Part shown: piece by piece, positions 1 through 64,000 of the stretch
Position numbering within the stretch: the first letter of the stretch is position 1
Layout of the letters: the number at the start of each line of letters is the position of its first letter
DNA from: Minutocellus sp. GHC0000111
Taxonomy: Eukaryota
DNA: 64,000 nucleotides
Assembly (NCBI GenBank): GCA_977018835.1
Contig: OZ361260.1
Location: 3,038,001 to 3,102,000, forward strand
Reading direction: 5' to 3'
Notes under the pieces: model-generated
Seen by the model: only the letters and a program-made list of their open reading frames with translations
Databases searched by the model: none
Told to the model about the DNA's origin: nothing
Made by a program: the position numbers and the translations under genes

Positions 1-947
1 CCAAGCTGGCCTTTATCCTCTACGAGCAGGAGAAGTACGGAGACGCCCTCACCCTCGTCGATGACCTGCTCGTGGAACTCAAGAAGCTCGATGACAAGCA
101 GCTCCTGGTGGAAACTCATCTGGTCGAGTCCAAAATCCACCACGGCCTCCGCGGTATGGCCAAGGCCAAGGCCGCCCTTACTGCCTCCCGGACCTGTGCG
201 AACGCCATCTACGTCGCCCCGACTCTCCAGTCTACCATCGATTCCATGTCGGGAACTCTCCACTGCGAGGAAGGCGATTACAACACCGCCCATTCCTACT
301 TTCTGGAGGCCTTTGAGCAGCTCGATCAAATGGACGACCGCGAACGGGCCATCAAGGCGCTCAAGTACATGATGCTCTGTCGGATATTGGACAGCCTCAC
401 CAAGGCCCTGAAGCTCAGCGCCGCGGGAGGCGTCGGGGCTAAGTCCGACCGGTCCGACGTCGATCTTTCAGGGATGATCTCCGGCAGACAGGGGGTCAAG
501 TACGCCGGGAGTGACATCGAGGCCATGTCGGCCATTGCGGCCGCCGCCTCCCGTCGATCCCTCAAGGAGTTCGAATCGGTCATTGAGCAGTACAGTGCCC
601 AGCTCCAGGAAGATGTCCTCATCAAGCACCATCTTGGTATTCTCAGCGAGCAGCTACTCGAATCCAACCTTATCCGCATCATCGAGCCGTACTCATGCGT
701 GGAGATTTCGCACGTTGCGGCACTCATTGAGATGCCCCAGCCCACTGTGGAGAAGAAGCTAAGCCAGATGATTTTGGACGGCAAGTTCCAGGGTATTCTC
801 GATCAGGGCAAGGGACAGCTCATCGTTTACGAGGAGGGGGAAAAGGATGCTGTGATCGAGAAGGGATTGCAGGTCATCTCCAATATGGACAACGTTGTAA
901 GTTATCTTTTCGATCGAGCTGGTGCTCTCACCGTCATGATGTCGTAG
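1..947 (+). CDS. RPN6: 26S proteasome lid subunit Rpn6/PSMD11 (5'-truncated by window)
   Basis: LKKLDDKQLLVETHLVESK, ARTCANAIY-like, SYFLEAFE, LKYMMLC and a C-terminal PCI domain (IIEPYSCVEI...VEKKLSQMILD...GILDQG); frame is open to the window start. Confidence 0.96.
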   Translation, partial: KLAFILYEQEKYGDALTLVDDLLVELKKLDDKQLLVETHLVESKIHHGLRGMAKAKAALTASRTCANAIYVAPTLQSTIDSMSGTLHCEEGDYNTAHSYFLEAFEQLDQMDDRERAIKALKYMMLCRILDSLTKALKLSAAGGVGAKSDRSDVDLSGMISGRQGVKYAGSDIEAMSAIAAAASRRSLKEFESVIEQYSAQLQEDVLIKHHLGILSEQLLESNLIRIIEPYSCVEISHVAALIEMPQPTVEKKLSQMILDGKFQGILDQGKGQLIVYEEGEKDAVIEKGLQVISNMDNVVSYLFDRAGALTVMMS

Positions 948-1476
948 GAGCTACGTAGCTAGATCACCAATACCATCTGGTTACCGGTACGACCAATCGA
1001 AACCGAATTTTCAGAGCTACATGTACTCTAGATCTAGATCTAGCTAGCCCTTTTCGAGTAAGAAAATATACTGGTAGGAATTCCTACTACGAATACTATG
1101 GAGCTAATTACGCAGTTAGTAAAGGCAACGTACAGCATGCAACAACTCTCGGGCAATTACTTTCATGGTAAAAGCAGGAAAGCAAACATCGGAAAATCAA
1201 ATCGGAATAAATCTCGAGGTCGTTGGCCTTAGTTAGTTTCCAATGGTCATCATCATGACGTTTGTGGTTTCGGAGCTGAGAGCCGCGTAGCGTATGCGCA
1301 TTTGCGATCCGGCGAGAGGCGCTTCGAGGGCCGACGTCGAGTGCTAGTGAGGAGAGGCGTGGAGTACGTGTCGTCAGTGGAGCTCCAGTTTACAGTATCG
1401 ATATCCCTCTCGCTGCTGCGTCCACTTTGCAACTTTGCAATAGGCCACGCTCGAACGCATAAACCAAAGCATCGAC

Positions 1477-3391
1477 ATGTCTGCGCCCTTTCCAGACGAC
1501 AAAAAGCCACGACGGCGACGACGGAATAGACCAGCCAACGGCGCCGCCGCCGCCACCACGACAACCCCTTCCACGTTGCCGCCACCATCGCCGGCTTCGG
1601 CCGCTGCTGCCCCGTTTTCTATGATCGTCCAGTCCATTGTAAGATATCTTGCAGTTTCGTTCATCCTGGCTCACTGCACTTTCCTTTTGGTATGGTTTGC
1701 AGCATCATCCCTATGTCACGGCGAAAATGCTCCACCACAAAGCGAAGGTAGCGCTATCTGCCCGCATACCTTTTATGCCGAAACTGGAGGCCAATGCGTC
1801 GCCCTTGTGGACGCTGCCACCGCGTCCATAGGCGGCAACTCCGCCGCTGCAAATTCGATACGAACAGACGATTACAGCAGTGGAGTTCTGTGCCACGATG
1901 CCGAGGTTTTGCTGCCCCTCGCTCAAAAGTACTCGCCGTTTTGGCCCCTGGCATTGCCAGCGCGACGTGAAGACGCCTCTTCCGCATCGTGTTGCGACTT
2001 GTTGATTGAAAACGACCGTAGATATGCAGGTGATGGAAGAGCCAAACCTCACCCGATCGAAGGTATGTTTGGGCATTATCGAAGTGAAAGAAGAAGGAGA
2101 AAAGAGACGAAAATTCCATCTGCTAGCATTGACATCGACAATGACACAATATTATTGAGACGAGTTGTTTCGAAGCATCGGGCCAACCCTTCCAATGTGG
2201 ACAAGCGACACCCATTACGACGGATGGTAGAGTCGGCGGCTGCTGTATTTGGCCGAAGAACGGCAACAGCGAGAAATGACGAGAAGCGTTCGGCTGGAGA
2301 GGTCCCAACAACTTCGTCCCCTTCCGAGGGACCAGCTTCAGAGGCAACAGCAGTGTCTACGGATTGGGCGCGAGATGCCTCATCTTCATCGGCACTTCAC
2401 CTGGACTTTGAAAAGAAGGAGCTTGTGAAGATGATTACCGACGGGGTTCGAAAAGGAATCAGCATACAAAGTAATCGCACAGATACAGCTCCGGAGGTGG
2501 AAGACTTTGATGAGCGAGTTGCAAATGTAGGTTGGGGTGGCCCGATAGCAACTGGGGGGAGGCCCTGGTGGCTCCCGGAGTCTTCCACCAAGACAGAGAT
2601 GGACGGTGAAAGACTGGCGGCGGCATATGCAAAGATTATGGGATGGCCCAGCCCTGGGGAGTATACCACGAAATTCCCTTTCAAGAAGTGCCAGGAGGGG
2701 TGCGACCCTCATTTTGCTTTTTTGCACACGCTCGAGTGGAGAGAAAAGTTCAAGCCCTGGTGCATAACGCCTTCGGCTGTGAAGGAGAATCGAGACTCCT
2801 TCTTTTATGTGCGAGGTCATTCTCCACCCAACCCAAACATCAAGGATGGAGATGCTACCATCGGTCATAGTCTTGTCTTCTATCGTCCTGGACTGCATAA
2901 ATACGAAGATACGGAATCTTATCTTCGACTCATTATGCACACATTGGATGCAGCTGTTGCGGACAGCTATTCCAGATCGAACAATCGTGTTGGAAAGTTC
3001 AACATCATCCTGGATTGCAATGGCTTCAGTTTGTCCATCCTTCCGGGCTTCTCCGAGATCAAGCGTCTGTTTACAATGATGCAAGACCACTTTCCGGATA
3101 GGCTCGGTGTGTTGATGATTGTCAATCTTAGTGGGCCGGGACAGCTCTTCCTCAAGATGATCAAGGGAATCATATCGGAGGCCGTCAAGAAGAAGATTCA
3201 CATCGTACCACCGACCGGCAAGGGAGGTATGAAAATGCTAAAGGTTCTGGTCGAAGAAGAATTCATCCCAACTTGGTTGGGTGGCACTGACGATTTGTTT
3301 TGAACCCCAAGGTTGCGTATCCCGATAATCGCATGTGCACAGAGGCCGAGGGGCGAGAGTATTATCAGACCATGCCATTTCATGCTCCATA
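1477..3391 (+). CDS. CRAL-TRIO (Sec14-like) lipid-binding protein with an N-terminal hydrophobic segment
   Basis: TLEWREKF, KFNIILDCNGF, MQDHFPDRLG, IPTWLGG motifs in ORF 1477-3303; a likely 1-nt loss in a T-run at ~3295 hides a plausible C-terminus ...YYQTMPFHAP* ending near 3391. Confidence 0.85.
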
Positions 3392-3747
3392 AACAGATGT
3401 AACCCTTGAAACTTACAATCTACACATACATTAGAACATGTACCGGTGCATGTACAAAATGGATTTACCTGGTGGTGGCTCTCAAGCTGCTGCTGCTGCT
3501 GCCTGGTGGGCCCGCGTTGGATCTCGCATCCGCCTTTCTGTTAAGCTCCCTGCATAATAACCCGGAAGATTTGCTGCAAAAGTTGCAAGCGGCATCAGCA
3601 AGCATAGGCCTAGCAGCCGAGCCAGGTTGCATGTTGCAAGTTCGCTAAAAAAAATGGTTCCCCCAGTGCTGGAGATCGGAGAGTTCGGAGCGTACTAGTT
3701 AGTAGCACGGCGTACAATAGCATAAGTACACTGGCTCTGAAAGCAAA

Positions 3748-4735
3748 ATGCCTCCAGGCTGGTTCGGCAAGAAGGCGATTGACGAGGAGGGAAGCGCGAA
3801 TCCTGGCTGGTTGAACGAAGAAGCCGATGGTGAACATGTGGCAGCAGTTGCCGGAGCCGACGCAGGAGAGAATGCGACGAGTGCCCATGACCATGACGAG
3901 ACATCCCCCCTAATCGCTGATGCAGATGATGAGGAGGATGATTATGACGATGCCATGGAGTACGGCAATTCAGGGTACGGGACGGGGTCTGCCCACCCGG
4001 ACGACGAGGAGTCCAGCACCAGTCTCACGAGCAGCAACTTGCACGAGGACGATGCCATTGCATCGCCGAGCCTGTCCAGTAGTCGGCGGTCATCGTCATC
4101 CCGTCCCAAGCTTGGCACTGGGAAGAAGAAAGTATCAACACGTACGCGTATGAACGAGTACAAGGCCAAGCTCGAGGAACGGCGGCGAAAGATGCTATCC
4201 GGCTTGCCACGGACTATTCATCATCATCAATATCATCGCGGTCGCTGCCTGCCTTCTACTGATACTGTCGCAGGTTCTCCCCATCTTCTTTGTGAAGGAA
4301 GTGCAGACGATTCTGCAGCTCACTCTCCGAGGGTATCTGACCTTTTTCTGTCTCATTTTCATATGCGCCGAGATGGAATTGCCGCTCCCCTTCGTGAGAT
4401 CGAGCCAAAGTCTTCACAATTTCATTTCCAAGGGGTTCAACTACACTTTCGTGGCCATAGTGGCCATGGAGCAGGCTCAGGCGGATCTCGTGGAAGAATC
4501 CATCAAGAAGAGGACAAACGATCCGATGGGCATGGATCTTTCGTGGTTCCACGCGCTTTTTGTTGAGATACCGGCGTGGGTTATGCTTGGAGTAGGTGCG
4601 TTGTACATGGTGATGGGCATTTTGTGCATGAGGCCCGTCCGCGATCGGTGCCGCGAGGATTATGCACGCAGGATGGAGGAATATTTTGAGACAAGAGAGG
4701 CGCTGCAGCGGTCACTCCCTCCATTTGAGGGTTAG
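3748..4735 (+). CDS. COPI-associated/TVP15-like Golgi membrane protein (frame change near 4150-4200)
   Basis: Acidic N-terminus in ORF 3748; 3-4 TM helices with LRGYLTFFCLIFICAEME...LHNFISKGFNYTFVAI in the overlapping frame ending at 4735. Confidence 0.65.
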
Positions 4736-5034
4736 ATCCTATGTAGTGAGAAAAGCCAGAAGCAGTCTCGCTAGTTGGCATCGAATGTTTCACGAAAACG
4801 CCTTTTGTGGGACTAGGAATTCCCACGACCGGGTATTCTTTCGTTCTGTTACATGTAATTCATAGAGTCAAAGTATATACAAAAATGCGCTCATTATAAT
4901 GTTTCATTAAGAATTTACCGTATGTAGATTTGCAATCACTTTCAACGGTATATTTAGACTCTATAGCTACGTAGCTAGCCCGCATGGCAGGGAATTGGGT
5001 AAGATGTTACTGGAAGGGAAGGGCCCTCCGTGTT

Positions 5035-6453
5035 TCATGATTGATCTTGCTGTTGCTGTTGCTGTTGCTGGAGTAGGGCCGGTAGAAGTTGGGCCAGGAC
5101 ATTGGCGTTGCCAATATTTGCACCTGCGTTTGTGGTACCCTGAGCTACACTTGGAGAAGATAGTGCGGCATTAGCATTGGCGGTGGCGTTATTGGTAGCA
5201 GTGGTAGCGCCGACAAGGCCGACCTCTTGAGACGTAGGCAGAGCACCGGTGCCTCCGAGAAGGCCCAGATTCTGAAGGACGGTGGTCGCAGCGACGCTGT
5301 TGGGAAGCAGTTGTTGCAGGTTGATCTGTGCCGGAGGCACCATAGGTGCCATGCCCTGTGGAGACTGCTGTTGTTGCCGGTAAGCAGACAGAGCCGAAGT
5401 GGCGAGATCGGAGGGAGACGGGGCCTGCTGGAGGCTGGGTGTCGTGGCCGCGGCGGCGGAAGCGGGGCCACCCATGGCCGAGGATGGAAGAGCAATGGAC
5501 CCAGGGACGGCAAAGTTGGTCGCGCCATTGGCCGATATGCCGGAAACTGCCGTTTGGACGGGCACCGGCGGCACCTGCAGGCCCAGGATTCGAAGAGCAT
5601 TCTGCTGACGAAGCTGATCAATCTGAGCCTGGACGGCAGCGGGAACTGAGGCAGGATTGGCAGTCGAGGACGCTTGGAATATTTGCTGAAGGCCAGGAGA
5701 AGACATCTGCTGCTGCTGCTGCTGCTGCAGCTGACGAATGAGCAAGGCGGCGGTGCTAGAGTCATTATTGTTAAGGCTGGCGACACCCGAAGCAGAAACA
5801 GGCGCAGCACTTGGGCTTGGACTTGAGGACACGGCCATGCCTCGGCTACTGATGGAGCCAGTTGCATTGACGGCGGCGTTAACGTTGGCGTTGGCAACCA
5901 TGTTACCGCTCGCTGCCTGACTGTTCTGTGCAGTCACAGCCTGCAGCTGCGCCCGGATGAGGGTGTTGTCCTGGCGGAGGGCCTCGTTGTGCCGGGTGAG
6001 CTCGTTGACCCTCTCCTGGAGCGCATCGACCAAGACCTTGGCCTTGCGCCTCCTCGCGGGCGGTCATGCGATTCATCTCGAGGCGCTCCTCGCGGCTTCG
6101 CTTGACCATCTTGCGCTTCTTGGTGCCGGACGTTGTCTCGCCCTGGTTGTCGTCGCTGGCACCTTCGTCTTGACCCTCGTTGTTTCCATAATCTGAGTGG
6201 AGGTTGTCATCGTCGCCATCGTCGTCATCGTTGGCAGAATTTGACGACGGAGCCTCGCTGGTTGCAAAGGAGGTTTCAGCCGAGACGACATGCTTTGGAC
6301 GTTCTTGCGAGGCAAACGGCCGATCGGAAGGATTTGTAGGAGGGACAGCAGAGGCTGAATCAGAAGCGGCATCGACGGTAGCAGCAGCAATTTTTGTGCC
6401 GTCACCAAACCAACACTTGCGTCGGCTGGATCGATGTTGCCGGGAGAAGCCAT
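5035..6453 (-). pseudogene. bZIP transcription factor with Q-rich tail, two frameshifts
   Basis: Basic region KRSREERLEMNRMTARE/RRK and zipper LVDALQERVNELTRHNEALRQDNTLIRAQL are split across frames; 5-bp tandem duplication at 6404-6413 and a ~2-bp loss at ~6052; ATG at 6453. Confidence 0.75.
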
Positions 6454-7061
6454 TCGTAATGCAATAACGTCGTAATGTAGACCTGCAATTTCCAATCGGA
6501 AAATGGCAATTTGATCCTTGGTTGTGTTATTGCATGCAGTGATATTATGTTAGGCCGGCGGAGAGAGTGAGTGCAGCACGTGCATGTAGTGGCAAAAGCT
6601 GCAATTTTGGGTACAGGCCAAAAACCCGTCCTCTCAATGTCACAGGCGGAGAAACTCGAAGCGGCAAAATGCAAAGACGCGACCAAAGACGCGCCCAAGA
6701 CCTCCTAAATATGGCGCATGTAATGGTAGATCAGAAAAGAACAGAAACGCGACGAAGAGAGCTTCCAAGGGCTTCCTCAAAAAATCGAAAAGTGTAGAAT
6801 TAGTGTAAAAATGGAAGTTGAACCAAGACGTCGAGTCGGCGAGGGAAACCCGAGGAACAAGCATCTGATTTTTCTTCATCCAAAATTCAGAAACCAGAAC
6901 GTGAATAGGCGACAAATGTCAGCCTTGATGACGATCATACGTCAGGCCATTCCTTGGTGACTTTCGGTGACCGAGTCCTGACTGACCAAGCCATGTTATT
7001 CCAGCAGAAGCGACGTGTCGGCAGAAATCTACTGTGCATTCATTCGTGTAAGAGGCCCTGA

Positions 7062-7091
7062 GTTAGGGTTAGGGTTAGGCCTAACCCTAAC
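7062..7091. repeat. Interstitial telomere-like (TTAGGG) inverted repeat
   Basis: gttagggttagggttagg-cctaaccctaac; 7068-7091 is a perfect 24-bp palindrome. Confidence 0.9.
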
Positions 7092-7118
7092 AGTAAAATG
7101 TAGGCCAACACGATCGTG

Positions 7119-10100
7119 CCTTTCGGTTTCAGAGGATTTGTAGAGGGTGTACCAATAACCCCTAAAAAAGGTCATTCTTGCACCCATTTCTCATTTCCCA
7201 CCAAGTGTTTTGTTAGTCGATGTTCTCTTCGGGAGGAACGCAAACACTCCTCAACTCGTGGACATCTACTGGACCTGCTCATTCAGCAGGTTGCCACCGA
7301 CCAGTAGTATCCACTGAATTCGCAGGTCCAGTAGATTCTGGCAGGAACACATGTGTATTTTTTGGTCCCCCGCACACACCCTCTCTCACCACCGCAACCC
7401 GCAAATTTTGTGACGATGACGACGACCAACCAGACCACGCCCAAAAAATACAAACGCAGCAGAACTTCGTTCTCAGGGAGCAAGAGAGGCAACACCATCA
7501 AGGCATCCAGGAAGGCGGCAAAGGCGGCAGCTGAGCCGAAAACACCATCGCCGAGCGCAAACACGTCGTCGAAGAAGCGGCCACGGTCAAATTCGCCCGC
7601 CAAACCGTCACCGTCGTCGGCGAAGAAGAGGACGGCCCCTCCTCCTATCCCCATGGCCTTTCTCCTTGCAGCAGATGTCATTCGAAGGGCTGGTAAGGAT
7701 CTGTGGTGGAGAGAGTAACCCCCGATTCCTGCGGCAAAGATGACATTTGTGTTGGTTCTTGGCAGAAATGGGAGGAAGACGTCCTCCCTGCTTTCATCGA
7801 GGCCGACTTGTTGCGTTCCAAGTCCGTCGGTGGAGGAAAGTATGAGCTACAGTACAACGAGGAAAAATGGAAGGACATGCAGCAACATCTCAAGGAGCAT
7901 TGTAGTTTGAAGTTGCACTTGTCGACACATCGGCCGAGAGGGAAGACAAGACGCAGGGCGCTTTTGTGTTTGTGCTCACAGGAGGACAACCACCCGAAAC
8001 TCTCTGGACCGGAGGGAAAGAAGGTGCACGAGAAAAGAAATCCCGATGAAGTTCTGTTCTCTGGGCGCTCGACTGTCTTAGCTACTAAGCTAGGTGAGAG
8101 GTTGTCAGCTCACAGAAAGGAGGCACAGTCAGCGCGTTGCGAAGCAAGAGCAAAATCACTAGTCGACGAGGCCAAGAAACTGGGTTGGATGCCAGCAAGT
8201 CTCCTCAGCATGCTGAAGGGAACTGGTGACACTTCCGCCACTGAAGCAGCTGCAGCCTCCCCCAATGATGAAGGTTTAGGAGGAGCCGACACTTCCGTTG
8301 TCTGTGCCACCTCCAGTGACATTGATGAACAGGTAAAGGTCGCTCTCGGCCTCGACTTTGTTGTTCGGATGGCCAACGATGACGTGCTCCGTCCTCCTCG
8401 TCCCAATGCAACCGTCACCGAACCAACACCAATCAGAAAAGAAAATCAGGCGAATGAAAGAATGCGGTTCAGCGCCGTGGCTCTCGCGGATTGGTGGGGA
8501 TGCGGCGACCCAACTCGCACGCATGAAGACCGGCAACAAATTGCAACTGCCGCGTGTCGGCAAGTTGCGTGCGATCACGGTTGTGCCAAGTCAACCGGTG
8601 GCTCTTAGCTTTACAAGTGGAGAGACCAGCTCTACAAAAGCCTTGCTGATGGCATCAGCAATCCCATCGGCAGAAAGGAGGTTCGTGGAAGGAAGGCACA
8701 CACGGACATGATCGAGGAGAAGGAGCCAGGATGTCTCCGCGAGCTGTGTCGGCATGCTGCTCGGATGAAGGGTGCGATGGCAACCTTTAAGGAGCTAGCT
8801 GACTGCATGAGCGCAAAATCAGCTACTCCAGATGAAGATAGGCTGACAATTAGTCTCCATCGTCTTCAGCTTTTTCGCTGGTGGAAAAAGCAAGGCGGTG
8901 AGGAGAAGTCGTCGATCGAGAAGCCGAGGCTCACCCCCGAATGTTGTAGGAAGCGACTTGATTGGATCGAAAAGTGGGAGGACATTACGACCGATCCCAA
9001 CATTCCTGTAGCGTGTCTTGATGAAAAGTGGTTTTACACTGCTACTCGGCGACGAAAGATCAAGATGTTGCCACTTTCTGACGAAGAACTAAGCAGTCCG
9101 AACCTCGCGTCTATCCATGCTTCCGAGGCAAGCCCGAAAATTCGATCCAGAAGACACCCTGTCAAAGTTATGTGTCTTGGAGTTGTTGGCCGACCAATGA
9201 AGGATGAAACCAAAGACGTTGATTTCAATGGGCGCATCATGATCAAGAGAGTCGCCAGGGAGCAGAAGGTGGAAAAGCTTGCGCGTAATCAGAATTTCTC
9301 TCCAGATGCTAAGGTCAACGATGCGCTAAAAAATGACAAAGATTGGCGCGACATTTACGACGAGAATGCTGACATGACCGCCGGCCATCTTTGCGACCAC
9401 ATTGCCGAAATCTACGGCCTTTCTGAGTTTGTTACAGAGCGATTGGAACTTCAATACGAGGACCACAAATCCGACGGTCAGGCAAAAAGTCGCAAGCATG
9501 CCGCTGTTGGCTACAATCAAAAGATCTCGAGTCTCAAGCGACGCACTCCTGACAGCAATGGAGAGAAGGTGAAGGTTGAGATCGACGACCTTGAGCTCGG
9601 GGTGCGGTATCAACGGGGCGATAAGGTTACCAAGGACTGTAGCTGCGACTCCAAATGGATGTTGGAGACTGTGAATGAGGTCGGGAAGGCGATTCGAGAC
9701 GCACATCATTGGGTGAAGTGGGATCCACAAAACATTCAGTCAGGAGTCTGATGTCATGCATCTTATGATGGACAATGCCGGCGGTCATGGGTCCAATGAA
9801 GCAGTTGAGAAGCACACCGAGGACCTCAAAAACAAATATAAGATTGAGATAATCCAGCAGGTTCCTCGGTCGCCCGAGACAAATGTTCTTGATCTCGGCA
9901 TCTGGATGTCTTTGCAGTCGGCCGTCGAAAAGGAGCATCGCGGTCAGAAGAATGATGCGAATGCTCTTGACAAGACTGTGATGAAAGTATGGGCCAATGT
10001 CGCATCAAAAGAGGCCTTTCTCAATGTATTTGGAAAACTTCCAGTGATATATAACAACATCAAGAGAAGTCGTGGCGGTAACAATCTTGTGGAGACCAGA

Positions 10101-10571
10101 CGGGGAAAGGCTGGTCTCGCATCAATTGCCGAGGAAGAAGCTGAAGAGGATGGTGAACCTCTCTGGCCAATTGATTTTCCCGGCGAAGATGATGACATTG
10201 AGGACGACATAGATGAAAATGATGAAGACGATGGAGTCATTGATTTGCTATAACTTATCATAGCATGTCCATTTCCATTCATTACATTTTGATTTGGTGC
10301 TTCCAAAAATGTATTTTTTCCCGGGGTGAGGAATGCAAATGTCGAAAAAAATCATCACATAATGTACATTTATTGGTTCTGGTGCACAATATCTCTCGAC
10401 TATATGTAGAAGTTGGTGACCATAACTTGGTTCTTGCCCCGACTTCCATCTTGGCCGTCATTTATTCCTCGGAGTTAGAAAAAGTGAGCTTGGATTTTTG
10501 GTCTGGTGTGGTCGTGTTTGTTTCTAATACGTCATCATCACGTCACTTTCAAATCCTCTGAACTCGAAAGG
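7119..10571 (+). mobile_element. Tc1/mariner-superfamily (DD39D-type) DNA transposon, copy A, degenerate
   Basis: 22-bp TIRs: 7119-7140 cctttcggtttcagaggatttg vs reverse complement of 10550-10571 cctttcgagttcagaggatttg (20/22); right end followed by TA; internal transposase. Confidence 0.93.
7416..10253 (+). pseudogene. DD39D transposase pseudogene (copy A)
   Basis: LDEKWF, KVMxLGVV, MDNAGGH-...-PRSPETNVLDLG with 39 residues between the 2nd and 3rd Asp; frameshifts at ~7710 and ~9745, TAG at 8606-8608. Confidence 0.9.
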
Positions 10572-10573
10572 TA

Positions 10574-11862
10574 CTCATTTCATCTCAATAGAAAGATGGT
10601 ATTTTCGAATCAGTCAGGAGATTACACAAGTAGATCATGATCTACCGATATGTTGAGCTGCGCTTCTTCTAGACTAGCTAGCCGAACTGACTGGCTGCTG
10701 CGCTGCTGCCACCGCCAAATTCCTGACTGACCTCCCCTCTCTTCAAGCAACGACATAAATAAATACCGGTAACAGCAATCTTGATGTAAATGCATGCCGG
10801 TGTTGGCATAAATTTGGTTCTGACATCAACCTTATGTTTACACTATCGACCAACTTAGGTACGGATCAGATCAAAACAAGAGATTGAATGAAAGGGGGGA
10901 TTGTGCATATTTTTCTTTTTCTTTCTCCGAGTAGCGACTTAGTTGTCACCACCGATGGCAACGAAACGCTTCTTGGCGGCCTGCTTGCGGCTGATGCGCT
11001 TTCCGGTGGCGCCCTCTCCTGCCTCGGTCTCCTCATCGGCCTTGTCAACTCCCTTCTTCTTCTCGCTGAGGATGAACTCAACGTGGGCGGGATGGCTGGC
11101 GTACTTGCCGATGCGGCCGTGGGCACGGCAGGTTCGCCTGCGGCCGGCGGGGGCCTTGTTGCACTGGGCATGGGAGACGTAGAGGGTGTCAACGTCGAGA
11201 CCCTTGGTCTCAGCGTTGGCGATGGCGTTGGTGAGCATGTCCTTGATGACGGCCGTGGCCTTGACGGGCCACCTACCCTTGGAGCCGGGGGTCTTGGACT
11301 GCTTGGCCTGGGCCTTGCGGCCGATGCCACCGGTGTGCTTGACGAAGGGGACGACGGCCTTGAAGGCGAGGACGTCCTCGAGGAACTTCATGGCCTTGTT
11401 GACAGGCATGCCGTTGATGTGGTGAGCGATCTCACGGCAGTGCTTGAAGTGCACACGGAGGTGGGATCCGCGGGTCTTGGAGTGGGCGACAGCGGCATCG
11501 GGCTCGACAGCGTAACGGGTCATGATGAAAAAGTTTTGATACAAAAATATACTAATACAGACTGTTGGGGTATTGGAAGAAAAGAATGGAAAGATGTTGG
11601 AAGTGAGAATAATGTGTTTTGGGCGGCAAATGTAGCCATTGTCGTGTATCACTGACATCTCTTTCGCAGCTCATAACCAAAGCACTGCCAGGATGAAGAT
11701 CGAGGTGTCGGTCCGATGGAAATGAAATGTGACGGATAGCCCAACCTTGAAGCCACCCAAATACACCAGTTCCTGTTGAAAATCCACCAGTATTAGCGCT
11801 GCCTGATTGCTTGACTGAGATCTGCCGCCCCACACTACGCGTTGTCTCACGGCTACACACGT
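10574..11862. repeat. Captured host segment, inverted duplicate of 45283-46571
   Basis: Near-identical reverse complement; homology stops sharply at 11862/45283 and is followed by TIR tip aactcgaaagg + TA (11863-11875). Confidence 0.93.
10939..11523 (-). CDS. RPL17: 60S ribosomal protein L17 (uL22), transposon-captured duplicate with Tyr->His and Tyr->Cys changes
   Basis: LRVHFKHCRE, GRWPVKA, RRTCRAHGRI (vs RRTYRAHGRI in the other copy); reading frame intact, intronless. Confidence 0.93.
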   Translation of the reverse strand: MTRYAVEPDAAVAHSKTRGSHLRVHFKHCREIAHHINGMPVNKAMKFLEDVLAFKAVVPFVKHTGGIGRKAQAKQSKTPGSKGRWPVKATAVIKDMLTNAIANAETKGLDVDTLYVSHAQCNKAPAGRRRTCRAHGRIGKYASHPAHVEFILSEKKKGVDKADEETEAGEGATGKRISRKQAAKKRFVAIGGDN

Positions 11863-12139
11863 AACTCGAAAGGTACCGCCGCTGTCCCGCGTCGCGCGTC
11901 GCCACCCATGACATTTTCCGCAAAGCCGAGGGACAAAACAAGGATATGTGCCGGACTGCCTCTTTCGCCTATTTCGCCGGATTTCGCGGCAATCGCAATC
12001 GCAATAACACTCGCCTCAGAAGTCGCCAATCCGTCACATTTATTGCATCCACTCAAAGCTCCAAACTACCTAGAGCTAGCTAGAGCTACGTAGTAGTACT
12101 AACCTGCTTTCCTTCCATTCATCCGTTCGTTGACTCCAC

Positions 12140-13150
12140 ATGTCACCCATCAAGTCCCTCTACCGCCGCGCCATCGATGACCAGGCTGTTGCCATGTGTG
12201 CTGCTGCTACGTATGCCCCCTCGCGAATGCAGCAGCCATCATCAATACTAGTAGTGACGCCCTTCCATCCCCTTCCATTCTCCTCCCTTGCGGCTCCAGC
12301 CACTTCTACCGGCCAATCGACCACAGGCGCGTCAACGTCTGCCCCCATCCCAACTCCAGTTGTCTCTCCGCCCACGACCACAGATGTTGACGTCTACGTG
12401 CTTGACTGCATTTCCAGTATCAGCAGCAATACTTCTGAAAGTGCGCCCAGCACTGGCGCTGATTCTTCCTCTACTGCTACGCCCCACATGACCAAGAAGG
12501 AACGGCGCCTCATCATGAATCGCAACTCTGCCCGCCTTCGTCGCAAGCGTCACGCCGAGAAGATGGACAAGATGCAAGGTACCGTCCGCGATCTGGAGAT
12601 CAGCAACAAGCGCATGCGCACCGAGAACGACGAGCTTCGCAAGGCCATCGCCGACCTCAAGGCGCTGGTGGAGGAAAGGAATCAAGCAATGCCTGCAAGC
12701 AGTGTCGCCACTATCGCTCCTGATGGTGCAGCTTCTCCCCAATCTGTTGCATCTGCTAAAGTGGACGCTACTACATACGAGTCATTGGCTGCCTCGGCAC
12801 TGGCCAAGTGCGCAAGAATCAGCGCCGCTCCAGAAAAGCAAGGGGAGGAAATCTCTCCGAAGACCACGCTTGTCAAGCCTACCATGCCACCCAAATACAT
12901 GACTGTAGATGCCAACAATACCCTCTTTCGCTCCTACCTTCTCTGCCGTGCTGCCTCCCTGCGTCTGTTCACGAGAAATTCCTCTGCTGAAGATAAAACG
13001 TCCTTCGATGTTTCTACCAATGTCCCTTCCAGCAGCATTCAGCCCAGTACTTCTAGATCTACTGGAGTTGACATGACCTCAACCACCGACGAGATTGAAG
13101 CCACAAAGCTTGCTGCTCAGCAGCTCACTGCTCTGGCCTTCATGGGATAA
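12140..13150 (+). CDS. bZIP transcription factor
   Basis: KKERRLIMNRNSARLRRKRH basic region followed by heptad zipper (MQGTVRDLEISNKRMRTENDELRKAIADLK). Confidence 0.9.
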   Translation: MSPIKSLYRRAIDDQAVAMCAAATYAPSRMQQPSSILVVTPFHPLPFSSLAAPATSTGQSTTGASTSAPIPTPVVSPPTTTDVDVYVLDCISSISSNTSESAPSTGADSSSTATPHMTKKERRLIMNRNSARLRRKRHAEKMDKMQGTVRDLEISNKRMRTENDELRKAIADLKALVEERNQAMPASSVATIAPDGAASPQSVASAKVDATTYESLAASALAKCARISAAPEKQGEEISPKTTLVKPTMPPKYMTVDANNTLFRSYLLCRAASLRLFTRNSSAEDKTSFDVSTNVPSSSIQPSTSRSTGVDMTSTTDEIEATKLAAQQLTALAFMG

Positions 13151-13274
13151 AAGTGTGTGTACTACAGTCAGATCGTATTTTTCTTCTTAGTAGGAGGCGA
13201 GGGTACGCATAAGATTGTGCAGTAATATGAACTTAATTAATAGGTAGCGACGCACTACTGCTAATGCTGACTAG

Positions 13275-14618
13275 CTAGCTTTTCTTAAACAAATTGTTGA
13301 GTTTGTTCAAATCGTCGGCGCTTGGAAGGCCATCTCCGGCCCCACCCATGCCGCCACCGTAATCATCGTCGTCGTCATCCCCAGGAGTGGGTCGAATTGG
13401 CTTCCTTGGTCGTCTTCTTGGCGGTTCTGGCTCATCATCATCGTCGTCTTCATCATCACCTTCATCGTCGTTGTTCCCAACATCGTCGTCTTCACCTTCG
13501 GATGCGTCGGTAATATAGCGCAATTCGTCGGCAATCTCCTCGTCCGTTGCCGTGGCGTTGGTTTCCAACTTGAGCCCCAGCTCCTTTGCCTGTTCCCCCA
13601 GAATTTCGATGCTGGTCTCAACCTTCTTCTGCTCTTTGTTCCACTGCCATCCTTCGTATCCAAAGCAAGACACTGCGCAGCCACCTCCGGCAATAAGAAT
13701 AACCTTCGCCTGGATGTTTGATTTAGCTTTGTCGCTCATACCGGTCGCGCCAGGAGGCCGGGTCATGTAGCCGCACTGGGACGCACCCGGAGCGCCCATG
13801 CCAGGTGCCGCCGCCGCAGCTGCAGCAGCAGCACCCCCGTCGGAAAGGAGATTGCCATCCCCAGAGGCAAAGTCCTCGTCGTCGTCTTCATCCTCGTCTC
13901 CATACTCCTCCCATTGCTTCTCCTTCTGACGCTGCTGCCTCCGAAGAGCCCGACGTTCCTTTCGACTTAGCTTCTTGGAGCTGGCGTTGGCATCGGTAAC
14001 ATCAGCAACAGCATCATCTGACTCACCGCCAAAATCATGCAGCAATGTTCCAGTTTCTCCCGTTTCCGGAGTAACGAACGTGCCGTCCTCCGCTTGAATC
14101 GCACCAGGCTTGATACTGCAGGGGACTACTCTTCGATCATCATCCAACATTCGAACAACTGACGCAGGACGCGCCCGAGGTGCCGGTGGAGCACTGGCAG
14201 TAACATCAGCCGCGACAGCCGATCCAGGTCGAAGGCGGAGGGCTGTAAAATGGAGAAGCGCCAGAGACGTAACCTTTGCGACCTTCCTCATCCTTTGACG
14301 AAATCTCAAACTGAGTCTCTTCTTGGATGGAGCTTCGATGCCATCGATTTCATCACGACCATCGTTACTGTCTCTCTCGGATGCCGAAAGTTTGCTCCCA
14401 AATTCAAGTGTGGGAGCTTTCACAATTGGGCTTGATGCGGTCTGCTGCCATCTTGATAGTGGTGGCATTTGACGACATCCGTTGGTTCGGAAGGCAATGC
14501 CAGCAGATGCAAAGCATGACGACCCATCATTAATGCCTGCCGCATTCGCGAGAACAGCCGGCGCAAGGAACAACAAAAGGGCCAGAGAAGGGGCAAATCT
14601 AGACGTGATTGCCACCAT
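13275..14618 (-). CDS. Hypothetical protein with signal peptide and acidic low-complexity regions
   Basis: 447-aa ORF, hydrophobic N-terminus, second hydrophobic segment near VILIAGGG. Confidence 0.7.
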   Translation of the reverse strand: MVAITSRFAPSLALLLFLAPAVLANAAGINDGSSCFASAGIAFRTNGCRQMPPLSRWQQTASSPIVKAPTLEFGSKLSASERDSNDGRDEIDGIEAPSKKRLSLRFRQRMRKVAKVTSLALLHFTALRLRPGSAVAADVTASAPPAPRARPASVVRMLDDDRRVVPCSIKPGAIQAEDGTFVTPETGETGTLLHDFGGESDDAVADVTDANASSKKLSRKERRALRRQQRQKEKQWEEYGDEDEDDDEDFASGDGNLLSDGGAAAAAAAAAPGMGAPGASQCGYMTRPPGATGMSDKAKSNIQAKVILIAGGGCAVSCFGYEGWQWNKEQKKVETSIEILGEQAKELGLKLETNATATDEEIADELRYITDASEGEDDDVGNNDDEGDDEDDDDDEPEPPRRRPRKPIRPTPGDDDDDDYGGGMGGAGDGLPSADDLNKLNNLFKKS

Positions 14619-15230
14619 TGTGTGCTATTTTCTCTCAACCTATTCTGTGAGTTGATAGGACTGACAGATACCGAAAATCCAAAAGTAGGCAATGGGAACA
14701 CGTGGAGCCGGCGGGAGTGTTGATCAAAGGTGCGAGCAAAAAGCTACGAATGTGGCTGAGCGCAAAATTTGCGATGGCCACGTAAGCTCAATGAGAATAA
14801 ATCTTTTTCTGGCTCGGTTCGAATAGCCCGGAGCTAATGCATGCAGAGCAGCGTTCCTCTCGCAAGAAGGGTCTCAATAGCCATGTTGAAGTCGCTCCAC
14901 GAGGGCGAGGGCCCAACCAAGCCAACCAAGTGCGTGTTTTCGATCCGCCGGACTCATTACCTTTTACATCATTATGACATCATCAAATATCCGTATACGA
15001 TACGGGGCTCACCCAAAAGATCCCCAAAGGTAATTCCCCCTCACGATCAGCACATCATGTGTTTTGCTTCTTGGCACTTGGCGTATCCAAGCAAAGCAAG
15101 AGGGCATTACTACAATTGATTACTACCCAACAGACGGCTCATCTCCGCGACCATACAACGTAGCGCACGAATTAAGTCTCTCTCCCATCCCCACCATACC
15201 AGCGTTCGTCTGCGCGCACGACAATTTAAA

Positions 15231-17921
15231 ATGACTACCGGCGTGCCCATCTCAACCGCGCACGCCAGCCTTGCCACCCTCCTTCCGCCGGAATGCACGT
15301 ACACAGCTTTGGACTTCCGACGTGCCCTCCGCCGCTATCGAAGGCATATCATTCGCCTTAGCATTGGGCGTATGGATGAGGATGGGGAATATGTCCACAA
15401 TGCGTCGTCATCTCTAGTGTGCAGCACTACTACTCGTAGTAGTGCTGCCGAGAATACATCTGACGACACGGAAGCACAAGCACATCATGAACTGGAGGAT
15501 GATGCCTCGCTCCATGATCCGATCCCACTGAATCTCCCCCTCCCCGCGTTGGCCCGGATTATTCACTACTTCTCCACGCCGTCGTCTTGGTCAATGGCAT
15601 CCTGGATCAAACCAAACCTGGACGTCGTATCCTCCGTTCTGGCGGAGGATGCCCAAGTAAAAACACGTGCCAATGCCGATGCCGATTTTGCCGACGCCCT
15701 CCTTTGTGCCATGGATTTTCCTGGATTTGAACTTGGGCCTCTGGGTGCTGTCAGTCCCAGCAAAAGTATTTATGGGTGGCAAAACGGATCCAACGAGAAA
15801 TGCCATGCCAGTGGGGACAGTAGCATCCGGTCATTTCTACGTCTGTTTGCTGCCGCTACCCTTGGCGGCGCCAATGACTCGGCAGTGATGACTCTCGATT
15901 CTCTCGTCGATCGGACCTGGGTTCATAGCCCGGGGGGTCAGCTCGATCTGCTCCTGGGTCTACTTCAGATGGAACGCCGTTGTACATGGACTGGGGACGA
16001 TCGAAATGACATTACCGATGCCCATGTCGATGGCATGTTCTGGGATCTGCTCAGCGATGAGGAGAGGGAGGATGTAAATCAAATTATCGCTGCGAATTCA
16101 AGTGATGCCAAAGAATACAATGGCCTTCCCAATCTGATCGGCCTGGCATCCACCAAAATTCTCCACCTAGTTCTTCAATTTCCGGATCATGTGGGCAATC
16201 CGTCTCTCGGTGAGAAAATTATGAAGTTCCTATTTGGAGCCCACGAAGGAGAGCTTGGCGTCGTCGCTCGATGTCCCGAGGCTTTGGTTTGCAGCTTCAC
16301 TCGTCTTGACAGGCAATTCATGGCAGGGGCCATCACCTTGGGAACTAGGGGCAGACGATTCATGATGGATGCCGTGGAACGGCTTCGAACGGCGTACTTT
16401 TGGCCATTTCAAGAAAGCACTAGTGCTCGAATCGTACGGACTAGATCTGCGGTCTACCGCCGCCTTTGGGAGGTAGCGCCAGATGAAGTTGAAATTGCCT
16501 GTCTCAAGCTCTGGCATGCGGTCGTTGCCAGGGATGGCGTCAATATCCCTGCCGATCGCAAGGTGCTGAGCATTGCAGTCTCCCAAATCGCTTCTATTGT
16601 TCAGCAATCTGCTGATGTTCCCGCTGCAATTTCTACTATCATCGATGGGCAAAAAGATTTCGAGTATCAATTTACGGTTGGGATGTTTCTAGCCGATGCC
16701 CTTGTGTTGGATCTCTCGGAATGGCTTGTCAATTGCGCCAAGATTCCCAAATTTGGCCGAATCTTTGTCGAATCGATTCTCCGTTTCATGGAAAGGGAAT
16801 TTGTGAGGTCCCGGCCGAGGAAAGCTGCATGGAAGGATGGTCTTACCATCCTTAGCCTGGAGAATCTTGCTGCTTTGCTCCATTTCCTCCCCAAAAGTGA
16901 TATTTGCGTCACATGTCCCCGTACCAAGACGAATCTCAAGCGCCTACTAAAGAAGTGCCTCGGCATGCATGGAAGAGATCGTCATTTTATTCGTGTATTC
17001 AAACGGTCCACTCTTCCTACCATTGAAGAAGGCGATGATAATGAGGATGAGGAAATGATGGAGAAGATCGATGCTACTAGTACGTGCCAGCTGGAGAACC
17101 CCCCTGACTTGTTCCTATCTCATCCACTAGAATCAGTCCCTGAAATAATAGAATACGAACCCACTTGGGACACTAGATCTGCAAAGAGCCCCGCGAAGAA
17201 GAAATGGTCTTCCCCTACGTCAGTCAAAGATATTGCCAATATCAGCGCCAGCTGCTCCACCCCTGTGCTCATCAACGCTGAAAATTCTTTAGATGCGCAC
17301 AATTTTCCGATAGCCAAGAAAAACAATGTCCCCATCAGTGCGCACACTTTGAAGGAGGCATTTCAATTGGCACCCATGAAGGCAGGCGGCTCGACCGTCG
17401 CCGAACCAATCGATTTACGCTTCGTCGGCTTAAAGGTGAAGACCACCTTAGATGGGATCCTAGCTCACATTGATACAGCCGCAGATCGCTTGATGGCTGC
17501 AAGCTTGGCTACAGCAGGTCCAGAAAAATCTAGGGGACTCTGCCTCGCGGAGATACCCCGAGATCACGCGATTAAAGGTCATCTATTGGACGCAGCCCTC
17601 TATGTAGAGAAAACGATGGCCGAGCTCGATCCAAATATTCTCGAGGCGACAGAACATGATATTAGTTTGTTCGCTAAGGCAATACTCGACAACCTTTACG
17701 AAGGGCCAATGCATTCGGAGCCCTTCCGACTAGAGGTCCATGTAGGACTTCTTGAGCTTATTCTAGCGCGCATGCCCAAGTTGAAACCAAGCCTCATCGC
17801 TTGGACCAAGAGCAATCATGCTGTTTCCAATCACCAGAGCGACCATCATGTTCATGTCGTCTCATTGCTAGTTTGTGCTGGTCTCATTGAAGAAGAAGAG
17901 GAAGAAGGCTCAAATCTATAG
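15231..17921 (+). CDS. Divergent, shortened CCR4-NOT scaffold (NOT1/CNOT1)-like protein
   Basis: 896-aa ORF; MDFPGFEL, WVHSPGGQLDLL, LDLSEWL...FVESILRFME and C-terminal FAKAILDNLYE...LIAW resemble recalled NOT1 segments. Confidence 0.55.
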   Translation: MTTGVPISTAHASLATLLPPECTYTALDFRRALRRYRRHIIRLSIGRMDEDGEYVHNASSSLVCSTTTRSSAAENTSDDTEAQAHHELEDDASLHDPIPLNLPLPALARIIHYFSTPSSWSMASWIKPNLDVVSSVLAEDAQVKTRANADADFADALLCAMDFPGFELGPLGAVSPSKSIYGWQNGSNEKCHASGDSSIRSFLRLFAAATLGGANDSAVMTLDSLVDRTWVHSPGGQLDLLLGLLQMERRCTWTGDDRNDITDAHVDGMFWDLLSDEEREDVNQIIAANSSDAKEYNGLPNLIGLASTKILHLVLQFPDHVGNPSLGEKIMKFLFGAHEGELGVVARCPEALVCSFTRLDRQFMAGAITLGTRGRRFMMDAVERLRTAYFWPFQESTSARIVRTRSAVYRRLWEVAPDEVEIACLKLWHAVVARDGVNIPADRKVLSIAVSQIASIVQQSADVPAAISTIIDGQKDFEYQFTVGMFLADALVLDLSEWLVNCAKIPKFGRIFVESILRFMEREFVRSRPRKAAWKDGLTILSLENLAALLHFLPKSDICVTCPRTKTNLKRLLKKCLGMHGRDRHFIRVFKRSTLPTIEEGDDNEDEEMMEKIDATSTCQLENPPDLFLSHPLESVPEIIEYEPTWDTRSAKSPAKKKWSSPTSVKDIANISASCSTPVLINAENSLDAHNFPIAKKNNVPISAHTLKEAFQLAPMKAGGSTVAEPIDLRFVGLKVKTTLDGILAHIDTAADRLMAASLATAGPEKSRGLCLAEIPRDHAIKGHLLDAALYVEKTMAELDPNILEATEHDISLFAKAILDNLYEGPMHSEPFRLEVHVGLLELILARMPKLKPSLIAWTKSNHAVSNHQSDHHVHVVSLLVCAGLIEEEEEEGSNL

Positions 17922-18468
17922 CTGCCAACAGTGGAAGGGAAAAAAACCTTTGAAATAATTGAGTTTTGTACCGTATCTGCAAGAACAAATACCCAGCTAT
18001 ATCATGTGGAATACAACATTGTTATGTTACGTCAGTATGGAGAGTGAACTATCAAATACTCCCAATGCTAATGGCGACTCGTTTCGGCTCAAATGAAATC
18101 AATACAAACATTGCGCTTGCTAGCTAGGAATTCCTTCTCAATGTGGATAAAGCTTGCATGAATGTCTCACTTTCGGAATAAAAGGTTCTATCTTCTAGAC
18201 TAATATGTAGAGACTAGCTACATGCCTCGCGATATTTCAGACGTTACGAAACGTATTAGAGCAAAATTACTGGCGAAACTAATCTACACGCCGACGTACT
18301 CATGCCATCAGCTTGGTACAAAGGCAATTCGATTGACAAGCAACCTGCGTTATTATGATCTGATCTAACCAAAGTACTGCCAATGTTCACATGCTTGCCA
18401 TCTCACCGCAAACCACGACGCAGCTTTTTTTGTTCCAGCACAAACATTCACCACAGAAAGTAAACACT

Positions 18469-19329
18469 CTACGAAAGCTTGGCGGCTGCACGCTCGGCCT
18501 TGCGTTCGGCATCGGTGCCCACGTCCTCGTACTGCGCGGCCTGGACAATAGCCTCTGCGTAGCGGCAGTACTTGAAGGTGGCAAGATCGCCAACGGTGTG
18601 CACGTGAAGCTCGGCGAGAAGGCTTCCAGCAGCGTCGCTCACACCCTGCAGGGCGGCAACGGGCGCCTCGACGATTTCCTTCAAGCTCTTGGTCTCGTAG
18701 GCTTTGTCGACCATGTGTTGACGTTTATCATCGAACCCTCGGGACGATCGCCTTCCACCTCAGTTTCGGCCAAGGTTGCAATGGCACGTGCCCATTTGAA
18801 GAACTTGTAGTTGGCCAGATCCTCGACCGTATTGAGTTTGAGCTCAGCAGCAACCTCGGTCGCCTTGGGACCAATTCCCTGCATGGTGGAAACCTCAGCA
18901 GTGACCAGGTCCGTAAAATGCTTGCCCTCGTCATCCTTCATGATCGCCGTGCTGATGTTGAGGGTGTGATCCTCAAAGCCAGTCTGTATGTATTGTTTGG
19001 GATGGGAGACAAGGTGGAAGGGGAGGGAAAGGTGGGTCAGCCCTAGTAGTAGCAGACATCTCGCGCCAAACACCAAAAGCCGCAGCTTGACGAACAAGCA
19101 CTCCAGGCGCTAATAATTCAAAAGCGGTTTATAATCCATTGTTCAAAACGATCAATTCATTGCGCATTGTGCATATCCATAAATAAATATTGGTTTCGGA
19201 TGAAAATGCATTGGGATGAATGAATCTCGAAGCTCCGCCGCCAAACCGAAATGTGCTTTAGTGACTGGGGGGAATATAGATCTATCGGACACGCACCTTG
19301 ACCTTCTTGGGAGCCGGTTCGTCGGACAT
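18469..19329 (-). CDS. Small conserved protein with two internal ~70-aa repeats (QG[IV]..TV.DLA..K[FY])
   Basis: Exon 19297-19329 (MSDEPAPKKVK), GT-AG intron 18984-19296, then two homologous repeats joined across a 1-nt frameshift at ~18716. Confidence 0.7.
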
Positions 19330-19603
19330 GGTTGGTATTAGTGCAAGTGTGGATGGGTGGGGAGGATACCCTTGAGAGCAATATGCGCTCGGCAAGGATG
19401 GCAATAAATAAAATGCGAAAAGCGAACTGTGCAACTGGTGGGAAGATCCAAGACTTTTTTCTCAAGATACTCCAATTTTCGAATGCTAAAGGGAATTGAA
19501 AGATGTCAAAGGGTTCTCTTCGAGCATCCATTCCATCGCATCGGCCGATGGCACGCAAAAGCTTCTCATAAATCAAACGAACCCGAACGCAAACCTACCA
19601 AAC

Positions 19604-20317
19604 ATGAAGTCATCCCTCGCCCTCCTTGCCCGTCGAGCCGCAGTCGTTGCCAGCCGTCGCGGAGTTGCATCGCCAGCTGTTGCCACGACCTTCGTCCGCG
19701 CAGCGTTCAGCACACAAGCAGCCCACGATTTCGAGTCCAACATGGTAAGCGTTGAATGAGAACCTCTGATGAAACATCGGTCAGCCAGTTAGGTACTAGC
19801 TAGCAACGAACCAACTCATGAGCTACGCAGAATGCTTGTTTTCTTGGGCGAATCATTGTGCTTCTTTCACTTTCTTAACTTGTAGGCACACGATTTTTAC
19901 TCACGTATCACAATGTCTCGTGCTACTTTGTCGTTTTTTCAGGATATTATTGACGACGTCAACCATTTGAACGACCCCAAGGTGGCAAGCCAATTCGCTG
20001 TCGAGTCGCCGGATGGAGACTACGATGGCCATCTCGCAGAGGAACTGGCTGAAGTTAAGCGGCTCATTGATGCTCAGGCTGCCTCGGCCGAAGATGCCTC
20101 TGCCATCCTCGCTGATAGGGCCGCCGCTGCAAAGGTTATGGCTGTCGAGAGCCCCGACGGTGAAGTCGATGGTCATATACTGGAAGAACTGGAGGAAGTG
20201 AATCACATTATTGACGAAGCGGCCAAGTACGAGGACAAGGACGCGGTCGAAAAGAGGCACGATTGGGACAAGAAGGAAAGGATTGAAGCCGAAAAACACC
20301 CCGAGCATGACTGGTAG
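19604..20317 (+). CDS. Probable mitochondrial-targeted acidic protein with two AVESPDG repeats
   Basis: Arg/Ala/Ser-rich presequence ending RAAFST; GT-AG intron ~19745-19942; repeats AVESPDGDYDGHL / AVESPDGEVDGHI. Confidence 0.75.
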
Positions 20318-20477
20318 GCGTTCATGTTGGCAACAGAAATTGCTAGTACTGGAAAATCCGCATTTCAGCAAAGATTAGATGTACACCTCGGCGAAAATAT
20401 ACGAAATTATTTTAGCATAGCATTTATTAGAAGTATTCAGGAGTATTTCTTTTTCTCTCCAATTCATCGACAACTAC

Positions 20478-22367
20478 TCATTGTTCCGCTTCAAGCAAGG
20501 CAAGCTTGGGAACTGTGAGCTCAATTTTTGTCCTCTTTGGCTGCTTGGCCAGGTACGAGAGCTGTTCACGAACATGTGATGCTGCGAGAGATCGAAGCAT
20601 GCGTCGAGTCTTCTCGTTGACGATACTAGAATTCGATAAGGCCATGGCTTTGGCATAAATTCGAGCATCCCAAAGCATTCTCCGCTGGCTGAAAGTAGTG
20701 TCTTGAGAGAGTCCGTGGGATGTCTCTTCCGTGAACATTGTAGAGGAATCAGAAGGTAAGAACGAGGGTCTCAAGACAATGCCTGGTCGGTATGGAAGTC
20801 TATGCAAAATGCCGTCACTTGTATTGGATGGAGTTTCAACTTCGGCTTCGATTTCGGCACCACTGTCATAATTATATTCTCGAAGTACGCCCTCGAGATC
20901 GATTGCGCAACCGCTGCCACGAAGAGCGACCTCAAAATTTGGCGACAGCACTCCAAATGGCTGAAAGCAGGCAGATCCATTTTGCCTGGCTTCGATCCAT
21001 TGGACCACATCGTTTGGTGCCTCTATAGAGTCATCATCGTGCAAGAAATCCAAGCCTTTCCGGTTGACATCTATTTCTGAAGGCTTATCCAAGAAATCAA
21101 GTCCTCGTTTATCGATCGGCCAAGATGTGAAGCTTTCGCCCGTGACATTCTCTTGTTCCGGCCCATCCTGACGAAATATATTGACTTGGTCTTTCTCTGA
21201 TTTTTTTTCAATATCACCAGCATTGATCGATGCGTTATCGCTCGAGTCTGCTGGTGCTATTTCGTCACGAATGGAGGAATCCAATCCTTTCCTCTGGACA
21301 TAATATGCTTCTCGATCGAAACGTGAAGGTTCGATTTTTTGCCAGACTTCCGCATCTCCGGCATCGGCTCCTCCCTGCCCATGGATGTCAACCATGATCA
21401 CTTGCCTTGGCAAATGCGCCATGAGACTGGAAGAGATGGCCACCAGCAAATACAATGTCACAGCAATCTTGAGATTAGTGGTCGTCCAACCACCATTGGC
21501 GTTTCGCTCCGTCCTTTGTGTTGACGTGTTGTCGTCCACTGCAACAGGGCTGAAGTTGAGTTCGCTCACGATTCTGTCTACATCATACAGCATGTCATCC
21601 ACAGCCTTGTCCTCTGGACTCATGTTGACAATGCTCCCAGTGACCGTCGTCAGCACACGAACAGGCGTGGACTGCAAGTCAAACGGGATTTCTGACACCA
21701 ATGACGCCGAATCTCGGTCGCATTCGAATGACAATGGAAGGTCAGCCTGGTCAGCACCGCCATTCTCTGAACGGATGGGACTTGCCATCTGTCCCTCGTT
21801 GACGCCCAAAGTGGTTTGGATGCTACGAATCTCCTCGATGAGCTCGCACTCGATTCGGCTGGCCTGTTCGACGAGCCGGTCAAGAGAAGGGAGATTGTGA
21901 TTCGCATCGCTTCCTGGAAGATGTTTGATTGTCGACAGATATTTCTCGGTGGTAGGATGGATGTAAAGATCCTGTCGGAACGAAGGAATGATGGCAGAAG
22001 GAGAAGTCGATGGTTTGGTCGTTTCCCTGGTCGCCGCGTTATCAAACGTAGTTTTGCTCTGGTCATCCCTTTTCAGATTTGCATGAGTGCTCTTTGCGTT
22101 GCCAGCATTGAGATCCTTCAAAGCAAGCCCACTTGGCGCAGAGACTGCTGCCATCTTGGCATGCGCATTTGATGGTTCAATATCAGTAGACAATACCTTT
22201 TTGTTCTTCTTTTTGTTCTTCCTTCTTCGCCTCTTTGATTTCTGCTGCTGGTTGGGTGATGCATCATCGTCGTCACCGTTTTCTTTCGATGGTCTTCTGG
22301 ACGCCACAGGAGTGTCCACGCCGTCCTGCAAAATCTCCCACCTACTGCTTTTACTGCTCGCCCACAT
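20478..22367 (-). CDS. Hypothetical single-pass membrane protein
   Basis: ~630-aa ORF with a basic NLS-like patch and one TM segment (IAVTLYLLVAISSSLM). Confidence 0.65.
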   Translation of the reverse strand: MWASSKSSRWEILQDGVDTPVASRRPSKENGDDDDASPNQQQKSKRRRRKNKKKNKKVLSTDIEPSNAHAKMAAVSAPSGLALKDLNAGNAKSTHANLKRDDQSKTTFDNAATRETTKPSTSPSAIIPSFRQDLYIHPTTEKYLSTIKHLPGSDANHNLPSLDRLVEQASRIECELIEEIRSIQTTLGVNEGQMASPIRSENGGADQADLPLSFECDRDSASLVSEIPFDLQSTPVRVLTTVTGSIVNMSPEDKAVDDMLYDVDRIVSELNFSPVAVDDNTSTQRTERNANGGWTTTNLKIAVTLYLLVAISSSLMAHLPRQVIMVDIHGQGGADAGDAEVWQKIEPSRFDREAYYVQRKGLDSSIRDEIAPADSSDNASINAGDIEKKSEKDQVNIFRQDGPEQENVTGESFTSWPIDKRGLDFLDKPSEIDVNRKGLDFLHDDDSIEAPNDVVQWIEARQNGSACFQPFGVLSPNFEVALRGSGCAIDLEGVLREYNYDSGAEIEAEVETPSNTSDGILHRLPYRPGIVLRPSFLPSDSSTMFTEETSHGLSQDTTFSQRRMLWDARIYAKAMALSNSSIVNEKTRRMLRSLAASHVREQLSYLAKQPKRTKIELTVPKLALLEAEQ

Positions 22368-23488
22368 CACTGCGGTACTGGCAATCTGGTGCTAGGTCCA
22401 CTCAGCTACAGTTGCTGTATCTATCCCTTGAAGAAGAGAACATGCAAACGACAAAAGGATGTCAGTTCGAACGACAGTGATGAATGGCCGTTGCTTTTCC
22501 GTCATTTGAGTCGAACGAGTCCAACAAAACAGGTTTTTGCGTCCAGTTTGCGTCAGGTTTTTCGCCTGGTTTTTGCGTCGCGATCGCGCAGGCTAGCAGG
22601 AGACTACGTAGATCTAGATCTTGAAATCTACGTACATGTAGCTACATGTGTAGGAGATTTCATCTGAAAGCACCTTGAGTTGTTGAGTGTCCAGGCCAAC
22701 ACCAACGGAGTGAAGGCAATGGTGAGTAATGATGCAGCACCGGCCGTGCGGTGGTGGGATATTATGGGGTCACAAGAGACACATGTAGGTGCATCTGGCC
22801 GTCGGCATTTGCAAAAGGCTTTGGGTCAATTTGACTGATGATAAAGTTGATTCCTTTTCTGTATTTTCATTTTATTTCTAAGACAAAAGAATCGGATGGA
22901 GATGATGTCTCTTGCGATATATAACGTTGCTTTGCTTTCCATATTCAGTAAGATTGGCTCCAACCGCACAATGACACAATGCTCGTCTTCCCTTATGATG
23001 CCGGTACGATTGGGAAAAGTTAAACGCGACGATTACATCTCGCTCTTCTTTTTTGGTACTGTACCATGGTATGAGTAACGATTCTAATGACGACCACATG
23101 TTATTCCCAAAGATCTTTTCATTCACATCCTGCTCTGCCTGTGAACTCCCAGCTTGCTTTTTCACAATCGCCACCCGATTCTCTTTTAATATCCCCCCAC
23201 CAACCTCTCAACATAATAACCCTACATGTACTGACAGTATAATCTGACCTACATGTATGGGAACACGTGTTCATTGTATCTTCTGTCTCTTTTTTGTTTA
23301 TTTGATTTTCTCCCCTTTAGATATGCCAACCAAATGCCCTGCAGAATTTCCAGCCACGCAATGGAATGCAAATTTACGAACCACGCGAATGACAATATAT
23401 ATAATGATATTGGCTGCATTGGCTACACGTACAAAATAAATTGCTGCAAATGGCAGATCTGAATCCCCGACGCGGTAAATCTACGTAG

Positions 23489-24348
23489 CTAGTCGGACTT
23501 GTTGTTGGTGGCGGCGTAGCACGCGTCGATCTGCTTCTGGAACTCGACGGCGCTGGACTCCCTCTCAAGTCTCTCCCGGCGAAGGTCCTCGGAGCACTTG
23601 CGTGCCTCGGCGGTGGACCGCTTGTCGGCCAGGCGGGCCTTCTCGCTCTCGGCCAGCTTGGTCTTGTACGTTTCGACCTCGGCCTGGAGGAAGCGAAGCT
23701 CCTGGCTGAGGTTGGTCTCGGTGAGGATGCGGAGGGAGCGCTCGTGGGAGTAGAGGGTGGCCAGGCCCAAGGTGGAGAGAACGAGGAGAGGAAGGAGAGG
23801 GTCACCAGGCGGGTGAGGATGATGGCCTTGCTCTTGGGAGGGGCGGTGGCGGAGGTATCAGCGGTCGCGGTGGCGGTGGCCTTGGGAGCTGGAGCGCCCA
23901 CCCCGGCGGCCTCGTCGTCTTCGGACTCCTCGGGGGCAGGGGCGGCGGCCTCCTTTTTGTCCCCCTTCTTGGCCTTGCGCTTCTCTGCCCACTCCTTGGC
24001 ACGTCGCTCGGCCTCGGCGCGCTTTTGGGCCTTGGTCTTCTTGGCGGCGGGAGAGGTGGCAGCGGTGGCAGCGTGGAAGGCGGCAGCTCCGGACTGACCT
24101 CCGCCGCCGGCAGGAGCAGGTGGGTCCGACGATGCGGCAGCACCTCCGAGGCCCGAGCCCCAGCGGAAGAAACCGCCGACTCCGCCTCCATTGGCAGCGG
24201 GTGCGGGGGCAGGCGCGGCGGCAGCGGCCGGAGGGGCGGCGACGTCCTCGGCCTCGGCGGCAGAAGTCTTCTGGGCCTTGTTCGGCGTCGTGCTCTTGCC
24301 GTCCGTCTTGCGGGTGCGCTTCCGCCCGGGGGAGGGAGAGGTTACCAT
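23489..24348 (-). CDS. Hypothetical Ala/Lys-rich protein with TM helix and C-terminal coiled coil (1-nt frameshift ~23785)
   Basis: High-GC3 coding bias; MVTSPSPGRKRTRK start; restoring one C joins LVTLSFLLLVLSTLGLATLY to the coiled-coil ORF 23489-23770. Confidence 0.65.
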
Positions 24349-24602
24349 GGTTGCGATACAAATGAAGCAAAAAATGGCCATGGCGAGCCTACCGCGCCAA
24401 AAGATGATGAGATGATGAGTGAGGATTTTTTATCAAAAGCCCAAGAGAGGGAACTTCCCTAACTCAAAATCCCCTCTATGTCCTTGTGCTCTTGCATGCG
24501 ATCTTTCCGCCTTTCAATCTCACAATTCGAGAGATGATAATGCAGAGAGAGAGAGAAGCGAACCATATCGTATAATATCCAATAGAAGGCTACCGACGCA
24601 GA

Positions 24603-26609
24603 ATGAACAGTAGTGGCAAGCAAACAATTCCAAGAGTCGTCAATTATGGCGCTACCGACGACGATGATGACGAACCATCCTTCGCTGATGGCGGCAAATC
24701 TCGTCGCAGATCCACAATGTCCAACATTCGGCAGTCCATGGTCAACATTGCCGAACAGACTCGAGAGGCCCTCCATTCTCACACCATGAGTTCCCTGGCA
24801 CTTTGCAGTTCCGTACTCTCCATGATGTACCTGCTCATGAGCGCGTTTCCCTATTCGGGATTCATGGCGATGCAGCTGATTCCAGGTCTTACGCATGAAT
24901 CAGCCGGTACATACGCCGGCATCCTATCTGGTTCCTTCATGATCGGCCGTCTCTTCTCCGCCTACCCGTGGGGAGTAATTAGTGATCGTTACGGACGCAA
25001 GTTTGTTCTCCTCTTCTCAACGGCAAGTAGTGCCATCCTAATGGTCGCCTTCGGCTTTTCCTATTCGTTTCCATACGCTGTCTGCGTCCGATTCTTCACA
25101 GGCATGTGCAATGGCACCATGATTGCAGCCAGGGTCAGTGTGGTGTGTGAAAGATGTAGCCGCTGTTTCTATGTTCGGCTATATTGCAACGTGGCTTTAC
25201 ATATATGCTCGGCTACATGACTGCATACTTCTATCTCATCTTTGTGGCTTTTCATCCCAATCATTGATTTGTTATTGCGGTAGACGGAATTGGCAAAGGG
25301 CAACCATGACCTCGAAGCACGTGGAATGGGATTGGTAATGAGCATGGTAGGGTTTGGTATGCTGATAGGTCCGGCGATCGGTGGTGTGCTGAGTGAGCCT
25401 GTTACTCAGCATCCAGATGTTGACTTTGGTGCCTTTGAGGGCGTGCTTCTTAAATTCCCATTCTTGTTACCAAACTTAATTGGAGCTCTATTGAGCGCCT
25501 TGGCGACAATGCAAATCATATTCTCAGTGGAAGAGACCTTGCCAGAAGACAAGTTACGCAGCCCAAAGCATTTTGTTCCAGATGCCATGCGATGGCTTGG
25601 AGGCCTTCCATCCAAGGCGTGGAAAAGTTTGACATCAGGGCGGAATTCTGAGAATGAAAGCGGTGGCGAGTATGATGCAGTTGATACTACTGATGATGAA
25701 GACAGCGAAAGTGCAAGTATTGCAGAAGATTTGAAAATCATCGAAAGTCATCACTTTGGAGAAGTGGGCGATGCGGTGGCCATGTCCACCCGATCATCCA
25801 GAGCTTCGTTCAGTGCTGCGCTCCATCGGCCTTCGAGAGCACGATCATCCCTGCTCAGCACGCTTGCTACCTTGGAAGAAGGCGCGAAAAAGTCCTTCCG
25901 AGACAGTGTCAAAAGCAGCGGCGATGAAACCCATGCATCAGCAAATATCTCTTCGCTCATGGCCAATGAGAGAGTACGCGAGTGCCTTACATCGTATTGG
26001 TGCATGACTTTTGCCAGTACAGCTGCAGGGGAAGTCTTCCCTCTCTTCGCGATGGCAAGAAGTCCTGGTGGTCTAGGAGTGGAGGAAACAGCCATCGGTG
26101 TCATAGGCGCTGGTTCTGGCCTTCTCTTTTGCGTTTGTCAGTACTTTATATTTGCTGCCTCCATGAAACGACTTGGTTTGCGCAAAACCATGGTGTACTC
26201 GGGCTTTCTATCTGTCACCCCTGCAATTTTTATTCCTCTGTCGCTGCTCTTCAATACGAAGGCCGGCGTTATGACGTACCTATCGATATTGAATGGAATC
26301 ATGCTAATCTTCTTCTCGAACTGGAATGCAGCTTTAACAATTACACAGAATAGGGCCGTAGATCCTTCAGAAAGAGCAAAGCTTAACGGCTTAGCGGCTG
26401 TGGGAGCAAGTGTTGGTAGAGGCGGAGGGCCATTGTTTGCAGGTATTCTCGTGACACTTTCGTATACGAGCGGAATTGTTCCTACGGCTTTCGGGTCCAT
26501 TCTAATTTACTTCGTGATTTCAGCAATGGGCTTTGGCGCCTTCGTTCTCACATCCAAGCTTGAGGACGATGAGGTCATAACGGAAGATGGTAGTGCTCAG
26601 GAAAAGTAA
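24603..26609 (+). CDS. MFS transporter (ZIFL/DHA1-like)
   Basis: WGVISDRYGRKFV motif A, IGPAIGGVLSEP, ~12 TM helices; one intron ~25143-25282. Confidence 0.92.
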
Positions 26610-28055
26610 TTAAGAACTCCATTTTTGTCCACCTTCAAGCTGATACAACCCTGCAGGATTTCCCTCTTGGACGGGCCTTGCCCATTTCAATTTTACCCCA
26701 CGTTCAAAAGCCTTCATTTCCGCAGTTCTACGCAAATGTAGACTATGCTGGTAGCTTCCAGGCTCTGCTGTTGCATCTCCTTGGTCCTTATGGACTGACA
26801 CGATGTCGGCAAATGTAGATTTGTCATTCTCATCATTATTATTTGTCACGCGAAATGCGACTCGTAGGGCACAGAAAGTGATATCAAATGTTGTTGAATT
26901 TGCATTTCCCCGACCTTCATGAATCGAACGAGGATCCTGGCTAACAATCTCTGCAATTGCTTGAATTACCTCATCGTCAGTGTTCGACTCTTGAGATCGT
27001 TTTCTAGCTCTTTTCGACAGAGGAGGATAAAGTGGCATCAATTCTCCATCTTGTCGAGCGTCCAGGGCAGCTATCTTGGCATCAGGCGACCACCGAACTT
27101 CTGATAGCTGGTCATCTTTCTCAACCCACGCAGGCACATGCAGTGTTTCTCCGATAGCATCCCACGGAACATACGGCTTGAGGTCGTAAACAGGAGTTTG
27201 GTCGACGAGATCAAGTCCCAAGAGGCGAATCACAACCCGCCTTCGTTTCTTGCCGCTGCCACTTTCATATGGTTCTGTTCTAATATCCTCGATGCAAGCA
27301 AGAGATAAACCAATCTCGTTTGGTCTGTGTGGTGATCGCGTTGCAAGACAGCCTGTCTTTGTACCACCGGCACGCGGAGGCCGGATTTTTGTTGGGAATG
27401 CCGGTCGATGAGAGCTGCAGATGCAATCCCGACCACACTGAGGACAACCCGTCGAGTCGCTGCCATTCACATCGCCAACACTCGATTGGGTCAGTGCCCG
27501 TCGAGCCCTTGCGTCTTTTCCTTTGCCAATGGGATTCAAATGGAAGCGCTGTTTCGTAAAGAAAGAATTCCAGAATTCAACGAATCAAATTAGAATCAAA
27601 GGTAACCACGACATAATCCAATGCGCCCCAGCTCTAGTCGTATATAATTTACTGACGAAAACGACCCAAACATGACTGTACTCCTTCAATCCATCAACAA
27701 CGTCGAAGGGCATGTCCTCTTCCAGTATGAGGAGAGATCGAGCATGTGGGGCAAGCAGGCCCTGTCGAGGAGTTCCCGCTCTCTGCGGAAAAGGACTTCT
27801 GATTGTACCAATGGGATGTATCAATACCGGCTCAGATCGGTTTGTGGGCCTTTCTCTCTTCGGTGCGCTGCTGTTCTCGATAATATTTCTTTTGCCAGCA
27901 TTGTCGCTACTAGTACATGTAATTTGCTCATTCTTGTGACGGCGAAGGAGATCAAGCTCCCGGCGAAGATGCCAGGCATATCCCAGCGAAATCAATGCAC
28001 CAGCAAATGCGACTACTGCGGCACCGACGAGCGGCGTCCCATTCTTGCTGTCCAT
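26610..28055 (-). CDS. TRMO: tRNA (m6t6A37) methyltransferase TrmO/TsaA-like
   Basis: PIGTIRSPF..RAGTPRQG, YSHVWVVF, ATRSPHRPNEIGLS, DLVDQTPVYDLKPYVP; intron 27549-27656. Confidence 0.92.
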
Positions 28056-28477
28056 TGGAGATATCACCTAATCCAATTGGTATGGGGTACTCGCGCCCAT
28101 CCGGCCTCCTGCAGTCCTGCAGCCATCCATTTTCCTGCCCAGCTACCGTGTCATTGGTACTTGTGCGTAACGATAACGCTCCACTCGCAAAACTGGCGTT
28201 TGGCGCACCCGCCACTGCCGAGATCATTCGTATCAAAAGAATGAGTCGGGGCTCGTCTGGTCTCCCTTTTAGCTTTCAGCTCGAGGCAAGAGTATCCCCT
28301 GTTGCGTTTTAACTTGCTTTGATTGGCGCACTGGATTGTCTCTTTTTGCGGACATATTCTTGTGCTGGATCCATAAGATTGTAGCACGGAACTTCGAACC
28401 GAAAGACATTAATATAGAAGACCTGCTCTTCTGTCCTCTCAACAGTCCCGCCGATCAACTCCAACAACGAATCAACA

Positions 28478-30893
28478 ATGCGACGCCCCAATAATACATC
28501 TACAGCGCTACTCCTGGCGCTTGCGTTGTCCCCCTCTTTATGCAACCTGGCATCGGCGCAGGCACAGCCCACCGGAGGAACTGATCTGGGTGGCGGCATC
28601 GTAACGCAGACGAACGTGGAGCACTTTGCCAAGATCTCGCTCGATGCCGAGGAGATGTTCACCCTCACCCAGTCCAATTCGTACAACGATGCATCCAACA
28701 TATACCTGGCCGGCAACAACTCCATCCAGTACGACCGGAATGGCAATGCTCTTCCCACCAAACGCAGCCTTTCGTCGCTGTCCACCGGCGCTTCCGACGG
28801 CAAGTTCGATGGGGAGGTCCCGTTTGTCTTTCAGATGTATGGGCTGGCGGGCGGTGCTGGCCACACATATGAGACCTATGAAAGCTTCGCTACGTATGCC
28901 GATGCTTTTGTCAACGATTCCCTCAAGGAACAGAAGGGTGCGCTGGGACCAGAAGCGGCGGTCGCACTCAACGTTTGGATGTATGCCGCTCACGTTCTCA
29001 CCATTGCCGTGGAAGATTGCGCATTGGAATCGTCCGGGGTCAATCTGGACATTATTGGGCGCGACGAAGCCCTCGGTGGCAGCGAGGATGCACTTGACAT
29101 TTTCATATCATTTTGGATTGGATACAACCAAGCTCCTGGAAGTGACGATGGAAGCTCTCCTTATGCCATGGCCGAGCGTGCCGCTACCCTCTTCGGCACT
29201 TCCGGTCCTAATGGCGAAGCCAAGGCCAATGTTGCAATCAAAGCACTCTTTAATGAAGCGCAGCAAATCCTGTCCTTCCCTAATGCCTGCCGTCCTGGAT
29301 CTGATACCGTTGGTCAGCTTTGGGGCATCCTCCATCGCACCGTCAGTCAGATGCAGGTCCCTCTTGTTCAGCAGCTGATTGATGCTCTGGTCCGCGAGGA
29401 CCAAGACCGCATCAGCCTGTATGCCAAGGCCGTCGTCCCACAAATGTCCAGTTGCGCTGCATCAACGTATCGTCGTCTGAAGGAGAACTTGCTAGATCGT
29501 ACCTATGATCCCACCAAGTTTGTAGATGTTCTTGGAGACTTACAATCAAGCTATGACTGCCTCGGCTTTAGTTGTGACGACATCGGCGCCTACAAGACGG
29601 ACCGAGTGGCGCAGTGTGCTGAGTTGCCAATCAATTTCCCTATGGCTGAATACAGTCCAACTAGTCATGTTCATTTGGTGAGTTGCTGAAGAATTCAAGA
29701 GCTTCATGAAATGTGTTGCTGTGCATTTTAGAATTTTATCAACAGATTTCTCACTTTTATTTCCACCACGACCTCTTCATGGTTTGTTTTGGCTTTGGCT
29801 TCAGCATTCAAAAATCGATCTGGATGTTAATGCAATCAAGGCTTTGTTGAGTTTCGACAGTGACGAATCCTGGGCCGCAGCGAAGGATATTTACATGTAT
29901 GGCAAAATTTCGGAAATCTACCGTAAATCTCCTGAAAGCGATCCGTACACGGTCCGTTCCCTGCAAAGTCTGGCAACGTCAGCTCTCCGAAAGAAATCCC
30001 CTTGGTACAAACTGTTTGAAGAATATCACCAAGATCCAAACTATGCTGATAAGATTATCATGGATGTCTTTGAGGGACGAGGGAAATGGGGCAATGCCGC
30101 CCGAGAACAGAGAGCAGAGATGCTAACAAAGACCATCCAATACCAGGTTCTTTACATGTACCTGCTCGCCGAGGCAGCTGATGCTGAAGCCGATTGCCGA
30201 TCCGGAGACAAGAATGATAATATCGGTGGAGCACATTCCTGGGACGAGGTCGCTGCTTTCTACATTGGCTCTCTTGAGGGCACTACTCGAGGCGGATCAA
30301 ATGACTTTTCCGATGGACAGCTTCAATGGAATCTCGCCAACAAGCGCTCGACTCAGTTCAACACCCAAGTTCCTGACGGATATGCGTTGGTCAATTCGGA
30401 GATTGAAGATGATCTCTATGCCGGTAAGGGCGAGTTGGATGCCTACGCCTGTGATAGCCTGTCCAAGACGATCAAACGTATTGAACGCAATTCGATCGTG
30501 CCCATGATTCAAAGCGTTATTCGATACGCCCTCAAGGTGGAGGATTTATCGTACAGCTCAAGCAGCAAGGATATTGCCGAGGCAGAAGCTTTTGCAATGG
30601 CAATACTGCCCATTGTAAAATCGGTGGATAAGCCCGGCGCAATAGTTTTGGAGAACAACATGATCATTCAGGAAGGAGTCCAACCAGTATCCGAAGGAGC
30701 GCAACGAGTTGCAGACGCCTTTTACAAGACCATGGTAGAATTTGAGCTGGAATGTGAACTTGTGGGCCAGGCCGATGGCGTAGGAGCCTGTGAAATGTTT
30801 AGAAAGATGTCCAGTCCGGCCAGCTCCATGTGGTCGTCAGCAGCACCCTTGCTTTCCATTATGCTTGCTGGAGCCCTATCTGCGCTGCTCTGA
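28478..30893 (+). CDS. FEA1/low-iron-inducible periplasmic (ISIP2/phytotransferrin-like) two-repeat surface protein
   Basis: Signal peptide; two repeats starting H[FS].KI.LD..A..IY..G; WDEVAAFYIGSLEG; C-terminal hydrophobic tail; intron 29678-29804. Confidence 0.75.
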
Positions 30894-31042
30894 TGATGCT
30901 TTCTTACATGTAAAAGGCATGCATTTTTTTGATCTTCTAGCTACCGGTAGATCTACCAGTAGGATTCCGACTACACTGTAGCTAGATGATACATAGATCT
31001 ACCTTGTCTATTGGCGTGATAAAATAGTAGACATGTATGGTA

Positions 31043-31484
31043 CCCTGATTATCATAGAAACCTATGACCGTTTTGAAAACCTATGCCCTCATTTTGAGCC
31101 AGCTCAAAACCTATGCTCTCATTTTGGGGGAAACCTACATGTAAACCTATGCCCCATGCAATTGGTGCAGTTGTCTGTTCTCTACGATGAAGAGTTTGTT
31201 GAGTCAAAATGTAGACGGGAAGCGTGGATTCATAGAAGATCTTAACTGTGAGGAATGCGAAGGAAAAGATCTCGAGGAAGAGAGGGAAGATGAGTAGTCT
31301 AGGTGCATTGCAAGATTGATTGGCATCAGTGCTGGTGCCGGTAAGGTAGATCTAGTAAAAACCTGTGCCGAATAGAAAATCTATGCCAATTAGAAAACCT
31401 ATGCCTTCATTTTAGCCTTAGGGCAAAACCTATGCCTTCGTCAGACCTCAAATCTATGGCATAGGTTTTCTATGATAATCAGGG
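31043..31484. mobile_element. MITE (442 bp) with ~24-bp TIRs and TA target duplication
   Basis: TA|ccctgattatcatagaaacctatg ... cataggttttctatgataatcaggg|TA; about 9 internal aaaacctatgc-type subterminal repeats; no coding capacity. Confidence 0.92.
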
Positions 31485-31819
31485 TACTGGTAGGGGTTTG
31501 TACTGGTGCAGACTTGAATCATCGAATCGAATGATGAATCATCGAATGGAATGAATCGGCCAGCACTCTCAGGAGAGACGACTCACTCGACTTTATCGTA
31601 TTCCACCTTTCCCCCTTTGTTTTCATAAAAGGGTGACTGACGTGTCGGCGTTTTTTCCTCCGTGCTGATGGCGCCACCGCTCCGCCACGCGGAGATCTCC
31701 TGGTGAGATGACGCACGACTTTTGTTCTTCGCCGTGCTTTTTTGCGCGCAACCCTCCCTCCGATCTTATCACAATCTAAGCAATTGATAGTCCAACTCAA
31801 CCCCCAAACCCAAATAAAA

Positions 31820-33648
31820 ATGAAGTTCGTCAACTCCGCCCTCTTCTTCCTTGCCGCCGCCTCCACGGCCACCGCCTTCGTCCCTGCTCGTAAGTCTCAT
31901 TTTTCTTCCTGATGGCATTTGCATTGGAGTCGACCAAATTAAATTGCTCGAATCTTTCCGTGGCACATCCATCTTCCATCGATTGGAGGGTTGTGGCCAT
32001 CTGATTGCATGGATGGAAGTATCGCGTCCTCCCTTTGTATTCAGAGGGGCATAGATAGCACGGGCATGTACCGCAGAGCTCGTATCATTTCCAATGCGCC
32101 AATTGCAATTGATCTCACGCAATCATCCTCTATCCTTCGTTTTCTTTGCAAATTGACTCACTCCAATTATCGAACAATTAATTTATCGGCGCACCTGTCA
32201 TCAATATGTATCTGCCCGACTCCATCTAATTCGTATCGCCCTCAATCTTCATATGCTTATTTGACCGATCTTGTCACCACAACTAATACGCTTGCCCCTG
32301 AATTGTTCTACAATTGGTCAATTGCATTTCATTTATCTGCGGCTCCGTTGCATTGCAACCCATGACTCTGTACACTTACCACATTATATGAACTACAGCC
32401 CAGGTTGGCGTCCGCGCTCCCGTCGCTCCCTCCAACTTCGAGCTCGAGGCCAAGAAGTCCATCGAGGACCTCTCCGACGATGAGCTCAAGGGCAAGAAGG
32501 TCCTTGTCCGTTGCGACGTCAACGTCCCCCTTGACGGCAAGAAGATCACCGATGACACCCGCATCCGTGCCTCCATCCCCACCATCGAGTACCTCAAGTC
32601 CAAGGGCGCCATCGTCACCGTCTGCTCCCACTTGGGCCGCCCCGACGGTCCCGAGGACAAGTTCTCCCTCGGCCCCGCCGCCGAGCGCATGGGAGAGCTC
32701 CTCGGCGAGGACGTCAAGCTCGCCCCCGACTGCATCGGTGACGAGGTCAAGGCCATGGTCGACGGCGCCAAGGAGGGAGATGTCCTCATGCTCGAGAACA
32801 CCCGCTTCTACAAGGAGGAGACCAAGAACGAGGAGTCCTTCGTCGAGAAGCTCGCCGCTCCCTTCGACCTCTTCGTCAACGATGCCTTCGGTACCGCCCA
32901 CCGTGCCCACGCCTCCACCGAGGGTGTGACCAAGTTCCTCTCCCCCGCCGTCTCCGGCTACCTCCTCGCCAAGGAGCTCGAGTACCTCGATGGTGCCATC
33001 ACCAGCGGGGAGAAGCCCATGGCCGCCATCGTCGGTGGATCCAAGGTCTCCTCCAAGATCACCGTCCTTGAGGCCCTCCTCGAGAAGTGCGACAAGATCA
33101 TCATCGGCGGAGGCATGGTTTTCACCTTCCTCAAGGCCAAGGGCCTCAACGTTGGTACCTCCCTTGTTGAGGACGACTTCGTTGACACCGCCAAGGCTGT
33201 CATGGAGAAGGCCGAGAAGCTTGGCAAGACCATCCTCCTCCCCTCCGAAATCATTATCGCTGACGAGTTCTCTGCCGATGCCAACACCCAGACCGTCTCC
33301 GCCGATGCCATCCCCGATGGCTGGATGGGCCTTGACAACGGTCCCAATACCACCGAGGAGCAGAAGGAGTACCTCTCCGACTGCAAGACCGTCATCATGA
33401 ACGGACCCATGGGCGTCTTCGAGATCGAGAAGTTCGCCAAGGGAACCTTCGGCATCGTTGACATCCTTGCCGACCTCACCAAGGAGAAGGGTGCCGTCAC
33501 CATCATCGGTGGTGGTGACTCCGTCGCCGCCTGCGAGCAGTCCGGCCGTGCCGGTGATATGTCCCACATCTCCACCGGTGGCGGAGCCTCCCTCGAGCTC
33601 ATGGAGGGCAAGGTCCTCCCCGGTGTTGCTGCCCTCGCTGACAAGTAA
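31820..33648 (+). CDS. PGK: Phosphoglycerate kinase, plastid-targeted
   Basis: Exon 1 [20 protein letters not shown]; intron 31890-32398; [34 protein letters not shown]. Confidence 0.97.
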
Positions 33649-34250
33649 ATTTCTTCCCCGCCGATAACGCTACAACTACCAATATTTTTATTTTACTTAA
33701 GAAGTTCTTCCTCGAAGGTGCTTTGTTTTTTGGTCGATTGGGTTGGGTTGTCTGATCGTTCGAAAGCTCTGCGATGAAACCTCTGAAGGAAGCCTTTGAC
33801 CTTTTGTTCAGTTACTGAGTTGCTGTCCAATATTATTTGCTTAGATTTATATAAACTTAAATCACACCCACACTACTCAAACAACAACTCATGATGGAAG
33901 AAACTACGTGTAAAAATGTACTTACAGCATAGACATAACTTTGTTGGCAGTGTACTAGTATGCTTCCGAAGCATCGAAAATGGTACGAGAAATTCTTCGG
34001 CGCTTCGATATCCAGGCAGTCAATTGTAGAAGTACTAGTAGATGTAGTTGGGGGTCTACGGGTAGGAAATAAAATCTTCAAACAAATATTACACTTATAC
34101 ATTACTAACGCGCATTATATGACATGATATTGCCTTTTCTTTGTTTGCTTTGCATCTGGTTTTTCGTACTAGTCTAGTATGACTTCAATAAATATGCTGT
34201 AGTCCGACCTCATCCTCTCTCTTATGAAATGAATGAGGTGAGGTGACTGA

Positions 34251-36271
34251 CTATCGCTTGCATTCCGTACAGCAAGTGCACTCTAGTTGAGGATTTGGTC
34301 CACGGCAGTCAGAGATCAACGATCGGATGAAACCATCACCAATCGGAGGTACGCGATTATCGCATATTTGCTGTGGCATCGTGCCAGTGAGATCGGCGTA
34401 CTCGAAGCCACCAACAATGAGAAGATCAAGATTTCCAAGCTCGGTCGGAATAGTTCCCCGAAGGGGATTGCCTCCGACTTGTAAGAAGCGCAGTGTTGTC
34501 ATCTCGCCTAATCGTGGCGACAGGGTTCCAGTGAGGGTAATATTGTTGAGGTCAAATTGCAATAGCTCTCTCAAATCAAAGAAGGTGCTTGGGATGGTAC
34601 CAGAAATTTCGTTGAAATCGACATCAAAGACCAAAAGCCTCTCCATCTTTCCATACTCCTCAGGAATAGGACCCGACAGACGCCCTCTCTCCGTGTAAAA
34701 GAAGCGAAGATCCGATAGCTCACTCACTTCCACTGGCAACGCCCCAATGAGGTTATTGCTCTCAAATTCGATCCTATCCAAACACAAATCGTTAGCGTTG
34801 CACTCCAAACCTCCCCAGAAACACTCACTGACGGGCGTCAGCCAAGCATCGGTACCACTAATGCGAGGGAAAATGTCGGTGCCGAGAGGGGGCGGAGTAA
34901 GGCCCAAATTGCACGCATCATTGGCTTCTTGGATGCTCGCTGGGTCGGACAGATCATCAGGCGCAGAACACTGCACCCAATTGGGTCCATTGGTCGAGAA
35001 GTAGAACACAGCCGCGACATATCTCTGAAGAGACTTTGCATCCTGCGGGCAGACGTAGAGAGCATCTTCGTCAATGAGCCACTCGAGAGCATTGTATTGA
35101 GGAGTGCCCGGAGTGATTGGTGCCGTTGGTCCAGAAACACGAATTGCCTGGAGTGTGAGCTGTTCCCTTCGTTCCACAGGAGTCAAATTACATCGCAGTG
35201 TGGGGTTGAACGTAGGTGTAGCGGTAGGAGACGCCGTGGTTGGGACAGGGGTGGGCCCCGGCGTCGGAACGGGGGTCGGTGCTGGTGTGGGATTTGGCGT
35301 CGGTGGGGGCGTCGGTGGGACAGGGGTGGGCGGGACGGGCGTAGGCGGTGCCGCTGTGGGCGGAACTGGCGTCGGGGGCACTGCGAGAGGAGCAATGCCA
35401 AGAAGTGAAGAACAAGATACACGATGAGAAATGTGGCGAGAATAATGAAAAAAATAAACAAAAGATTTTCTGCTGTGATTATCGTTGACTTACCTGGCGT
35501 GGGAGGCACCGCCGTTGGAGGAACAGGAGTGGGTGGGACTGGAGTGGGTGCCTTTGTCGGGCTTGGTGTTGGGCCAGGAGTCGGTGCCTTGGTGGGTGCC
35601 TTCGTCGGTGCAGGCGTAGGAGGCTTTGTAGCGGAAGCTGTAATGGAAATGGTCACCACGGCACTGTCGGTAGCACCAGATGTGTCGGCAATAGTGTACG
35701 TGAAGGAATCCGTGGCAGTCTCGCCGTTTTGGAGGGAATCGTATTGACCATTGGGATCGTATGTGTAGTCTCCCTTGTTGTTGATGGTCAGGATCGCACC
35801 AGAACCGAGCGTCACGGTAGTCTCACGTCGTACAGGCTTTCCATCTACACGGAACACGGCGATGTCGTCTCCATCGGGATCGGAATCGTTGGCCAAGACA
35901 TTGCCACTGACGGTGGCATCGTCCCTGGTTGTAGCCGTGACGTCGTTGGCGACGGGGGGCTGATTGGGGATGGACCCACCAACCTGCTGCAGCATGCGTG
36001 CCCAGAATTCTTCATCGGCCTCATCAATCACATCGCTATCATTTTCGTACATCTGCTGGCCCATCAGCTTCATTGCCTTGGCTCCCAACCGCCGTCTCCT
36101 CCGGTCCGGGCCTTTGTTTTTGTTCCTTTTGCTATCTATCTTTGCTGTTGCTGCCTCCTCGGATGCCACTTGCTGTGTTGCGGCAGATACCGACGATATG
36201 CAACCACCGGACAGGGCCCAAAGCCCCAAAGACAAGGCAATCAATCGATGGTGTCGCTGTAATTGCATCAT
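34251..36271 (-). CDS. Secreted LRR protein with cadherin-like/bacterial Ig-like domain and Pro-rich linker
   Basis: Signal peptide; PPVANDV...GNVLANDSDPDGD...DSFTYTI; PTP repeats; PQ..AL.WL..ED..QRY cap; LRRs; DC..ECTCCTEC end; intron ~35383-35493. Confidence 0.88.
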
Positions 36272-36978
36272 TGCTGTACGATAATTTGATCGGCGGACGA
36301 AGCTATGCTGAACTGTCAATCACCTGTCAGATGTTGATTCCTACTTTTCGAAGCACGGCAACAAATAGACACACAATGCGTGTGATGTGCTTGTATGCTC
36401 TATTCGTCCAATTGCTGAAAGATCACCACAAAAGTCTCGCCGCAAAGGTCGAATCATACCGCACCGATGATTAAAGGAATTCCTCTCAGCTACGCAGCGA
36501 TCGACCGGTCTCTTGATGCGAGAAAGGCTTGAATCGAGGGACGTGTCAACACAAATACAACACAACAGACCAATCTTCCAATCCGTCTCGTTCTCTTGAA
36601 AATATCTTGGCGACTCTCACTCGGCCCCGTGACTTTGTTTGCCAGTCGTCGTCGTCGTCTCTCGCAAAAAAATTCGAACCTTGGCGATCGGTTCGGTACT
36701 TGCTGATTCTTGTAGCACAAGTGGACTTGTTCGACCGTATTCTCCATCGGCATTTGGTCACTCCCAAGCCTTCGACGCGCGAGCCTGCCGGCCAACGTTG
36801 CGCCAGACGACTGGCAGGCACGACGTCACCGGTTCCACCTTCACTTTTCTCGCTGTCATTGCCGACCGCCTCGATCCACGCCACGGCCGCATTATTATAG
36901 CATTGATACGCTTGCTTGGGAACTGAAAGCCAGTGTTGCGCATACATATCGCAACCGTTTCCACTTATATATAGAGTT

Positions 36979-38607
36979 ATGCTCGCACTGTCCTCGTCGA
37001 CCGTCCTCTTTCTGCTTGTGAACTCCTTCGTTGCCGGTCAGCACGCATCGTACTCCTTCGCAACAACCAGCAACACAAATCGGATAAGTGTTTCCAATAG
37101 CGCCGCCGCTGGTAATTCCGGTCGAAGAATAGCCGGATCTGCCTCCCCCGTCCACGCCGCCGTGAATAACAACCCTCTAACTGGGACACAGATGGCCGCG
37201 AAGCGCCGATCAGTCAACGGCAATACCGCCATCCGACCGCACAGCAGCAGCAGGAATAGCAATATGAATGGGCTCAAACAGACCGCCACGGCGCTGTCGG
37301 CCGACGGGGAATCTTCCGACTCGAACAACAACGACAGCAATGCCGCGGCCAAGGTCCCCCGCGGCGGAGAGGGAGCCACCGACGACACCCTCAAGGTCGC
37401 CCTGAGCGCCGTCCCGACCATCGGCGCCATCGCCGGCCTGACGTACGCCATCACCACCCTGCTCGCCCCCCAGACCTCCCCCGCCGCCATGTCGGCCAAG
37501 CTCGTGTTCGCCGGGGCCGTCGCCGGCATCATCAGCCGGACACTGTGCGCCCCCATCGAGATGGTCAGCACCGTCATGATGTGCCGCGGCGACGCCTGCC
37601 TTTCCATGCGCGACGAGCTCTCCCGCACGTGGCAGGCCGAGGGACTCCGCGGCATGTTCAAGGGCAACGGGGCCAACTGCCTCAAGGTCGCCCCGTCCCG
37701 CGGCACCCAATTCCTCGTGTACGAGTTCGTCAAGAAGATGCTCGTCACCCGCAACCTGGGCATGGACGTTGCCAAGAACTCCCTCCACGCCGGGTCCCGC
37801 CTCTTCGCCGGAGGCGTCGCCGGCATGGTCGCCGCCACCATCGTCTACCCCCTCGAGGTCGTCAAGACCATGCTCACCCTCTACCCCGAGGAGTGCACCT
37901 CCATCCCCGGTGCACTCAAGAAGGTATTCCGCACTGGTGGTGTCGGTGCTTTGTACCGTGGTTTGGGACCCACCCTCGTTGCCATGGTAAGTATATTTGA
38001 TAAATGTCATGACATGTTTTGTTTTTCGGTTAGATTCATTCGGTGTCAGGTTTGAATCTCTCCCGACCTCCACGTCTCAAAGCATATGCGTTGGTTTGTG
38101 CGTGCATGTTGTTCCACCTCGATCTTCCACTGCTGAACGAAATGCGATAATCGTATTCCTAACTCAACGGTGCTGTTTTTTTCATGACTCTTCCCCTCTA
38201 CTTCTCGATAATAGTTCCCATACGTCGGAGTTGAGTTCATGGTTTACGAGACCCTCAAGAAGCGATGGGAGGCCGCCTTCGGTCCTGCCGGCACCGTTGC
38301 CCTCCTAATCCTTGGCGCCCTGGGCGGTGCTGCCGCCCAGGCCTCGGCCCATCCCCTCGACGTCATCCGCCGCAGGATGCAGATGCAATCCATGAACAAG
38401 CAAAAGGGTGGAGACGATGACACCAAGGTCGCGACCAAGCCCTACTCGAACATGTTCACCGGCCTCTACCGCGTGGCCAAGGATGAGGGATGGCACGTTC
38501 TCTTCAACGGGTTGGGACCGGCCTGCCTGGAGAAGATTCCCAGTACCGCCTTTGGCTATTATATTTATGAAGGCATGAAGGTCGCTCTTGAAATTGCTTC
38601 GGTGTAA
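36979..38607 (+). CDS. Mitochondrial carrier family (SLC25) protein with N-terminal signal/transit extension
   Basis: Three PX[DE]XX[KR]-type motifs (PIEMVS, PLEVVK, PLDVIR), FKGNGANCLKVAP; intron 37987-38214. Confidence 0.92.
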
Positions 38608-39381
38608 TTTTGACCGACGTCTCTGACCGATATGATTTTTTGGAATGGGTTTTGATTGATATCGAGGGGTGTGTTGGTGACACTGGGTCAAGGAGTCCTT
38701 GGAGTTCCTTTCTCCTGAACAGCTAGGCCTTATACTAGCTGCGTCATCAGATGGAAGGTTCCAAGGACTAGCGAAATCTTTTGTCTGTGGATCTCACACA
38801 CTTCCTCAAGCCAGACTCTGGACTCGACGCGGTGGGAAATTGGTTCGAAGGAACACAGATCTACCGTGCAGTGACTTGGAAAAGGGCCTGTATTGATACA
38901 TAGGTGTGGATGGAACGAGGAGAAGCGGTGTAGTGACAAAAATGTCCCGCGTCTCCTCGCGCGTGTATATGAAAGATGCATCTGATATTCAGCTGCTAGC
39001 GAGAAAGATAGATTGAGGACGAAACGCATGTCAGAACGAAAACCACTAGATAGATATTCCGTTGCGTGTAAATTTGCTATTAGAAAATGCTGACTGCAGC
39101 TGCTCACAATATTTGAAGACTCTTTCTATATTATGAATTACCTCGTTCGTTATTATTAATTATGAGAGATACTACGATGCTTCCTCCCGCCGTTCTCAGA
39201 CCCGATAACGGCAATCTTGGCATGTAGTATGTGGTATGTTTTCTTTTGTTTCTTCTGTGTTATGACATCATTCTGAATTGCCACTCTTGGGCAAACATAT
39301 ATAAATAATTCTTGGCACCCTTTGACGGTGCCCTTTTATTATGAAAGACGAACAGCTTCCCGAGCCATCCGTTTCTTCCCT

Positions 39382-41402
39382 TTAGAAGCACGACGAACAG
39401 CAGTCGCACTCAATTTTGGGATCATTTCCAGCACAATCCGCAGTTAGAATGTTAAGTAGCCCATTGGGAACACGATTATCGCAGACAGACTGTGGCATTG
39501 AACCGCTGAAATCATTGCCACGGAAGGTAGCAGTGCCTATTATAATAATGTTGCAGTGAACCATGAAATGAATGTGGACTTGGTGAGGATACGGTACTAG
39601 AATACCCCAGAGAGAAAACAATCGAGGACAGCAAAAAAAAAACTCCTGTGGTACTTACGCAATTTTGTGAGCCGGCTAAAAGTGTCTGGAATCTTTCCTT
39701 CGAACTTGTTATCTTCAAACTCAACAAAGACCAGGTCGGTAAGCCGCCCAACCCTGTCACTCAGAGTTCCCTCCAGGCGATTTTCGTCAATATCTAGTAC
39801 CTTGAGAGTGTCAAGGTTGAAAAGATTGTCACTGATTGGACCAGAAAGCCTATTCTGATCCAGATCCAAGACCTGAAGGCTCTCTCCATTCCAGACTCCT
39901 GAACCCCACTCCTCCGGGATGGTGCCAGAAGTTCGGCCGCCTTCCAGAGTGAGATTTCTGAGCTTATTGAGGGCCAAAATTTCGGCGGGGAAAGTACCTC
40001 CAAGATCGTTGCCCTCAAAGCCAATGACAGAAATATCATTTCCAGTACACTTGCTGCCAGCCCAGTCGCACTCAGAACTGGCCGAGAGGTAGGGCTTCTT
40101 GCCAGGAAAGCCACTGTTTGGAGCGCCACAAGGAACATTCTAAATGGGAAAGAAAGAGAATAACAAATATGATGGTCAGAGGCGTGTTCATTTTCTAACC
40201 AAGCAAATGAATGTGACAGAAAGGGATAATTTCGCGCCAATATAAAGTATATCTCACCTGCAGCCTTCTTCCCTTGCTCTTATCATCGCGGCCACCCTTC
40301 TTGCTATTCTTCTTCTTCCTCTTGTCATTCTTGTTCTTGTTGTTCCGATCGCGGCTGTCGGAATTATTATCCCTCTTCCTCCGCCCCTTTTCAAGCTCCT
40401 TCTTGGCCTCCTCCCAGTCGCACTTTGTCTCAACGAAACAGTCAGCACGGCACTCAAGTTCTTTGGGCTCGTTACAGAGACGGTCTCCACCATTGTCCTT
40501 GCAGCACTTGTCACGGCAGTACTTGAGACAATTAGTCTCGCCTTCTTTGTCCTTGTTTCCGCCGCCGCCTGTGCGGGCGAGTTGTTCGTCGTTATCGTCA
40601 TCATCATCGCCCCGGGCGGAATTGTCTTCAAGGACGACAATAGCTGGCTCCTTCTCTTTGATAGCCACCTTGTCATTGTCATCCTCGGCCCTTACAGAAG
40701 CCGATCCGGCCGAGCATTCAGCCCATCGATCGCCATCGGTGGAGTAGTAGAACACGGCCATAATGTATCTTTGGATGAGATTGTCATCGTCGGGACAGAG
40801 CTGGGCCTCATCCTCGTTTGTGATCCAGTTCAACGCCCTACCCTGCGGGCTGCGATCGTCGGCGATATTCTGGCGAGAGGAGACTCCTGATGCGGTGATC
40901 TCGTCGAGGATGCGACGCTGCCTCTGTCGTTCCGTAAGTCCATTGCAGACTGGGGATTGGGGAAAGTTTTACAACATGGCAAGGAAAATCAGAGAAGAAC
41001 AAAGTCAGCGATACGAGTGTGACATAAGAAAAAAAATGGCAATGCAATCCAGCCTCAAAAACACCAAAGAGGGGGAAATCAGCGATGCTACTCACCAGTA
41101 GGCCCGGGTGATGGGGCAGGTCCAGGTCCAGGAGAAGGTGGAAGACTACCACCCTTCTTTTCCTTGAGGTATCGGTCCCAGTAGGCCAGATCTTCCAGGG
41201 CGAGCACGTCCTCATCCGTTGCGGCCTGTTTGTCACCCCAAATCGAGAAACGATTCTTCCCACGGAGCTGACGAGCACCAGTCGTTGAGGTTTTGCCATC
41301 GTCATGATGAAAGGCGGCATCGACGGTAGCAGGGACGAGGATGACCATCGCCGCTGCCACGACAAGGGCCAAAGCAGTGCCGTGTTGTCTCATGATTTTC
41401 AT
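39382..41402 (-). CDS. Secreted LRR protein with Cys-rich/charged insertion
   Basis: Signal peptide, [18 protein letters not shown] cap, LRRs, [13 protein letters not shown]; three GT-AG introns (~40952-41096, ~40141-40257, ~39538-39658). Confidence 0.85.
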
Positions 41403-41904
41403 GGAATGCAGTCTTTATTGTTCTCTCAACTAACACGAATAGGTTCAGAAAAGTATCACGATCAGAGTTGAGTTGGAGAAACTTGCGATTCCCAATGGAT
41501 ATCAGTAGCCGAATAGAACAGAATTCGCGGAGAGTGTTTGGAAGCGAGTGATGGTTGTGATGGTTGGCCCGAGTTGAGGCACGTTTGTACAGGTAATTGC
41601 CCCGGAGAACGAGGAGGATAAGCCCAACAAAAGAATGGAAGAGGGCACCAAGTCCAGGAATTTCGACGGTTTGGGCCATTCAACGGCCGCTCTCAAAGCG
41701 CCCCAACTGCTCTGTGTGATCAACCGATAACATGTCGATGGTTGTCATGGACGTTTGATGGCGCATTGCAGGAAAGCGCGGCCTGCTCGCTTTCAACCGA
41801 TGGAACTCAATCTCTAAAGTACACGAGCCTTTCTAAAACCATACGAAGGCTTTTGTACTTTAAAGCGGTGGCTAATGACTGGATGACCGCCCTCATTTTC
41901 AACC

Positions 41905-43473
41905 ATGACGGAGGTGGATGACAACGCTAGCGGCCGCGGCCTTGGCGGCAACCTATCGCCACCAACATGCAGCAGTATCGGCCAAAGCAGTCACGATATA
42001 GACAGCACTGAAATGACCGGCAGAAGTGGGCCATGCCCAAGAAGAACAAAAAGAAGTGCCACCGAATCGAAAAGTGGCACAAGCAAATCTGGATCTTTGG
42101 TACGTGACAGAATGACCAGCATGGGTGGCAACTCTGAGAGTAGTGACGAGCACCAGAACAAGCCCACTGACCTACCATCGATGCAGCCATATGATAGAAG
42201 GTTGAAATTGCCCACGATACCTGAATATGGCGATCAGCTTACCGGTAGTAGCAGTAGTGGGAGGAAACGCCGAAGAAACAACAATGCCAATCACAAGGGC
42301 ATCAGTAGCGGCAGCGGAAGAAGTCGGCAGAGAAGGAGGACCCTCGCCACATCGACCCTTGCCTTCTGTGCCGCCCTCATTGGGGTCATCAACCTGGGCA
42401 GCGGGGGTGGCCACTACCATGGCGGCCGAGATGGGTTCCTTCTTCGCGGTAGTTACAGCCCTGATTTGGTGGGGAGTGGCGCCAATCCCCTCTCAAGAAG
42501 AGATGTTCGGCGGATCCTTGCGGCCATTGAAGATTCTGACGGTGATGCATCATCTGCTGAAGATGTTGGTGATCGCGCACATCGGTCCCTTTCCTCTACG
42601 CCGTCCGAAAATGTAGCTGATGGCCAGCACCGGACTCTTGCTGGCATCGACGACGAGCGCCTCCTTCAGGCGTTCTCTCCTGACGAATATCGGCTGTTAC
42701 AGGCCGCGACGCAGACGGCCGAGTACAAGAAGAATCCCGTCGGCGTCATGACGATGTTATTGCAACATCTCAAACAAGTCAAAGATGTGGCGAAGGTGAC
42801 TGGAAGCAATGATGAAGGCGCCGGAGAGACGAAGGAGGGAGAGAACACAAGCGAAGGAGCAGGTAGTGATGAAAACGAAGACAATGGGGATGAAAAAGAC
42901 AAGGACAAGTCTCAGTACTCTGATCGAATGACCGAAGTTATTGATCATTTGTATAGAAAGGCAACAGAGTACGAGCTCCGAAAGAAGAACGGTGTACCCA
43001 ACCCCCCACCCGTCCCAGCTTACCTCGAACTGTTCGAGCATTATGGTTTCAAGTTCGATGGTCTCGTATCGACTCTACTCAAAGCCCGAGACTCAGATCT
43101 GCTCAAGAAGACGCGAGAGTTGCGCTATCCGGAAAAGTTTACCTGCACCGACATCGACGAGGAGACGGGCAAGCCGATCAAAAAGATTCGGAAACCTGGC
43201 GAGGCTGATGAGTGTTATATGAAACTGATGCCATCGGTGGAGATACTGGACGATGATCCCGATGAGAAGGAGCGGCGTAGCATCATGGATCGGTTCAACA
43301 TGGTCCACACAGCAGTCAAAGAACGAATGGATGATGATCGAAGGGAGGAGATGAAGCGGAGGGCGGAGGAGATGAGAGAGTCAGAGAAGCGACGACAGGA
43401 ACGGGAGGACAAGGAGAAGATGGAGAAAGAGGCCCGAGAGCGTGAGGAGGCCCGCAAGGCACAGGGGTGGTAG
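41905..43473 (+). CDS. Hypothetical type II membrane protein with charged C-terminal coiled coil
   Basis: 522-aa ORF; TM segment TLAFCAALIGVINL after an Arg-rich patch. Confidence 0.7.
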   Translation: MTEVDDNASGRGLGGNLSPPTCSSIGQSSHDIDSTEMTGRSGPCPRRTKRSATESKSGTSKSGSLVRDRMTSMGGNSESSDEHQNKPTDLPSMQPYDRRLKLPTIPEYGDQLTGSSSSGRKRRRNNNANHKGISSGSGRSRQRRRTLATSTLAFCAALIGVINLGSGGGHYHGGRDGFLLRGSYSPDLVGSGANPLSRRDVRRILAAIEDSDGDASSAEDVGDRAHRSLSSTPSENVADGQHRTLAGIDDERLLQAFSPDEYRLLQAATQTAEYKKNPVGVMTMLLQHLKQVKDVAKVTGSNDEGAGETKEGENTSEGAGSDENEDNGDEKDKDKSQYSDRMTEVIDHLYRKATEYELRKKNGVPNPPPVPAYLELFEHYGFKFDGLVSTLLKARDSDLLKKTRELRYPEKFTCTDIDEETGKPIKKIRKPGEADECYMKLMPSVEILDDDPDEKERRSIMDRFNMVHTAVKERMDDDRREEMKRRAEEMRESEKRRQEREDKEKMEKEAREREEARKAQGW

Positions 43474-44040
43474 CGAATGAAGAGAACTCGCATATATACT
43501 AGTGAAGTAATAATTTCAATTGAATCCTTGAGTTTCATATTAAAAACCGATTTGCATACGTCGTGCAATGCCACGTTTCTAGATCGAAATGAGGGTGCAC
43601 TGATACGATGTTCCAAAAAAAGTAGAGCGATGTCCAGCAAACTGATCCAAATTGTTGAGACGAAATTCGCGCTCTTTGGCGGCCTCATCCTTTTCCTAGC
43701 AAATGGTGGTGGATATCTGGAAAGAATCTCTCCAGAAGCAACTACTTGTACTAGTACTTTTCGAGGAATCTAATGCAGCACTTGCCTTATACACACAGAC
43801 TAAACCTACCTACAACGAATTCATCAAAAATTACGATAAATTCATCAGACACACATGTCACGTATACTAAATTGAAATCAACTTTGAGATACGAAATTGA
43901 TAAATCATAAATGTATTATTCGGCTTTATCTTCTATAATCTACCAGTAGGAATTCCTACTTGCTGTAAACACTGTCCGGTCGTACGGACTATCAGCCAGT
44001 GCGCCAGTAGATCTACTCGCTCATATATATTATGAGCAAT

Positions 44041-44715
44041 TTAGTTCTTATTCCTCACCACGGCCGGGACAGGGATCATCTCCATTTTGGCCTGGGGCTC
44101 AAAGATACCCTTGCCAGACGAGCAGCACATCTTCTTGAAGCCCAGATCGCAGCACACCTGAGGCCGGGCGCAGTCGTAGTTGGACTCGCAGGTCGACTCG
44201 CCAAGCAACGACTTGGCCATGGTGGCGAAGATATTGTCCTGCTGTTGCTGCTGTCTTCCAGCGCCTGGCGATAATCGGTTCTGCTCAGAGGCGGCGGAGG
44301 CAGCCCGCGATTGGCGCATTTCCTCGGCCTTGAGGGCCTGCTCTCCCTCCATGGCTCGTACTTGGATTTGCAGGTCCACAAATTCTTGTTCCGTCATGGG
44401 CTTGAGACCGAATTTCTTCCTGCTCATATTTTTCAGCTCAAAGGCCCTCTGGTCGAAGGTTTGGCCATCGTTGTCGTGGGTGGCATGAAGGGCGGTCAGT
44501 GCCGGCGTTGATCCTCCCGCCGACGACGAGGTGGTTACAGTTGGATGGTGGCGGTGGTGGTCATGGGGGACATTTATGGCCGAATTCCGATTGTGATGAG
44601 AACCTGCTGCTCCACCACCAGTCGAGAATGCCGACGAAGGGGAGGAAACGACGGCCACAGCCGCTGCGGCGACAAACAGAGAGCGCTTTCTCATGGTAGT
44701 CCTGTTGGATGTCAT
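44041..44715 (-). CDS. Hypothetical, probably plastid-targeted protein with C-terminal Cys cluster
   Basis: Signal peptide ending SSAF; CESNYDC.RPQVCCDLGFKKMCC. Confidence 0.7.
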   Translation of the reverse strand: MTSNRTTMRKRSLFVAAAAVAVVSSPSSAFSTGGGAAGSHHNRNSAINVPHDHHRHHPTVTTSSSAGGSTPALTALHATHDNDGQTFDQRAFELKNMSRKKFGLKPMTEQEFVDLQIQVRAMEGEQALKAEEMRQSRAASAASEQNRLSPGAGRQQQQQDNIFATMAKSLLGESTCESNYDCARPQVCCDLGFKKMCCSSGKGIFEPQAKMEMIPVPAVVRNKN

Positions 44716-45621
44716 GGTTAGGTTTTGGTTTGCGGTTGCTTTGAACGGTTGGATCAAGTGAATTGTGATGGAATGATACGATACGTGCCAATGCCGCGGA
44801 AGTTTGACGCAGAACAAAACAACGCAGAGTTCTGCAGAACTCCTGCGTCAACCCAACACATCACGAGATCACGAGTAGATGAGTCATTCGATTGAGTCAG
44901 TGAGATTGAAAAGTTTCAGGTGATTCCTCAAAATTTCGCAACTTACTTCGATTTCCCCCCAAAACCAAATTCTACCTGCTTACTAAGAAACACGCTTTCC
45001 GGGTTATGCACATACTAGTAGCTCATAACCTGTTTCCCGCTCTTTTTCGTTTTTCATACGAAAACGAGATGTGAGTGGAACGATGGCCGAGTTGCCGGCT
45101 AGTGGAGGTAGATTTTATCGACCGACCATGTCAGTGAACGCTGGGGGACCTTTCCGTTGGTGCATGCGAGCGTTGAAGTGCTGCAGGAGTTGTAGCAGAT
45201 GGAGAGAAAACGCAGCACATCCTCGGCTGGTGATCTGCCTCTCGGGACCTCACCTCCGATTGGAAACACCGGCGGAGCAGACACGTGTGTAGCCGTGAGA
45301 CAACGCGTAGTGTGGGGCGGCAGATCTCAGTCAAGCAATCAGGCAGCGCTAATACTGGTGGATTTTCAACAGGAACTGGTGTATTTGGGTGGCTTCAAGG
45401 TTGGGCTATCCGTCACATTTCATTTCCATCGGACCGACACCTCGATCTTCATCCTGGCAGTGCTTTGGTTATGAGCTGCGAAAGAGATGTCAGTGATACA
45501 CGACAATGGCTACATTTGCCGCCCAAAACACATTATTCTCACTTCCAACATCTTTCCATTCTTTTCTTCCAATACCCCAACAGTCTGTATTAGTATATTT
45601 TCGTATCAAAACTTTTTCATC

Positions 45622-46206
45622 ATGACCCGTTACGCTGTCGAGCCCGATGCCGCTGTCGCCCACTCCAAGACCCGCGGATCCCACCTCCGTGTGCACTTCA
45701 AGCACTGCCGTGAGATCGCTCACCACATCAACGGCATGCCCGTCAACAAGGCCATGAAGTTCCTCGAGGACGTCCTCGCCTTCAAGGCCGTCGTCCCCTT
45801 CGTCAAGTACACCGGTGGCATCGGCCGCAAGGCCCAGGCCAAGCAGTCCAAGACCCCCGGCTCCAAGGGTAGGTGGCCCGTCAAGGCCACGGCCGTCATC
45901 AAGGACATGCTCACCAACGCCATCGCCAACGCTGAGACCAAGGGTCTCGACGTTGACACCCTCTACGTCTCCCATGCCCAGTGCAACAAGGCCCCCGCCG
46001 GCCGCAGGCGAACCTACCGTGCCCACGGCCGCATCGGCAAGTACGCCAGCCATCCCGCCCACGTTGAGTTCATCCTCAGCGAGAAGAAGAAGGGAGTTGA
46101 CAAGGCCGATGAGGAGACCGAGGCAGGAGAGGGCGCCACCGGAAAGCGCATCAGCCGCAAGCAGGCCGCCAAGAAGCGTTTCGTTGCCATCGGTGGTGAG
46201 AACTAA
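45622..46206 (+). CDS. RPL17: 60S ribosomal protein L17 (uL22), native copy
   Basis: RGSHLRVHFK, GRWPVK, RRTYRAHGRI intact; strong codon bias. Confidence 0.97.
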   Translation: MTRYAVEPDAAVAHSKTRGSHLRVHFKHCREIAHHINGMPVNKAMKFLEDVLAFKAVVPFVKYTGGIGRKAQAKQSKTPGSKGRWPVKATAVIKDMLTNAIANAETKGLDVDTLYVSHAQCNKAPAGRRRTYRAHGRIGKYASHPAHVEFILSEKKKGVDKADEETEAGEGATGKRISRKQAAKKRFVAIGGEN

Positions 46207-46573
46207 GTCGCTACTCGGAGAAAGAAAAAGAAAAATATGCACAATCCCCCCTTTCATTCAATCTCTTGTTTTGATCTGATCCGTACCTAAGTTGGTCGAT
46301 AGTGTAAACATAAGGTTGATGTCAGAACCAAATTTATGCCAATACCGGTATGCATTTACATCAAGATTACTGTTACCGGTATTTATTTAAATCGTTGCTT
46401 GAAGAGAGGGGAGGTCAGTCAGGAATTCGGCGGTGGCAGCAGCGCAGCAGCCAGTCAGTTCGGCTAGCTAGTCTAGAAGAAGCGCAGCTCAACATATCGG
46501 TAGATCATGATCTACTTGTGTAATCTCCTGACTGATTCGAAAATACCATCTTTCTATTGAGATGAAATGAGTA

Positions 46574-49500
46574 CCTTTCGAGTTCAGAGGATTTGAAAGT
46601 GACGTGATGATGACGTATTAGAAACACGACCACACCAGACCAAAAATCCAAGCTCACTTTTTCTAACTCCGAGGAATAAATGACGGCCAAGATGGAAGTC
46701 GGGGCAAGAGCCAAGTTATGGTCACCAACTTCTACATATAGTCGAGAGATATTGTGCACCAGAACCAATAAATGTACATTATGTGATGATTTTTTTCGAC
46801 ATTTGCATTCATTCCTCACCCCGGGAAAAAACACATGTTTTTGGAAGCACCAAATCAAAATGTAATGAATAGAAATGGACATGCTATGATAAGTTATAGC
46901 AAATCAATGACTCCATCGTCTTCATCATTTTCATCTATGTCGTCCTCAATGTCATCATCTTCGCCGGGAGCATCAATTGGCCAGAGTGGTTCACCATCCT
47001 CTTCAGCTTCTTCCTCGGCAATTTTTGCGAGAGACTAGCCTTTCCCCGTCTGGTCTCCACAAGATTGTTACCGCCACGACTTCTCTTGATGTTGTTATAT
47101 ATCACTGGAAGTTTTCCAAATTCATTGAGAAAGGCCTCTTTTGATGCGACATTGGCCCATACTTTCATCACAGTCTTGTCAAGAGCATTCGCATCATTCT
47201 TCTGACCGCGATGCTCCTCCTTTTCGACGGCCGACTGCAAAGACATCCAGATGCCGAGATCAAGAACATTTGTTTCGGGCGACCGAGGAACCTGCTGGAT
47301 TATCTCAATCTTATATTTGTTTTTGAGGTCCTCGGTGTACTTCTCAACTGCTTCATTGGACCCATGACCGCCGGCATTGTCCATCATAAGATACATGACA
47401 TCATCAGACTCCTGAATATTTTGTGGATCCCACTTCACCCAATGATGTGCGTCTCGAATCGCCTTCCCGACCTCATTCATAGTCTCCAACATCCATTTGG
47501 AGTCGCAGCTACAGTCCTTGGTAACCTTATCGCCCCGTTGATACCGCACCCCGAGCTCAAGGTCGTCGATCTCAACCTTCACCTTCTCTCCATCATTGCC
47601 ATCCATCAGGAGTGTGTCGCTTGAGACTCGAGATCTTTTGATTGTAGCCAACAGCGGCATGCTTGCGACTTTTTGCCTGACCGTCGGATTTATAGTCCTC
47701 GTATTGAAGTTCCAATTGCTCTGTAACAAACTCAGAAAGGCCGTAGATTTCGGCAATGTGGTCGCAAAGATGGCCGGCGGTCATGTCAGCACTCTCTCGT
47801 CGTAAATGTCGCGCCAATCTTTGTCATTTTTTAGCGCATCGTTGACCTTAGCATCTGGAGAGAAATTCTGATTACGCGTAAGCTTTTCCACCTTCTGCTC
47901 CCTGGCGACTCTCTTGATCATGATGCGCCCATTGAAATCAACGTCTTTGGTTTCATCCTTCATTGGTCGGCCAACAACTCCAAGACACATGACTTTGACA
48001 GGGTGTCTTCTGGATCGAATTTTCGGGCTTGCCTCGGAAGCATGGATAGACGCGAGGTTCGGACTGCTTAGTTCTTCGTCAGAAAGTGGCAACATCTTGA
48101 TCTTTCGTCGCCGAGTAGCAGTGTAAAACCACTTTTCATCAAGATGCGCTACAGGAATGTTGGGATCGGTCGTAATGTCCTCCCACTTTTCGATCCAATC
48201 AAGTCGCTTCCCACAACATTCGGGGGTGAGCCTCGGCTTCTCGATCGACGACTTCTCCTCACCGCCTTGCTTTTTCCACCAGCGAAAAAGCTGAAGACGA
48301 TGGAGACTAATTGTCAGCCTATCTTCATCTGGAGTAGCTGATTTTCCGCTCATGCAGTCAGCTAGCTCCTTAAAGGTTGCCATCGCACCCTTCATCCGAG
48401 CAGCACACCGACGACACAGCTCGCGGAGACATCCTGGCTCCTTCTCCTCGATCATGTCCGTGCATGCCTTCCTTCCACGAACCTCCTTTCTGCCGATGGG
48501 ATTGCTGACGCCATCAGCAAGGCTTTTGTAGAGCTGGTCTCTCCACTTGTAAAGCTGAGAACCACCGGTTGACTTGGCATGGCCGTGATCGTGCGCAACT
48601 TGCCGACACGCGGCAGTTGCAATTTGTTGCCGGTCTTCATGCGTGCGAGTTGGGTCGCCGCATCCCCACCAATCCGCGAGAGCCACGGCGTTGAGCCGCA
48701 TTCTTTCATTCGCCTGCTTTTCTTTTCTGATTGGTGTTGGTTCGGTGACGGTTGCATTGGGACGAGGAGGACGGAGCATGTCATCGTTGGCCATCCGAAC
48801 AACAAAGTCGAGGCCGAGAGCGACCTTTGCCTGTTCATCAATGTCACTGGAGGTGGCACAGACAACGGAAGTGTCGGCTCCTCCTAAACCTTCATCATTT
48901 GGGGAGGCTGCAGCTGCTTCAGTGGCGGAAGCATCACCAGTTCCCTTCAGCATGCTGAGGAGACTTGCTGGCATCCAACCCAGTTTCTTGGCCTCGTCGA
49001 CTAGTGATTTTGCTCTTGCTTCGCAACGCGCTGACTGTGCCTCCTTTCTGTGAGCTGACAACCTCTCACCTAGCTTAGTAGCTAAGACAGTCGAGCGCCC
49101 AGAGAACAGAACTTCATCGGGATTTCTTTTCTCGTGCACCTTCTGTCCCTCCGGTCCAGAGAATTTCGGGTGGTTGTCCTCCTTCTTTTTGCGCGCAACC
49201 TGTGAGCACAAACACAAAGCGCCCTGCGTCTTGTCTTCCCTCTCGGCCGACACGTCGATCGACAAGTGCAACTTCAAACTACACAATGCTCCTTGAGAGA
49301 TGTTGCTGCACATCCTTCCATTTTTCCTCGTTGTGCTGTAGCTCATTGTTTCCTCCACCGACGGACTTGGAACGCAACAAGTCGGCCTCGATGAAAGCAG
49401 CAGGGAGGACGTCTTCCCATCATTTCTGCCTGCCGAGAACCAACACAAATGTCATCTTTGCCGCAGGAATCGGGGGTTGCTCTCTCCACCACAGATCCTT

Positions 49501-50080
49501 ACCAGCCCTTCGAATGACATCTGCTGCAAGGAGAAAGGCCATGGGGATGGGAGGAGGAGGGGCCGTCCTCTTCTTCGCCGACGACGGTGACGGTTTGGCG
49601 GGCGAATTTGACCGTGGCCGCTTCTTCGACGTGTTTGCGCTCGGCGATGGTGTGTTTTCGGCTCAGCTGCCGCCTTTGCCGCCTTCCTGGATGCCTTGAT
49701 GGTGTTGCCTCTCTTGCTCCCTGAGAACGAAGTTCTGCTGCGTTTGCATTTTTTGGGCGTGGTCTGGTTGGTGGTCGTCGTCATCGTCACAAAATTTGCG
49801 GGTTGCGGTGAGGGTGTGCGGGGGACCAAAAAACACACATGTGTTCCTGCCAGAATCTACTGGACCTGCGAATTCAGTGGACACTGCTGGTCGTCGGTGG
49901 CAACCTACTGAATGAGCAGGTCCAGCAGACATCCACGAGTTGAGGAGTGTTTGCGTTCCTCCCGAAGAGAGCATCGACTAACAACAAAACACGTTGTGGG
50001 AAATGAGAAATGGGTGCAAGAATGACCTTTTTTAGGGGTTATTGGCACACCCTCTCTACAAATCCTCTGAAACCGAAAGG
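46574..50080 (-). mobile_element. DD39D mariner-type transposon, copy B, degenerate
   Basis: TIRs at 46574-46595 and 50059-50080; TA at 46572-46573; inverted homolog of 7119-10571. Confidence 0.93.
46894..49784 (-). pseudogene. DD39D transposase pseudogene (copy B)
   Basis: ORF fragments 49452-49838, 47781-49448, 47593-47817 and 46935-47756 carry DEKWF, MDNAGGH and NVLDLG; many small indels. Confidence 0.9.
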
Positions 50081-51087
50081 TGACGACTCAAGGGGCGCAA
50101 GGGGCCGCCGTTTTTTCACCTCTGTCTCTGTTGCTCTCTCTCTCTCATCTCCTTATTGAAGGATTGGTTTCGGAATGATGTAATAATGATGCCACATCGA
50201 AAGAATTGCTCTTGAGTTTGAATTTGCGAGTTTCTGGACACACATGTTCTTACATGCGAGAATGGGGCGAGCACGGGTGGAAAAGAGATGTATCACGTAG
50301 GTCTGCTAAGAGGTCCTAAAGCTAAGCTAGATAGACATAGCTAGTAGAGGTTAATAGGACCTACGTAGATGAAAAATGGGCCATCGGAGATGTCGTTGGC
50401 CCATGGATCAACGGTCAGGATAGGGCACTGAGTCAGTGGTCTGATCACCGTACGTACCGTACGTATGTATACGTACGTACGTATCCCACGGTGTCAACAG
50501 ATCGCATCGGCATGCATCCAGGCTCACAGAGTTGCAAAGAAGGTAATCGTTGCAAAAGGCAACAATGATTTTCTTGGAAACGGTGAAGGCATTCATGTTG
50601 GGGTGCGAAAGGATTTCAGGCCGACTGAAAATGAATGGCATGGTTCGGATAGATGGGAAAATTGTCGCTCCTCCCCCCCCCCTCCTCCTGCTGCTGCTGC
50701 TGCTGACATCCAACCATGGATAATTAGTCCTGCGGTGCTTTTAAGTTATGTTATGTTTAAAATAATACTAGATAATTTAGATTCGAGCTATATTTGTGCT
50801 ACTACACACACATGCCGTACATGCATGTGTAGTGCTCTCTTGTCAGTTTTGATGGTTCCGGCTTTGCATGCATGTGTCCGTGTCCGGGTTGCGGGCCCAA
50901 AAATCGACATTTTTTGGTCCCGGCCCTGCGCTCGATTTCTCGCGAAACGGACTTCGTATTCGCCTTGCCTCGTGACTTTTGCAATGCCAGAGTCAAAAGA
51001 CTGGTAAGAGGTGAAGGATCGTCTCATCCGCTCCAGATCGGCCCGGGCTCATTACAATTCCAATTTAAGAGCACAGATTATAATAGA

Positions 51088-53225
51088 ATGAAGGTATCCT
51101 CATCGACTGCCAAGGCACTGGCAGCCCTCTCTCTCGGCGGTGCCGTGCTGCAGCTGTCATCCGACTCTACCTCCGGATCGTTTCTGGATATCTTCTCGAC
51201 GGTCACGACTTCACAGCGTCGTCTGGAGGTAGTTGGCAAGGGTCACTTTGAAAATCTCCCATTCGAGAGTCTTCGGGAACCCACATGGGGTGATTGGATC
51301 AAGGTCCACGATGCTGTCATACATTGGATCGATATGACGAGTTGTCCCGCCACCGACGACCCGGCCTTCCTCACGCATTGGGACAATCCTGATGACCACA
51401 AGTTGCTTGGCAGCCCGATGAGTGATGATTGTCAAATTTTCCTGCGAGAGAGGAATCCCGATCAGTTTGGCTCTCGGCTTGTTCGCCATGCCTTTCACGA
51501 TGCCGTTGGCGGTTTCGATGGATGGGTCAATCATCACGACAAGCATGAGAATGGAGCTCTTCTCGAGTCGTACTCGATGCTACGAGACCTCTACTTTGGC
51601 CACCGCGCTCCGACGATTCCTCAGATTACAGGCGAGGGAGACGTTCCCATCGATCAGCTGATTAGTTTTGCCGATTTTAATGCCTGGGCTGCCACCGCCG
51701 CCCTTTTGGATGCCAGCCGACGTGTTTATGGCAACAACAACTACAATGCTTGTGGACCTGGTATGACCCCGGGCGTTGATTGCGATGTTTTACCTCCCGT
51801 CAAGATCGAGTATGGTAGAAGTACTTACTACCCCGCTGATCCGGACGAAAATGGAAATCCAGATAATGGGCCCGTGGAGATTTTCCCGGCTAATGGCGGA
51901 GCATCTTCTGGTCAGGAATTGCCGAATATTTCAAGGAGCATTTTGGCCTAAGTGCTGAAGAAACCGTAACATTGATGGGAGTCCATACGTTTGGCGGTGG
52001 TCGTAGAGCCGACTCTGGCTACACTAGTGAGCACATGTAAAGAATTCCACTGTGCTTCTATATTTGCATAATCCTATTCATATCATGCATGTCTGGTAAA
52101 GCCTGCGATGTGAATTCTCAACACATATTTTGTAAAATCTTACTGCATTCTCTCTCGTTACTACAATTGTATTCTTTGATATATTTCACAGGCATGTGGA
52201 CCCAGTCGAAGAACAAGTTCAACAACGACTACCAGCTACAGATGCTTCACCCTATTCCAATCCATTGCGACGCTGCCACGGCCCAGGGCTTTAGCGACTG
52301 CGCTTTCCTTTCTGAAGCTGGTGCCGAGCGCAATCTCGATCTTATGCAGCAGTGCTCCGCAGGTAATGAAGGACGCTGCTTTGGTTGGGAACTTATGAAG
52401 ATCACGAACCGGAATAACATCCACGGGCCAAAATTCCAATGGCGACACTCTTGCCGCGAGGATGGTTCTGGCTGCACTCACTTGATGATGCATGCTGATG
52501 TGAGTATCGTGCTCTGGGCAGCGCTCTACATGTATATTCAAATTTCAACATACATCTTATACTTTTCGTCTATTTCTCTCATTCACGTACTCTTTCAATT
52601 TTCTTGAATCAAATACCTCTTTCTTCATCAGATGGGCCTCCTCCGCAAGCTCAATGATCCCAGCTGCTTCCCTACTGGCAATTGCCTTTGTACAGCTGAA
52701 GACGAAGCCAACAAGGTTCTCGATGTCAAGGGTGACAGATGCAAGAAGGGCCAATTACGCACATACCCTCAAAATCGTGTCGATGGTGACGGAAACACAG
52801 TGACTCCCTGCGACCCTAGCGATCCAAATCAGCGCATCCTTGCATCATGCTTCAACTTGAACGACTACGTCGATCCTGACGTCGGTGGCGATACAATGGC
52901 TCATTACCTGTCTGGAGATGCAGATGACTTTGCTACCTGGATCACTGAATTTGGGCCACTGTTCGAGATGCTTCTTAAGCATAATCTTCACGGGACGCCA
53001 ACCCTCACCGAGCTAGTTCCTCCGGCTCCCAAGCTTGCCAATGGTGAAGACTGCTCCATGTGTTTCCCTGATCCTGTCGACCAATATGCCACAGGCACTT
53101 CATTCAATGATAGCTGCGATGATTGTGAGAGTGGCGTTTGCAAGCTAGTTTACCGTCCTGCCAAGGGACTCAATGCGAAAGAATGTGTCCGTGAAGGTGC
53201 ACTCCCAGCTCGTCGTCTCCGCTAA
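51088..53225 (+). CDS. Secreted heme peroxidase (non-animal peroxidase superfamily)
   Basis: Distal RLVRHAFHDAVGGFDG, ISFADF, YGR; proximal VTLMGVHTFG reached via a 1-nt frameshift at ~51918; introns ~52027-52191 and ~52500-52631. Confidence 0.82.
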
Positions 53226-53393
53226 GCCCAATATTGCTTTCAAGAGAAGCGATAGCTTTCCATATTAGAGTTTTCATGTATGATTTTAATACATTTTACT
53301 GATTGAAGTTAGAAAGTGGTATTGATCTAGTATATCTAGAATTTATTTCAATATACTCGTGAATATATATTCCCTCGGCGTTCCATTGAAGCA

Positions 53394-54131
53394 TCAATCC
53401 TCCCCCTCAGACAATTCATCAAGAGCATCATTGCCGCCAAGCGTTCCTGCGCCTCCCATCAGGCTATCCATGCCGGGCATACCGCCAGCTCCGCCCATGC
53501 CACCCATCATCGCCTCAAGTCCGCCTCCGGCAGCCATATTCTTGTACATTTCGCCGGCCGCCTGCATAGTCTCCCTCCACTTGTCCGCATCATTGAGGAT
53601 CTCTTCAAAGCCTGGCATGCTACCCATCATTTGCTTCATCATTGGGTTCTGAAGGATCATCTGACGACTTTCCTCAAGCTTCTCCGGATCGTTCATGTAT
53701 TCATTGAACATGGGCGAATTCATCATCTCCGACATTGCCTTCATGCTTTCCTCCATCGAGGGCATCCCCTCGCCGCCTCCTGGCATGGACTTCATAAGGT
53801 CATCGAGCTGGGAAGGGTCCATGCCTGCCTGCTTCATCATGTCCTCGAGGGAAGTATTGGAGGATGGGGGAGCGTCAGCCTCAGCTCCTCCCCTGGGGAC
53901 GAGGAAGGGAGCCGCTTTTGCGCCAAAGGGAACAGTAGCTGCGCCGGCTGCCGTCTATCGACACGTACGATATTGGAATGGATGAAGAGAAAAGAACGTC
54001 AGTGAAGTTGAAGTTGAGGTGCTGCAAGAGTCACAGTACGTTACGAACTCTAGCCAGCAGCAAATATTAGAAAATAACGATACCACTCACCGCTGACGAG
54101 ACAAGAGAAAATATGATGGTAGAGCGCTTAT
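53394..54131 (-). CDS. STI1-repeat Met/Gly-rich protein
   Basis: MMNSPMFNEYMNDPEKLE..ILQNPMMKQMM; intron ~53955-54090; the start looks like [M]KRSTIIFSLVSSA with the ATG missing one base, so the 5' end is uncertain. Confidence 0.7.
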
Positions 54132-54603
54132 CAAGAGAGGAAATAAGGTAGGTCGGGAGCTCCAGATAGATGCTCGTGGGTGTGGTGTCGTGGGGGCGTG
54201 GAAGTAGAGTTCGAAAGTTCGAAAGTGTGGAGTGTGTGAACGACGTGCGACGAGGCAAACGGTCTGGCCATCATCCAACAGTCTCCAAGTGGAAGTAGAT
54301 CTACAGCTGCAGCTGTAGCTAGATCTACCGGTACCGGTAACGGGTTCATCTCGCTCTTCCCTCTGCCCACCGCCCGATCCTTGATGATCTACACCCTTGA
54401 TGCAAGATAAACATGATTTCTACATGTGGATGCAACATATATTTATATCTATCTAGACTATATAGTCGTCTAGTTGTCTTTTCTCGTTTGTCATTCGCTG
54501 TCGTTGCCGATGTGTTTTGATTGTTGAGGAACAAAAATCCCCCTCTCTCCTCTTTTTGTCATCGTTTCAATGTTCCATGTCATTATTTCTAATCCCCTTC
54601 TGT

Positions 54604-56061
54604 CTACGGATATCTATTACTAGTATTCTGTGGATTTTTGTTATCAGGAGGGGGCGCTTCGTCGCCAGTCACAAGCAGGGACGGCTCGAAGCAAGCCGTG
54701 CAACAGCTTGGGGAAGCACACTCGACGTAAAACTTGGCTGAAGGGACGAGGCAGTCGCACGTCAGAGATCCAATGAGACCATCCTGTGTGTTTCGTAGAT
54801 TACATACTTCCTGAGGCATGCTCCCGTTCATTTGATTACGGTCAAAGTTGGCGATCGCGAGCTGCGATAGGAGACCAATCTCAGTTGGAATTGTACCGGT
54901 AATTCGATTTTTCGATAGCTGTAGGAAGCGCAGCGAAGAGAGGTTGCCAATGTCACTTGAAAGGGATCCCTGCAGGAGATTATCATTCATGTCGAGCTCT
55001 ACCAGATTTTTCAGCTGGTAGATTGTAGTGGGAATGCTCCCAACAAGTAGATTGAAGTTCACATCAAATTCTTGCAGCTTGGAGATGTTTCCAATCTCCG
55101 GTGGTATTGTTCCTGCAGTTTTTCCTTCTTCAAGGTGAAGGAACAGAAGCTCCTTTAGCTCTTGGAGCTCTCTGGGAATAGTACCCTGAAGGTTATTGCT
55201 CTCTGTAGAATGGAGATAAAAGAAGAGTTAATAACGATTGTCGTATGAAGGGACTTTTCGTGTCATCGCAAGCGTATCTTTCGATTTGTTTTTACAAATC
55301 CATTTCTACTTACCGAAATCGATTCGAACCAAAGAGTCGCCAAGGTTGCGCCTACAGGCCAAGCCTCCCCATTGACATTCGCTGACGGGTGTGAGCCAGG
55401 CGTCCGTACCGCCAACATCGGGCGAGTCAACTTCTATGTTGCAATTGGCATTTGCCTTCTCGATACTTTGAGGGTCCTCCAAATCTTCGGGCGCCGAGCA
55501 CTGCAACCAACCGTCGCCGATAGAAGAATAATAGAACACAGCGGCAACATATCTCTGTACCAAAAAATCATCATCGGGGCACAGATACATGGCATCTTTA
55601 TTGACAAGCCAATCAAACGCCATGTTCTGGGGACTGCCGACCTTGTTGAGATCCTCCACCTTGGATACTTGCGATAGTGTTGCTGTAATCTGACCTCTCC
55701 TCTCTACTGCAGGCATTCCGCAGGGAAGCGTTGGGGCAGGGGTTGGGTCCGGCACCGGCACCGGCACTGGCAAAGGCGGCATGCTGTTGTCATCATCTAG
55801 TGCCTTGTTGAGGAGTTCCTGGATTTCCTCTAAATCTTCCTTGGCCTCCTTGACCCACTTGGCGATCAAATTTCCTCCACCGAACTTCGTCCTTCGCTCT
55901 ACCAACTCTTCCTCTGATACTTGCTCGGTCTGCTGTGTGGCCCGACGAAGGCGCTTCGGTCTCTCCTTGTGCTTGATTCGGTTGTCTTCGCTTACATTCT
56001 TTTGCTTGATCGCCAGGACCGTCGAGGAAAGGCCCAACAAAACAAGAGCCGATACCTTCAT
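54604..56061 (-). CDS. Secreted LRR protein
   Basis: Signal peptide, SPQNMAFDWL..D..LCP..QRY cap, DAWLTPVSECQWGG, LRRs, TCDC..CCTACF; intron ~55204-55313. Confidence 0.9.
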
Positions 56062-56631
56062 TTTCCTTGTGATAGCAAGGACGAAACGACGCTGATAAAA
56101 AGGGGGAGATTGAGCTCCGCCGACAAGGTCCTACTTTGCTTCACAAATAATTTTTGGAAGGTCCGACTCTTAGACTGCTACGATGTAAACAGCCGCTAAA
56201 TGACGCGATCTACCACCGCTGTAGGAATCCTCAATGAGTGCTTCCTAAGTAAATTGCCCTGATACCTCTCGCAGACGGGACAGTCCGGTCCAGGCAAGTA
56301 GGAAGCATGGCGGTGGAGCGCACTTGTCTTTGGGCGGGGGTTTGAGATTGAGAGGGCTATGGGTGCGAACCCAACGGTCGTAACCCTAACCCTGTTAGTT
56401 TGGCGAGTAGGTAAGCAGCACAAGATTGGTTCGAAAAACTTGCCCGCAGGTCGGACCGTTGGGCGTTGGATGACCCTCTCATTCGTTGAATTGCAGAAGG
56501 CCCAGCTGCTAGGAATTCCTATTACCTAGGCATAGCTTCTTAGCCAATAGGCTTGGGGGGTCACTAGCACAGAGCCAGTGCATCGTTTTGGTTCGACGGG
56601 AGCGATATCGCTAACCCTACCAATACTCAAC

Positions 56632-58477
56632 ATGTTGCGAAGGAGGGTAGGAAGAGAGTCGGTAGCGACGTCGGTGGCGAAAGGAAGGGCTGCGGAGGAT
56701 GAGGATGCTCGACCCGTCGTTGTCACCAATCATTTCCATGCCGTCACCTATTCCCTAATGATCTTTGTGGCATTAGTAGTTTGCTCAGGGCTACAGATCG
56801 TGGCAGCGGACAAAGCCACACCAAACAGACTGAGACGACACGACGCAAATCGACTCGATATCAGTGAAATCTTGGAATTGGGAGGATACAACGAGAGTAG
56901 ACATAATCGCCAGAGAGAACTCGGGAAGAAACGAAAGAAGGTAAATTGATCATAGTGGCACGATGGGTTGGTTGTGTAAAGATTATCGCACATGCACATG
57001 CAATCTAACCGCGTTTCGTTTTTCTCGATTTGTTCCTTGTTTCTATTCAATCCAAGAAGAAAAGCAAAACAGACAAGAGTAGCAAAGGAAAAGGAAGTGG
57101 CAAGAAAAGTAGCAAGAAGAGCAGCAAGTCGACAAAATCGACGAAGAGTACCAGCAGCAGTGGAGGCGGCAGAGAAAAAAAGGAAGAGTAGAAAATCTTC
57201 CAACAAAAGTAGCCGCAAAGAACCAGGATCGAAAACGAGAAAAGAGATGAATGACCGAGCGCAGGAACTCATGGAGGAAGAGAACGCCGTTTTCTTGGCA
57301 GCATTTGCTGATAACCGAGGAGGTATGTCAATGCCGTCAGCTCCCACACCTCGCCCGCGACCCCCACCAGTCCCTACGCCACGCCCCCCGGTTCCAACTC
57401 CTCGCCCCCCTGTTCAGGCACCTACCATCCCAACCAGATGTGGCATCAGTGCCCAGGAACGCAGGGCGGCTATTCTGGGCAAGGTGTCGAAGATATCTGA
57501 TCCAGTGGACCTTTTGACTGAAAATTCTCCCCAGAGAGATGCTCTTGATTTCATTGTGGATGAAGATCTGCTTCAGCTTTGTCCCGATGACCCCACGCTG
57601 GACCAAAGGTATATCCTGTCAGTATTTTATTATTCCACTGATGGTCAAAACTGGTCTAGATGCTCCAAGCCAAACGATATTAGCAACGCTGATCAAGTCT
57701 CCGCGGCAAATGTTCGGTGTAACATCCGAGGCGATGGAAGTCAATTGGCTGGTACTGATGCCTGGTTGACCCCAGTGAGCGATTGTCAATGGGGTGGTAT
57801 TACCTGCGACGATCCAGATTCAGTAACGAGTCTGTTCACTGGTGAGTTTCACTACGAAGTGTGTACTTGATGTTGGCACAGTACACTCCCACATTGGTCA
57901 TCACTTTCAGTGGTTCACTAACTTCTATTTTTTTCTTCGTCATTGAATCAAATTCTTAGAAAATATCAACGTGGGTGGCATCCTCCCGTTTGAGCTTCAA
58001 TCACTCGACAAGTTGGAAGTACTTCACGTGGAGGAGGGACGCACCCGCGGGACGATCCCGTCGGAATTTGGCAACATTAAAAAATTGAAGGAGTTGGATT
58101 TGAACTTCAATCAGATATCGGGTCGAATCCCTGAGAGCATCTTTAAGCTGCGAGACTTGATTGAACTTGATCTCAACGACAACAGACTCTCTGGTGAATT
58201 GGGTGAAAGCATTTTTGATATGCCCAATCTGCAATTCCTGCAATTGCAAAACAATCAAATGAGTGGGCAGCTTCCAGATACGCTTGGAAAATTGTCGAGG
58301 CTTGTCATTCTCAACGTTGACGAGAACCAATTTACGGGGGCCATGCCCCAATCAGTCTGTGAACGAAGAGATATCAATGGTGGTCGACTAGCAAGTTTGA
58401 CGGCGGACTGTCTCAATCCTCAAGACAAATTTTATGTTCAATGCGATACTCCCGATTGCTGCACCATGTGTTTCTAG
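56632..58477 (+). CDS. LRR protein with N-terminal hydrophobic segment and Lys/Ser-rich region
   Basis: SPQRDALDFIVDED..LCP..QRY, DAWLTPVSDCQWGG, LRRs, TADC..CCTMCF; introns ~56941-57056 and ~57842-57959. Confidence 0.87.
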
Positions 58478-58914
58478 ACAGGGCATTTTATCATAAGACG
58501 AAATGGTGCGTGGCGATGCTATCAATGAGACATTACCGCAATTAATTGTGTGTTACAACAGTGGAAAAAGGAAAGATAATTTTTATGATTCATAACAAAA
58601 GAAAGCAGCTTTGTTCGGTACTGAGGTACCGCAAAATCTAACAACATAACTCATAATTACTACAAGGAAAGTGTACCAGTAGTACTGGTACTGTTAGTAG
58701 ATCTACTGTACGTAGAGATCGACCACTCGCGAATTTTTTGGACATCGCTGGATGATCTGCTGCTGCTCGTTTCTTGCTGTTGCTGCTCGGCCACTGACGA
58801 TGGCCAGACCATTTTGCCTTCGCCGCGCGCGCGCGCGCACTCGCCCACAGCCGCAAAATAAGCTCTCTTGCGATTGCCTTCAGCCTCCACCACTTCAAAC
58901 CCGAAGGCCCCAAG

Positions 58915-60173
58915 ATGCGTCGCTTCCTGTCCTCTCTTGCTGTTGCGAGCACCGCCCTGCTCGTATCGACGTCCCCGGCTGTAGTATCCGCCGATGCCGG
59001 CGCGGCTGCTGCGGCTGCCACCGCAGGAATCAAGGGAACCTTGAAGAGCCTCGACTACCGCTACTTCGTTGCCGGTGGTGTTTGCGCGGCAACCTCCCAT
59101 GGCATCACATGCCCTATTGATGTCGTGAAGACCAAAATCCAGGCCCAGCCTGAGGTAAGTGCTCCGACGTGATTTTCTGATGGCATTTCCTTGGTCGTTT
59201 GATTGTCTGCTGTGCTCGCTCGGTGGGTGACCAGCCTCTAATCCATTCTCGTTTATTTCGATGACGCACATGCATGCAGGTGTACGACAAGGGTATGCTG
59301 TCTGCCACTCTCTCCATCATCAAGGACGATGGACCGACCGTGCTCCTTGGCGGTCTTGGATCAACTGTGGTTGGATATGGCATCGAGGGAGCCATGAAGT
59401 TCGGCGTCTACGAGGTTTGCAAACCCATTATGACCAAGCTTATCAAGGGAAGCAAGGGTGCTGCATACATTGCTGCCTCGGTCTTTGCCGGTGCGGTTGC
59501 CAGTATTCTCCTCTGTCCGATGGAAAGCACGCGCATACGTCAAGTGACTGACCCTGAGTATGCTGATAAGGGACTCATGACGGCGTTCCCCCAGCTTGTA
59601 AAGGAGGAAGGCTTCGGCCCAATGTTCTCTGGAATTTGGGCCATGCTCTCCAAGCAGGTGAGTATTTTGCTGGCGTTGTTATCCTCTTCATTCTTCCCAT
59701 ACCATACTGCTACATGTACTAACAAGGGGACCTCGAATTCCTTGTATAACGCCAATCTACATCAACAATATATGCTCACGGATCAAAATCAATAGGTTCC
59801 GTACACCATGGCTAAGCAGGTTTCGTTCGATGTCGTCGCTGGGTTGCTCTATGCGTTCCTTACCAAGAAGGAGGGAGTCACTGCCGATGATCTCAAGTGG
59901 ATCGTTTCTGTATCTGCCGCATTTATTGCCAGTCTGTTTGCTTGCATTTTTAGCCAGCCCGGAGATATGATCTTGACGGAGACGTTCAAGGGAAGCAGCG
60001 GAAAGGGCTTCTTCGGAATTGTCAAGGACATTAACGACAAGGGTGGTATTCCCGCCTTCTTCACCGGAACTGGTGCCCGTATTGTCCATGTCGGCATGAT
60101 TATTACCAGCCAGCTTGTCATCTATGATATCGTGAAGCAGGCCTTGGGTCTTCCCGCTACTGGAAAGCACTAG
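58915..60173 (+). CDS. Mitochondrial phosphate carrier-like SLC25 protein
   Basis: PIDVVKT, GYGIEGAMKFGVYE, CPMESTRIR, KQVPYTMAK, SQPGD; introns 59155-59279 and 59658-59795. Confidence 0.92.
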
Positions 60174-60746
60174 GATGGCAGCTTTTGGTACGATTGTATC
60201 TTTGGTGACGAACAAGTATTGCTGACTAGCGAGATCAAAACGACCGCCGCTTCTTAGAGAACACCCACCTGGCGTGTTCGTAGCTACGTAGGCCTAGCTA
60301 GATAATCCTGGCGTATGGACCAAGAACAATACAATCTAAAAGTAGATGCTTTGAAATGAAATGATAATTTTGAATTGTCTATTAATATTATTAACTTTAT
60401 TATCTTTTGTCTTCACATATAAAATAACTGAATGAAGCAGTAGTAGTAGTATCCCCGGCTAGGATGTCCAATAGGTACGTGGCCCACAAAAAATAGTAGA
60501 TTGCACTACCGTATGCCTCCGTACCAACACCCCTAGCTTCGCAAATTATGAATGGCGCCCATCTCTCGCCTGTACCAGAAACTCCTGTCCACGTCAACAA
60601 TCAACGCCACGCTAGCAAGCCCTATGATACAGATTCAAGAAGGACATGTATGTCACTCCCTCCTCTCGTATAGAGAAACAGGGACGGAATATAGCATTAT
60701 GCACTTCGAAAAACATTGAAATCAGTTCCATCTTGGCTAGCTTTCT

Positions 60747-62566
60747 TTAGAAGCATTGAGTGCAGCATGGCGTCGCGCACTCGACATAGAATGGGTCGGC
60801 AGGATCAAGGCAGTCACTCGTCAGAGTTCGCAAGTTGCCAGCTCGAAGAAGACACACCTCCTCAGGCATTGGGTCCTGCAAAAAGTTTGTGTCAAAAGTT
60901 GCAACAACTGCAAAATTGCGATAGAGAAAGTGGCAACGCGAAAGAATAGGTTAGCATACCATATCGTTTATACACCAGACATTGAATCTCAATGAATATA
61001 GCATCAACATGCAAAAGTTCATTTCGACTCACTCAATCTGTTCAAGTTGCCAACTTCAGCGGGAATGGATCCGGTGAACTGATTGCGGTGGAACTGCAAG
61101 AAAGTAAGCTTGGTCATCTTTTGTATGTCCGGACTAATCGGACCGCTGAGAGAGTTGTCATTCATGTCAAACTCCAGCAGGTTGGCCAGATTGTACATGT
61201 TGGCAGGGATAGAACCGGTGAGAGCATTGAAGTTCATATCAAGCTCGAGGAGGTTACTCAAGTTGCCCAACTCAGGTGGGATTGTACCACCGGTTCGTCC
61301 CTCTTCCATGTGGAGGAAACGAAGCTCCTGAAGCTCCTGGAGCTCTCTGGGGATAGTACCAGCCAGATTATTTTTCTCTGCAAAGTGAGCGAGTAAGAAG
61401 AGGAAGGGGACACTTTTGAGTTAGTTGCAAATGACAAATACATGTATACTAATTCGACCGAAAAATCTTCCACCAAATCTCGTAAAGCCATGCAAACCAA
61501 TCGAACAAAGACACTTACCGAACTCAATGCGCTCCATGTCGCCACTGACGGTGTCGCACGCAACGCCACCCCACTGACACTCGGAGACAGGGGTTAGCCA
61601 GGCATCGGTACCACCTTGGCCGATCTCTACCTCCAAATCGCAATTGGCATTGGCCTCACGGATGCTGTTCGGGTCGGACAGATCGTCAGGAGCCGAGCAC
61701 TCGACCCAATTCGGTCCGTCGGTGGAAAAGTAGAACACGGCCATGGTATACCTCTGAATCAGGAAGGGATCGTCGGGACAAAGGTAGAGGCTGTCCTCCT
61801 CGGTGATCCACTTCAGACTTCGACTTTGCGGAGAGAAAGGCGACACGAAATCAATGGGATTGGACACCTGGCCAAGGATATCGGCAATGGCAACGGCTCT
61901 GTCTTCTGGACTGAAGTTGCAAGTGAAGGTCGGGGCAGGAGTCGTCGGCGCCGCTGTGGTCGGCCGAGGGGTAGGTGCTGGTGTGGGGCCAGGAGTTGGT
62001 GGGGGGGTTGGACCTGGTGTGGGTGGGGGGGTTGGACCTGGCGTGGGTGGGGGGGTCGGCCCAGGAGTCGGCCCAGGAGTTGGGCGTGGTGTCGGACGAG
62101 GAGTCGGCTGAGGAGTCGGATTCGGTGTCGGACGACGCGTCGGAGGAGGAGTTGGAACAATCGACGAATCCTCGGTCAAAAAGCGATCCCAATATCCCTC
62201 GTCTTCCAATGCCATGTCATCCTCTGTCTCTATCTGATTCTTTCTGTTGAGACCTCTCTTGCTGATGATCTTCTTCGTCGTTGTAGCTCTCTTCTGACTC
62301 TTTTTCGCTGGCATTGCATTTGCAATAGCACCATTGACGGCAACTCCTTCCACCACTTTCGTCGCCGCCGTTTCCTTCAACCGCATAAGGTCAATAGCAT
62401 TTTGGTGTTGATCGATTGCTGCTGCCCCTCCGATAGACGCCCGACGTACCCTCAGCGAGCTTTTGCTATTTGTCGACGCCGCTGCCGCCGTCGAAGCTTG
62501 GACCTCAACTGAGGCTGCCGCCGCCGAGGCGGCAATTAGCCCGAGGCCGAGGGCGACCCGGCGCAT
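60747..62566 (-). CDS. Secreted LRR protein with PTP-repeat stalk
   Basis: Signal peptide, PTPGPTPP repeats, SPQSRSLKWITEED..CP..QRY, LRRs, TADC..ECATPCCTQCF; introns ~61378-61518 and ~60877-61031. Confidence 0.9.
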
Positions 62567-63134
62567 ATTTTGCCGGCGTCTTGGAATGTGAAAGAAGGAG
62601 GGCTTTGTTCGCCGCCTTTCACAGGTGAAGGTATTGGTCTGTGTTACCCTCCGCACGCTCTCACGCTCTCTCACTCTCTCTTGAGACAAACCGTGAGGAT
62701 AACCGTCCGAGAGAGCTGGCGATGCAGCGTAGGAGTTCTACTTGGTGGCTGCTCCCTTTTTACTAATCGCTTGAAGAAGGAACACGTGAAAGGTTTATTG
62801 GTTGGAGTTGGCCACGCCAACCGCAAAGGTTGCAAGTCTGTCCCGTCGCTTTCTCAACATGTTTCAAGCTTCATTCATGCCTGATTTTCTCGATGGGCGT
62901 CGCCGAAGTGGCAGAAAAGAGAGGCCGGCTCTCGTCAGGTTCCGGGTTTCTTTTGGTCAAAGCATGATGACCTCATTATGGCGTCTCAGAAACTTCCCCC
63001 GTGTTCCAAAATTTTCAATTTCTTTTTTCCGCCACATCACCTCATTTCTCTTCTTATTCGGCATTCCATAACATCACAAGGATAATTAAATGAATGCACG
63101 GAGGCAAAGAATAGGCCCACTGTCGGTGCCAATA

Positions 63135-64000
63135 ATGGCCGCGGTGGCGCCATTCCTGGTCGTCGTGTCGCTGTTGTCGTCGGTATCTTCGGCGTTCAGT
63201 TGGACGGCGGGCCCTGCGGGTGCGGCGAGCCGGCCGGCCGGCGTGCAGGTTCCTCACCGGCGGCTACAGCAGCAGCAGCAGCAGCAGCGGCGGCGGCAGC
63301 GGCGGCAGCGGCATTGCGGCGCAAGGAGCGGTGACAGGTACTGCAATAACGTGAGTTTGTACATGAGCGATGACAACATTGATGATGATATCGAGGCGCT
63401 CATGGCCGAGGGAGCCGAGCCCAATGGTGGAGGTGCGGCTTCACCAGCAGGCGGGGAACCGGCACAAGCCCAGAGTGTGAGCGCTGCTGCTGGTAGCAAC
63501 AGCCTCGGCATCGACTTTGGTTCGAGCAATACCAACCCAACGACCGACATGGGCATTATCAGCCCCGAGGGAGGGGTCGGCGCCCCGTGCGTCATCAAGG
63601 TCCTCGGCGTCGGCGGCGGAGGCGGCAATGCCGTCAACCGGATGATCCAGACGGCCATCCAGGGCGTCGCCTTTTGGGCCATCAACACCGACGCCCAGGC
63701 TCTGGCCAAGAGCTTGGCCCCCAACGTCCTCAACATTGGTCAGTCGACCACCCGCGGCCTCGGCGCCGGCGGCGATCCCCGCGTCGGCGAGCAGGCCTGC
63801 CTCGAGAACTACGAGGACGTCAAGCACATCTGCAACGGGGCCGACATGGTCTTCATCACGGCCGGTATGGGCGGCGGTACCGGATCGGGAGCCGCCCCCG
63901 TCGTGGCCGAGGTGGCCAAGAAGGAGTGCGGCTGCCTCACCGTCGGCGTCGTTACCAAGCCCTTCGCCTTCGAGGGGCGGAAGCGGATGAAGCAGGCCGA
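63135..64000 (+). CDS. ftsZ: Plastid division protein FtsZ (3'-truncated by window)
   Basis: Signal peptide ..[55 protein letters not shown]; frame open to the window end, so absent from the ORF track. Confidence 0.96.

Follow-up and report, generated by a model that had tools for sequence, protein, structure and literature searches.

A:T to G:C hypermutation at TpA sites in a diatom DNA transposon and the host segment it captured

In the genome of a diatom, probably one of the Cymatosiraceae, two DD39D Tc1/mariner-like transposon copies, together with a host segment captured by one of them, have had many TpA dinucleotides replaced by TpG or CpA. The change, polarised from TA, reads in the sequence as A:T to G:C at TpA. 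At the scale of the window (the whole 64,000-nucleotide stretch of DNA that was analysed), editing is confined to the element and its passenger DNA, and the surrounding host DNA is spared. Locus-targeted host deamination of DNA adenine at silenced elements would explain the conversion of TpA to TpG/CpA on both strands, and we regard it, on balance, as the probable cause. New here are the TAY preference, the site-by-site strand independence, the roughly 70-fold excess over CpG decay and the RPL17 contrast.

Background

RIP in ascomycetes converts C:G to T:A, mostly at CpA, and mutates both partners in strand-coordinated tracts. Modified thymines occur on transposons or repeats in dinoflagellates and kinetoplastids, 6mA in unicellular eukaryotes usually lies in the context ApT, and polymerases of the pol eta type are associated with the motif WA.

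According to the main text of a recent preprint, TpA hypermutation affects the DNA of NCLDVs and virophages integrated in Bigelowiella natans; the signature was measured de novo, the region concerned being single-copy, and was checked by Sanger sequencing (Mettrop et al., bioRxiv 10.64898/2026.01.13.699255). There the process is described as ongoing, at an about 1000-fold raised de novo rate, in some lines only; adenine deamination is proposed, with ADAT2 as a candidate and the enzyme unproven. For diatom transposons methylated by DNMT5, 5mC decay at CpG is covered in sections of an earlier paper (PMC9998398).

Results

Structure of the two copies and their target sites

The first-pass annotation had delimited the two element bodies correctly, but the DNA that they share continues to 11862 and 45283, and copy A, whose body does run to 10571, has beyond it an extra 11-bp TIR fragment and a TA (Table 1). 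A's left target duplication was probably changed from TA to TG, given the TA target of the transposon family. For copy B the empty site is preserved in one contig of run X2 (depth 140), in which 46573 is joined to the far flank via a single TA; this polarises the change from TA to TG at 50081-50082.

Table 1. Features of the two transposon copies and of the associated host DNA in the window
Feature	Coordinates	Strand	Remarks
Left target-site duplication of A	7117-7118	+	TG; partner 11874-11875 is TA
Copy A element body, DD39D Tc1/mariner-like	7119-10571	+	22-bp imperfect TIRs at 7119-7140 and 10550-10571
Copy A transposase, broken	about 7416-10253	+	putative start; stop at 8606-8608; frameshifts
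Host segment captured inside copy A, 1291 bp (~1.3 kb)	10572-11862	+	TG/CA at 5/49 TAs
RPL17 (uL22) passenger copy	10939-11523	-	carries Y63H and Y132C
True right end of A	11863-11875	+	last 11 bp of right TIR, then TA
Native host segment, template of the captured one	45283-46573	+	adjoins copy B; 49/49 TAs kept
Native RPL17 gene	45622-46206	+	Tyr63 and Tyr132 intact
Target duplication of B, native side	46572-46573	+	TA; end of native host segment
Copy B element body with TIRs	46574-50080	-	transposase broken; compared with A, 14 short exact tandem duplications
Second target-site duplication of B	50081-50082	+	now TG

TpA differences between copies A and B

Alignment of the two bodies gave 3435 columns, 84 of them differing, in 61 groups. 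Single-site differences of TA versus TG or CA number 23 (A changed in 10, B in 13), and a further 7 sites have TG in one copy and CA in the other, so that 30 TpA sites differ in all, while 65 TAs are common to both. The remaining groups comprise 4 CA/CG differences, 9 other single transitions, 9 transversions and 9 multi-base groups. Bases in TA sites differ at 43/196 positions, as against transitions at 20/1552 in the other A/T columns, a 17-fold excess (Fisher p=3e-28) that is somewhat inflated by the definition of the TA class from either copy. This bears out the earlier estimate of about 30 TpA differences with few changes of the CpG type; the sites then quoted as examples (8570, 8582, 8699, 8753, 9014, 9759 and 9813) are all present, as is the single CA to TA at 8606. 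The C:G to T:A change at CpA that is the hallmark of RIP is replaced by TA to CA or TG, with that one CA to TA between A and B.

For TA the observed/expected ratio is 0.39 and 0.36 within the two copies and 0.60-0.65 elsewhere in the window, whereas that of CG (0.90 versus 0.91-0.95) indicates no CG depletion. The two longest stretches free of RTAY in the window, 47701-50290 and 7852-9454, involve these copies, and RTAY is absent from 47900-50080 in copy B. The TA contrast, together with the intact TAs of the native host segment, upholds the proposed confinement to the transposon and its passenger.

Direction and context of the change in the transposon family

The family-wide analysis was conducted at the protein level on 82 family proteins, a set that a small number of assemblies of a single species may have supplied, and which the choice of long ORFs biases towards less damaged copies. 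At the 28 tyrosine columns of the intact relative P0102, these proteins carry Tyr 279 times, His 252, Cys 209 and another residue 26 times (Arg once). The tyrosine at RPL17 position 132 is conserved in 120/120 homologues; position 63 is Tyr in 75/120 and His in 7. Outgroup residues that are Tyr rather than Arg at the edited columns, the invariance of RPL17 Y132 and the empty site of B together point to TA as the ancestral state, in agreement with the direction first proposed. The claim that tyrosine codons became Cys or His separately in each copy also stood: each copy is affected on its own, and conserved tyrosines are destroyed.

On the edited strand, change was found at RTAY in 515/1427 cases, YTAY in 147/766, RTAR in 74/638 and YTAR in 2/361. 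The order of preference is thus RTAY > YTAY >> TAR, with a pyrimidine 3' of the edited A: TAY is edited in 30% of cases versus 8% for TAR (per-site p=6e-11). Within TAY, the counts are 60/155 for GTAC, 73/323 for CTAC, 166/421 for GTAT and 15/69 for CTAT. In the 622 codons lacking TA sites, A>G change without TpA occurs in 29/15425 cases and CpG decay in 18/4175, about 70-fold below the TAY signal. These rare non-TpA events share the 3'-pyrimidine bias (24/6507 versus 5/8918, p=1e-5), as expected from a loosely specific enzyme.

Both strands are edited about alike, as the similar numbers of His and Cys show, and Cys and His changes occur together in 51/52 copies, with a load per copy of 0.15 to 0.90. 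The choice between Cys and His is uncorrelated over 55 site pairs (mean r 0.009), so that strand choice is independent site by site. Clusters of distant relatives are mostly without the pattern, with Y/C/H at, for example, 2/50 and 0/43 variable columns; the P0102 cluster has it at 3/8, and the other 10 clusters at 0-2, a weak test in view of their short-contig assemblies. The search for the DNA of other copies returned 1 locus in JGI metagenomes, 0 in viral contigs and 0 in the prokaryote genomes scanned. The 73% relative, L001, covers only the last 141 bp of the gene, where TA loss is absent. Host LRR paralogues had diverged too far for comparison.

The captured RPL17 segment as a built-in control

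The captured segment, with its native template in the same window, is an internal control by which targeting of the locus can be told apart from pairing of repeats. TA loss in passenger versus native DNA is 5 versus 0 of 49 (p=0.06), whereas mutation of both partners is expected under RIP; the contrast is suggestive of a native partner that is spared. Three of the 5 edited passenger sites are non-coding and 2 are under selection at the native locus. In run X5 a single contig covers the native segment (45000-46598); it differs from the window at 2 letters, neither of which falls in one of the 49 TA sites.

Read support and short tandem duplications

At the TpA of 47394-47395, Illumina run X6 has CA, Illumina run X10 has TG, and all three states are found in X2 and X5. 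Since the derived alleles occur in Illumina-labelled libraries of two studies, the substitutions are not a long-read artefact. For the private alleles and the junctions of copy A, the reads speak neither for nor against. Runs labelled as RNA cover intergenic DNA evenly, and they are therefore taken as showing presence, not transcription.

Tandem duplications of 2-4 nt, on which the first-pass annotation was silent, are also numerous in the copies, and insertions are in excess, 38 to 4. Coupling of these duplications to edits was considered and rejected: of 21 insertions in B, 3 have a B edit no more than 10 nt away (2.3 expected, p=0.40), and none of the other duplication/edit pairings was significant (best p=0.09). 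No Illumina-labelled run showed the 2-4 nt duplications.

Discussion

Proposed mechanism

In the mechanism that we propose, a host enzyme would deaminate adenine in DNA at silenced inserted elements by A-to-inosine chemistry, and replication would then fix G. Edits would accumulate as separate events after insertion, targeting would be by locus (through chromatin or an RNA guide) and not by pairing of the two copies, and the process may serve as a defence. A scan of ORFs in the window gave no match to a deaminase family. More tentatively, at somewhat less than even chance, diatoms may possess a naturally occurring editor of adenine in genomic DNA, with a preference for RTAY. It would be directed to inserted mobile DNA by the locus rather than by the pairing of repeats, and would act on both strands, site by site, until transposases lose their tyrosines; it would share its origin with the Bigelowiella system across SAR, and a second activity would add the 2-4 nt duplications. 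TA loss is stronger over the 5'-most 2 kb of the element, and deamination of adenine leaves both this and the microduplications unaccounted for.

Alternative explanations

A to G at TAY and T to C at RTA on the opposite strand are indistinguishable from sequence. The thymine of RpTpA in silenced elements might thus be the modified base (for instance oxidised, pairing with G and fixed as C), a reading that leaves an identical signature and has the dinoflagellate and kinetoplastid precedent; we consider it unlikely, as the literature search found no report of such a base in diatoms and the B. natans authors, in the preprint's main text, favour adenine deamination with their ADAT2 candidate. Rather less probable is an error-prone, pol eta-like polymerase that fills repair patches in methylated elements, producing A to G at TA and slippage duplications. 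It would cover both the substitutions and the insertion excess, and the top non-TpA A>G context is AAT (8/992), but the rate at AAY is only about 0.2-0.8%, compared with 30% for TAY. Moreover, A seldom undergoes transversion (14/28122), strand is not coordinated between neighbouring edits and the duplications do not cluster near edits. N6-methyladenine on element DNA, lost by decay or by deamination to hypoxanthine much as 5mC is lost at CpG, seems slightly more doubtful again. The non-TpA A>G background is mostly ApT (19/24 VAY events), yet GTAC and CTAC are edited like GTAT and CTAT, which rules out ApT 6mA as the main target, and a TpA-specific methylase would be required. A possible YAC preference of TadA/ABE found no confirmation in the literature passages searched and was not used as evidence; for ABE in rice, one paper reports no obvious context preference.

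The first-pass annotation had called the process reverse RIP; this name overstates the likeness to RIP, as the unedited state of the native RPL17 segment suggests. True reverse RIP, in which pairing of homologous repeats triggers mutation of both partners, would fit the editing of every sampled copy of a high-copy family and the DNMT4 enzymes related to RID noted for diatoms in sections of PMC9998398. We nevertheless hold it to be very improbable: the native half of the 1291-bp duplication retains all its TAs (of the 5 sites edited in the other half, 3 lie outside coding sequence), the chemistry differs from C to T, and the main B. natans target is single-copy according to the preprint's main text. 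Least credible of all is an artefact of base calling or of assembly where bases are modified, or the mistaking of CpG decay for loss of TA. It could draw on alleles private to the window and A's captured segment, which lack read confirmation, on the origin of most family proteins in megabase contigs and on the duplications, which no Illumina-labelled run showed; for the substitutions it is largely refuted by the alleles at 47394-47395 and by the Cys/His pattern in JGI protein P0075, and CpG decay is contradicted by outgroup residues and undepleted CG. The findings named beforehand as fatal (ancestral CG, CA or TG, no TA excess, read artefact) are thereby answered by outgroup tyrosines, the 17-fold excess and the Illumina alleles. 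RNA editing followed by reverse transcription was rejected because the element is a DNA transposon whose individual copies show edits on both strands.

Relation to known systems and significance

The signature matches that of the B. natans preprint and so is not undescribed, contrary to the initial statement that no mechanism of this kind had been reported. As far as the preprint's main text shows, both systems involve A:T to G:C change at TpA on both strands in foreign or mobile DNA only, the enzyme is unproven in both, and TpA-depleted CDS of B. natans are enriched for DDE and reverse-transcriptase domains, the diatom case being itself a transposon. They differ in target, which is integrated viral DNA in B. 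natans and, in the diatom, a high-copy DNA transposon, the duplications of its target site and a host gene that it has captured. The preference for a 3' pyrimidine and 5' purine and the 2-4 nt duplications belong to the diatom and are unreported in that main text; conversely, a de novo rate is given for B. natans. The word 'diatom' is absent from the main text, and our literature search found no diatom paper on TpA hypermutation.

RIP, mentioned in the sections of PMC9998398, likewise makes dinucleotide-specific transitions on both strands and disables repeats, but it is opposite in direction and base, and the diatom case shows an unedited native partner and independent strand choice. The 5mC decay covered in the same sections is also focused on transposons, and weak CpG decay is visible here, in the opposite direction to the far stronger TAY signal.

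If true, the proposed process would extend to diatoms and DNA transposons a mutational defence reported in one preprint from one rhizarian alga. The TAY fingerprint offers a way of testing candidate enzymes directly, and a naturally occurring adenine deaminase of double-stranded DNA would be of interest for base editing. Estimates of transposon age would be distorted as well, and diatom transposases would escape domain searches.

Affinities of the element

P0102 is 88% identical and has DD39D catalytic spacing. Between the second and third Asp, 39 residues were counted in 5/7 intact relatives examined and 38 in one, and one gave no motif match. Among family proteins Pfam returned only DDE_3, for one relative (E=0.094), and a PDB search with P0102 gave nothing below E=0.38. 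DD39D spacing, short TIRs, a length of 3.5 kb and a TA target are shared with PlantMar as described in parts of PMC7325037, where these elements are recorded for plants and for a few oomycetes but not for diatoms; the present transposase is longer, at 850-960 aa. Comparison gave no demonstration that A and B are sister copies: they agree at 33/49 polymorphic columns (28.2 expected), a level that 14% of 305 family pairs match. One rare non-TpA allele that A and B share favours their kinship.

Differences between the two copies and their direction

The first-pass annotation had proposed that TpA is converted to TpG or CpA in two transposon copies, A and B, which belong to a DD39D Tc1/mariner-like family. 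Alignment of the two confirmed that such differences are real: 84 of 3435 columns differ, in 61 groups, with 23 sites at which TA faces TG or CA, 7 at which TG faces CA, and 65 TAs common to both. An excess over other transitions is likewise present, TA bases differing at 43/196 positions versus transitions at 20/1552 other A/T columns (17-fold). Both copies are short of TA but not of CG, and copy B contains no RTAY (R, purine; Y, pyrimidine; read on the edited strand) over 2181 bp, against 11.7 per kb in the remainder of the window. In both copies the 5' 2 kb of the element has lost RTAY far more heavily than the 3' part. Left of copy A, a low-complexity region resembling coding sequence contains another stretch free of RTAY (863 bp, the third longest of the window), perhaps through composition alone.

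A protein search recovered intact relatives as well as 82 family members (identity about 90% or higher). Polymorphism affects 50 of 797 family columns, nearly all showing exchanges expected from TA->TG/CA. At the 28 columns with Tyr in the outgroup P0102, an intact relative transposase (88% identical), the family has Y 279, H 252, C 209 and 26 others; an ancestral CG would give Arg, of which just one was seen among these. In one contig of run X2 (X2, X5, X6 and X10 being sequencing runs with matching DNA), the empty site of copy B has a single TA, so that its second target duplication, now TG, was formerly TA. All five TA differences between the captured RPL17 segment of copy A and the native segment adjoining copy B are altered in copy A, and run X5 matches copy B at all five. 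They include RPL17 Y132, invariant in 120/120 homologues; as an anchor for direction this tyrosine stands, whereas Y63 (His in 7/120) is weaker. Outgroup Tyr columns, empty-site TA and Y132 thus bear out the direction TA->TG/CA. The captured segment also carries two CpG->CpA changes.

Read support

By their records X6 and X10 are Illumina runs, and they belong to two studies. The TpA site 47394-47395 is CA in X6 and TG in X10, while TA, TG and CA all occur in X2 and X5; derived alleles in Illumina runs of two studies show that the substitutions are real in the family, which makes a base-calling artefact very unlikely for them. Sites changed in B alone are TA in all four runs at most sites, among the matches listed. 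Reads of the runs examined showed neither the alleles private to A or to B nor the captured segment of A, and the flat cover of X5 suggests that the passenger copy of A is absent from that run. The runs containing window DNA are labelled as sponge or marine metagenomes, or as coded organisms.

Sequence context and mechanism

Events were read on the strand where A becomes G, by comparison of family proteins with P0102; 81 of 89 candidate sites were kept, the 8 at which P0102 disagreed being dropped. Edited fractions were 515/1427 at RTAY, 147/766 at YTAY, 74/638 at RTAR (where one site, with a rate of 0.95, is probably a false call) and 2/361 at YTAR, in proteins that perhaps derive from few source assemblies, report non-synonymous changes only and, as long ORFs, favour less damaged copies. 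Editing at TAY (662/2193) is about 160 times the A>G rate in the 622 codons free of TA sites (29/15425) and about 70 times CpG decay there (18/4175). Even this rare A>G favours a 3' pyrimidine (24/6507 versus 5/8918). Of 52 copies offering 8 or more Tyr sites, 51 have both Cys and His changes and the edit load ranges from 0.15 to 0.90; the Cys/His choice is uncorrelated across 55 site pairs, within 60 nt as well. This pattern suggests that each copy was edited independently once inserted, and speaks against a single processive sweep as well as an RNA intermediate.

On these sequence patterns we favour, with moderate confidence, host DNA adenine deamination, which would be directed to inserted elements according to their locus. 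The narrow A>G spectrum and graded flanking preference fit an enzyme acting on a base, and the 5 versus 0 changes in passenger and native RPL17 segments (p=0.06) fit locus targeting; scans of 31 and of 20 ORFs in the window matched no deaminase family. The mirror reading, T->C at RTA with thymine as the target, would leave the same signature as A>G at TAY; we regard it as unlikely. Routes through an error-prone polymerase or 6mA fit less well, and the signature is not that of RIP, to which it had been likened. Nor is the process undescribed, as had been supposed: Mettrop et al. (bioRxiv 10.64898/2026.01.13.699255) report measured de novo TpA->TpG/CpA hypermutation of integrated viral DNA in Bigelowiella natans and propose an ADAT2-like enzyme. 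There the target is integrated viral DNA, whereas here it is a transposon, in a diatom. Literature searches at listing level, covering mainly open-access papers, found no diatom report. This kind of hypermutation has been reported once before; new here are the host group, the transposon target, the context fingerprint and the internal control.

Element anatomy and RPL17 capture

Features of the window and their coordinates
Feature	Position	Description
Copy A	7119-10571 (+)	3.5-kb element with 22-bp imperfect TIRs (terminal inverted repeats)
Copy B	46574-50080 (-)	as copy A; adjoins native RPL17 gene
Long repeat	7119-11862 and 50080-45283	sole long repeat within window, 96% identical; includes 1291 bp of host DNA with RPL17 at both loci
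Captured segment	10572-11862	1291-bp stretch inside copy A, counterpart of that beside copy B
Native segment	45283-46573	
Right end of copy A	11863-11875	last 11 bp of TIR, then TA
Native RPL17	45622-46206	96% identical to cluster with Arcocellulus, Extubocellulus and Minutocellus entries
RTAY, 5' 2 kb, A	7119-9100	3.0 per kb
RTAY, 5' 2 kb, B	47900-50080	0 per kb
RTAY, 3' part, A	9101-10571	8.2 per kb
RTAY, 3' part, B	46574-47899	9.8 per kb
RTAY-free stretch	5679-6542	
Exact tandem duplications, A	7141-10515	5
Exact tandem duplications, B	46627-50057	14
Hairpin	7060-7092	short; two TTAGGG units opposite inverted CCCTAA unit, some 25 bp from left end of copy A
Fea1-like ORFs	28418-30893	two, adjoining
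LRR-containing genes	34251-36319, 39597-40968, 54604-57947, 61226-62737	dispersed family with 12-nt Pro/Thr-rich repeats

The host is presumably of the diatom family Cymatosiraceae. Intact relatives of the element encode transposases of 850-960 aa with DD39D spacing; proteins P0102-P0121 are intact DD39D/DD38D transposases of 750-970 aa from many marine assemblies, without Pfam hits. DD39D elements are known mainly from plants and oomycetes (PMC7325037). Copy number is high in this family: in X5 the contig depths sum to about 15000 on the element versus 12 on the flank, although such a sum does not equal copy number. Insertion B is polymorphic between runs, with its junction in X5 and an empty site in X2 (one contig each). 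In the interval 10572-11875 a Tc1/mariner-like element has taken up all of RPL17, a Pack-type capture that ends in an 11-bp TIR fragment and likely occurred by template-switch gap repair.

Microduplications and other features

The alignment of A with B contains 34 gap runs. Exact tandem duplications account for 19 (18 measure 2-4 nt), and none lies in the flank common to both copies. Among the matches listed, 12 B insertions are absent from all four runs, one of them from three. In the family proteins, in-frame insertions (38, mostly of repeated residues) outnumber deletions (4). Because no clustering near TA edits was found in copies A and B, and no such insertions were seen in an Illumina-labelled run, we treat these duplications as a putative feature separate from the edits.

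Elsewhere in the window, the Fea1-like ORFs (E=0.0056 and 9.5e-10) are possibly iron-uptake (ISIP2a-like) genes. Members of the dispersed LRR-containing family are 70-78% identical among themselves.

Follow-up and report, generated by a model that had tools for sequence, protein, structure and literature searches.

Organization of the locus

The window, i.e. the whole 64,000-nucleotide stretch of the Minutocellus sp. contig that was analysed, contains two copies, A and B, of one transposon bounded by terminal inverted repeats (TIRs). Past the complete right TIR of copy A lies a segment that also flanks copy B and carries a ribosomal protein gene, RPL17 (uL22), and the composite closes with a second occurrence of the right TIR tip. 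The features are collected in Table 1. All coordinates that the first-pass annotation had assigned to copy A, the RPL17 segment and the tip were borne out.

Table 1 Features of the composite at copy A and of the donor locus at copy B.
Feature	Position	Strand	Remarks
Left of copy A, 77 bp absent from the other haplotype	7042..7118	.	Contains a 24-nt telomere-like palindrome
TG at left end of copy A	7117..7118	.	TA target duplication expected; one transition apart
Transposon copy A	7119..10571	+	3453 bp, Tc1/mariner-superfamily-like; coding region split into several ORFs
Left TIR of copy A, CCTTTCGGTTTCAGAGGATTTG	7119..7140	+	TIR pattern search
Complete right TIR of copy A	10550..10571	-	20/22 identical to left TIR
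TA after complete right TIR of copy A	10572..10573	.	Same at copy B
Copied flank of copy B, 1289 bp	10574..11862	+	Against B over 10572-11862: 11 substitutions, 0 indels
RPL17/uL22, copy A	10939..11523	-	Intact 194-aa ORF; Y63H and Y132C private to A
AACTCGAAAGG, second occurrence of the 11-nt right TIR tip	11863..11873	+	Abuts copied flank bluntly at 11862/11863
TA after 11-nt tip	11874..11875	.	Probably the TA of the original target site on the right of copy A
Right of tip and TA, 167 bp absent from the other haplotype	11876..12042	.	
Donor, native flank of copy B, TA + 1289 bp	45283..46573	-	Runs on into unique DNA at 45282
RPL17/uL22, parental gene	45622..46206	+	
Transposon copy B, inverted relative to A	46574..50080	-	Also frameshifted; on one haplotype only

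The TIR pattern CCTTTCGNNTTCAGAGGATTTG occurs at four sites in the window (7119–7140 and 46574–46595 on the forward strand, 10550–10571 and 50059–50080 on the reverse strand), against a chance expectation of 0.01 from shuffled sequences. The 11-mer at 11863–11873 had been described as reproducing, with its TA, the exact end of the right TIR, and the search of the window agrees: the 13-mer AACTCGAAAGGTA is found only at 10561–10573, 11863–11875 and 46572–46584 (reverse strand), with 0.06 occurrences expected at up to 1 mismatch. The probability of meeting it by chance exactly where the homology between A and B stops, taken as one fixed place, is ~1.5e-8. The tip matches the right-end type (…CGAGTT) and not the left-end type (…CGGTTT), and comprises 11 of the 22 TIR bases. 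No shared letters (microhomology) are present at the 11862/11863 joint. A CACGT motif, which precedes the tip and recurs at 10539–10543, and a CCGCCG motif present in both outer flanks were considered as joint homology; both lie off the joint and were taken as chance. Between A and B the outer flanks show no relationship, as had been reported, the best blastn match over 1 kb per side having an E value of 0.096. A TA follows the right ends of both copies and the tip, and the left-hand dinucleotides are TG (A) and CA (B).

Pfam searches with the ORFs of copy A returned no relevant family, leaving the transposase unrecognised, and no transposase came up in a sequence profile search of the PDB. 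Homologs score below threshold for HTH_Tnp_Tc3_2 (26.5 bits, cut-off 31.5) and DDE_3 (19.3 bits, cut-off 28.6). The AF2 model (pLDDT 75.9) of an intact homolog, P0012, which is 45% identical to the 347-aa ORF of A, has its best PDB matches in the catalytic domains of Mos1 mariner (E 4.7e-8), SETMAR and Sleeping Beauty (TMt 0.65–0.71). An RNase-H-fold DDE/D transposase with N-terminal helix-turn-helix domains, the hallmark of Tc1/mariner elements, is predicted from the model of this homolog and not from the broken ORFs of A, where the interval between the first and second catalytic Asp motifs carries a frameshift. Mariner elements in the strict sense are DD34D, with ~90 residues between the first and second Asp and a length of ~1.3 kb. 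In all eight homologs 210–231 residues separate the Asp residues of DEKWF and DNAGGH, and the second Asp is followed after 33–34 residues by the Glu of SPE and after 38–39 residues by the Asp of LD. This Asp spacing and the element length of 3453 bp are not those of mariner in the strict sense, so that the original label, mariner, holds for the superfamily, on the fold match of the intact homolog, and not for the family proper.

Hundreds of copies of the family are present in this organism, the depth of its contigs in public runs being 20,000–100,000 versus about 100, and the family appears active or recently so. A 94%-identical ORF of 570 residues represents a cluster of 275 member sequences. 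A metagenome scan for the TIR yielded a single locus (L001) in another organism, where TA precedes the end of a related element; one such locus does not suffice to define the target duplication.

The donor locus and the two RPL17 copies

Positions 10519–11862 at A match 45283–46626 at B in inverted orientation over 1344 nt at 99%. Ribosomal_L22 (Pfam PF00237, E 1.8e-28) was found in the complete 194-aa ORF at 10939–11523, and copy A of RPL17 is an intronless whole gene. The extent given for the copied segment, whole RPL17 with ~340 bp upstream and its 3′ region, proved accurate, 339 bp lying upstream of the ORF and 365 bp downstream.

Copy B had been proposed as the donor, still visible 33 kb away, and an empty-site allele identifies B as the native RPL17 locus. 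A 1333-nt contig of public runs X15 and X16 has 42 letters ahead of the position equivalent to 10572; of 30 of these aligned by eye, 29 match the left flank of B, with an additional 2-nt gap, and they abut TACTCATTTC. Judged by its letters, the contig is the allele of locus B without the transposon, its left flank being joined to TA and the RPL17 3′ region (…GTCGT TA CTCATT).

Contigs of X15, X16 and X1 continue past 11862 as the flank of B, GTCTGCTCC…, and at the place that matches the tip B itself reads …CACACGT GTCTGCTCC. This bears on end bypass (transduction), by which the transposase would have cut at the left end of B and at a look-alike end beyond RPL17, moving a 4.7-kb unit from B to A. 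Among P elements the process has a cited precedent (Tsubota and Huong 1991, as referred to in the available portion of PMC8277862), and the composite does open with an exact left TIR and close with a TIR tip and TA, as expected. However, no surrogate end is seen at B, where GTCTGCTCC stands in place of the 11-mer, no further site of the 13-mer is present in the window, and an 11-nt end is half of a 22-bp TIR. End bypass is also at odds with the divergence of the element bodies described below, which a wholesale copy of B would not be expected to show, and is considered quite unlikely.

The same joint bears on a second scheme, in which two neighboring elements in the same orientation moved together around RPL17 and the second was later lost except for 11 nt, in the manner of Pack-CACTA. 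Pack-CACTA elements are documented to lie close together and to excise incompletely with loss of one end (available portion of PMC6379663), and the family has hundreds of copies here. Nonetheless, at least four events would be needed (a second insertion near B, transposition of the composite, traceless loss at B and deletion at A), neither a TA nor a footprint is present at B 45282/45283, and the difference between body and flank divergence speaks against this scheme too. It is regarded as very unlikely.

The element bodies of A and B differ by 78 substitutions and 25 indels in 3453 nt, whereas the copied flank differs by 11 substitutions and no indels in 1291 nt (Fisher p 5.3e-6; probability of a flank with zero indels 3.6e-4), i.e. 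the bodies are ~3.5 times more diverged per site. The support interval of the divergence change point, 10314–10959, contains the TIR boundary. Because the bodies have diverged far more than the flank, only the extreme right end of A and the flank would have been copied from B, although other causes, such as later gene conversion among the hundreds of copies, could also account for the difference. The description of the event as caught in the act was overstated, the copied flank already differing from B at 11 of 1291 sites.

At nine of the 11 differences the majority letters of X15 and X16 and the X1 contig side with B, and the private changes are therefore assigned to A. The excess of private changes in A over B (9:2) is not significant (binomial about 0.07); mutagenic repair synthesis, considered as the source of the nine changes in A versus two in B, was set aside accordingly. 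The Y132C change lies in RRRTYRAHGRI, where Tyr is retained in all three printed uL22 alignments, and copy A of RPL17 seems to be decaying rather than acquiring a function. Neither RPL17 protein has an exact match in the protein collection that was consulted. The sole RPL17 of run X2 is more distant (12 differences in 401 nt), and this run is uninformative.

Junctions, haplotypes and copy number in public runs

A mis-assembly at 11862/11863 had been named as one outcome that would undo the reading of this locus. Contigs of two public runs cross the joint at single-haplotype depth: a 317-nt contig of X15 and X16 spans 11833–12159, its sole difference from the window being a 10-nt indel at 12070, and its depth (78.2 and 125.9) is that of neighboring single-haplotype contigs (80–84 and 120–124), shared nodes having depths of 160–234. 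These contigs provide just 30 letters to the left of the joint, where the bridging rule asks for 31, and runs X15–X18 may underlie the assembly and hence are perhaps not independent of it. The 11862/11863 junction is not an assembly artefact. A chimeric join of the A and B repeats might be suspected, as the copies share 97–99% of their letters over kilobases, assemblers are prone to error in such repeats, and the window disagrees with the X15 and X16 contigs at 12070. However, the De Bruijn contigs of both runs pass from 11833 over the tip into unique DNA at haploid depth, an X16 contig crosses the left junction (7012–7145), and an X6 contig is identical to copy A over 10858–11252, including the A-private C at 11129. 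Such a join is extremely unlikely. Of the low-depth runs, X1 has no cover at 11868–12029 and X6 none over the junction itself; both are uninformative there.

Copies A and B are each present on one haplotype only. On the other haplotype 186 unlike letters replace 7042–12042, and 7041→12043, with these letters in between, is the only joint listed. Neither the suggested empty-site allele (7118→11876) nor an allele lacking 10561–11862 (10560→11863) is among the joints listed in X15, X16, X1, X2 and X6. Because no clean pre-event allele of A (the full element without the 1302-bp addition) or empty site was seen in these runs, the order of events at A can only be inferred.

The RPL17 contig has a depth of 224.9 in X15 and 296.5 in X16, ~2.5 haploid equivalents by what is a rough measure of copy number, and fits the B locus on two haplotypes and A on one, with no further copies. 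The composite had been interpreted as gene capture giving a Pack-type element; in the sense of a mobilisable composite, this is not supported: the cargo lies beyond the sole complete right TIR, the outer end has 11 of 22 bases, the transposase is frameshifted and the depth points to no further copies. Pack-MULE-like elements hold their cargo between two complete terminal repeats and occur as several copies with different target duplications; here the full right TIR is internal (10550–10571), the window contains A and B only, and the cargo has a depth of ~2.5 haploid equivalents. It might be argued that an intact transposase of the family uses the left TIR and the outer tip to move RPL17, as the tip preserves the terminal bases exactly, with TA behind them, and the family is seemingly active or was so recently, with A and B on one haplotype only and a 275-member cluster. 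Against this, half of the 22-bp TIR (11 bases) is missing from the outer end, the internal, complete right TIR would be the preferred end, the composite is flanked by TG and TA, and depth places the cargo at about three haploid copies. A functional Pack-type element is highly improbable, and the composite is probably not mobile as one unit.

Proposed repair origin and relation to known systems

The reading favored here, with a probability of about 0.75, is that the composite arose by repair of a break at or near the right end of A, with synthesis templated on B. A and B would have been inserted independently at TA sites. A double-strand break would then have occurred in the right TIR of A, 11 nt from its end; alternatively, A may have been excised and the gap refilled from the sister chromatid, the right side copying just 11 nt. 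The left broken end, lying in element sequence, would have invaded the homologous element B 33 kb away, a donor switch directed by the extended homology that two copies of one element share. Synthesis would have left the right TIR of B, crossed the TA and copied 1289 bp of its unique flank, after which the new strand would have been released and joined without microhomology to the end bearing AACTCGAAAGG, TA and the flank of A. Such a repair would have left a unique duplicate of RPL17 and its upstream region, which is carried by one haplotype and seems to be decaying. A break 11 nt inside the TIR does not correspond to the known cleavage position of Tc1/mariner elements, which counts against the proposed break. 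From the original interpretation, repair synthesis on B through the TIR and rejoining to the tip are retained, in line with the empty-site allele, the divergence and the junction; the Pack-type element, in the sense of a mobile unit, is not.

Repair of this kind, in which one broken transposon copy is mended on the template of another and synthesis runs on into host DNA, can duplicate an entire gene together with the DNA upstream of it. The outcome resembles transduction or a composite transposon, and gene-capture surveys would overlook such cases where they exclude parents linked to a transposon.

Repair of P-element gaps from ectopic templates was reportedly demonstrated by Gloor et al. in 1991, in experiments with induced transposase. 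There, as proposed here, a homologous copy at another site serves as the template for restoring an element that has been broken or excised, and DNA linked to that template may come along; unlike those experiments, the present case is natural, old and reconstructed from sequence. End bypass of P elements, as far as it is covered in the available text, likewise yields an element with adjacent host DNA and an end-like sequence, but it needs a surrogate end at the donor, which is absent at B, and its product transposes, of which A shows no sign. Plant Pack-MULE and Pack-CACTA elements (Pack-TYPE; available portion of PMC6379663) also tie host gene DNA to transposon ends. They are described there as having two full ends around the cargo, and as non-autonomous and often multicopy, whereas a full-length element, cargo and an 11-nt remnant are found here in single copy.

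The closest likeness is to the single-copy Pack-TIRs of Tan et al. (2021, Nat Commun, PMC8277862), for which the available portion of the paper gives a gap-filling model, a bias to parents in cis and 115 of 370 cases of TcMariner type. As in those cases, a TIR transposon already in place would have received host DNA through break repair that switched template, the composite is single-copy and of TcMariner type, its parent lies in cis (here at 33 kb), and the example of Tan et al. similarly has its left TA mutated, to CA. Non-TE DNA does lie between the parts of one TIR element, the right part being 11 nt, with the parent elsewhere (45283–46571), and the composite is likely a single-copy Pack-TIR-like structure formed by transposition-independent gap filling. 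Within the same limits of the source, it differs in several respects. The parent is not free of a TIR TE but abuts another copy of the same element, with kilobases of homology and read-through of the TIR; the break lies 11 nt from the end, placing the cargo outside the complete TIR and not in the element interior; the second joint is without microhomology, where Tan et al. report a median of 2 bp; and the host is a marine microbial eukaryote, where theirs are animals. Their pipeline deliberately left out parents linked to TIR TEs (PMC8277862, available portion). As published Pack-TIR surveys filter out parents next to a transposon, homology-guided read-through repair between dispersed family copies might be a regular, under-counted route by which whole genes with their promoters are duplicated in transposon-rich protist genomes and, in the boldest form, left TIR, tip and TA might still work as a pair of ends through which an intact family transposase could mobilise this RPL17 copy; this extension is speculative and unlikely. 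Set beside these systems, the composite is probably a known kind of repair accident involving no new mechanism, and probably not a new cargo-carrying element; it is a clean natural case, in which the donor, the recipient, both junctions and the empty-site allele of the donor are visible together.

Architecture of copy A and its transposon family

Transposon copies A and B lie about 33 kb apart, and both end in a 22-bp terminal inverted repeat (TIR), CCTTTCG(GT/AG)TTCAGAGGATTTG, a pattern with four occurrences in the window where 0.01 would be expected. The right TIR of A is followed by TA and then by 1289 bp that match the DNA beyond the right TIR of B; the repeat finder aligned A 10519–11862 with B 45283–46626 (1344 nt, 99%). 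The homology ends at 11862, after which A reads AACTCGAAAGG TA and B reads GTCTGCTCC. The 13-mer made of this 11-nt tip and TA is confined, in a search of the window, to 10561–10573, 11863–11875 and the end of B, and the copy at 11863–11875 has the form of a right end. Within the copied piece lies a uL22/RPL17 gene, with 339 bp on its upstream side and 365 bp on its downstream side. Comparison of the outer flanks of A and B, 1 kb per side, gave chance matches only (best E 0.096). The window thus bears out the anatomy described in the first-pass annotation (TIRs, 1289-bp match, tip with TA, unrelated outer flanks). One point of correction is that the left flanking dinucleotides are TG at A and CA at B, not TA.

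Features of the window and comparison of copies A and B
Feature	Position	Strand	Length	Details
Transposon copy A	7119–10571	+	3453 nt	
Transposon copy B	46574–50080	opposite to A		
uL22/RPL17 ORF	10939–11523	-	194 aa	complete, intronless; PF00237, E 1.8e-28
Element body, A vs B			3453 nt	78 substitutions, 25 indels
Copied flank, A vs B			1291 nt	11 substitutions, 0 indels
Telomere-type repeats	7063–7091			TTAGGGTTAGGGTTAGG then CCTAACCCTAAC, head to head
Palindrome within these repeats	7068–7091		24 nt	perfect
Paralogous segments	34904–35620, 40733–40832, 55051–55559, 61226–62155			63–76% identical

A Pfam search of the ORFs of A returned no relevant family. A protein-collection search yielded 35 relatives among 1107 candidates, including a 570-aa relative of 94% identity, which is an ORF that represents 275 clustered sequences, as well as intact relatives of 474–605 aa at 31–50% identity. 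The relatives share the motifs DEKWF, DNAGGHG and SPETNxLDLGxW and match HTH_Tnp_Tc3_2 and DDE_3 only below threshold; a sequence profile search for a solved transposase structure found none. An AlphaFold model of one homolog (P0012), computed from an 8-sequence alignment (pLDDT 75.9), matched the folds of Mos1 mariner (E 4.7e-8), SETMAR and the Sleeping Beauty catalytic domain. By its predicted fold the element belongs to the Tc1/mariner superfamily, and probably also by its TA target; TA lies directly outside the end of a related element in a metagenome contig (L001). The earlier name "mariner" holds at the superfamily level, whereas mariner in the strict sense was ruled out by the spacing of 210–231 residues between the first and second catalytic Asp in all eight homologs and by the element length of 3.45 kb. 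The coding region of A is frameshifted between the first two catalytic Asp motifs; that of B is likewise interrupted, leaving ORFs of 521 and 241 aa. The transposase family (7119–10571; homologs P0009–P0028) has ~120–140 extra residues between these two Asp residues, and may represent a Tc1/mariner lineage in marine eukaryotes that has yet to be described.

Elsewhere in the window, the paralogous segments carry G-rich repeats of 12-nt period (GTxGGxxxxGGx type), which suggests a small gene family with Gly/Pro-rich repeat domains.

Junctions, haplotypes and the donor locus

Run evidence was drawn from Logan contigs of public sequencing runs. Summed depth over the transposon body is 20,000–100,000 in runs X15 and X16, as against ~100 for unique DNA, hence the family numbers roughly hundreds of copies. 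The unique DNA around A forms two haplotypes in these runs: window-identical contigs have depths of 78–84 (X15) and 120–126 (X16), an alternative-haplotype contig 102 and 109, and nodes common to both 160–234. The 11862/11863 junction is crossed in both runs, at single-haplotype depth and with zero substitutions, by a 317-nt contig covering 11833–12159, whose 30 letters left of the junction equal the de Bruijn k-1 overlap, one under the bridging rule. The left junction of A is crossed by a 134-nt contig of X16 (7012–7145), and a contig of run X6 (10858–11252) is identical to copy A, including an A-private C at 11129. The 11862/11863 junction, which a mis-assembly might have produced, was therefore taken as real, X15–X18 being possibly the assembly's own data and hence perhaps not independent of it. 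The window and the X6 contig share 10 nt (12070–12079) of a tandem repeat of the CTAGAGCTAG type that contigs of X15 and X16 lack; this reflects either variation between strains or a minor discrepancy in assembly.

The run contigs yielded no allele of A predating the event. In the other haplotype (X15, X16 and X1), 7041 is joined to 12043 via 186 unlike letters that replace 5001 nt (7042–12042), and 12070–12129 (60 nt) is replaced by 27 letters; within 6903–6988 about 4 of 86 sites distinguish the haplotypes. The organism is apparently diploid and highly heterozygous. The telomere-type repeats, the sole such head-to-head site in the window, are separated from the left end of copy A by 27 bp and fall in the 77 bp missing from the other haplotype; an old break that telomerase healed is one possible origin, a fold-back another.

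The RPL17 segment is a single contig of depth 224.9 (X15) and 296.5 (X16), ~2.5 haploid equivalents, which fits locus B on both haplotypes and A on one; contig depth in these runs gave no sign of further copies. This contig has 42 extra letters before 10572, and the 30 of them shown are, compared by eye, a variant of the left flank of B adjoining TACTCATTTC. It reads as a locus-B allele without the transposon, …GTCGT TA CTCATT, consistent with a TA target at the site that B fills (46572–50082). Such an allele implies that RPL17 is native at B and that the insertion of B is hemizygous. The left TA is now CA in the allele filled by B, as against TG at copy A.

Proposed repair of the right end of A

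Past 11862, the flank of B continues in contigs of X15, X16 and X1. The copied piece differs between A and B at 11 sites, and at nine of these the letter of B is also the majority letter in X15/X16 and the letter of the X1 contig, which places the private changes in A. They include Y63H and Y132C in RPL17, the latter within RRRTYRAHGRI at a Tyr conserved in each of three displayed alignments with uL22 proteins of solved structure, so that the RPL17 copy in A looks unconstrained. Six of the nine private changes cluster in 86 nt early in the copied tract (10717–10802), and six are AT-to-GC transitions; this pattern, which is not significant, could stem from error-prone repair synthesis or from relaxed constraint.

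Body and flank differ in divergence (Fisher p = 5.3e-6), and the probability of zero indels in the flank is 3.6e-4. A two-rate change-point model put the shift in rate at 10803; its support interval, 10314–10959, includes the TIR boundary. This contrast indicates that A and B are separate family members and that only the extreme right end of A and its flank derive from B. It speaks against end bypass, which would make A a wholesale copy of B and is contradicted because the locus of B lacks the 11-mer. It is likewise at odds with composite transposition in a two-element route of the type proposed for Pack-CACTA in PMC6379663, which moreover requires several extra events. The divergence contrast fits a break near the right end of A instead, and the 11862/11863 joint has no microhomology, which makes blunt end joining the likely last step. 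The first-pass proposal of repair synthesis on B, read-through into host DNA and rejoining to the residual tip therefore agrees best with the data: a break near the right end of A, either spontaneous or following excision, would have been repaired by copying the extreme right end and flank of B, and the joint closed by blunt end joining. Its further label, a Pack-type element, is not supported in the sense of a mobile element, given an outer end of just 11 nt and no extra copies by contig depth.

Copy A is best explained by the gap-filling route that PMC8277862 describes for single-copy Pack-TIRs of animals, in which internal breaks or excision gaps are repaired with template switching, captured sequence shows a cis bias and TcMariner elements account for 115 of 370 cases. 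Compared with the Pack-TIRs described there, the filler at A is DNA flanking a second copy of the same transposon, and the break would lie so near the end that the cargo sits outside a complete TIR. According to its authors, the pipeline of that study left out parents linked to TIR elements, so the sub-type seen at A would go uncounted. The case is genuine and can be read with unusual clarity; it illustrates a repair accident of a type already known, rather than a novel class of transposon that carries genes.

Follow-up and report, generated by a model that had tools for sequence, protein, structure and literature searches.

Loss of TA dinucleotides to TG or CA in a Tc1/mariner-type transposon family of Minutocellus sp. 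and in a putatively captured copy of RPL17

RESULTS AND DISCUSSION

A family of DD39D Tc1/mariner-type transposons from the diatom Minutocellus sp. GHC0000111 loses TA dinucleotides to TG or CA on both strands and at 20–60% of the sites, which raises GC instead of AT, and the same change has reached a copy of the ribosomal protein gene RPL17 that appears to have been captured by one of these elements. Our comparisons of sequences within a window of 64,000 nt (positions 3,038,001–3,102,000 of contig OZ361260.1), of their protein homologs and of short-read contigs indicate that this loss of TA is real, family-wide and unusual.

Organization of the composite element and of its donor locus

The product of the native gene was identified as uL22/RPL17 by a match to PF00237 (Ribosomal_L22; E = 6e-29) and by 46 PDB sequences at E ≤ 1e-40, and its nearest protein cluster, 96% identical, contains names from the diatom group Minutocellus, Arcocellulus and Extubocellulus. 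The duplication exceeds RPL17, because positions 7119–11862 are an inverted match to 45283–50080, with 96.2% identity, and it comprises the following features:

7117–7118, plus strand: left target-site duplication (TSD) of element A, which reads TG where TA is expected; the right side has TA at 11874–11875
7119–10571, plus strand: element A, a DD39D Tc1/mariner-type transposon delimited from its inverted repeats, with 22-bp terminal inverted repeats (TIRs) at 7119–7140 and 10550–10571
7712–10253, plus strand: transposase of element A (tblastn with P0157), broken by a stop and a frameshift and lacking 13 of 21 conserved Tyr
10572–10573, plus strand: TA apparently copied from the donor junction, where it is the right TSD of element B; the same TIR-TA-flank junction is found at 46572–46573
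10574–11862, minus strand: putatively captured host segment of 1,289 bp, with 339 bp upstream, the RPL17 CDS and 365 bp downstream; nine copy-derived substitutions, five of them TA losses
10939–11523, minus strand: RPL17/uL22 copy A, an open frame of 194 aa with Tyr63His and Tyr132Cys, from the ORF list and the homolog columns
11863–11873, plus strand: exact 11-nt duplicate of the right TIR tip; the donor locus lacks this tip, and the join is without visible microhomology
11874–11875, plus strand: right target-site TA of the composite element, from the sequence; the empty-site joint in run X18 resumes at 11874
45283–46571, plus strand: native RPL17 segment, CDS at 45622–46206; 0 of 48 TA sites lost, a change of its own at 45602 and a polymorphism at 46200
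46574–50080, minus strand: element B, the donor-side copy of the same transposon, from its inverted repeats; 9 of 19 conserved Tyr lost
50081–50082, plus strand: outer TSD of element B, which has lost its TA in place; the empty allele in run X1 reads TA

The order at site A is thus TIR-TA-gene-11-nt tip-TA, and element B sits 365 bp behind the stop codon of native RPL17. As in other Tc1/mariner elements there are short TIRs, of 22 bp, and a TA target, which is present to the right of both elements and in the empty allele, the left copies being degenerate; the TG at 7117–7118 is presumably derived from TA. The transposase is broken in both elements; in an intact relative, P0157, the triad is D444/D693/D733, with 39 residues between the second and third Asp, and among 88 aligned proteins 62 were DD39D and 13 DD38D, with 13 not scorable. 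In triad, TIRs and target the elements agree with the Tc1/mariner (ITm) type named DD39D; unlike in usual DD39D elements, the transposase here has around 850 aa, with 248 residues between the first and second Asp, and belongs to no Pfam family at the cut-off. No Pfam transposase domain was found above the cut-off in six proteins, the best match being HTH_Tnp_Tc3_2 in the relative P0169 (26.6 bits; cut-off 31.5). A metagenome scan retrieved 24 related loci, one with 62% identity, one with a short match of 71% and the others with 27–47%; they are too distant to be usable for polarising DNA changes, and no TIRs were found in the two loci examined. Ahead of the transposase, both elements contain an inverted repeat that can form a hairpin (7264–7336 and 49856–49929), and whose arms are longer in the 62% relative (L001:2567–2651).

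Short-read contigs show several of these structures. Run X18 has an empty site at A, joining 7041 to 11874; donor-type contigs of X1, X6 and X7 continue with the native flank at 11862, and a contig across the 11862/11863 junction of copy A is present in X1 and X2, which probably come from the same strain as the window. A 1,333-nt contig of X1 joins the gene flank to far-flank-like sequence without element B, and this element-free allele makes it likely that element B is heterozygous. Contig depths for the gene, the A junction and the other haplotype were 225, 78 and 102 in X1 and 296, 126 and 109 in X2; contig depth does not equal copy number, and these values are compatible with about three gene copies and with A on one haplotype. 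The RNA libraries X6 and X7 contained native letters only; their contigs extend through intergenic DNA and lack the copy-A junction, so they are uninformative on expression.

Element A lies between a bZIP-like gene (5035–6450, minus strand), apparently frameshifted in its basic region near 6053, where a contig of X2 agrees with the window and X12 diverges, and a second, divergent bZIP gene (12140–13150). Just outside the left TIR there are a telomere-like TTAGGG/CCCTAA inverted stretch (7061–7116) and a perfect 10-bp palindrome (7109–7118); both are absent from the X18 empty site and are possibly an older footprint or a small insertion. The other haplotype, found in X1, X2 and X5, differs in sequence in the intergenic stretch 7041–12043 and has a 60-to-27-nt replacement at 12069–12130; the window contains no match to an 18-nt motif of the alternative haplotype. 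Additionally, a 10-bp tandem duplication of the window at 12070–12080 is missing in the contigs of X1, X2 and X5, and is a recent mutation or an assembly error. Elsewhere in the window, four dispersed coding segments with 70–78% identity (34919–35029, 40709–40832, 55051–55510 and 61226–61815) encode proline-rich, likely secreted proteins.

Capture of RPL17

The sequences support the capture of RPL17 by the transposon, and from the TIR tip, the donor in cis and the indel-free gene segment we infer that it occurred by gap repair in place. Element A would have been broken within its right TIR, 11 nt in, leaving an end that invaded the sister element B, 36 kb away and beside native RPL17; repair synthesis would have run through the TIR, the TA and 1,289 bp of flank, and the new strand would have been joined to the leftover 11-nt tip. 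The proximal join at site A uses TIR homology and the distal join is without visible microhomology. There were no indels in the 1,289-bp gene segment, with around five expected for one mutating copy, vs. 26 in the ca. 3.5 kb of the element pair (p = 0.008); by this contrast the captured segment seems to be of more recent origin than the two elements, as expected if capture postdated insertion. A plain element A preceding capture was not seen in any run examined. End-bypass transduction was also considered and rejected, since the donor locus lacks the 11-nt tip.

This capture is a further case of the Pack-TIR kind already known. Single-copy Pack-TIRs are described as captures made after insertion, with a bias for donors in cis and with microhomology in 67.6% of cases (PMC8277862). 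Likewise, the composite element holds host DNA from the same chromosome within TIR ends (7119–11873, flanked by TG/TA, the right end being just the 11-nt tip), apparently in a single copy and seemingly captured after insertion. It differs from the elements of that report (PMC8277862) in that the gap was filled with the flank of a sister element, including TIR and TA, the break lies at the terminus, 11 nt in, a whole gene was taken with upstream DNA, the distal join shows no visible microhomology and the host is a diatom.

Substitutions in the captured copy

Copy A and the native segment differ in 11 substitutions and no indels along 1,289 bp. Nine of them are copy-derived: five TA>TG/CA changes, two CpG losses (10717 and 11404) and one tandem pair (10754/10755). 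A preliminary description of this DNA had listed eight of the 11, missing 10754/10755 and 10945. We recovered all five of its TA>TG/CA differences (10776, 10796, 10802, 11129 and 11337) and, as it stated, no TA loss in the native segment (0 of 48 sites); from the three CpG losses that it ascribed to copy A, those at 10717 and 11404 hold, whereas 11543 corresponds to a change in the native copy itself, at 45602, according to the contigs of X5, X6 and X7, which match copy A at this site; the contig of X1, in which one differing letter is unlisted, shows no difference there. Position 10945 (46200 in the native copy; Asp/Glu193) is polymorphic, with the native letter in X5 and the copy letter in X1 and X7. 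The native haplotype has therefore at most two changes of its own, vs. nine in copy A.

The direction of change is set at 11129 by the Tyr of the RRTYRAHGR motif, which was correctly taken to be conserved: Tyr132 is Tyr in 120 of the 120 listed homologs. The expectation that orthologs would lack His or Cys at the altered sites was borne out for this residue and not for Tyr63 (Tyr in 75, Phe in 38 and His in seven of the same 120 homologs), where His is tolerated, although the residue is Tyr in 15 of 15 close cluster members. The conservation of Tyr likewise led us to reject an action of RIP on the native copy (CA>TA). Contigs show the native letter at 11129, 11337 and 11404 in X5, X6, X7, X12, X14 and X18, at 10796 and 10802 in X5, X12, X14 and X18, and at 10717, 10754/10755 and 10776 only in X5 plus X1 and X2, probably from the same strain, such that X5 is the one independent run giving the direction at 10776. 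It is likely that copy A is a poor or dead gene through Tyr132Cys; it is also redundant beside native RPL17.

TA sites were enriched among the copy-derived changes (five of nine; p = 1e-6 under a uniform model and 2e-4 for transitions only), and all five losses are at purine-TA. The changes are also clustered, with three TA losses within 27 bp (p = 0.027), so that the number of independent events could be as low as three, and five of eight events inside 86 bp (p = 0.009).

The letters of copy A were absent from the contigs of all eight runs examined, and the 10-bp duplication near 12070 is missing from those of X1, X2 and X5, as would be expected if these letters were assembly errors. Such contigs drop minority alleles, however, and the native letter at 10945, which is real in X5, was likewise dropped in X1; moreover, the junction contig is present in X1 and X2, the depths agree with about three copies, and losses of TA also occur in short-read family contigs (at 7853, and as the majority state at 10364 and 10421). 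We consider assembly error highly improbable.

TA loss across the transposon family

Since the two elements split, A has lost 20 and B 23 of around 98 TA sites each (20–23%), and ten sites were lost independently in both, with CA in one and TG in the other; in the element bodies we took the direction from the TA rule, other than at Tyr codons and at sites with outgroup letters. Decay of CpG as the source of these CA-versus-TG doublets was rejected for eight of the ten, by Tyr codons or outgroup letters. Compared with intact relatives, conserved Tyr were lost in 13 of 21 cases in A and 9 of 19 in B, whereas among the control residues only 3 of 196 and 4 of 191, respectively, were changed. The same pattern is seen in 18 other proteins of the family (14 listed from a 275-member cluster and four others; two more references gave a similar result), where 111 of 237 conserved Tyr observations were changed, 66 to His, 45 to Cys and none to any other residue. 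TA losses in short-read contigs, together with that in the outer TSD of element B, indicate that the process is real and acts in place. None of 82 homologs outside the window's family had at least two His/Cys at 11 Tyr columns; most of these lie on short contigs, in which copies are likely to be collapsed, and the result does not argue for absence of the process from other species.

The spectrum of changes is narrow. Both strands were affected (23 CA vs. 20 TG), and T>C changes occurred at 48 of 265 TA (18%), 8 of 636 TT (1.3%), 7 of 652 TG (1.1%, a rate confounded with CpG decay) and 0 of 674 TC, which gives a TA:TT ratio of about 14:1; purine-TA was favoured (p = 4e-5), and 28 of 30 changes at TA were transitions. 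Other mutations accompany them: there were six pairs of adjacent non-TA substitutions, in five tracts, vs. 0.26 expected, two of which were confirmed as derived in A by four runs, and 20 of the 26 indels are tandem units, mostly of 2–4 nt. Element B (47781–50080, compared with 7119–9700) has the extra sequence in 20 of the 26. Indels do not cluster near TA sites, and the idea that they are centred on TA was not supported.

Transposon-directed hypermutation is known as a C>T process; that of RIP depends on RID and is set off by homology during the sexual cycle. The C>T or CpA>TpA change that defines RIP was not what we found here, given that the polarity of Tyr codons shows TA>CA/TG; the process is RIP-like in effect but fails this defining test. 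As in fungal RIP, including that of a histone H3 captured by a hAT element, dinucleotide-specific transitions on both strands cripple repeats, and the captured copy is damaged while the original is intact (PMC6710886). Unlike in RIP, TA is destroyed and not made, the change is partial (20–60% of sites), and tandem substitutions and short duplications occur alongside.

Relation of TA loss to transposon context

The difference between the two RPL17 copies is by itself marginal and suggestive only: 5 of 48 TA sites were lost in copy A vs. 0 of 48 in the native segment (Fisher's test, two-sided p = 0.056, one-sided p = 0.028), non-coding sites gave 3 of 41 vs. 0 of 41 (p = 0.24), and events were 8:2 (p = 0.11) or 8:1 (p = 0.039), with neutral events at 6:1 (p = 0.125). 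Conversely, element B lost 23 of around 98 TA, vs. 0 of 48 in the adjoining gene segment (p = 5e-5) or 0 of its 41 non-coding sites (p = 2e-4), and the same RPL17 sequence loses TA once inside an element. The earlier proposal that the mutator follows transposon context was thus sustained insofar as a TA-directed process is tied to transposon DNA, and not by the neutral asymmetry between copies or by the element end, which is cold.

The context of TA loss is indeed patchy. Loss declines from the left to the right end of the element; only 3 of 26 TA sites were lost at the gene-adjoining end (9900–10571) and none of 22 in either copy at 10319–10718, and the captured upstream region lost none of 15. 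Untranslated TA sites may be under selection. Local CpG count was not associated with TA loss (p = 0.12), so proximity to CpG was not supported as a driver. Beyond element B, the outer TSD, in single-copy flank, lost its TA with respect to the X1 empty allele; positions 50083–50110 differ from this allele by a 2-nt tandem gain and one substitution, a hint that mutagenesis may spread past the left end of the element.

The argument that RIP would hit both copies did not survive. RIP inactivated the copies of a histone H3 captured by a hAT element and spared only the original, an exception that the authors credit to purifying selection (PMC6710886); one-sidedness also arises under RIP plus selection and, therefore, does not identify the trigger. 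The trigger could accordingly be duplication itself, through a homology-based, RIP-like process that exposes both copies, while recombination with the element-free allele, together with purifying selection and small numbers, would make the native one look clean. The histone H3 precedent, in which only the original of a captured housekeeping gene escaped (PMC6710886), the non-significant asymmetry at neutral sites (3 of 41 vs. 0 of 41; p = 0.24) and the presence in diatoms of DNMT4 enzymes related to RID (PMC9998398) are all in its favour. We nevertheless regard a duplication trigger as quite unlikely, because RIP makes the opposite change, C>T, the native haplotype departs from the majority contig at only about two of 1,289 positions vs. 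nine gained by copy A, and TA was lost from a single-copy TSD flank.

A genome-wide TA>TG/CA bias, visible wherever selection is absent and with no targeting, would fit the redundancy of copy A and the scarcity of TA in the whole window (observed/expected 0.59). However, the ratio is far lower in the elements (0.35–0.38, and 0.21 near one end), purine-TA is depleted in them (0.92–1.05) and not in the rest of the window (1.4), and the allelic differences in the segment (10690, 10945, 10993 and 11543) are not TA losses. Such ordinary decay is in our opinion a very unlikely explanation.

Possible origin of the TA>TG/CA changes

The account that we favour, tentatively and at somewhat less than even confidence, combines the capture of RPL17 by repair near the right end of the transposon, on a sister element, with TA>TG/CA changes made by Pol-eta-like synthesis in silenced transposon DNA. 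The enlarged element would be silenced as transposon DNA, silencing being assumed here; DNA methylation represses young transposons in Phaeodactylum (PMC9998398). Patch synthesis in the silenced DNA, which would depend on a RAD30/POLH ortholog if Pol eta is at work, would insert G across from template T, in most cases at TA, and would also yield the tandem substitutions and the 2–4-nt duplications, while native RPL17 would escape through open chromatin, aided by selection. We favour it because one process would cover the order TA>TT>TC, the clusters, the tandem changes and the short duplications. The motifs TA and AA are the WA motif of Pol eta, with dGTP inserted opposite dT (PMC9054841, PMC7884765), and the A>G changes in the elements occur at WA (TA, AA) and, apart from a rate at TG that is confounded with CpG decay, not at SA. 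As in the mutagenesis by Pol eta during somatic hypermutation, A>G is more frequent at TA than at AA and absent at GA, with clusters (PMC7884765, PMC9054841). Compared with that mutagenesis, the preference for TA is much sharper here, transversions are few, and the changes are biased to purine-TA, germline and transposon-wide. The purine-TA preference is left unexplained by Pol-eta-like synthesis. Human Pol eta has a less sharp TA preference than that of our spectrum. This sharper preference and the near lack of transversions keep alive a base-modifying enzyme, which would modify the base at TpA in transposon DNA (by adenine deamination, or by oxidation of thymine to 5hmU and beyond), the lesion being fixed as T:A>C:G, in a dedicated defence resembling RIP in reverse.

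Base modification would account for the nearly pure transitions, the strong di- and trinucleotide preference and the action on both strands. It also has a possible parallel in dinoflagellates, algae in which 5hmU is a mark of transposons with a preference for TA and TC (PMC11572971). In that work, however, 5hmU is a mark and not a demonstrated mutator, it concerns dinoflagellates and not diatoms, and its preference extends to TC, with 0 of 674 changes in our elements. Additionally, base modification leaves the tandem substitutions and short duplications unexplained, and there was no paper on diatom TET/JBP among the literature matches listed; on balance, we consider it unlikely. RNA editing is ruled out as a cause of the TA loss, since cut-and-paste elements pass through no RNA stage.

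Implications

No report of a TA>TG/CA signature of transposons in diatoms was found among the literature matches listed, in a search that took in few subscription papers. If genome-wide, this would be an undescribed mutational process in a major group of phytoplankton, which would bias the dating and annotation of diatom repeats and determine what becomes of captured genes. Through a few diagnostic sites, the RPL17 pair allows a direct test of whether chromatin or duplication is the trigger. Although we hold it to be doubtful, this diatom lineage might possess a dedicated 'reverse RIP', with an enzyme of its own that would turn the TpA of transposon chromatin into CpA or TpG; Tyr codons and the TA targets of Tc1/mariner elements would be lost in this way, and the process would spread onto any captured host gene. 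If so, the RPL17 pair would be a natural reporter, with an identical sequence in two chromatin states.

Follow-up and report, generated by a model that had tools for sequence, protein, structure and literature searches.

One report on Tc1/mariner transposons describes a reaction in which the non-transferred strand is cut a few letters inside the element and two to four terminal letters are kept on end joining (PMC6943129). The resulting footprints, such as taCATGta left by Tc1 in C. elegans or TACAGTA/TACTGTA left by Sleeping Beauty, consist of terminal element letters flanked by TA, as do the units analysed here, and TACATGTA, the commonest octamer of our set, is named as a Tc1 footprint in another study (PMC3520976). 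The footprints known so far are described as rare and isolated, each at a donor site; here about 90 units of several types are found in 64 kb, units with one-letter halves (GC, CG) are as common as those with two-letter halves, and neighbouring units in a chain have a TA in common. Odd-length footprints of the Sleeping Beauty type, which have three letters between the TAs, show no enrichment here.

The stramenopiles include both diatoms and oomycetes, and the alga studied here is probably a diatom, as judged from a PGK look-alike cluster, from PGK loci with up to 90% identity and from its gene content; a protein search with Fea1 gave a best match at 52% identity. In the oomycete Phytophthora infestans, TACATGTA corresponds to motif M93, with 4150 promoter occurrences, and TACCGGTA to M94, both palindromic (PMC3597505). 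Both octamers are over-represented outside coding sequence in this second stramenopile lineage, where they are reported to lie upstream of genes, to be conserved and to be bound by a factor (PMC3597505, PMC3520976, PMC11134190). The locus described here differs in having analogues with GATC, CTAG, GC and CG as inner parts, in the presence of chains, in the location of the units, which are found mainly 3' of genes and within introns, and in their occurrence beside TA-flanked elements with CC ends.

Short palindromic insertions that copy the flank are also known at repaired breaks, as P nucleotides and hAT-type footprints. With respect to these, the units differ in that their inner halves belong to a fixed small set and the TA frame is needed. 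A literature search, supplements aside, turned up no description of TA-bounded palindromes in chains, or of mass footprints, in diatoms.

Palindromic units and chains in the window

The window, i.e. the whole stretch of 64 kb that was analysed, was searched with a script for chains of the form TA-(even palindrome of 2-12 letters)-TA with at least three repeats; no strand is assigned to any of these features. The longest of the mixed chains, with six units, is located at 54296..54339 and reads TA-GATC-TA-CAGCTGCAGCTG-TA-GC-TA-GATC-TA-CCGG-TA-CCGG-TA (full letters tagatctacagctgcagctgtagctagatctaccggtaccggta). The parse given in the preliminary description coincides with these letters exactly, and all inner units are self-complementary. 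On one side of this chain is the stop of an LRR gene encoded on the minus strand (ORF end 54607), on the other the 5' side of a second minus-strand gene, whose RNA contig ends at 54206, and no tandem repeat was called there by TRF at score 30.

Seven chains were obtained in total (1029-1046, 4964-4977, 22629-22644, 30938-30955, 50470-50483, 54296-54339 and 60281-60300). The first one is contained in a cluster of seven units (CG, GC, CCGG, CATG, GATC, GATC, GC) at 952..1046, which begins 5 nt past the stop of a PCI-domain ORF, and positions 1027-1043 are at the same time a TCTAGA x2.8 tandem repeat according to TRF. The second, TA-GC-TA-CG-TA-GC-TA at 4964..4977, lies in a 3'-3' spacer and is perfectly palindromic over its 14 nt, while the third is included in a cluster located between two minus-strand ORFs at 22605..22644 (TA-CG-TA-GATC-TA ... 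TA-CG-TA-CATG-TA-GC-TA). At 30905..31003 there are seven units in around 100 nt, among them the chain TA-GC-TA-CCGG-TA-GATC-TA; this cluster begins 12 nt past the stop of a Fea1/ISIP2a-like ORF and stops 38 nt short of a miniature element described below. The chain TA-GC-TA-CG-TA-GGCC-TA-GC-TA, with four units, is found at 60281..60300 in a 3'-3' spacer, 110 nt past the stop of a mitochondrial-carrier ORF. The TACG-rich chain at 50451..50483 is an imperfect (CGTA)n microsatellite (TRF at 50449-50484: CGTA, period 4, nine copies, 79% matches) in a high-copy repeat, the bin 50004-50670 having a summed depth of 29,577 versus about 175 in single-copy bins, and it is therefore different in nature from the mixed chains. 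All the sites listed earlier as similar chains are thus present in the sequence, with the qualification that one is this microsatellite and another, at 1027-1043, is in part a tandem repeat.

Enrichment over shuffled sequence, put forward as a genome-wide check, was evaluated within the window with 40 simulated windows for each of three Markov models (orders 1, 3 and 5). Chains of at least two, three and four units were observed 11, 7 and 2 times, respectively, in the window, while the simulated means were 0.2, 0.0 and 0.0 (order 1), 0.28, 0.0 and 0.0 (order 3), and 3.33, 0.15 and 0.03 (order 5). The enrichment is therefore clear in this 64-kb window, with seven chains of at least three units versus 0.0-0.15. 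When AT, CG or GC were taken as delimiters, chains of at least two and three units numbered 2 and 0, 5 and 1, and 6 and 2, respectively, with simulated means of 1.3-3.2 and 0.0-0.12. The individual words were also in excess with respect to the order-2 expectation for the window: 13 copies of TACATGTA (0.6 expected), 12 of TAGATCTA (0.37), 9 of TACCGGTA (0.41), 8 of TACTAGTA (0.17) and 21 of TAGCTA (4.3). ORF-free DNA (12,112 nt) held 26 copies of the five octamers, with about 1.1 expected.

This excess is specific for the frame. Among TA-N4-TA words, 55 of 187 are palindromic, versus 14.7 expected with independent halves. TA is required on both sides of the unit, no palindrome excess being detected with the 15 other delimiter pairs, nor at inner lengths of 3, 5 or 6 letters; it is limited to lengths 2 and 4. 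Inner parts that are not palindromic showed no enrichment in the TA frame, and the five-letter CC(W)GG form was absent from it in the window. The inner halves themselves are few in kind, as would be expected if they derived from element termini: CA (13), GA (12), CC (9) and CT (8) account for 42 of the 55 palindromic words, versus 34% of non-palindromic use (p = 1.8e-10), and AA, AC, AG and TG are not represented among palindromic words. Nor would random landing on TA sites produce this degree of clustering into chains: with 70-90 events placed on 700-2600 TA sites, the null gave 0.04-0.98 chains of at least three units, and none of 2000 runs reached seven chains in any of the six settings.

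Not every occurrence belongs to the same class. Two copies of TACATGTA within the Fea1-like ORF encode a conserved Tyr-Met-Tyr and align without insertion to 12 homologues; these are not scars. The idea that the units are copies of one larger repeat was rejected, as their flanks all differ except in a segmental duplication. The two copies of the RPL22 segment, 99% identical, are too alike to be informative about gain or loss of units, the sole unit difference between them, TACCGGTA versus CACCGGCA, corresponding to two substitutions and no indel.

TA-flanked elements and the possible origin of the units

Two copies of a 3.5-kb DNA transposon are present in the window, copy 1 at 7119..10571 on the plus strand, with TG and TA as flanks, and copy 2 at 46574..50080 on the minus strand, inverted relative to the first, with TA on the left and TG on the right. 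The element ends are CCTTTCG...CGAAAGG, and the terminal inverted repeats, 23 nt in copy 2, are 23-25 nt long and 88-91% complementary in both copies. The element thus shows the TA target-site duplication and terminal inverted repeats of the IS630-Tc1-mariner superfamily, although the duplication is imperfect because one flank of each copy reads TG. Copy 2 holds one minus-strand frame of 973 codons, interrupted by two in-frame TGA codons. No Pfam match to the element ORFs of the window was obtained at E up to 5, and sequence searches of the PDB with the element ORF and with a 10-sequence profile gave nothing meaningful. Two relatives of the element showed collinear, sub-threshold Pfam matches (HTH_Tnp_Tc3_2, E 0.011-0.032; DDE_3, E 0.069-0.087). 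When the AlphaFold model of a 961-aa relative (P0024, 61% identical to the window ORF; mean pLDDT 56.8) was compared using Foldseek, Mos1 mariner transposase made up the seven best PDB matches (E 4e-6 to 2e-3), followed by the catalytic domains of Sleeping Beauty and SETMAR. The protein family of the element is therefore predicted to have a Mos1 mariner transposase fold, and the element resembles a mobile relative of mariner. This points to a divergent branch of mariner-like transposases, invisible to Pfam and abundant in the genome, the summed contig depth of the element being 16,000-83,000 versus 115-225 beside it.

Contigs from runs X1 and X3 connect 46573 to 50097 without copy 2, the junction being a plain TA with no scar. 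One element copy is thus present or absent depending on whether the window or other runs are considered, which is a sign of mobility or of an unoccupied site, and not of excision. In an X1 contig, the left end of the element directly follows 26 letters reading TA-GGCC-TA-CC-TA-CG-TA-GC-TA-GG-T.

The second type of element is a 442-nt MITE at 31043..31484 (no strand assigned), with perfect 21-nt terminal inverted repeats beginning CCCTGATTATC and TA on both sides, so that its boundaries read TA|CCCTGATTATC...GGG|TA; it is located 38 nt from the cluster of seven units at 30905-31003. Both this MITE and the X1 copy of the larger element are thus placed at chains of units. The MITE is related-looking to the 3.5-kb element. 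It was the sole match of good quality in a scan of the window for TA-flanked inverted repeats. A looser scan gave 12 matches versus 0-6 in shuffled windows, including a weak candidate miniature element of the GA type, 97 nt long, at 4865..4961 (unstranded, TA on both sides, ends GAGTC...GACTC), in which 11 of 13 terminal letters are complementary and which adjoins the chain at 4964; it is to be taken as a lead only, because 0-6 such matches are expected per shuffled window. Elements with CA..TG, CAG..CTG or CT..AG ends were not found in the window, and for GA..TC ends only this weak candidate appeared; the octamer types with CATG, GATC and CTAG, and the GC and CG units, have no good end-matching element there. 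The preliminary description had proposed that units match element ends of the types CC..GG, CA..TG and CAG..CTG, a correspondence that holds for CC..GG, present in the 3.5-kb element and the MITE; for the other two no matching element was found in the window.

With slightly better than even confidence, we interpret the TA-bounded palindromes as accumulated excision footprints of TA-targeting IS630-Tc1-mariner elements, made up of TA and one or two letters from each inverted repeat. Following the established chemistry of Tc1/mariner transposition (PMC6943129), an element would insert at a TA, which would be duplicated; upon excision, the non-transferred strand would be cut a few letters inside the element, leaving each flank as TA plus the first letters of the inverted repeat, and end joining would give TA, x, the reverse complement of x, and TA. 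Such a scar would be palindromic because the element ends are inverted repeats. It would also turn one TA into two, and insertion at either of them followed by excision would add an extra unit, so that repeated visits could produce a chain of unlike palindromes with shared TAs. The resident families, or related ones, may have been the makers of the units, with chains growing through such visits. The form of the units, the TA frame, the restricted halves and the clustering agree with the stacked footprints suggested at the outset, while the return of elements to one TA, with insertion and excision each time, is a step that we infer. Against the interpretation as footprints, the inner units of 8-12 letters (GGAATTCC, found three times, GATCATGATC and CAGCTGCAGCTG) exceed the two to four retained letters described for the superfamily.

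A broader proposal, which we regard as doubtful, is that transposon traffic at TA sites has been a main builder of non-coding DNA in this stramenopile lineage, with every visit leaving a small palindrome and a new landing site, scars seeding further scars, and some of them, such as TACATGTA and TACCGGTA, serving as raw material for promoter motifs like those bound by MYB-related factors in Phytophthora.

If the interpretation as excision footprints holds, a large part of the small insertions found in the spacers, introns and 3' flanks of this alga would have been written by transposons that have since departed, scar counts would constitute a record of past transposon activity that copy numbers miss, and insertion hotspots could be read directly from the sequence. 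Motif discovery in stramenopiles would then need a mutational null before TA-bounded palindromes are called regulatory, TACATGTA and TACCGGTA in Phytophthora being the obvious cases for re-examination.

Alternative explanations and placement relative to genes

The main alternative is that the units are sites for dimeric transcription factors kept by selection, the chains being clusters of such sites. Some of the units may indeed be protein-binding sites, because TACATGTA and TACCGGTA are published Phytophthora promoter motifs: M93 and M94 are over-represented in P. infestans promoters (PMC3597505), Motif-1, which is TACATGTA, is found upstream of 12,070 Phytophthora genes by authors who oppose its origin as a Tc1 footprint (PMC3520976), and yeast one-hybrid and gel-shift assays showed binding of TACATGTA by PsMyb37 (PMC11134190). 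As a general explanation for the window we consider it unlikely. At least six distinct cores are common to one TA frame and inner parts that are not palindromic are not enriched, so that one factor would be insufficient. The distribution of the units also argues against it. Fewest units are found in 5'-5' spacers, which are promoter-only (4 in 3937 nt, versus 14 in 3287 nt of 3'-3' spacers), although by regions, 3 of 9 versus 5 of 7, the difference is not significant (Fisher p = 0.31). On a gene map that is approximate, 17 of 87 units are within gene spans, and 46 of the 58 intergenic units have a facing stop codon within 350 nt (median 174.5 nt), versus 18 of 58 with a facing start within that distance, so the upstream bias expected of promoter sites is not seen. 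Furthermore, two units are located in six introns confirmed by RNA, and no class of non-coding DNA is free of units.

Related loci do not share the excess either. In 80 diatom-like PGK loci from metagenomes (239 kb, with PGK identity up to 90%), 23 octamers were counted versus 19.3 expected, and 40 hexamers versus 41.5, so that there is no general excess in this set, and the TA-palindrome excess is not a general diatom signal. The sole locus resembling the window was L057 (5 versus 1.0 expected), which is among the closer relatives, with a PGK identity of 88%. Under the interpretation as excision footprints, some scars may secondarily have come to serve as binding sites.

Another explanation, already raised as an alternative in the preliminary description, is a repair process unconnected with transposon ends that inserts palindromes at TA breaks, through P-nucleotide-like hairpin opening or fold-back synthesis. 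Hairpin opening gives rise to palindromic additions at V(D)J and hAT-type breaks, and a process of this sort could account for the inner units of 8-12 letters, which exceed the usual length of a Tc1/mariner footprint, and for the fact that three of the four octamer types lack a matching element in the window. We nevertheless find it quite unlikely, as flank copying predicts that the use of each half follows its frequency after TA, which is contradicted by the concentration of 42 of the 55 palindromic words in four halves that make up 34% of non-palindromic use. In addition, hairpin opening at a flank ending in TA would place the centre of the palindrome at TA|TA, rather than between two TAs.

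The proximity to stop codons, along with the fact that four of the seven chains begin 5-110 nt past one, could suggest that the units are signals or structures for 3'-end formation or transcription termination, and TAGATCTA at 44008 is indeed within an X6 RNA contig that spans 44001-44799. This reading has little likelihood in our view: no excess is seen in the mRNA-like PGK contigs of relatives (5 versus 4.9 in 103,545 nt), introns and a few 5'-5' spacers contain units as well, such a signal would require many unlike cores, and stable hairpins would be impossible for perfect palindromes of 8 nt. The 3' bias may equally reflect places where insertions are tolerated or preferred.

Ordinary microsatellites formed by replication slippage of TAGATC, TACCGG or TACG, for which the two TRF calls (1027-1043 and 50449-50484) and the identical neighbours in three of the seven chains (GATC-GATC, CCGG-CCGG, CG-CG-CG) could speak, are a very improbable explanation, given that TRF at score 30 leaves five of the seven chains uncalled, including that at 54296-54339, that these mix unlike units and are not head-to-tail copies of a single one, and that isolated units and the requirement for palindromy would not be accounted for; tandem repetition does not describe most of the chains.

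The chain at 54296-54339 in run contigs

Contigs from runs X3 and X4 fork at 54303, within the chain. The second path lacks the CAGCTGCAGCTG-TA unit and continues, with GA directly behind the TA, into unrelated sequence, so it does not represent a simple unit indel, and its depth in X3 (95, beside 156 and 175) is a poor fit to a simple allele. For the 20 letters beyond the chain in this path, no match was found in the window with up to three mismatches, and a 12-letter version gave two window matches versus 4.6 expected. No pair of alleles with plain TA and TA-unit-TA was seen in the run contigs compared. In X10, with contigs 85-95% alike, a contig covering 54369-54507 enters unlike sequence before 54369, an observation based on one locus and 30 letters. 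No X10 contigs cover 54048-54269, and chain-like contigs with unlike flanks are present in this run. An assembly artefact was rejected as the source of the chain, because it recurs in contigs of independent runs. The source genome was detected in marine, sponge and biofilm runs.

Chains of TA-bounded palindromes in the window

Positions 54296-54339 read tagatctacagctgcagctgtagctagatctaccggtaccggta and parse as TA-GATC-TA-CAGCTGCAGCTG-TA-GC-TA-GATC-TA-CCGG-TA-CCGG-TA, all inner units being their own reverse complement. On direct reading this is exactly the parse of the preliminary description, and the remaining chain sites listed there also match when the sequence is re-read. A script searching the window for TA-(even palindrome of 2-12)-TA with at least three repeats, consecutive units sharing their TAs, returned seven chains of at least three units, at 1029-1046, 4964-4977, 22629-22644, 30938-30955, 50470-50483, 54296-54339 and 60281-60300. 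The unit spectrum comprises CATG, GATC, CCGG, CTAG, GC and CG, along with longer units whose inner part spans 8-12 letters (three copies of GGAATTCC, plus GATCATGATC and CAGCTGCAGCTG); no unit of the CC(W)GG form was present in the window. The 12-mer TAGGAATTCCTA, found three times in 64 kb (1073-1084, 43945-43956 and 56508-56519) with different flanks each time and listed beside TAGGAATTCC at 18125, is a longer TA-bounded palindrome, beyond what a 2-letter footprint scheme explains.

The window contains 11 chains of two or more units, 7 of three or more and 2 of four or more, while the means in 40 simulated windows for each Markov model were 0.2, 0.0 and 0.0 (order 1), 0.28, 0.0 and 0.0 (order 3) and 3.33, 0.15 and 0.03 (order 5). 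The enrichment over simulated sequence expected from the preliminary description is thus present at window scale (7 chains of at least three units, against 0.0-0.15). When the delimiter was swapped for AT, CG or GC, there were 2, 5 and 6 chains of at least two units and 0, 1 and 2 of at least three (simulated means 1.3-3.2 and 0.0-0.12), only slightly above simulation and far below the TA excess. Every one of the top over-represented non-repeat octamers is a TA-bounded palindrome, namely TAGATCTA (12 observed, 0.37 expected), TACATGTA (13, 0.6), TACTAGTA (8, 0.17) and TACCGGTA (9, 0.41); the hexamer TAGCTA occurs 21 times, with 4.3 expected. Palindromes account for 55 of the 187 TA-N4-TA words, against 14.7 expected with independent halves, and no palindrome excess was found in the window with 15 other delimiter pairs, nor in the TA frame at inner lengths 3, 5 or 6.

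Genomic setting and comparison with relatives

The window is gene-dense, with a G+C content of about 50%, and contains PGK, tubulin, a bZIP protein, Fea1/ISIP2a-like proteins and many LRR proteins; introns in RNA contigs are GT..AG and 116-141 nt long. At 28418-29689 and 29706-30893 there is a tandem pair of Fea1/ISIP2a-like (low-iron-inducible) genes whose ORF ends are only 17 nt apart. The closest PGK cluster is most frequent in Bacillariophyta and PGK loci from metagenomes reach 90% identity; the source is probably a diatom. The runs containing the stretch are labelled as one coded organism and as sponge, marine and biofilm metagenomes.

In the 12,112 nt outside every open frame of 130 codons, five octamers occur 26 times against about 1.1 expected. 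On an approximate gene map and with CTAG units excluded, units reach a density of 8.95 per kb in tandem spacers, compared with 3.35 for 3'-3' spacers and 0.76 for 5'-5' spacers. With CTAG, 3'-3' spacers hold 14 units in 3287 nt and 5'-5' spacers 4 in 3937 nt (binomial p = 0.006). Nevertheless, this 3' bias is suggestive only, since by region 5/7 3'-3' and 3/9 5'-5' spacers bear units (Fisher p = 0.31) and TA density in the former is twice that in the latter. Some counted units are plain coding sequence: two copies of TACATGTA in a Fea1-like ORF are codons for Tyr-Met-Tyr, without insertion relative to 12 homologues.

The comparison set consisted of 80 metagenome PGK loci from relatives (239 kb), where the octamers occur 23 times (19.3 expected) and the hexamers 40 times (41.5 expected); the excess of units is not general in diatoms. 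Only one of these loci, L057, which ranks among the closer relatives by PGK identity (88%), appears similar, with a different unit mix. Its PGK flanks (1-500 and 4200-4300) are dense in TAG/CTA/TAC/GTA words and carry units such as TACTAGTA, TAGCTA and TATGCATA.

Probable excision footprints and rival explanations

The Tc1/mariner superfamily is well known to leave excision footprints, and we lean slightly towards reading the units as such footprints of TA-targeting elements of this type. In this superfamily the transposase cleaves the non-transferred strand at a point a few letters within the element, and after end joining the site retains the duplicated TA together with 2-4 letters from the start or the end of the element (PMC6943129); TACATGTA has been named as the Tc1 footprint (PMC3520976). 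Because both element ends are inverted repeats, a scar keeping x from one end and its reverse complement from the other would be a TA-bounded palindrome, the form that is enriched here. Each scar would also turn one TA into two, so that later visits could string further, unlike units onto it, with neighbours having a TA in common. When 70-90 random events were placed on 700-2600 TA sites (six settings, 2000 runs), 0.04-0.98 chains of at least three units were obtained and 0/2000 runs reached seven in any setting; either hotspots exist, therefore, or existing scars must be preferred as targets. Elements are located at chains: 38 nt separate a MITE from a cluster of seven units, and in a contig from another sequencing run (X1) the left end of the resident element directly follows 26 letters parsing as TA-GGCC-TA-CC-TA-CG-TA-GC-TA-GG-T.

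The form of the units agrees with the excision reading of the preliminary description, and its matching of units to element termini holds for CC..GG elements, which by their ends would fit the TACCGGTA scar, but a scan for TA-flanked inverted repeats found no element with CA, GA or CT ends in the window. A looser scan gave 12 such pairs (0-6 in shuffles), one of them a candidate of 97 nt whose ends read GAGTC...GACTC; it adjoins the chain at 4964 and is a lead only. Units with 8-12 inner letters exceed the Tc1/mariner footprints described, and a full-text search found no paper reporting diatoms in which such scars accumulate en masse or form chains.

Alternatively, the units could be transcription-factor sites. 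Two of the octamers, TACATGTA (M93) and TACCGGTA (M94), are promoter motifs of Phytophthora infestans that occur there more often than expected (PMC3597505). TACATGTA is also Motif-1, upstream of 12,070 Phytophthora genes, with the authors arguing that it did not originate as a footprint (PMC3520976), and it is bound by PsMyb37 (PMC11134190). However, at least six cores share one TA frame here, enrichment is limited to palindromic inner parts, units form chains, and promoter-only spacers have the fewest. It is possible that some scars were co-opted as transcription-factor sites. A role as 3'-end signals would agree with the position of the units (on the approximate gene map, a facing stop codon lies within 350 nt of 46/58 intergenic units and a facing start of 18/58), but two units lie inside the six RNA-confirmed introns, the cores are many and different, and mRNA-like contigs of relatives show no excess (5, with 4.9 expected).

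The palindrome-inserting repair process offered as an alternative in the preliminary description is disfavoured because the halves form a restricted set: CA (13), GA (12), CC (9) and CT (8) make up 42 of the 55 palindromic TA-N4-TA words, while accounting for 34% of use in non-palindromic ones (p = 1.8e-10), and AA, AC, AG and TG are not found among the 55. Microsatellites fit two of the seven chains, with TRF calls at 1027-1043 and 50449-50484 only; the others combine unlike units, and slippage does not explain them. Copies of one larger repeat are ruled out, as unit flanks differ except within a segmental duplication.

The resident element and differences between runs

The resident 3.5-kb DNA transposon is present at 7119-10571 (copy 1) and 46574-50080 (copy 2), both with terminal inverted repeats of 23-25 nt beginning CCTTTCG, and with TA at one side and TG at the other. 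Summed over the contigs of X1, its depth is 16,000-83,000, against 115-225 in adjacent bins. The MITE (442 nt, 31043-31484) has perfect 21-nt inverted repeats beginning CCCTGATTATC and TA at both sides. The ORFs of the resident element gave no Pfam or PDB sequence matches. Protein relatives of 852-961 aa are present in public assemblies, two of them with weak but collinear matches to HTH_Tnp_Tc3_2 and DDE_3; a profile search of PDB sequences with the family gave nothing. For the AlphaFold model (mean pLDDT 56.8, 70-88 across much of residues 600-900) of the relative with 961 aa, which shares 61% identity with the window ORF, the best seven PDB chains are Mos1 mariner transposase (E 4e-6 to 2e-3), and the Sleeping Beauty and SETMAR catalytic domains rank after them. 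The earlier label of mariner is therefore supported by a Mos1-like predicted fold and TA flanks, although sequence thresholds were not reached.

Contigs of X1 and of a further run, X3, join 46573 to 50097 at single-copy depth, with the element absent, a plain TA left and a few differences nearby, so the copy 2 insertion is not common to all sequenced material. Contigs of X3 and X4, runs from different studies, fork at 54303 within the chain at 54296-54339, after TAGATCTA. The second path continues as GC-TA-GATC-TA and then as unrelated sequence beginning GA, which has no match in the window; the CAGCTGCAGCTG-TA unit is absent. Its depth in X3 is 95, with 156 to the left and 175 to the right, which does not fit a simple allele. 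This depth and the unrelated sequence mark the chain as a site of structural difference. No allele pair of TA versus TA-unit-TA was seen.

The coding region of copy 2 (46938-49856, minus strand) is one 973-codon frame with in-frame TGA at 49452-49454 and 47781-47783, and in X1 and X3 contigs CCTAACCCTAACCCT letters replace 49357-49446. An inverted segmental duplication, 99% identical (10519-11862 and 45283-46626), carries an RPL22/L17e gene and the adjoining element copies. The gene may have been moved or copied within a composite element, since an 11-nt fragment of the inverted repeat, then TA, lies at the outer boundary of the first duplication copy (11863-11875). Head-to-head telomere-type repeats, TTAGGGTTAGGGTTAGG|CCTAACCCTAAC, lie at 7062-7092, separated by 27 nt from where transposon copy 1 ends, and have a TAGGCCTA unit at their centre. 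A second high-copy repeat at 50100-50958 (summed depth 13,000-30,000) adjoins the transposon and includes the TACG microsatellite at 50449-50484.
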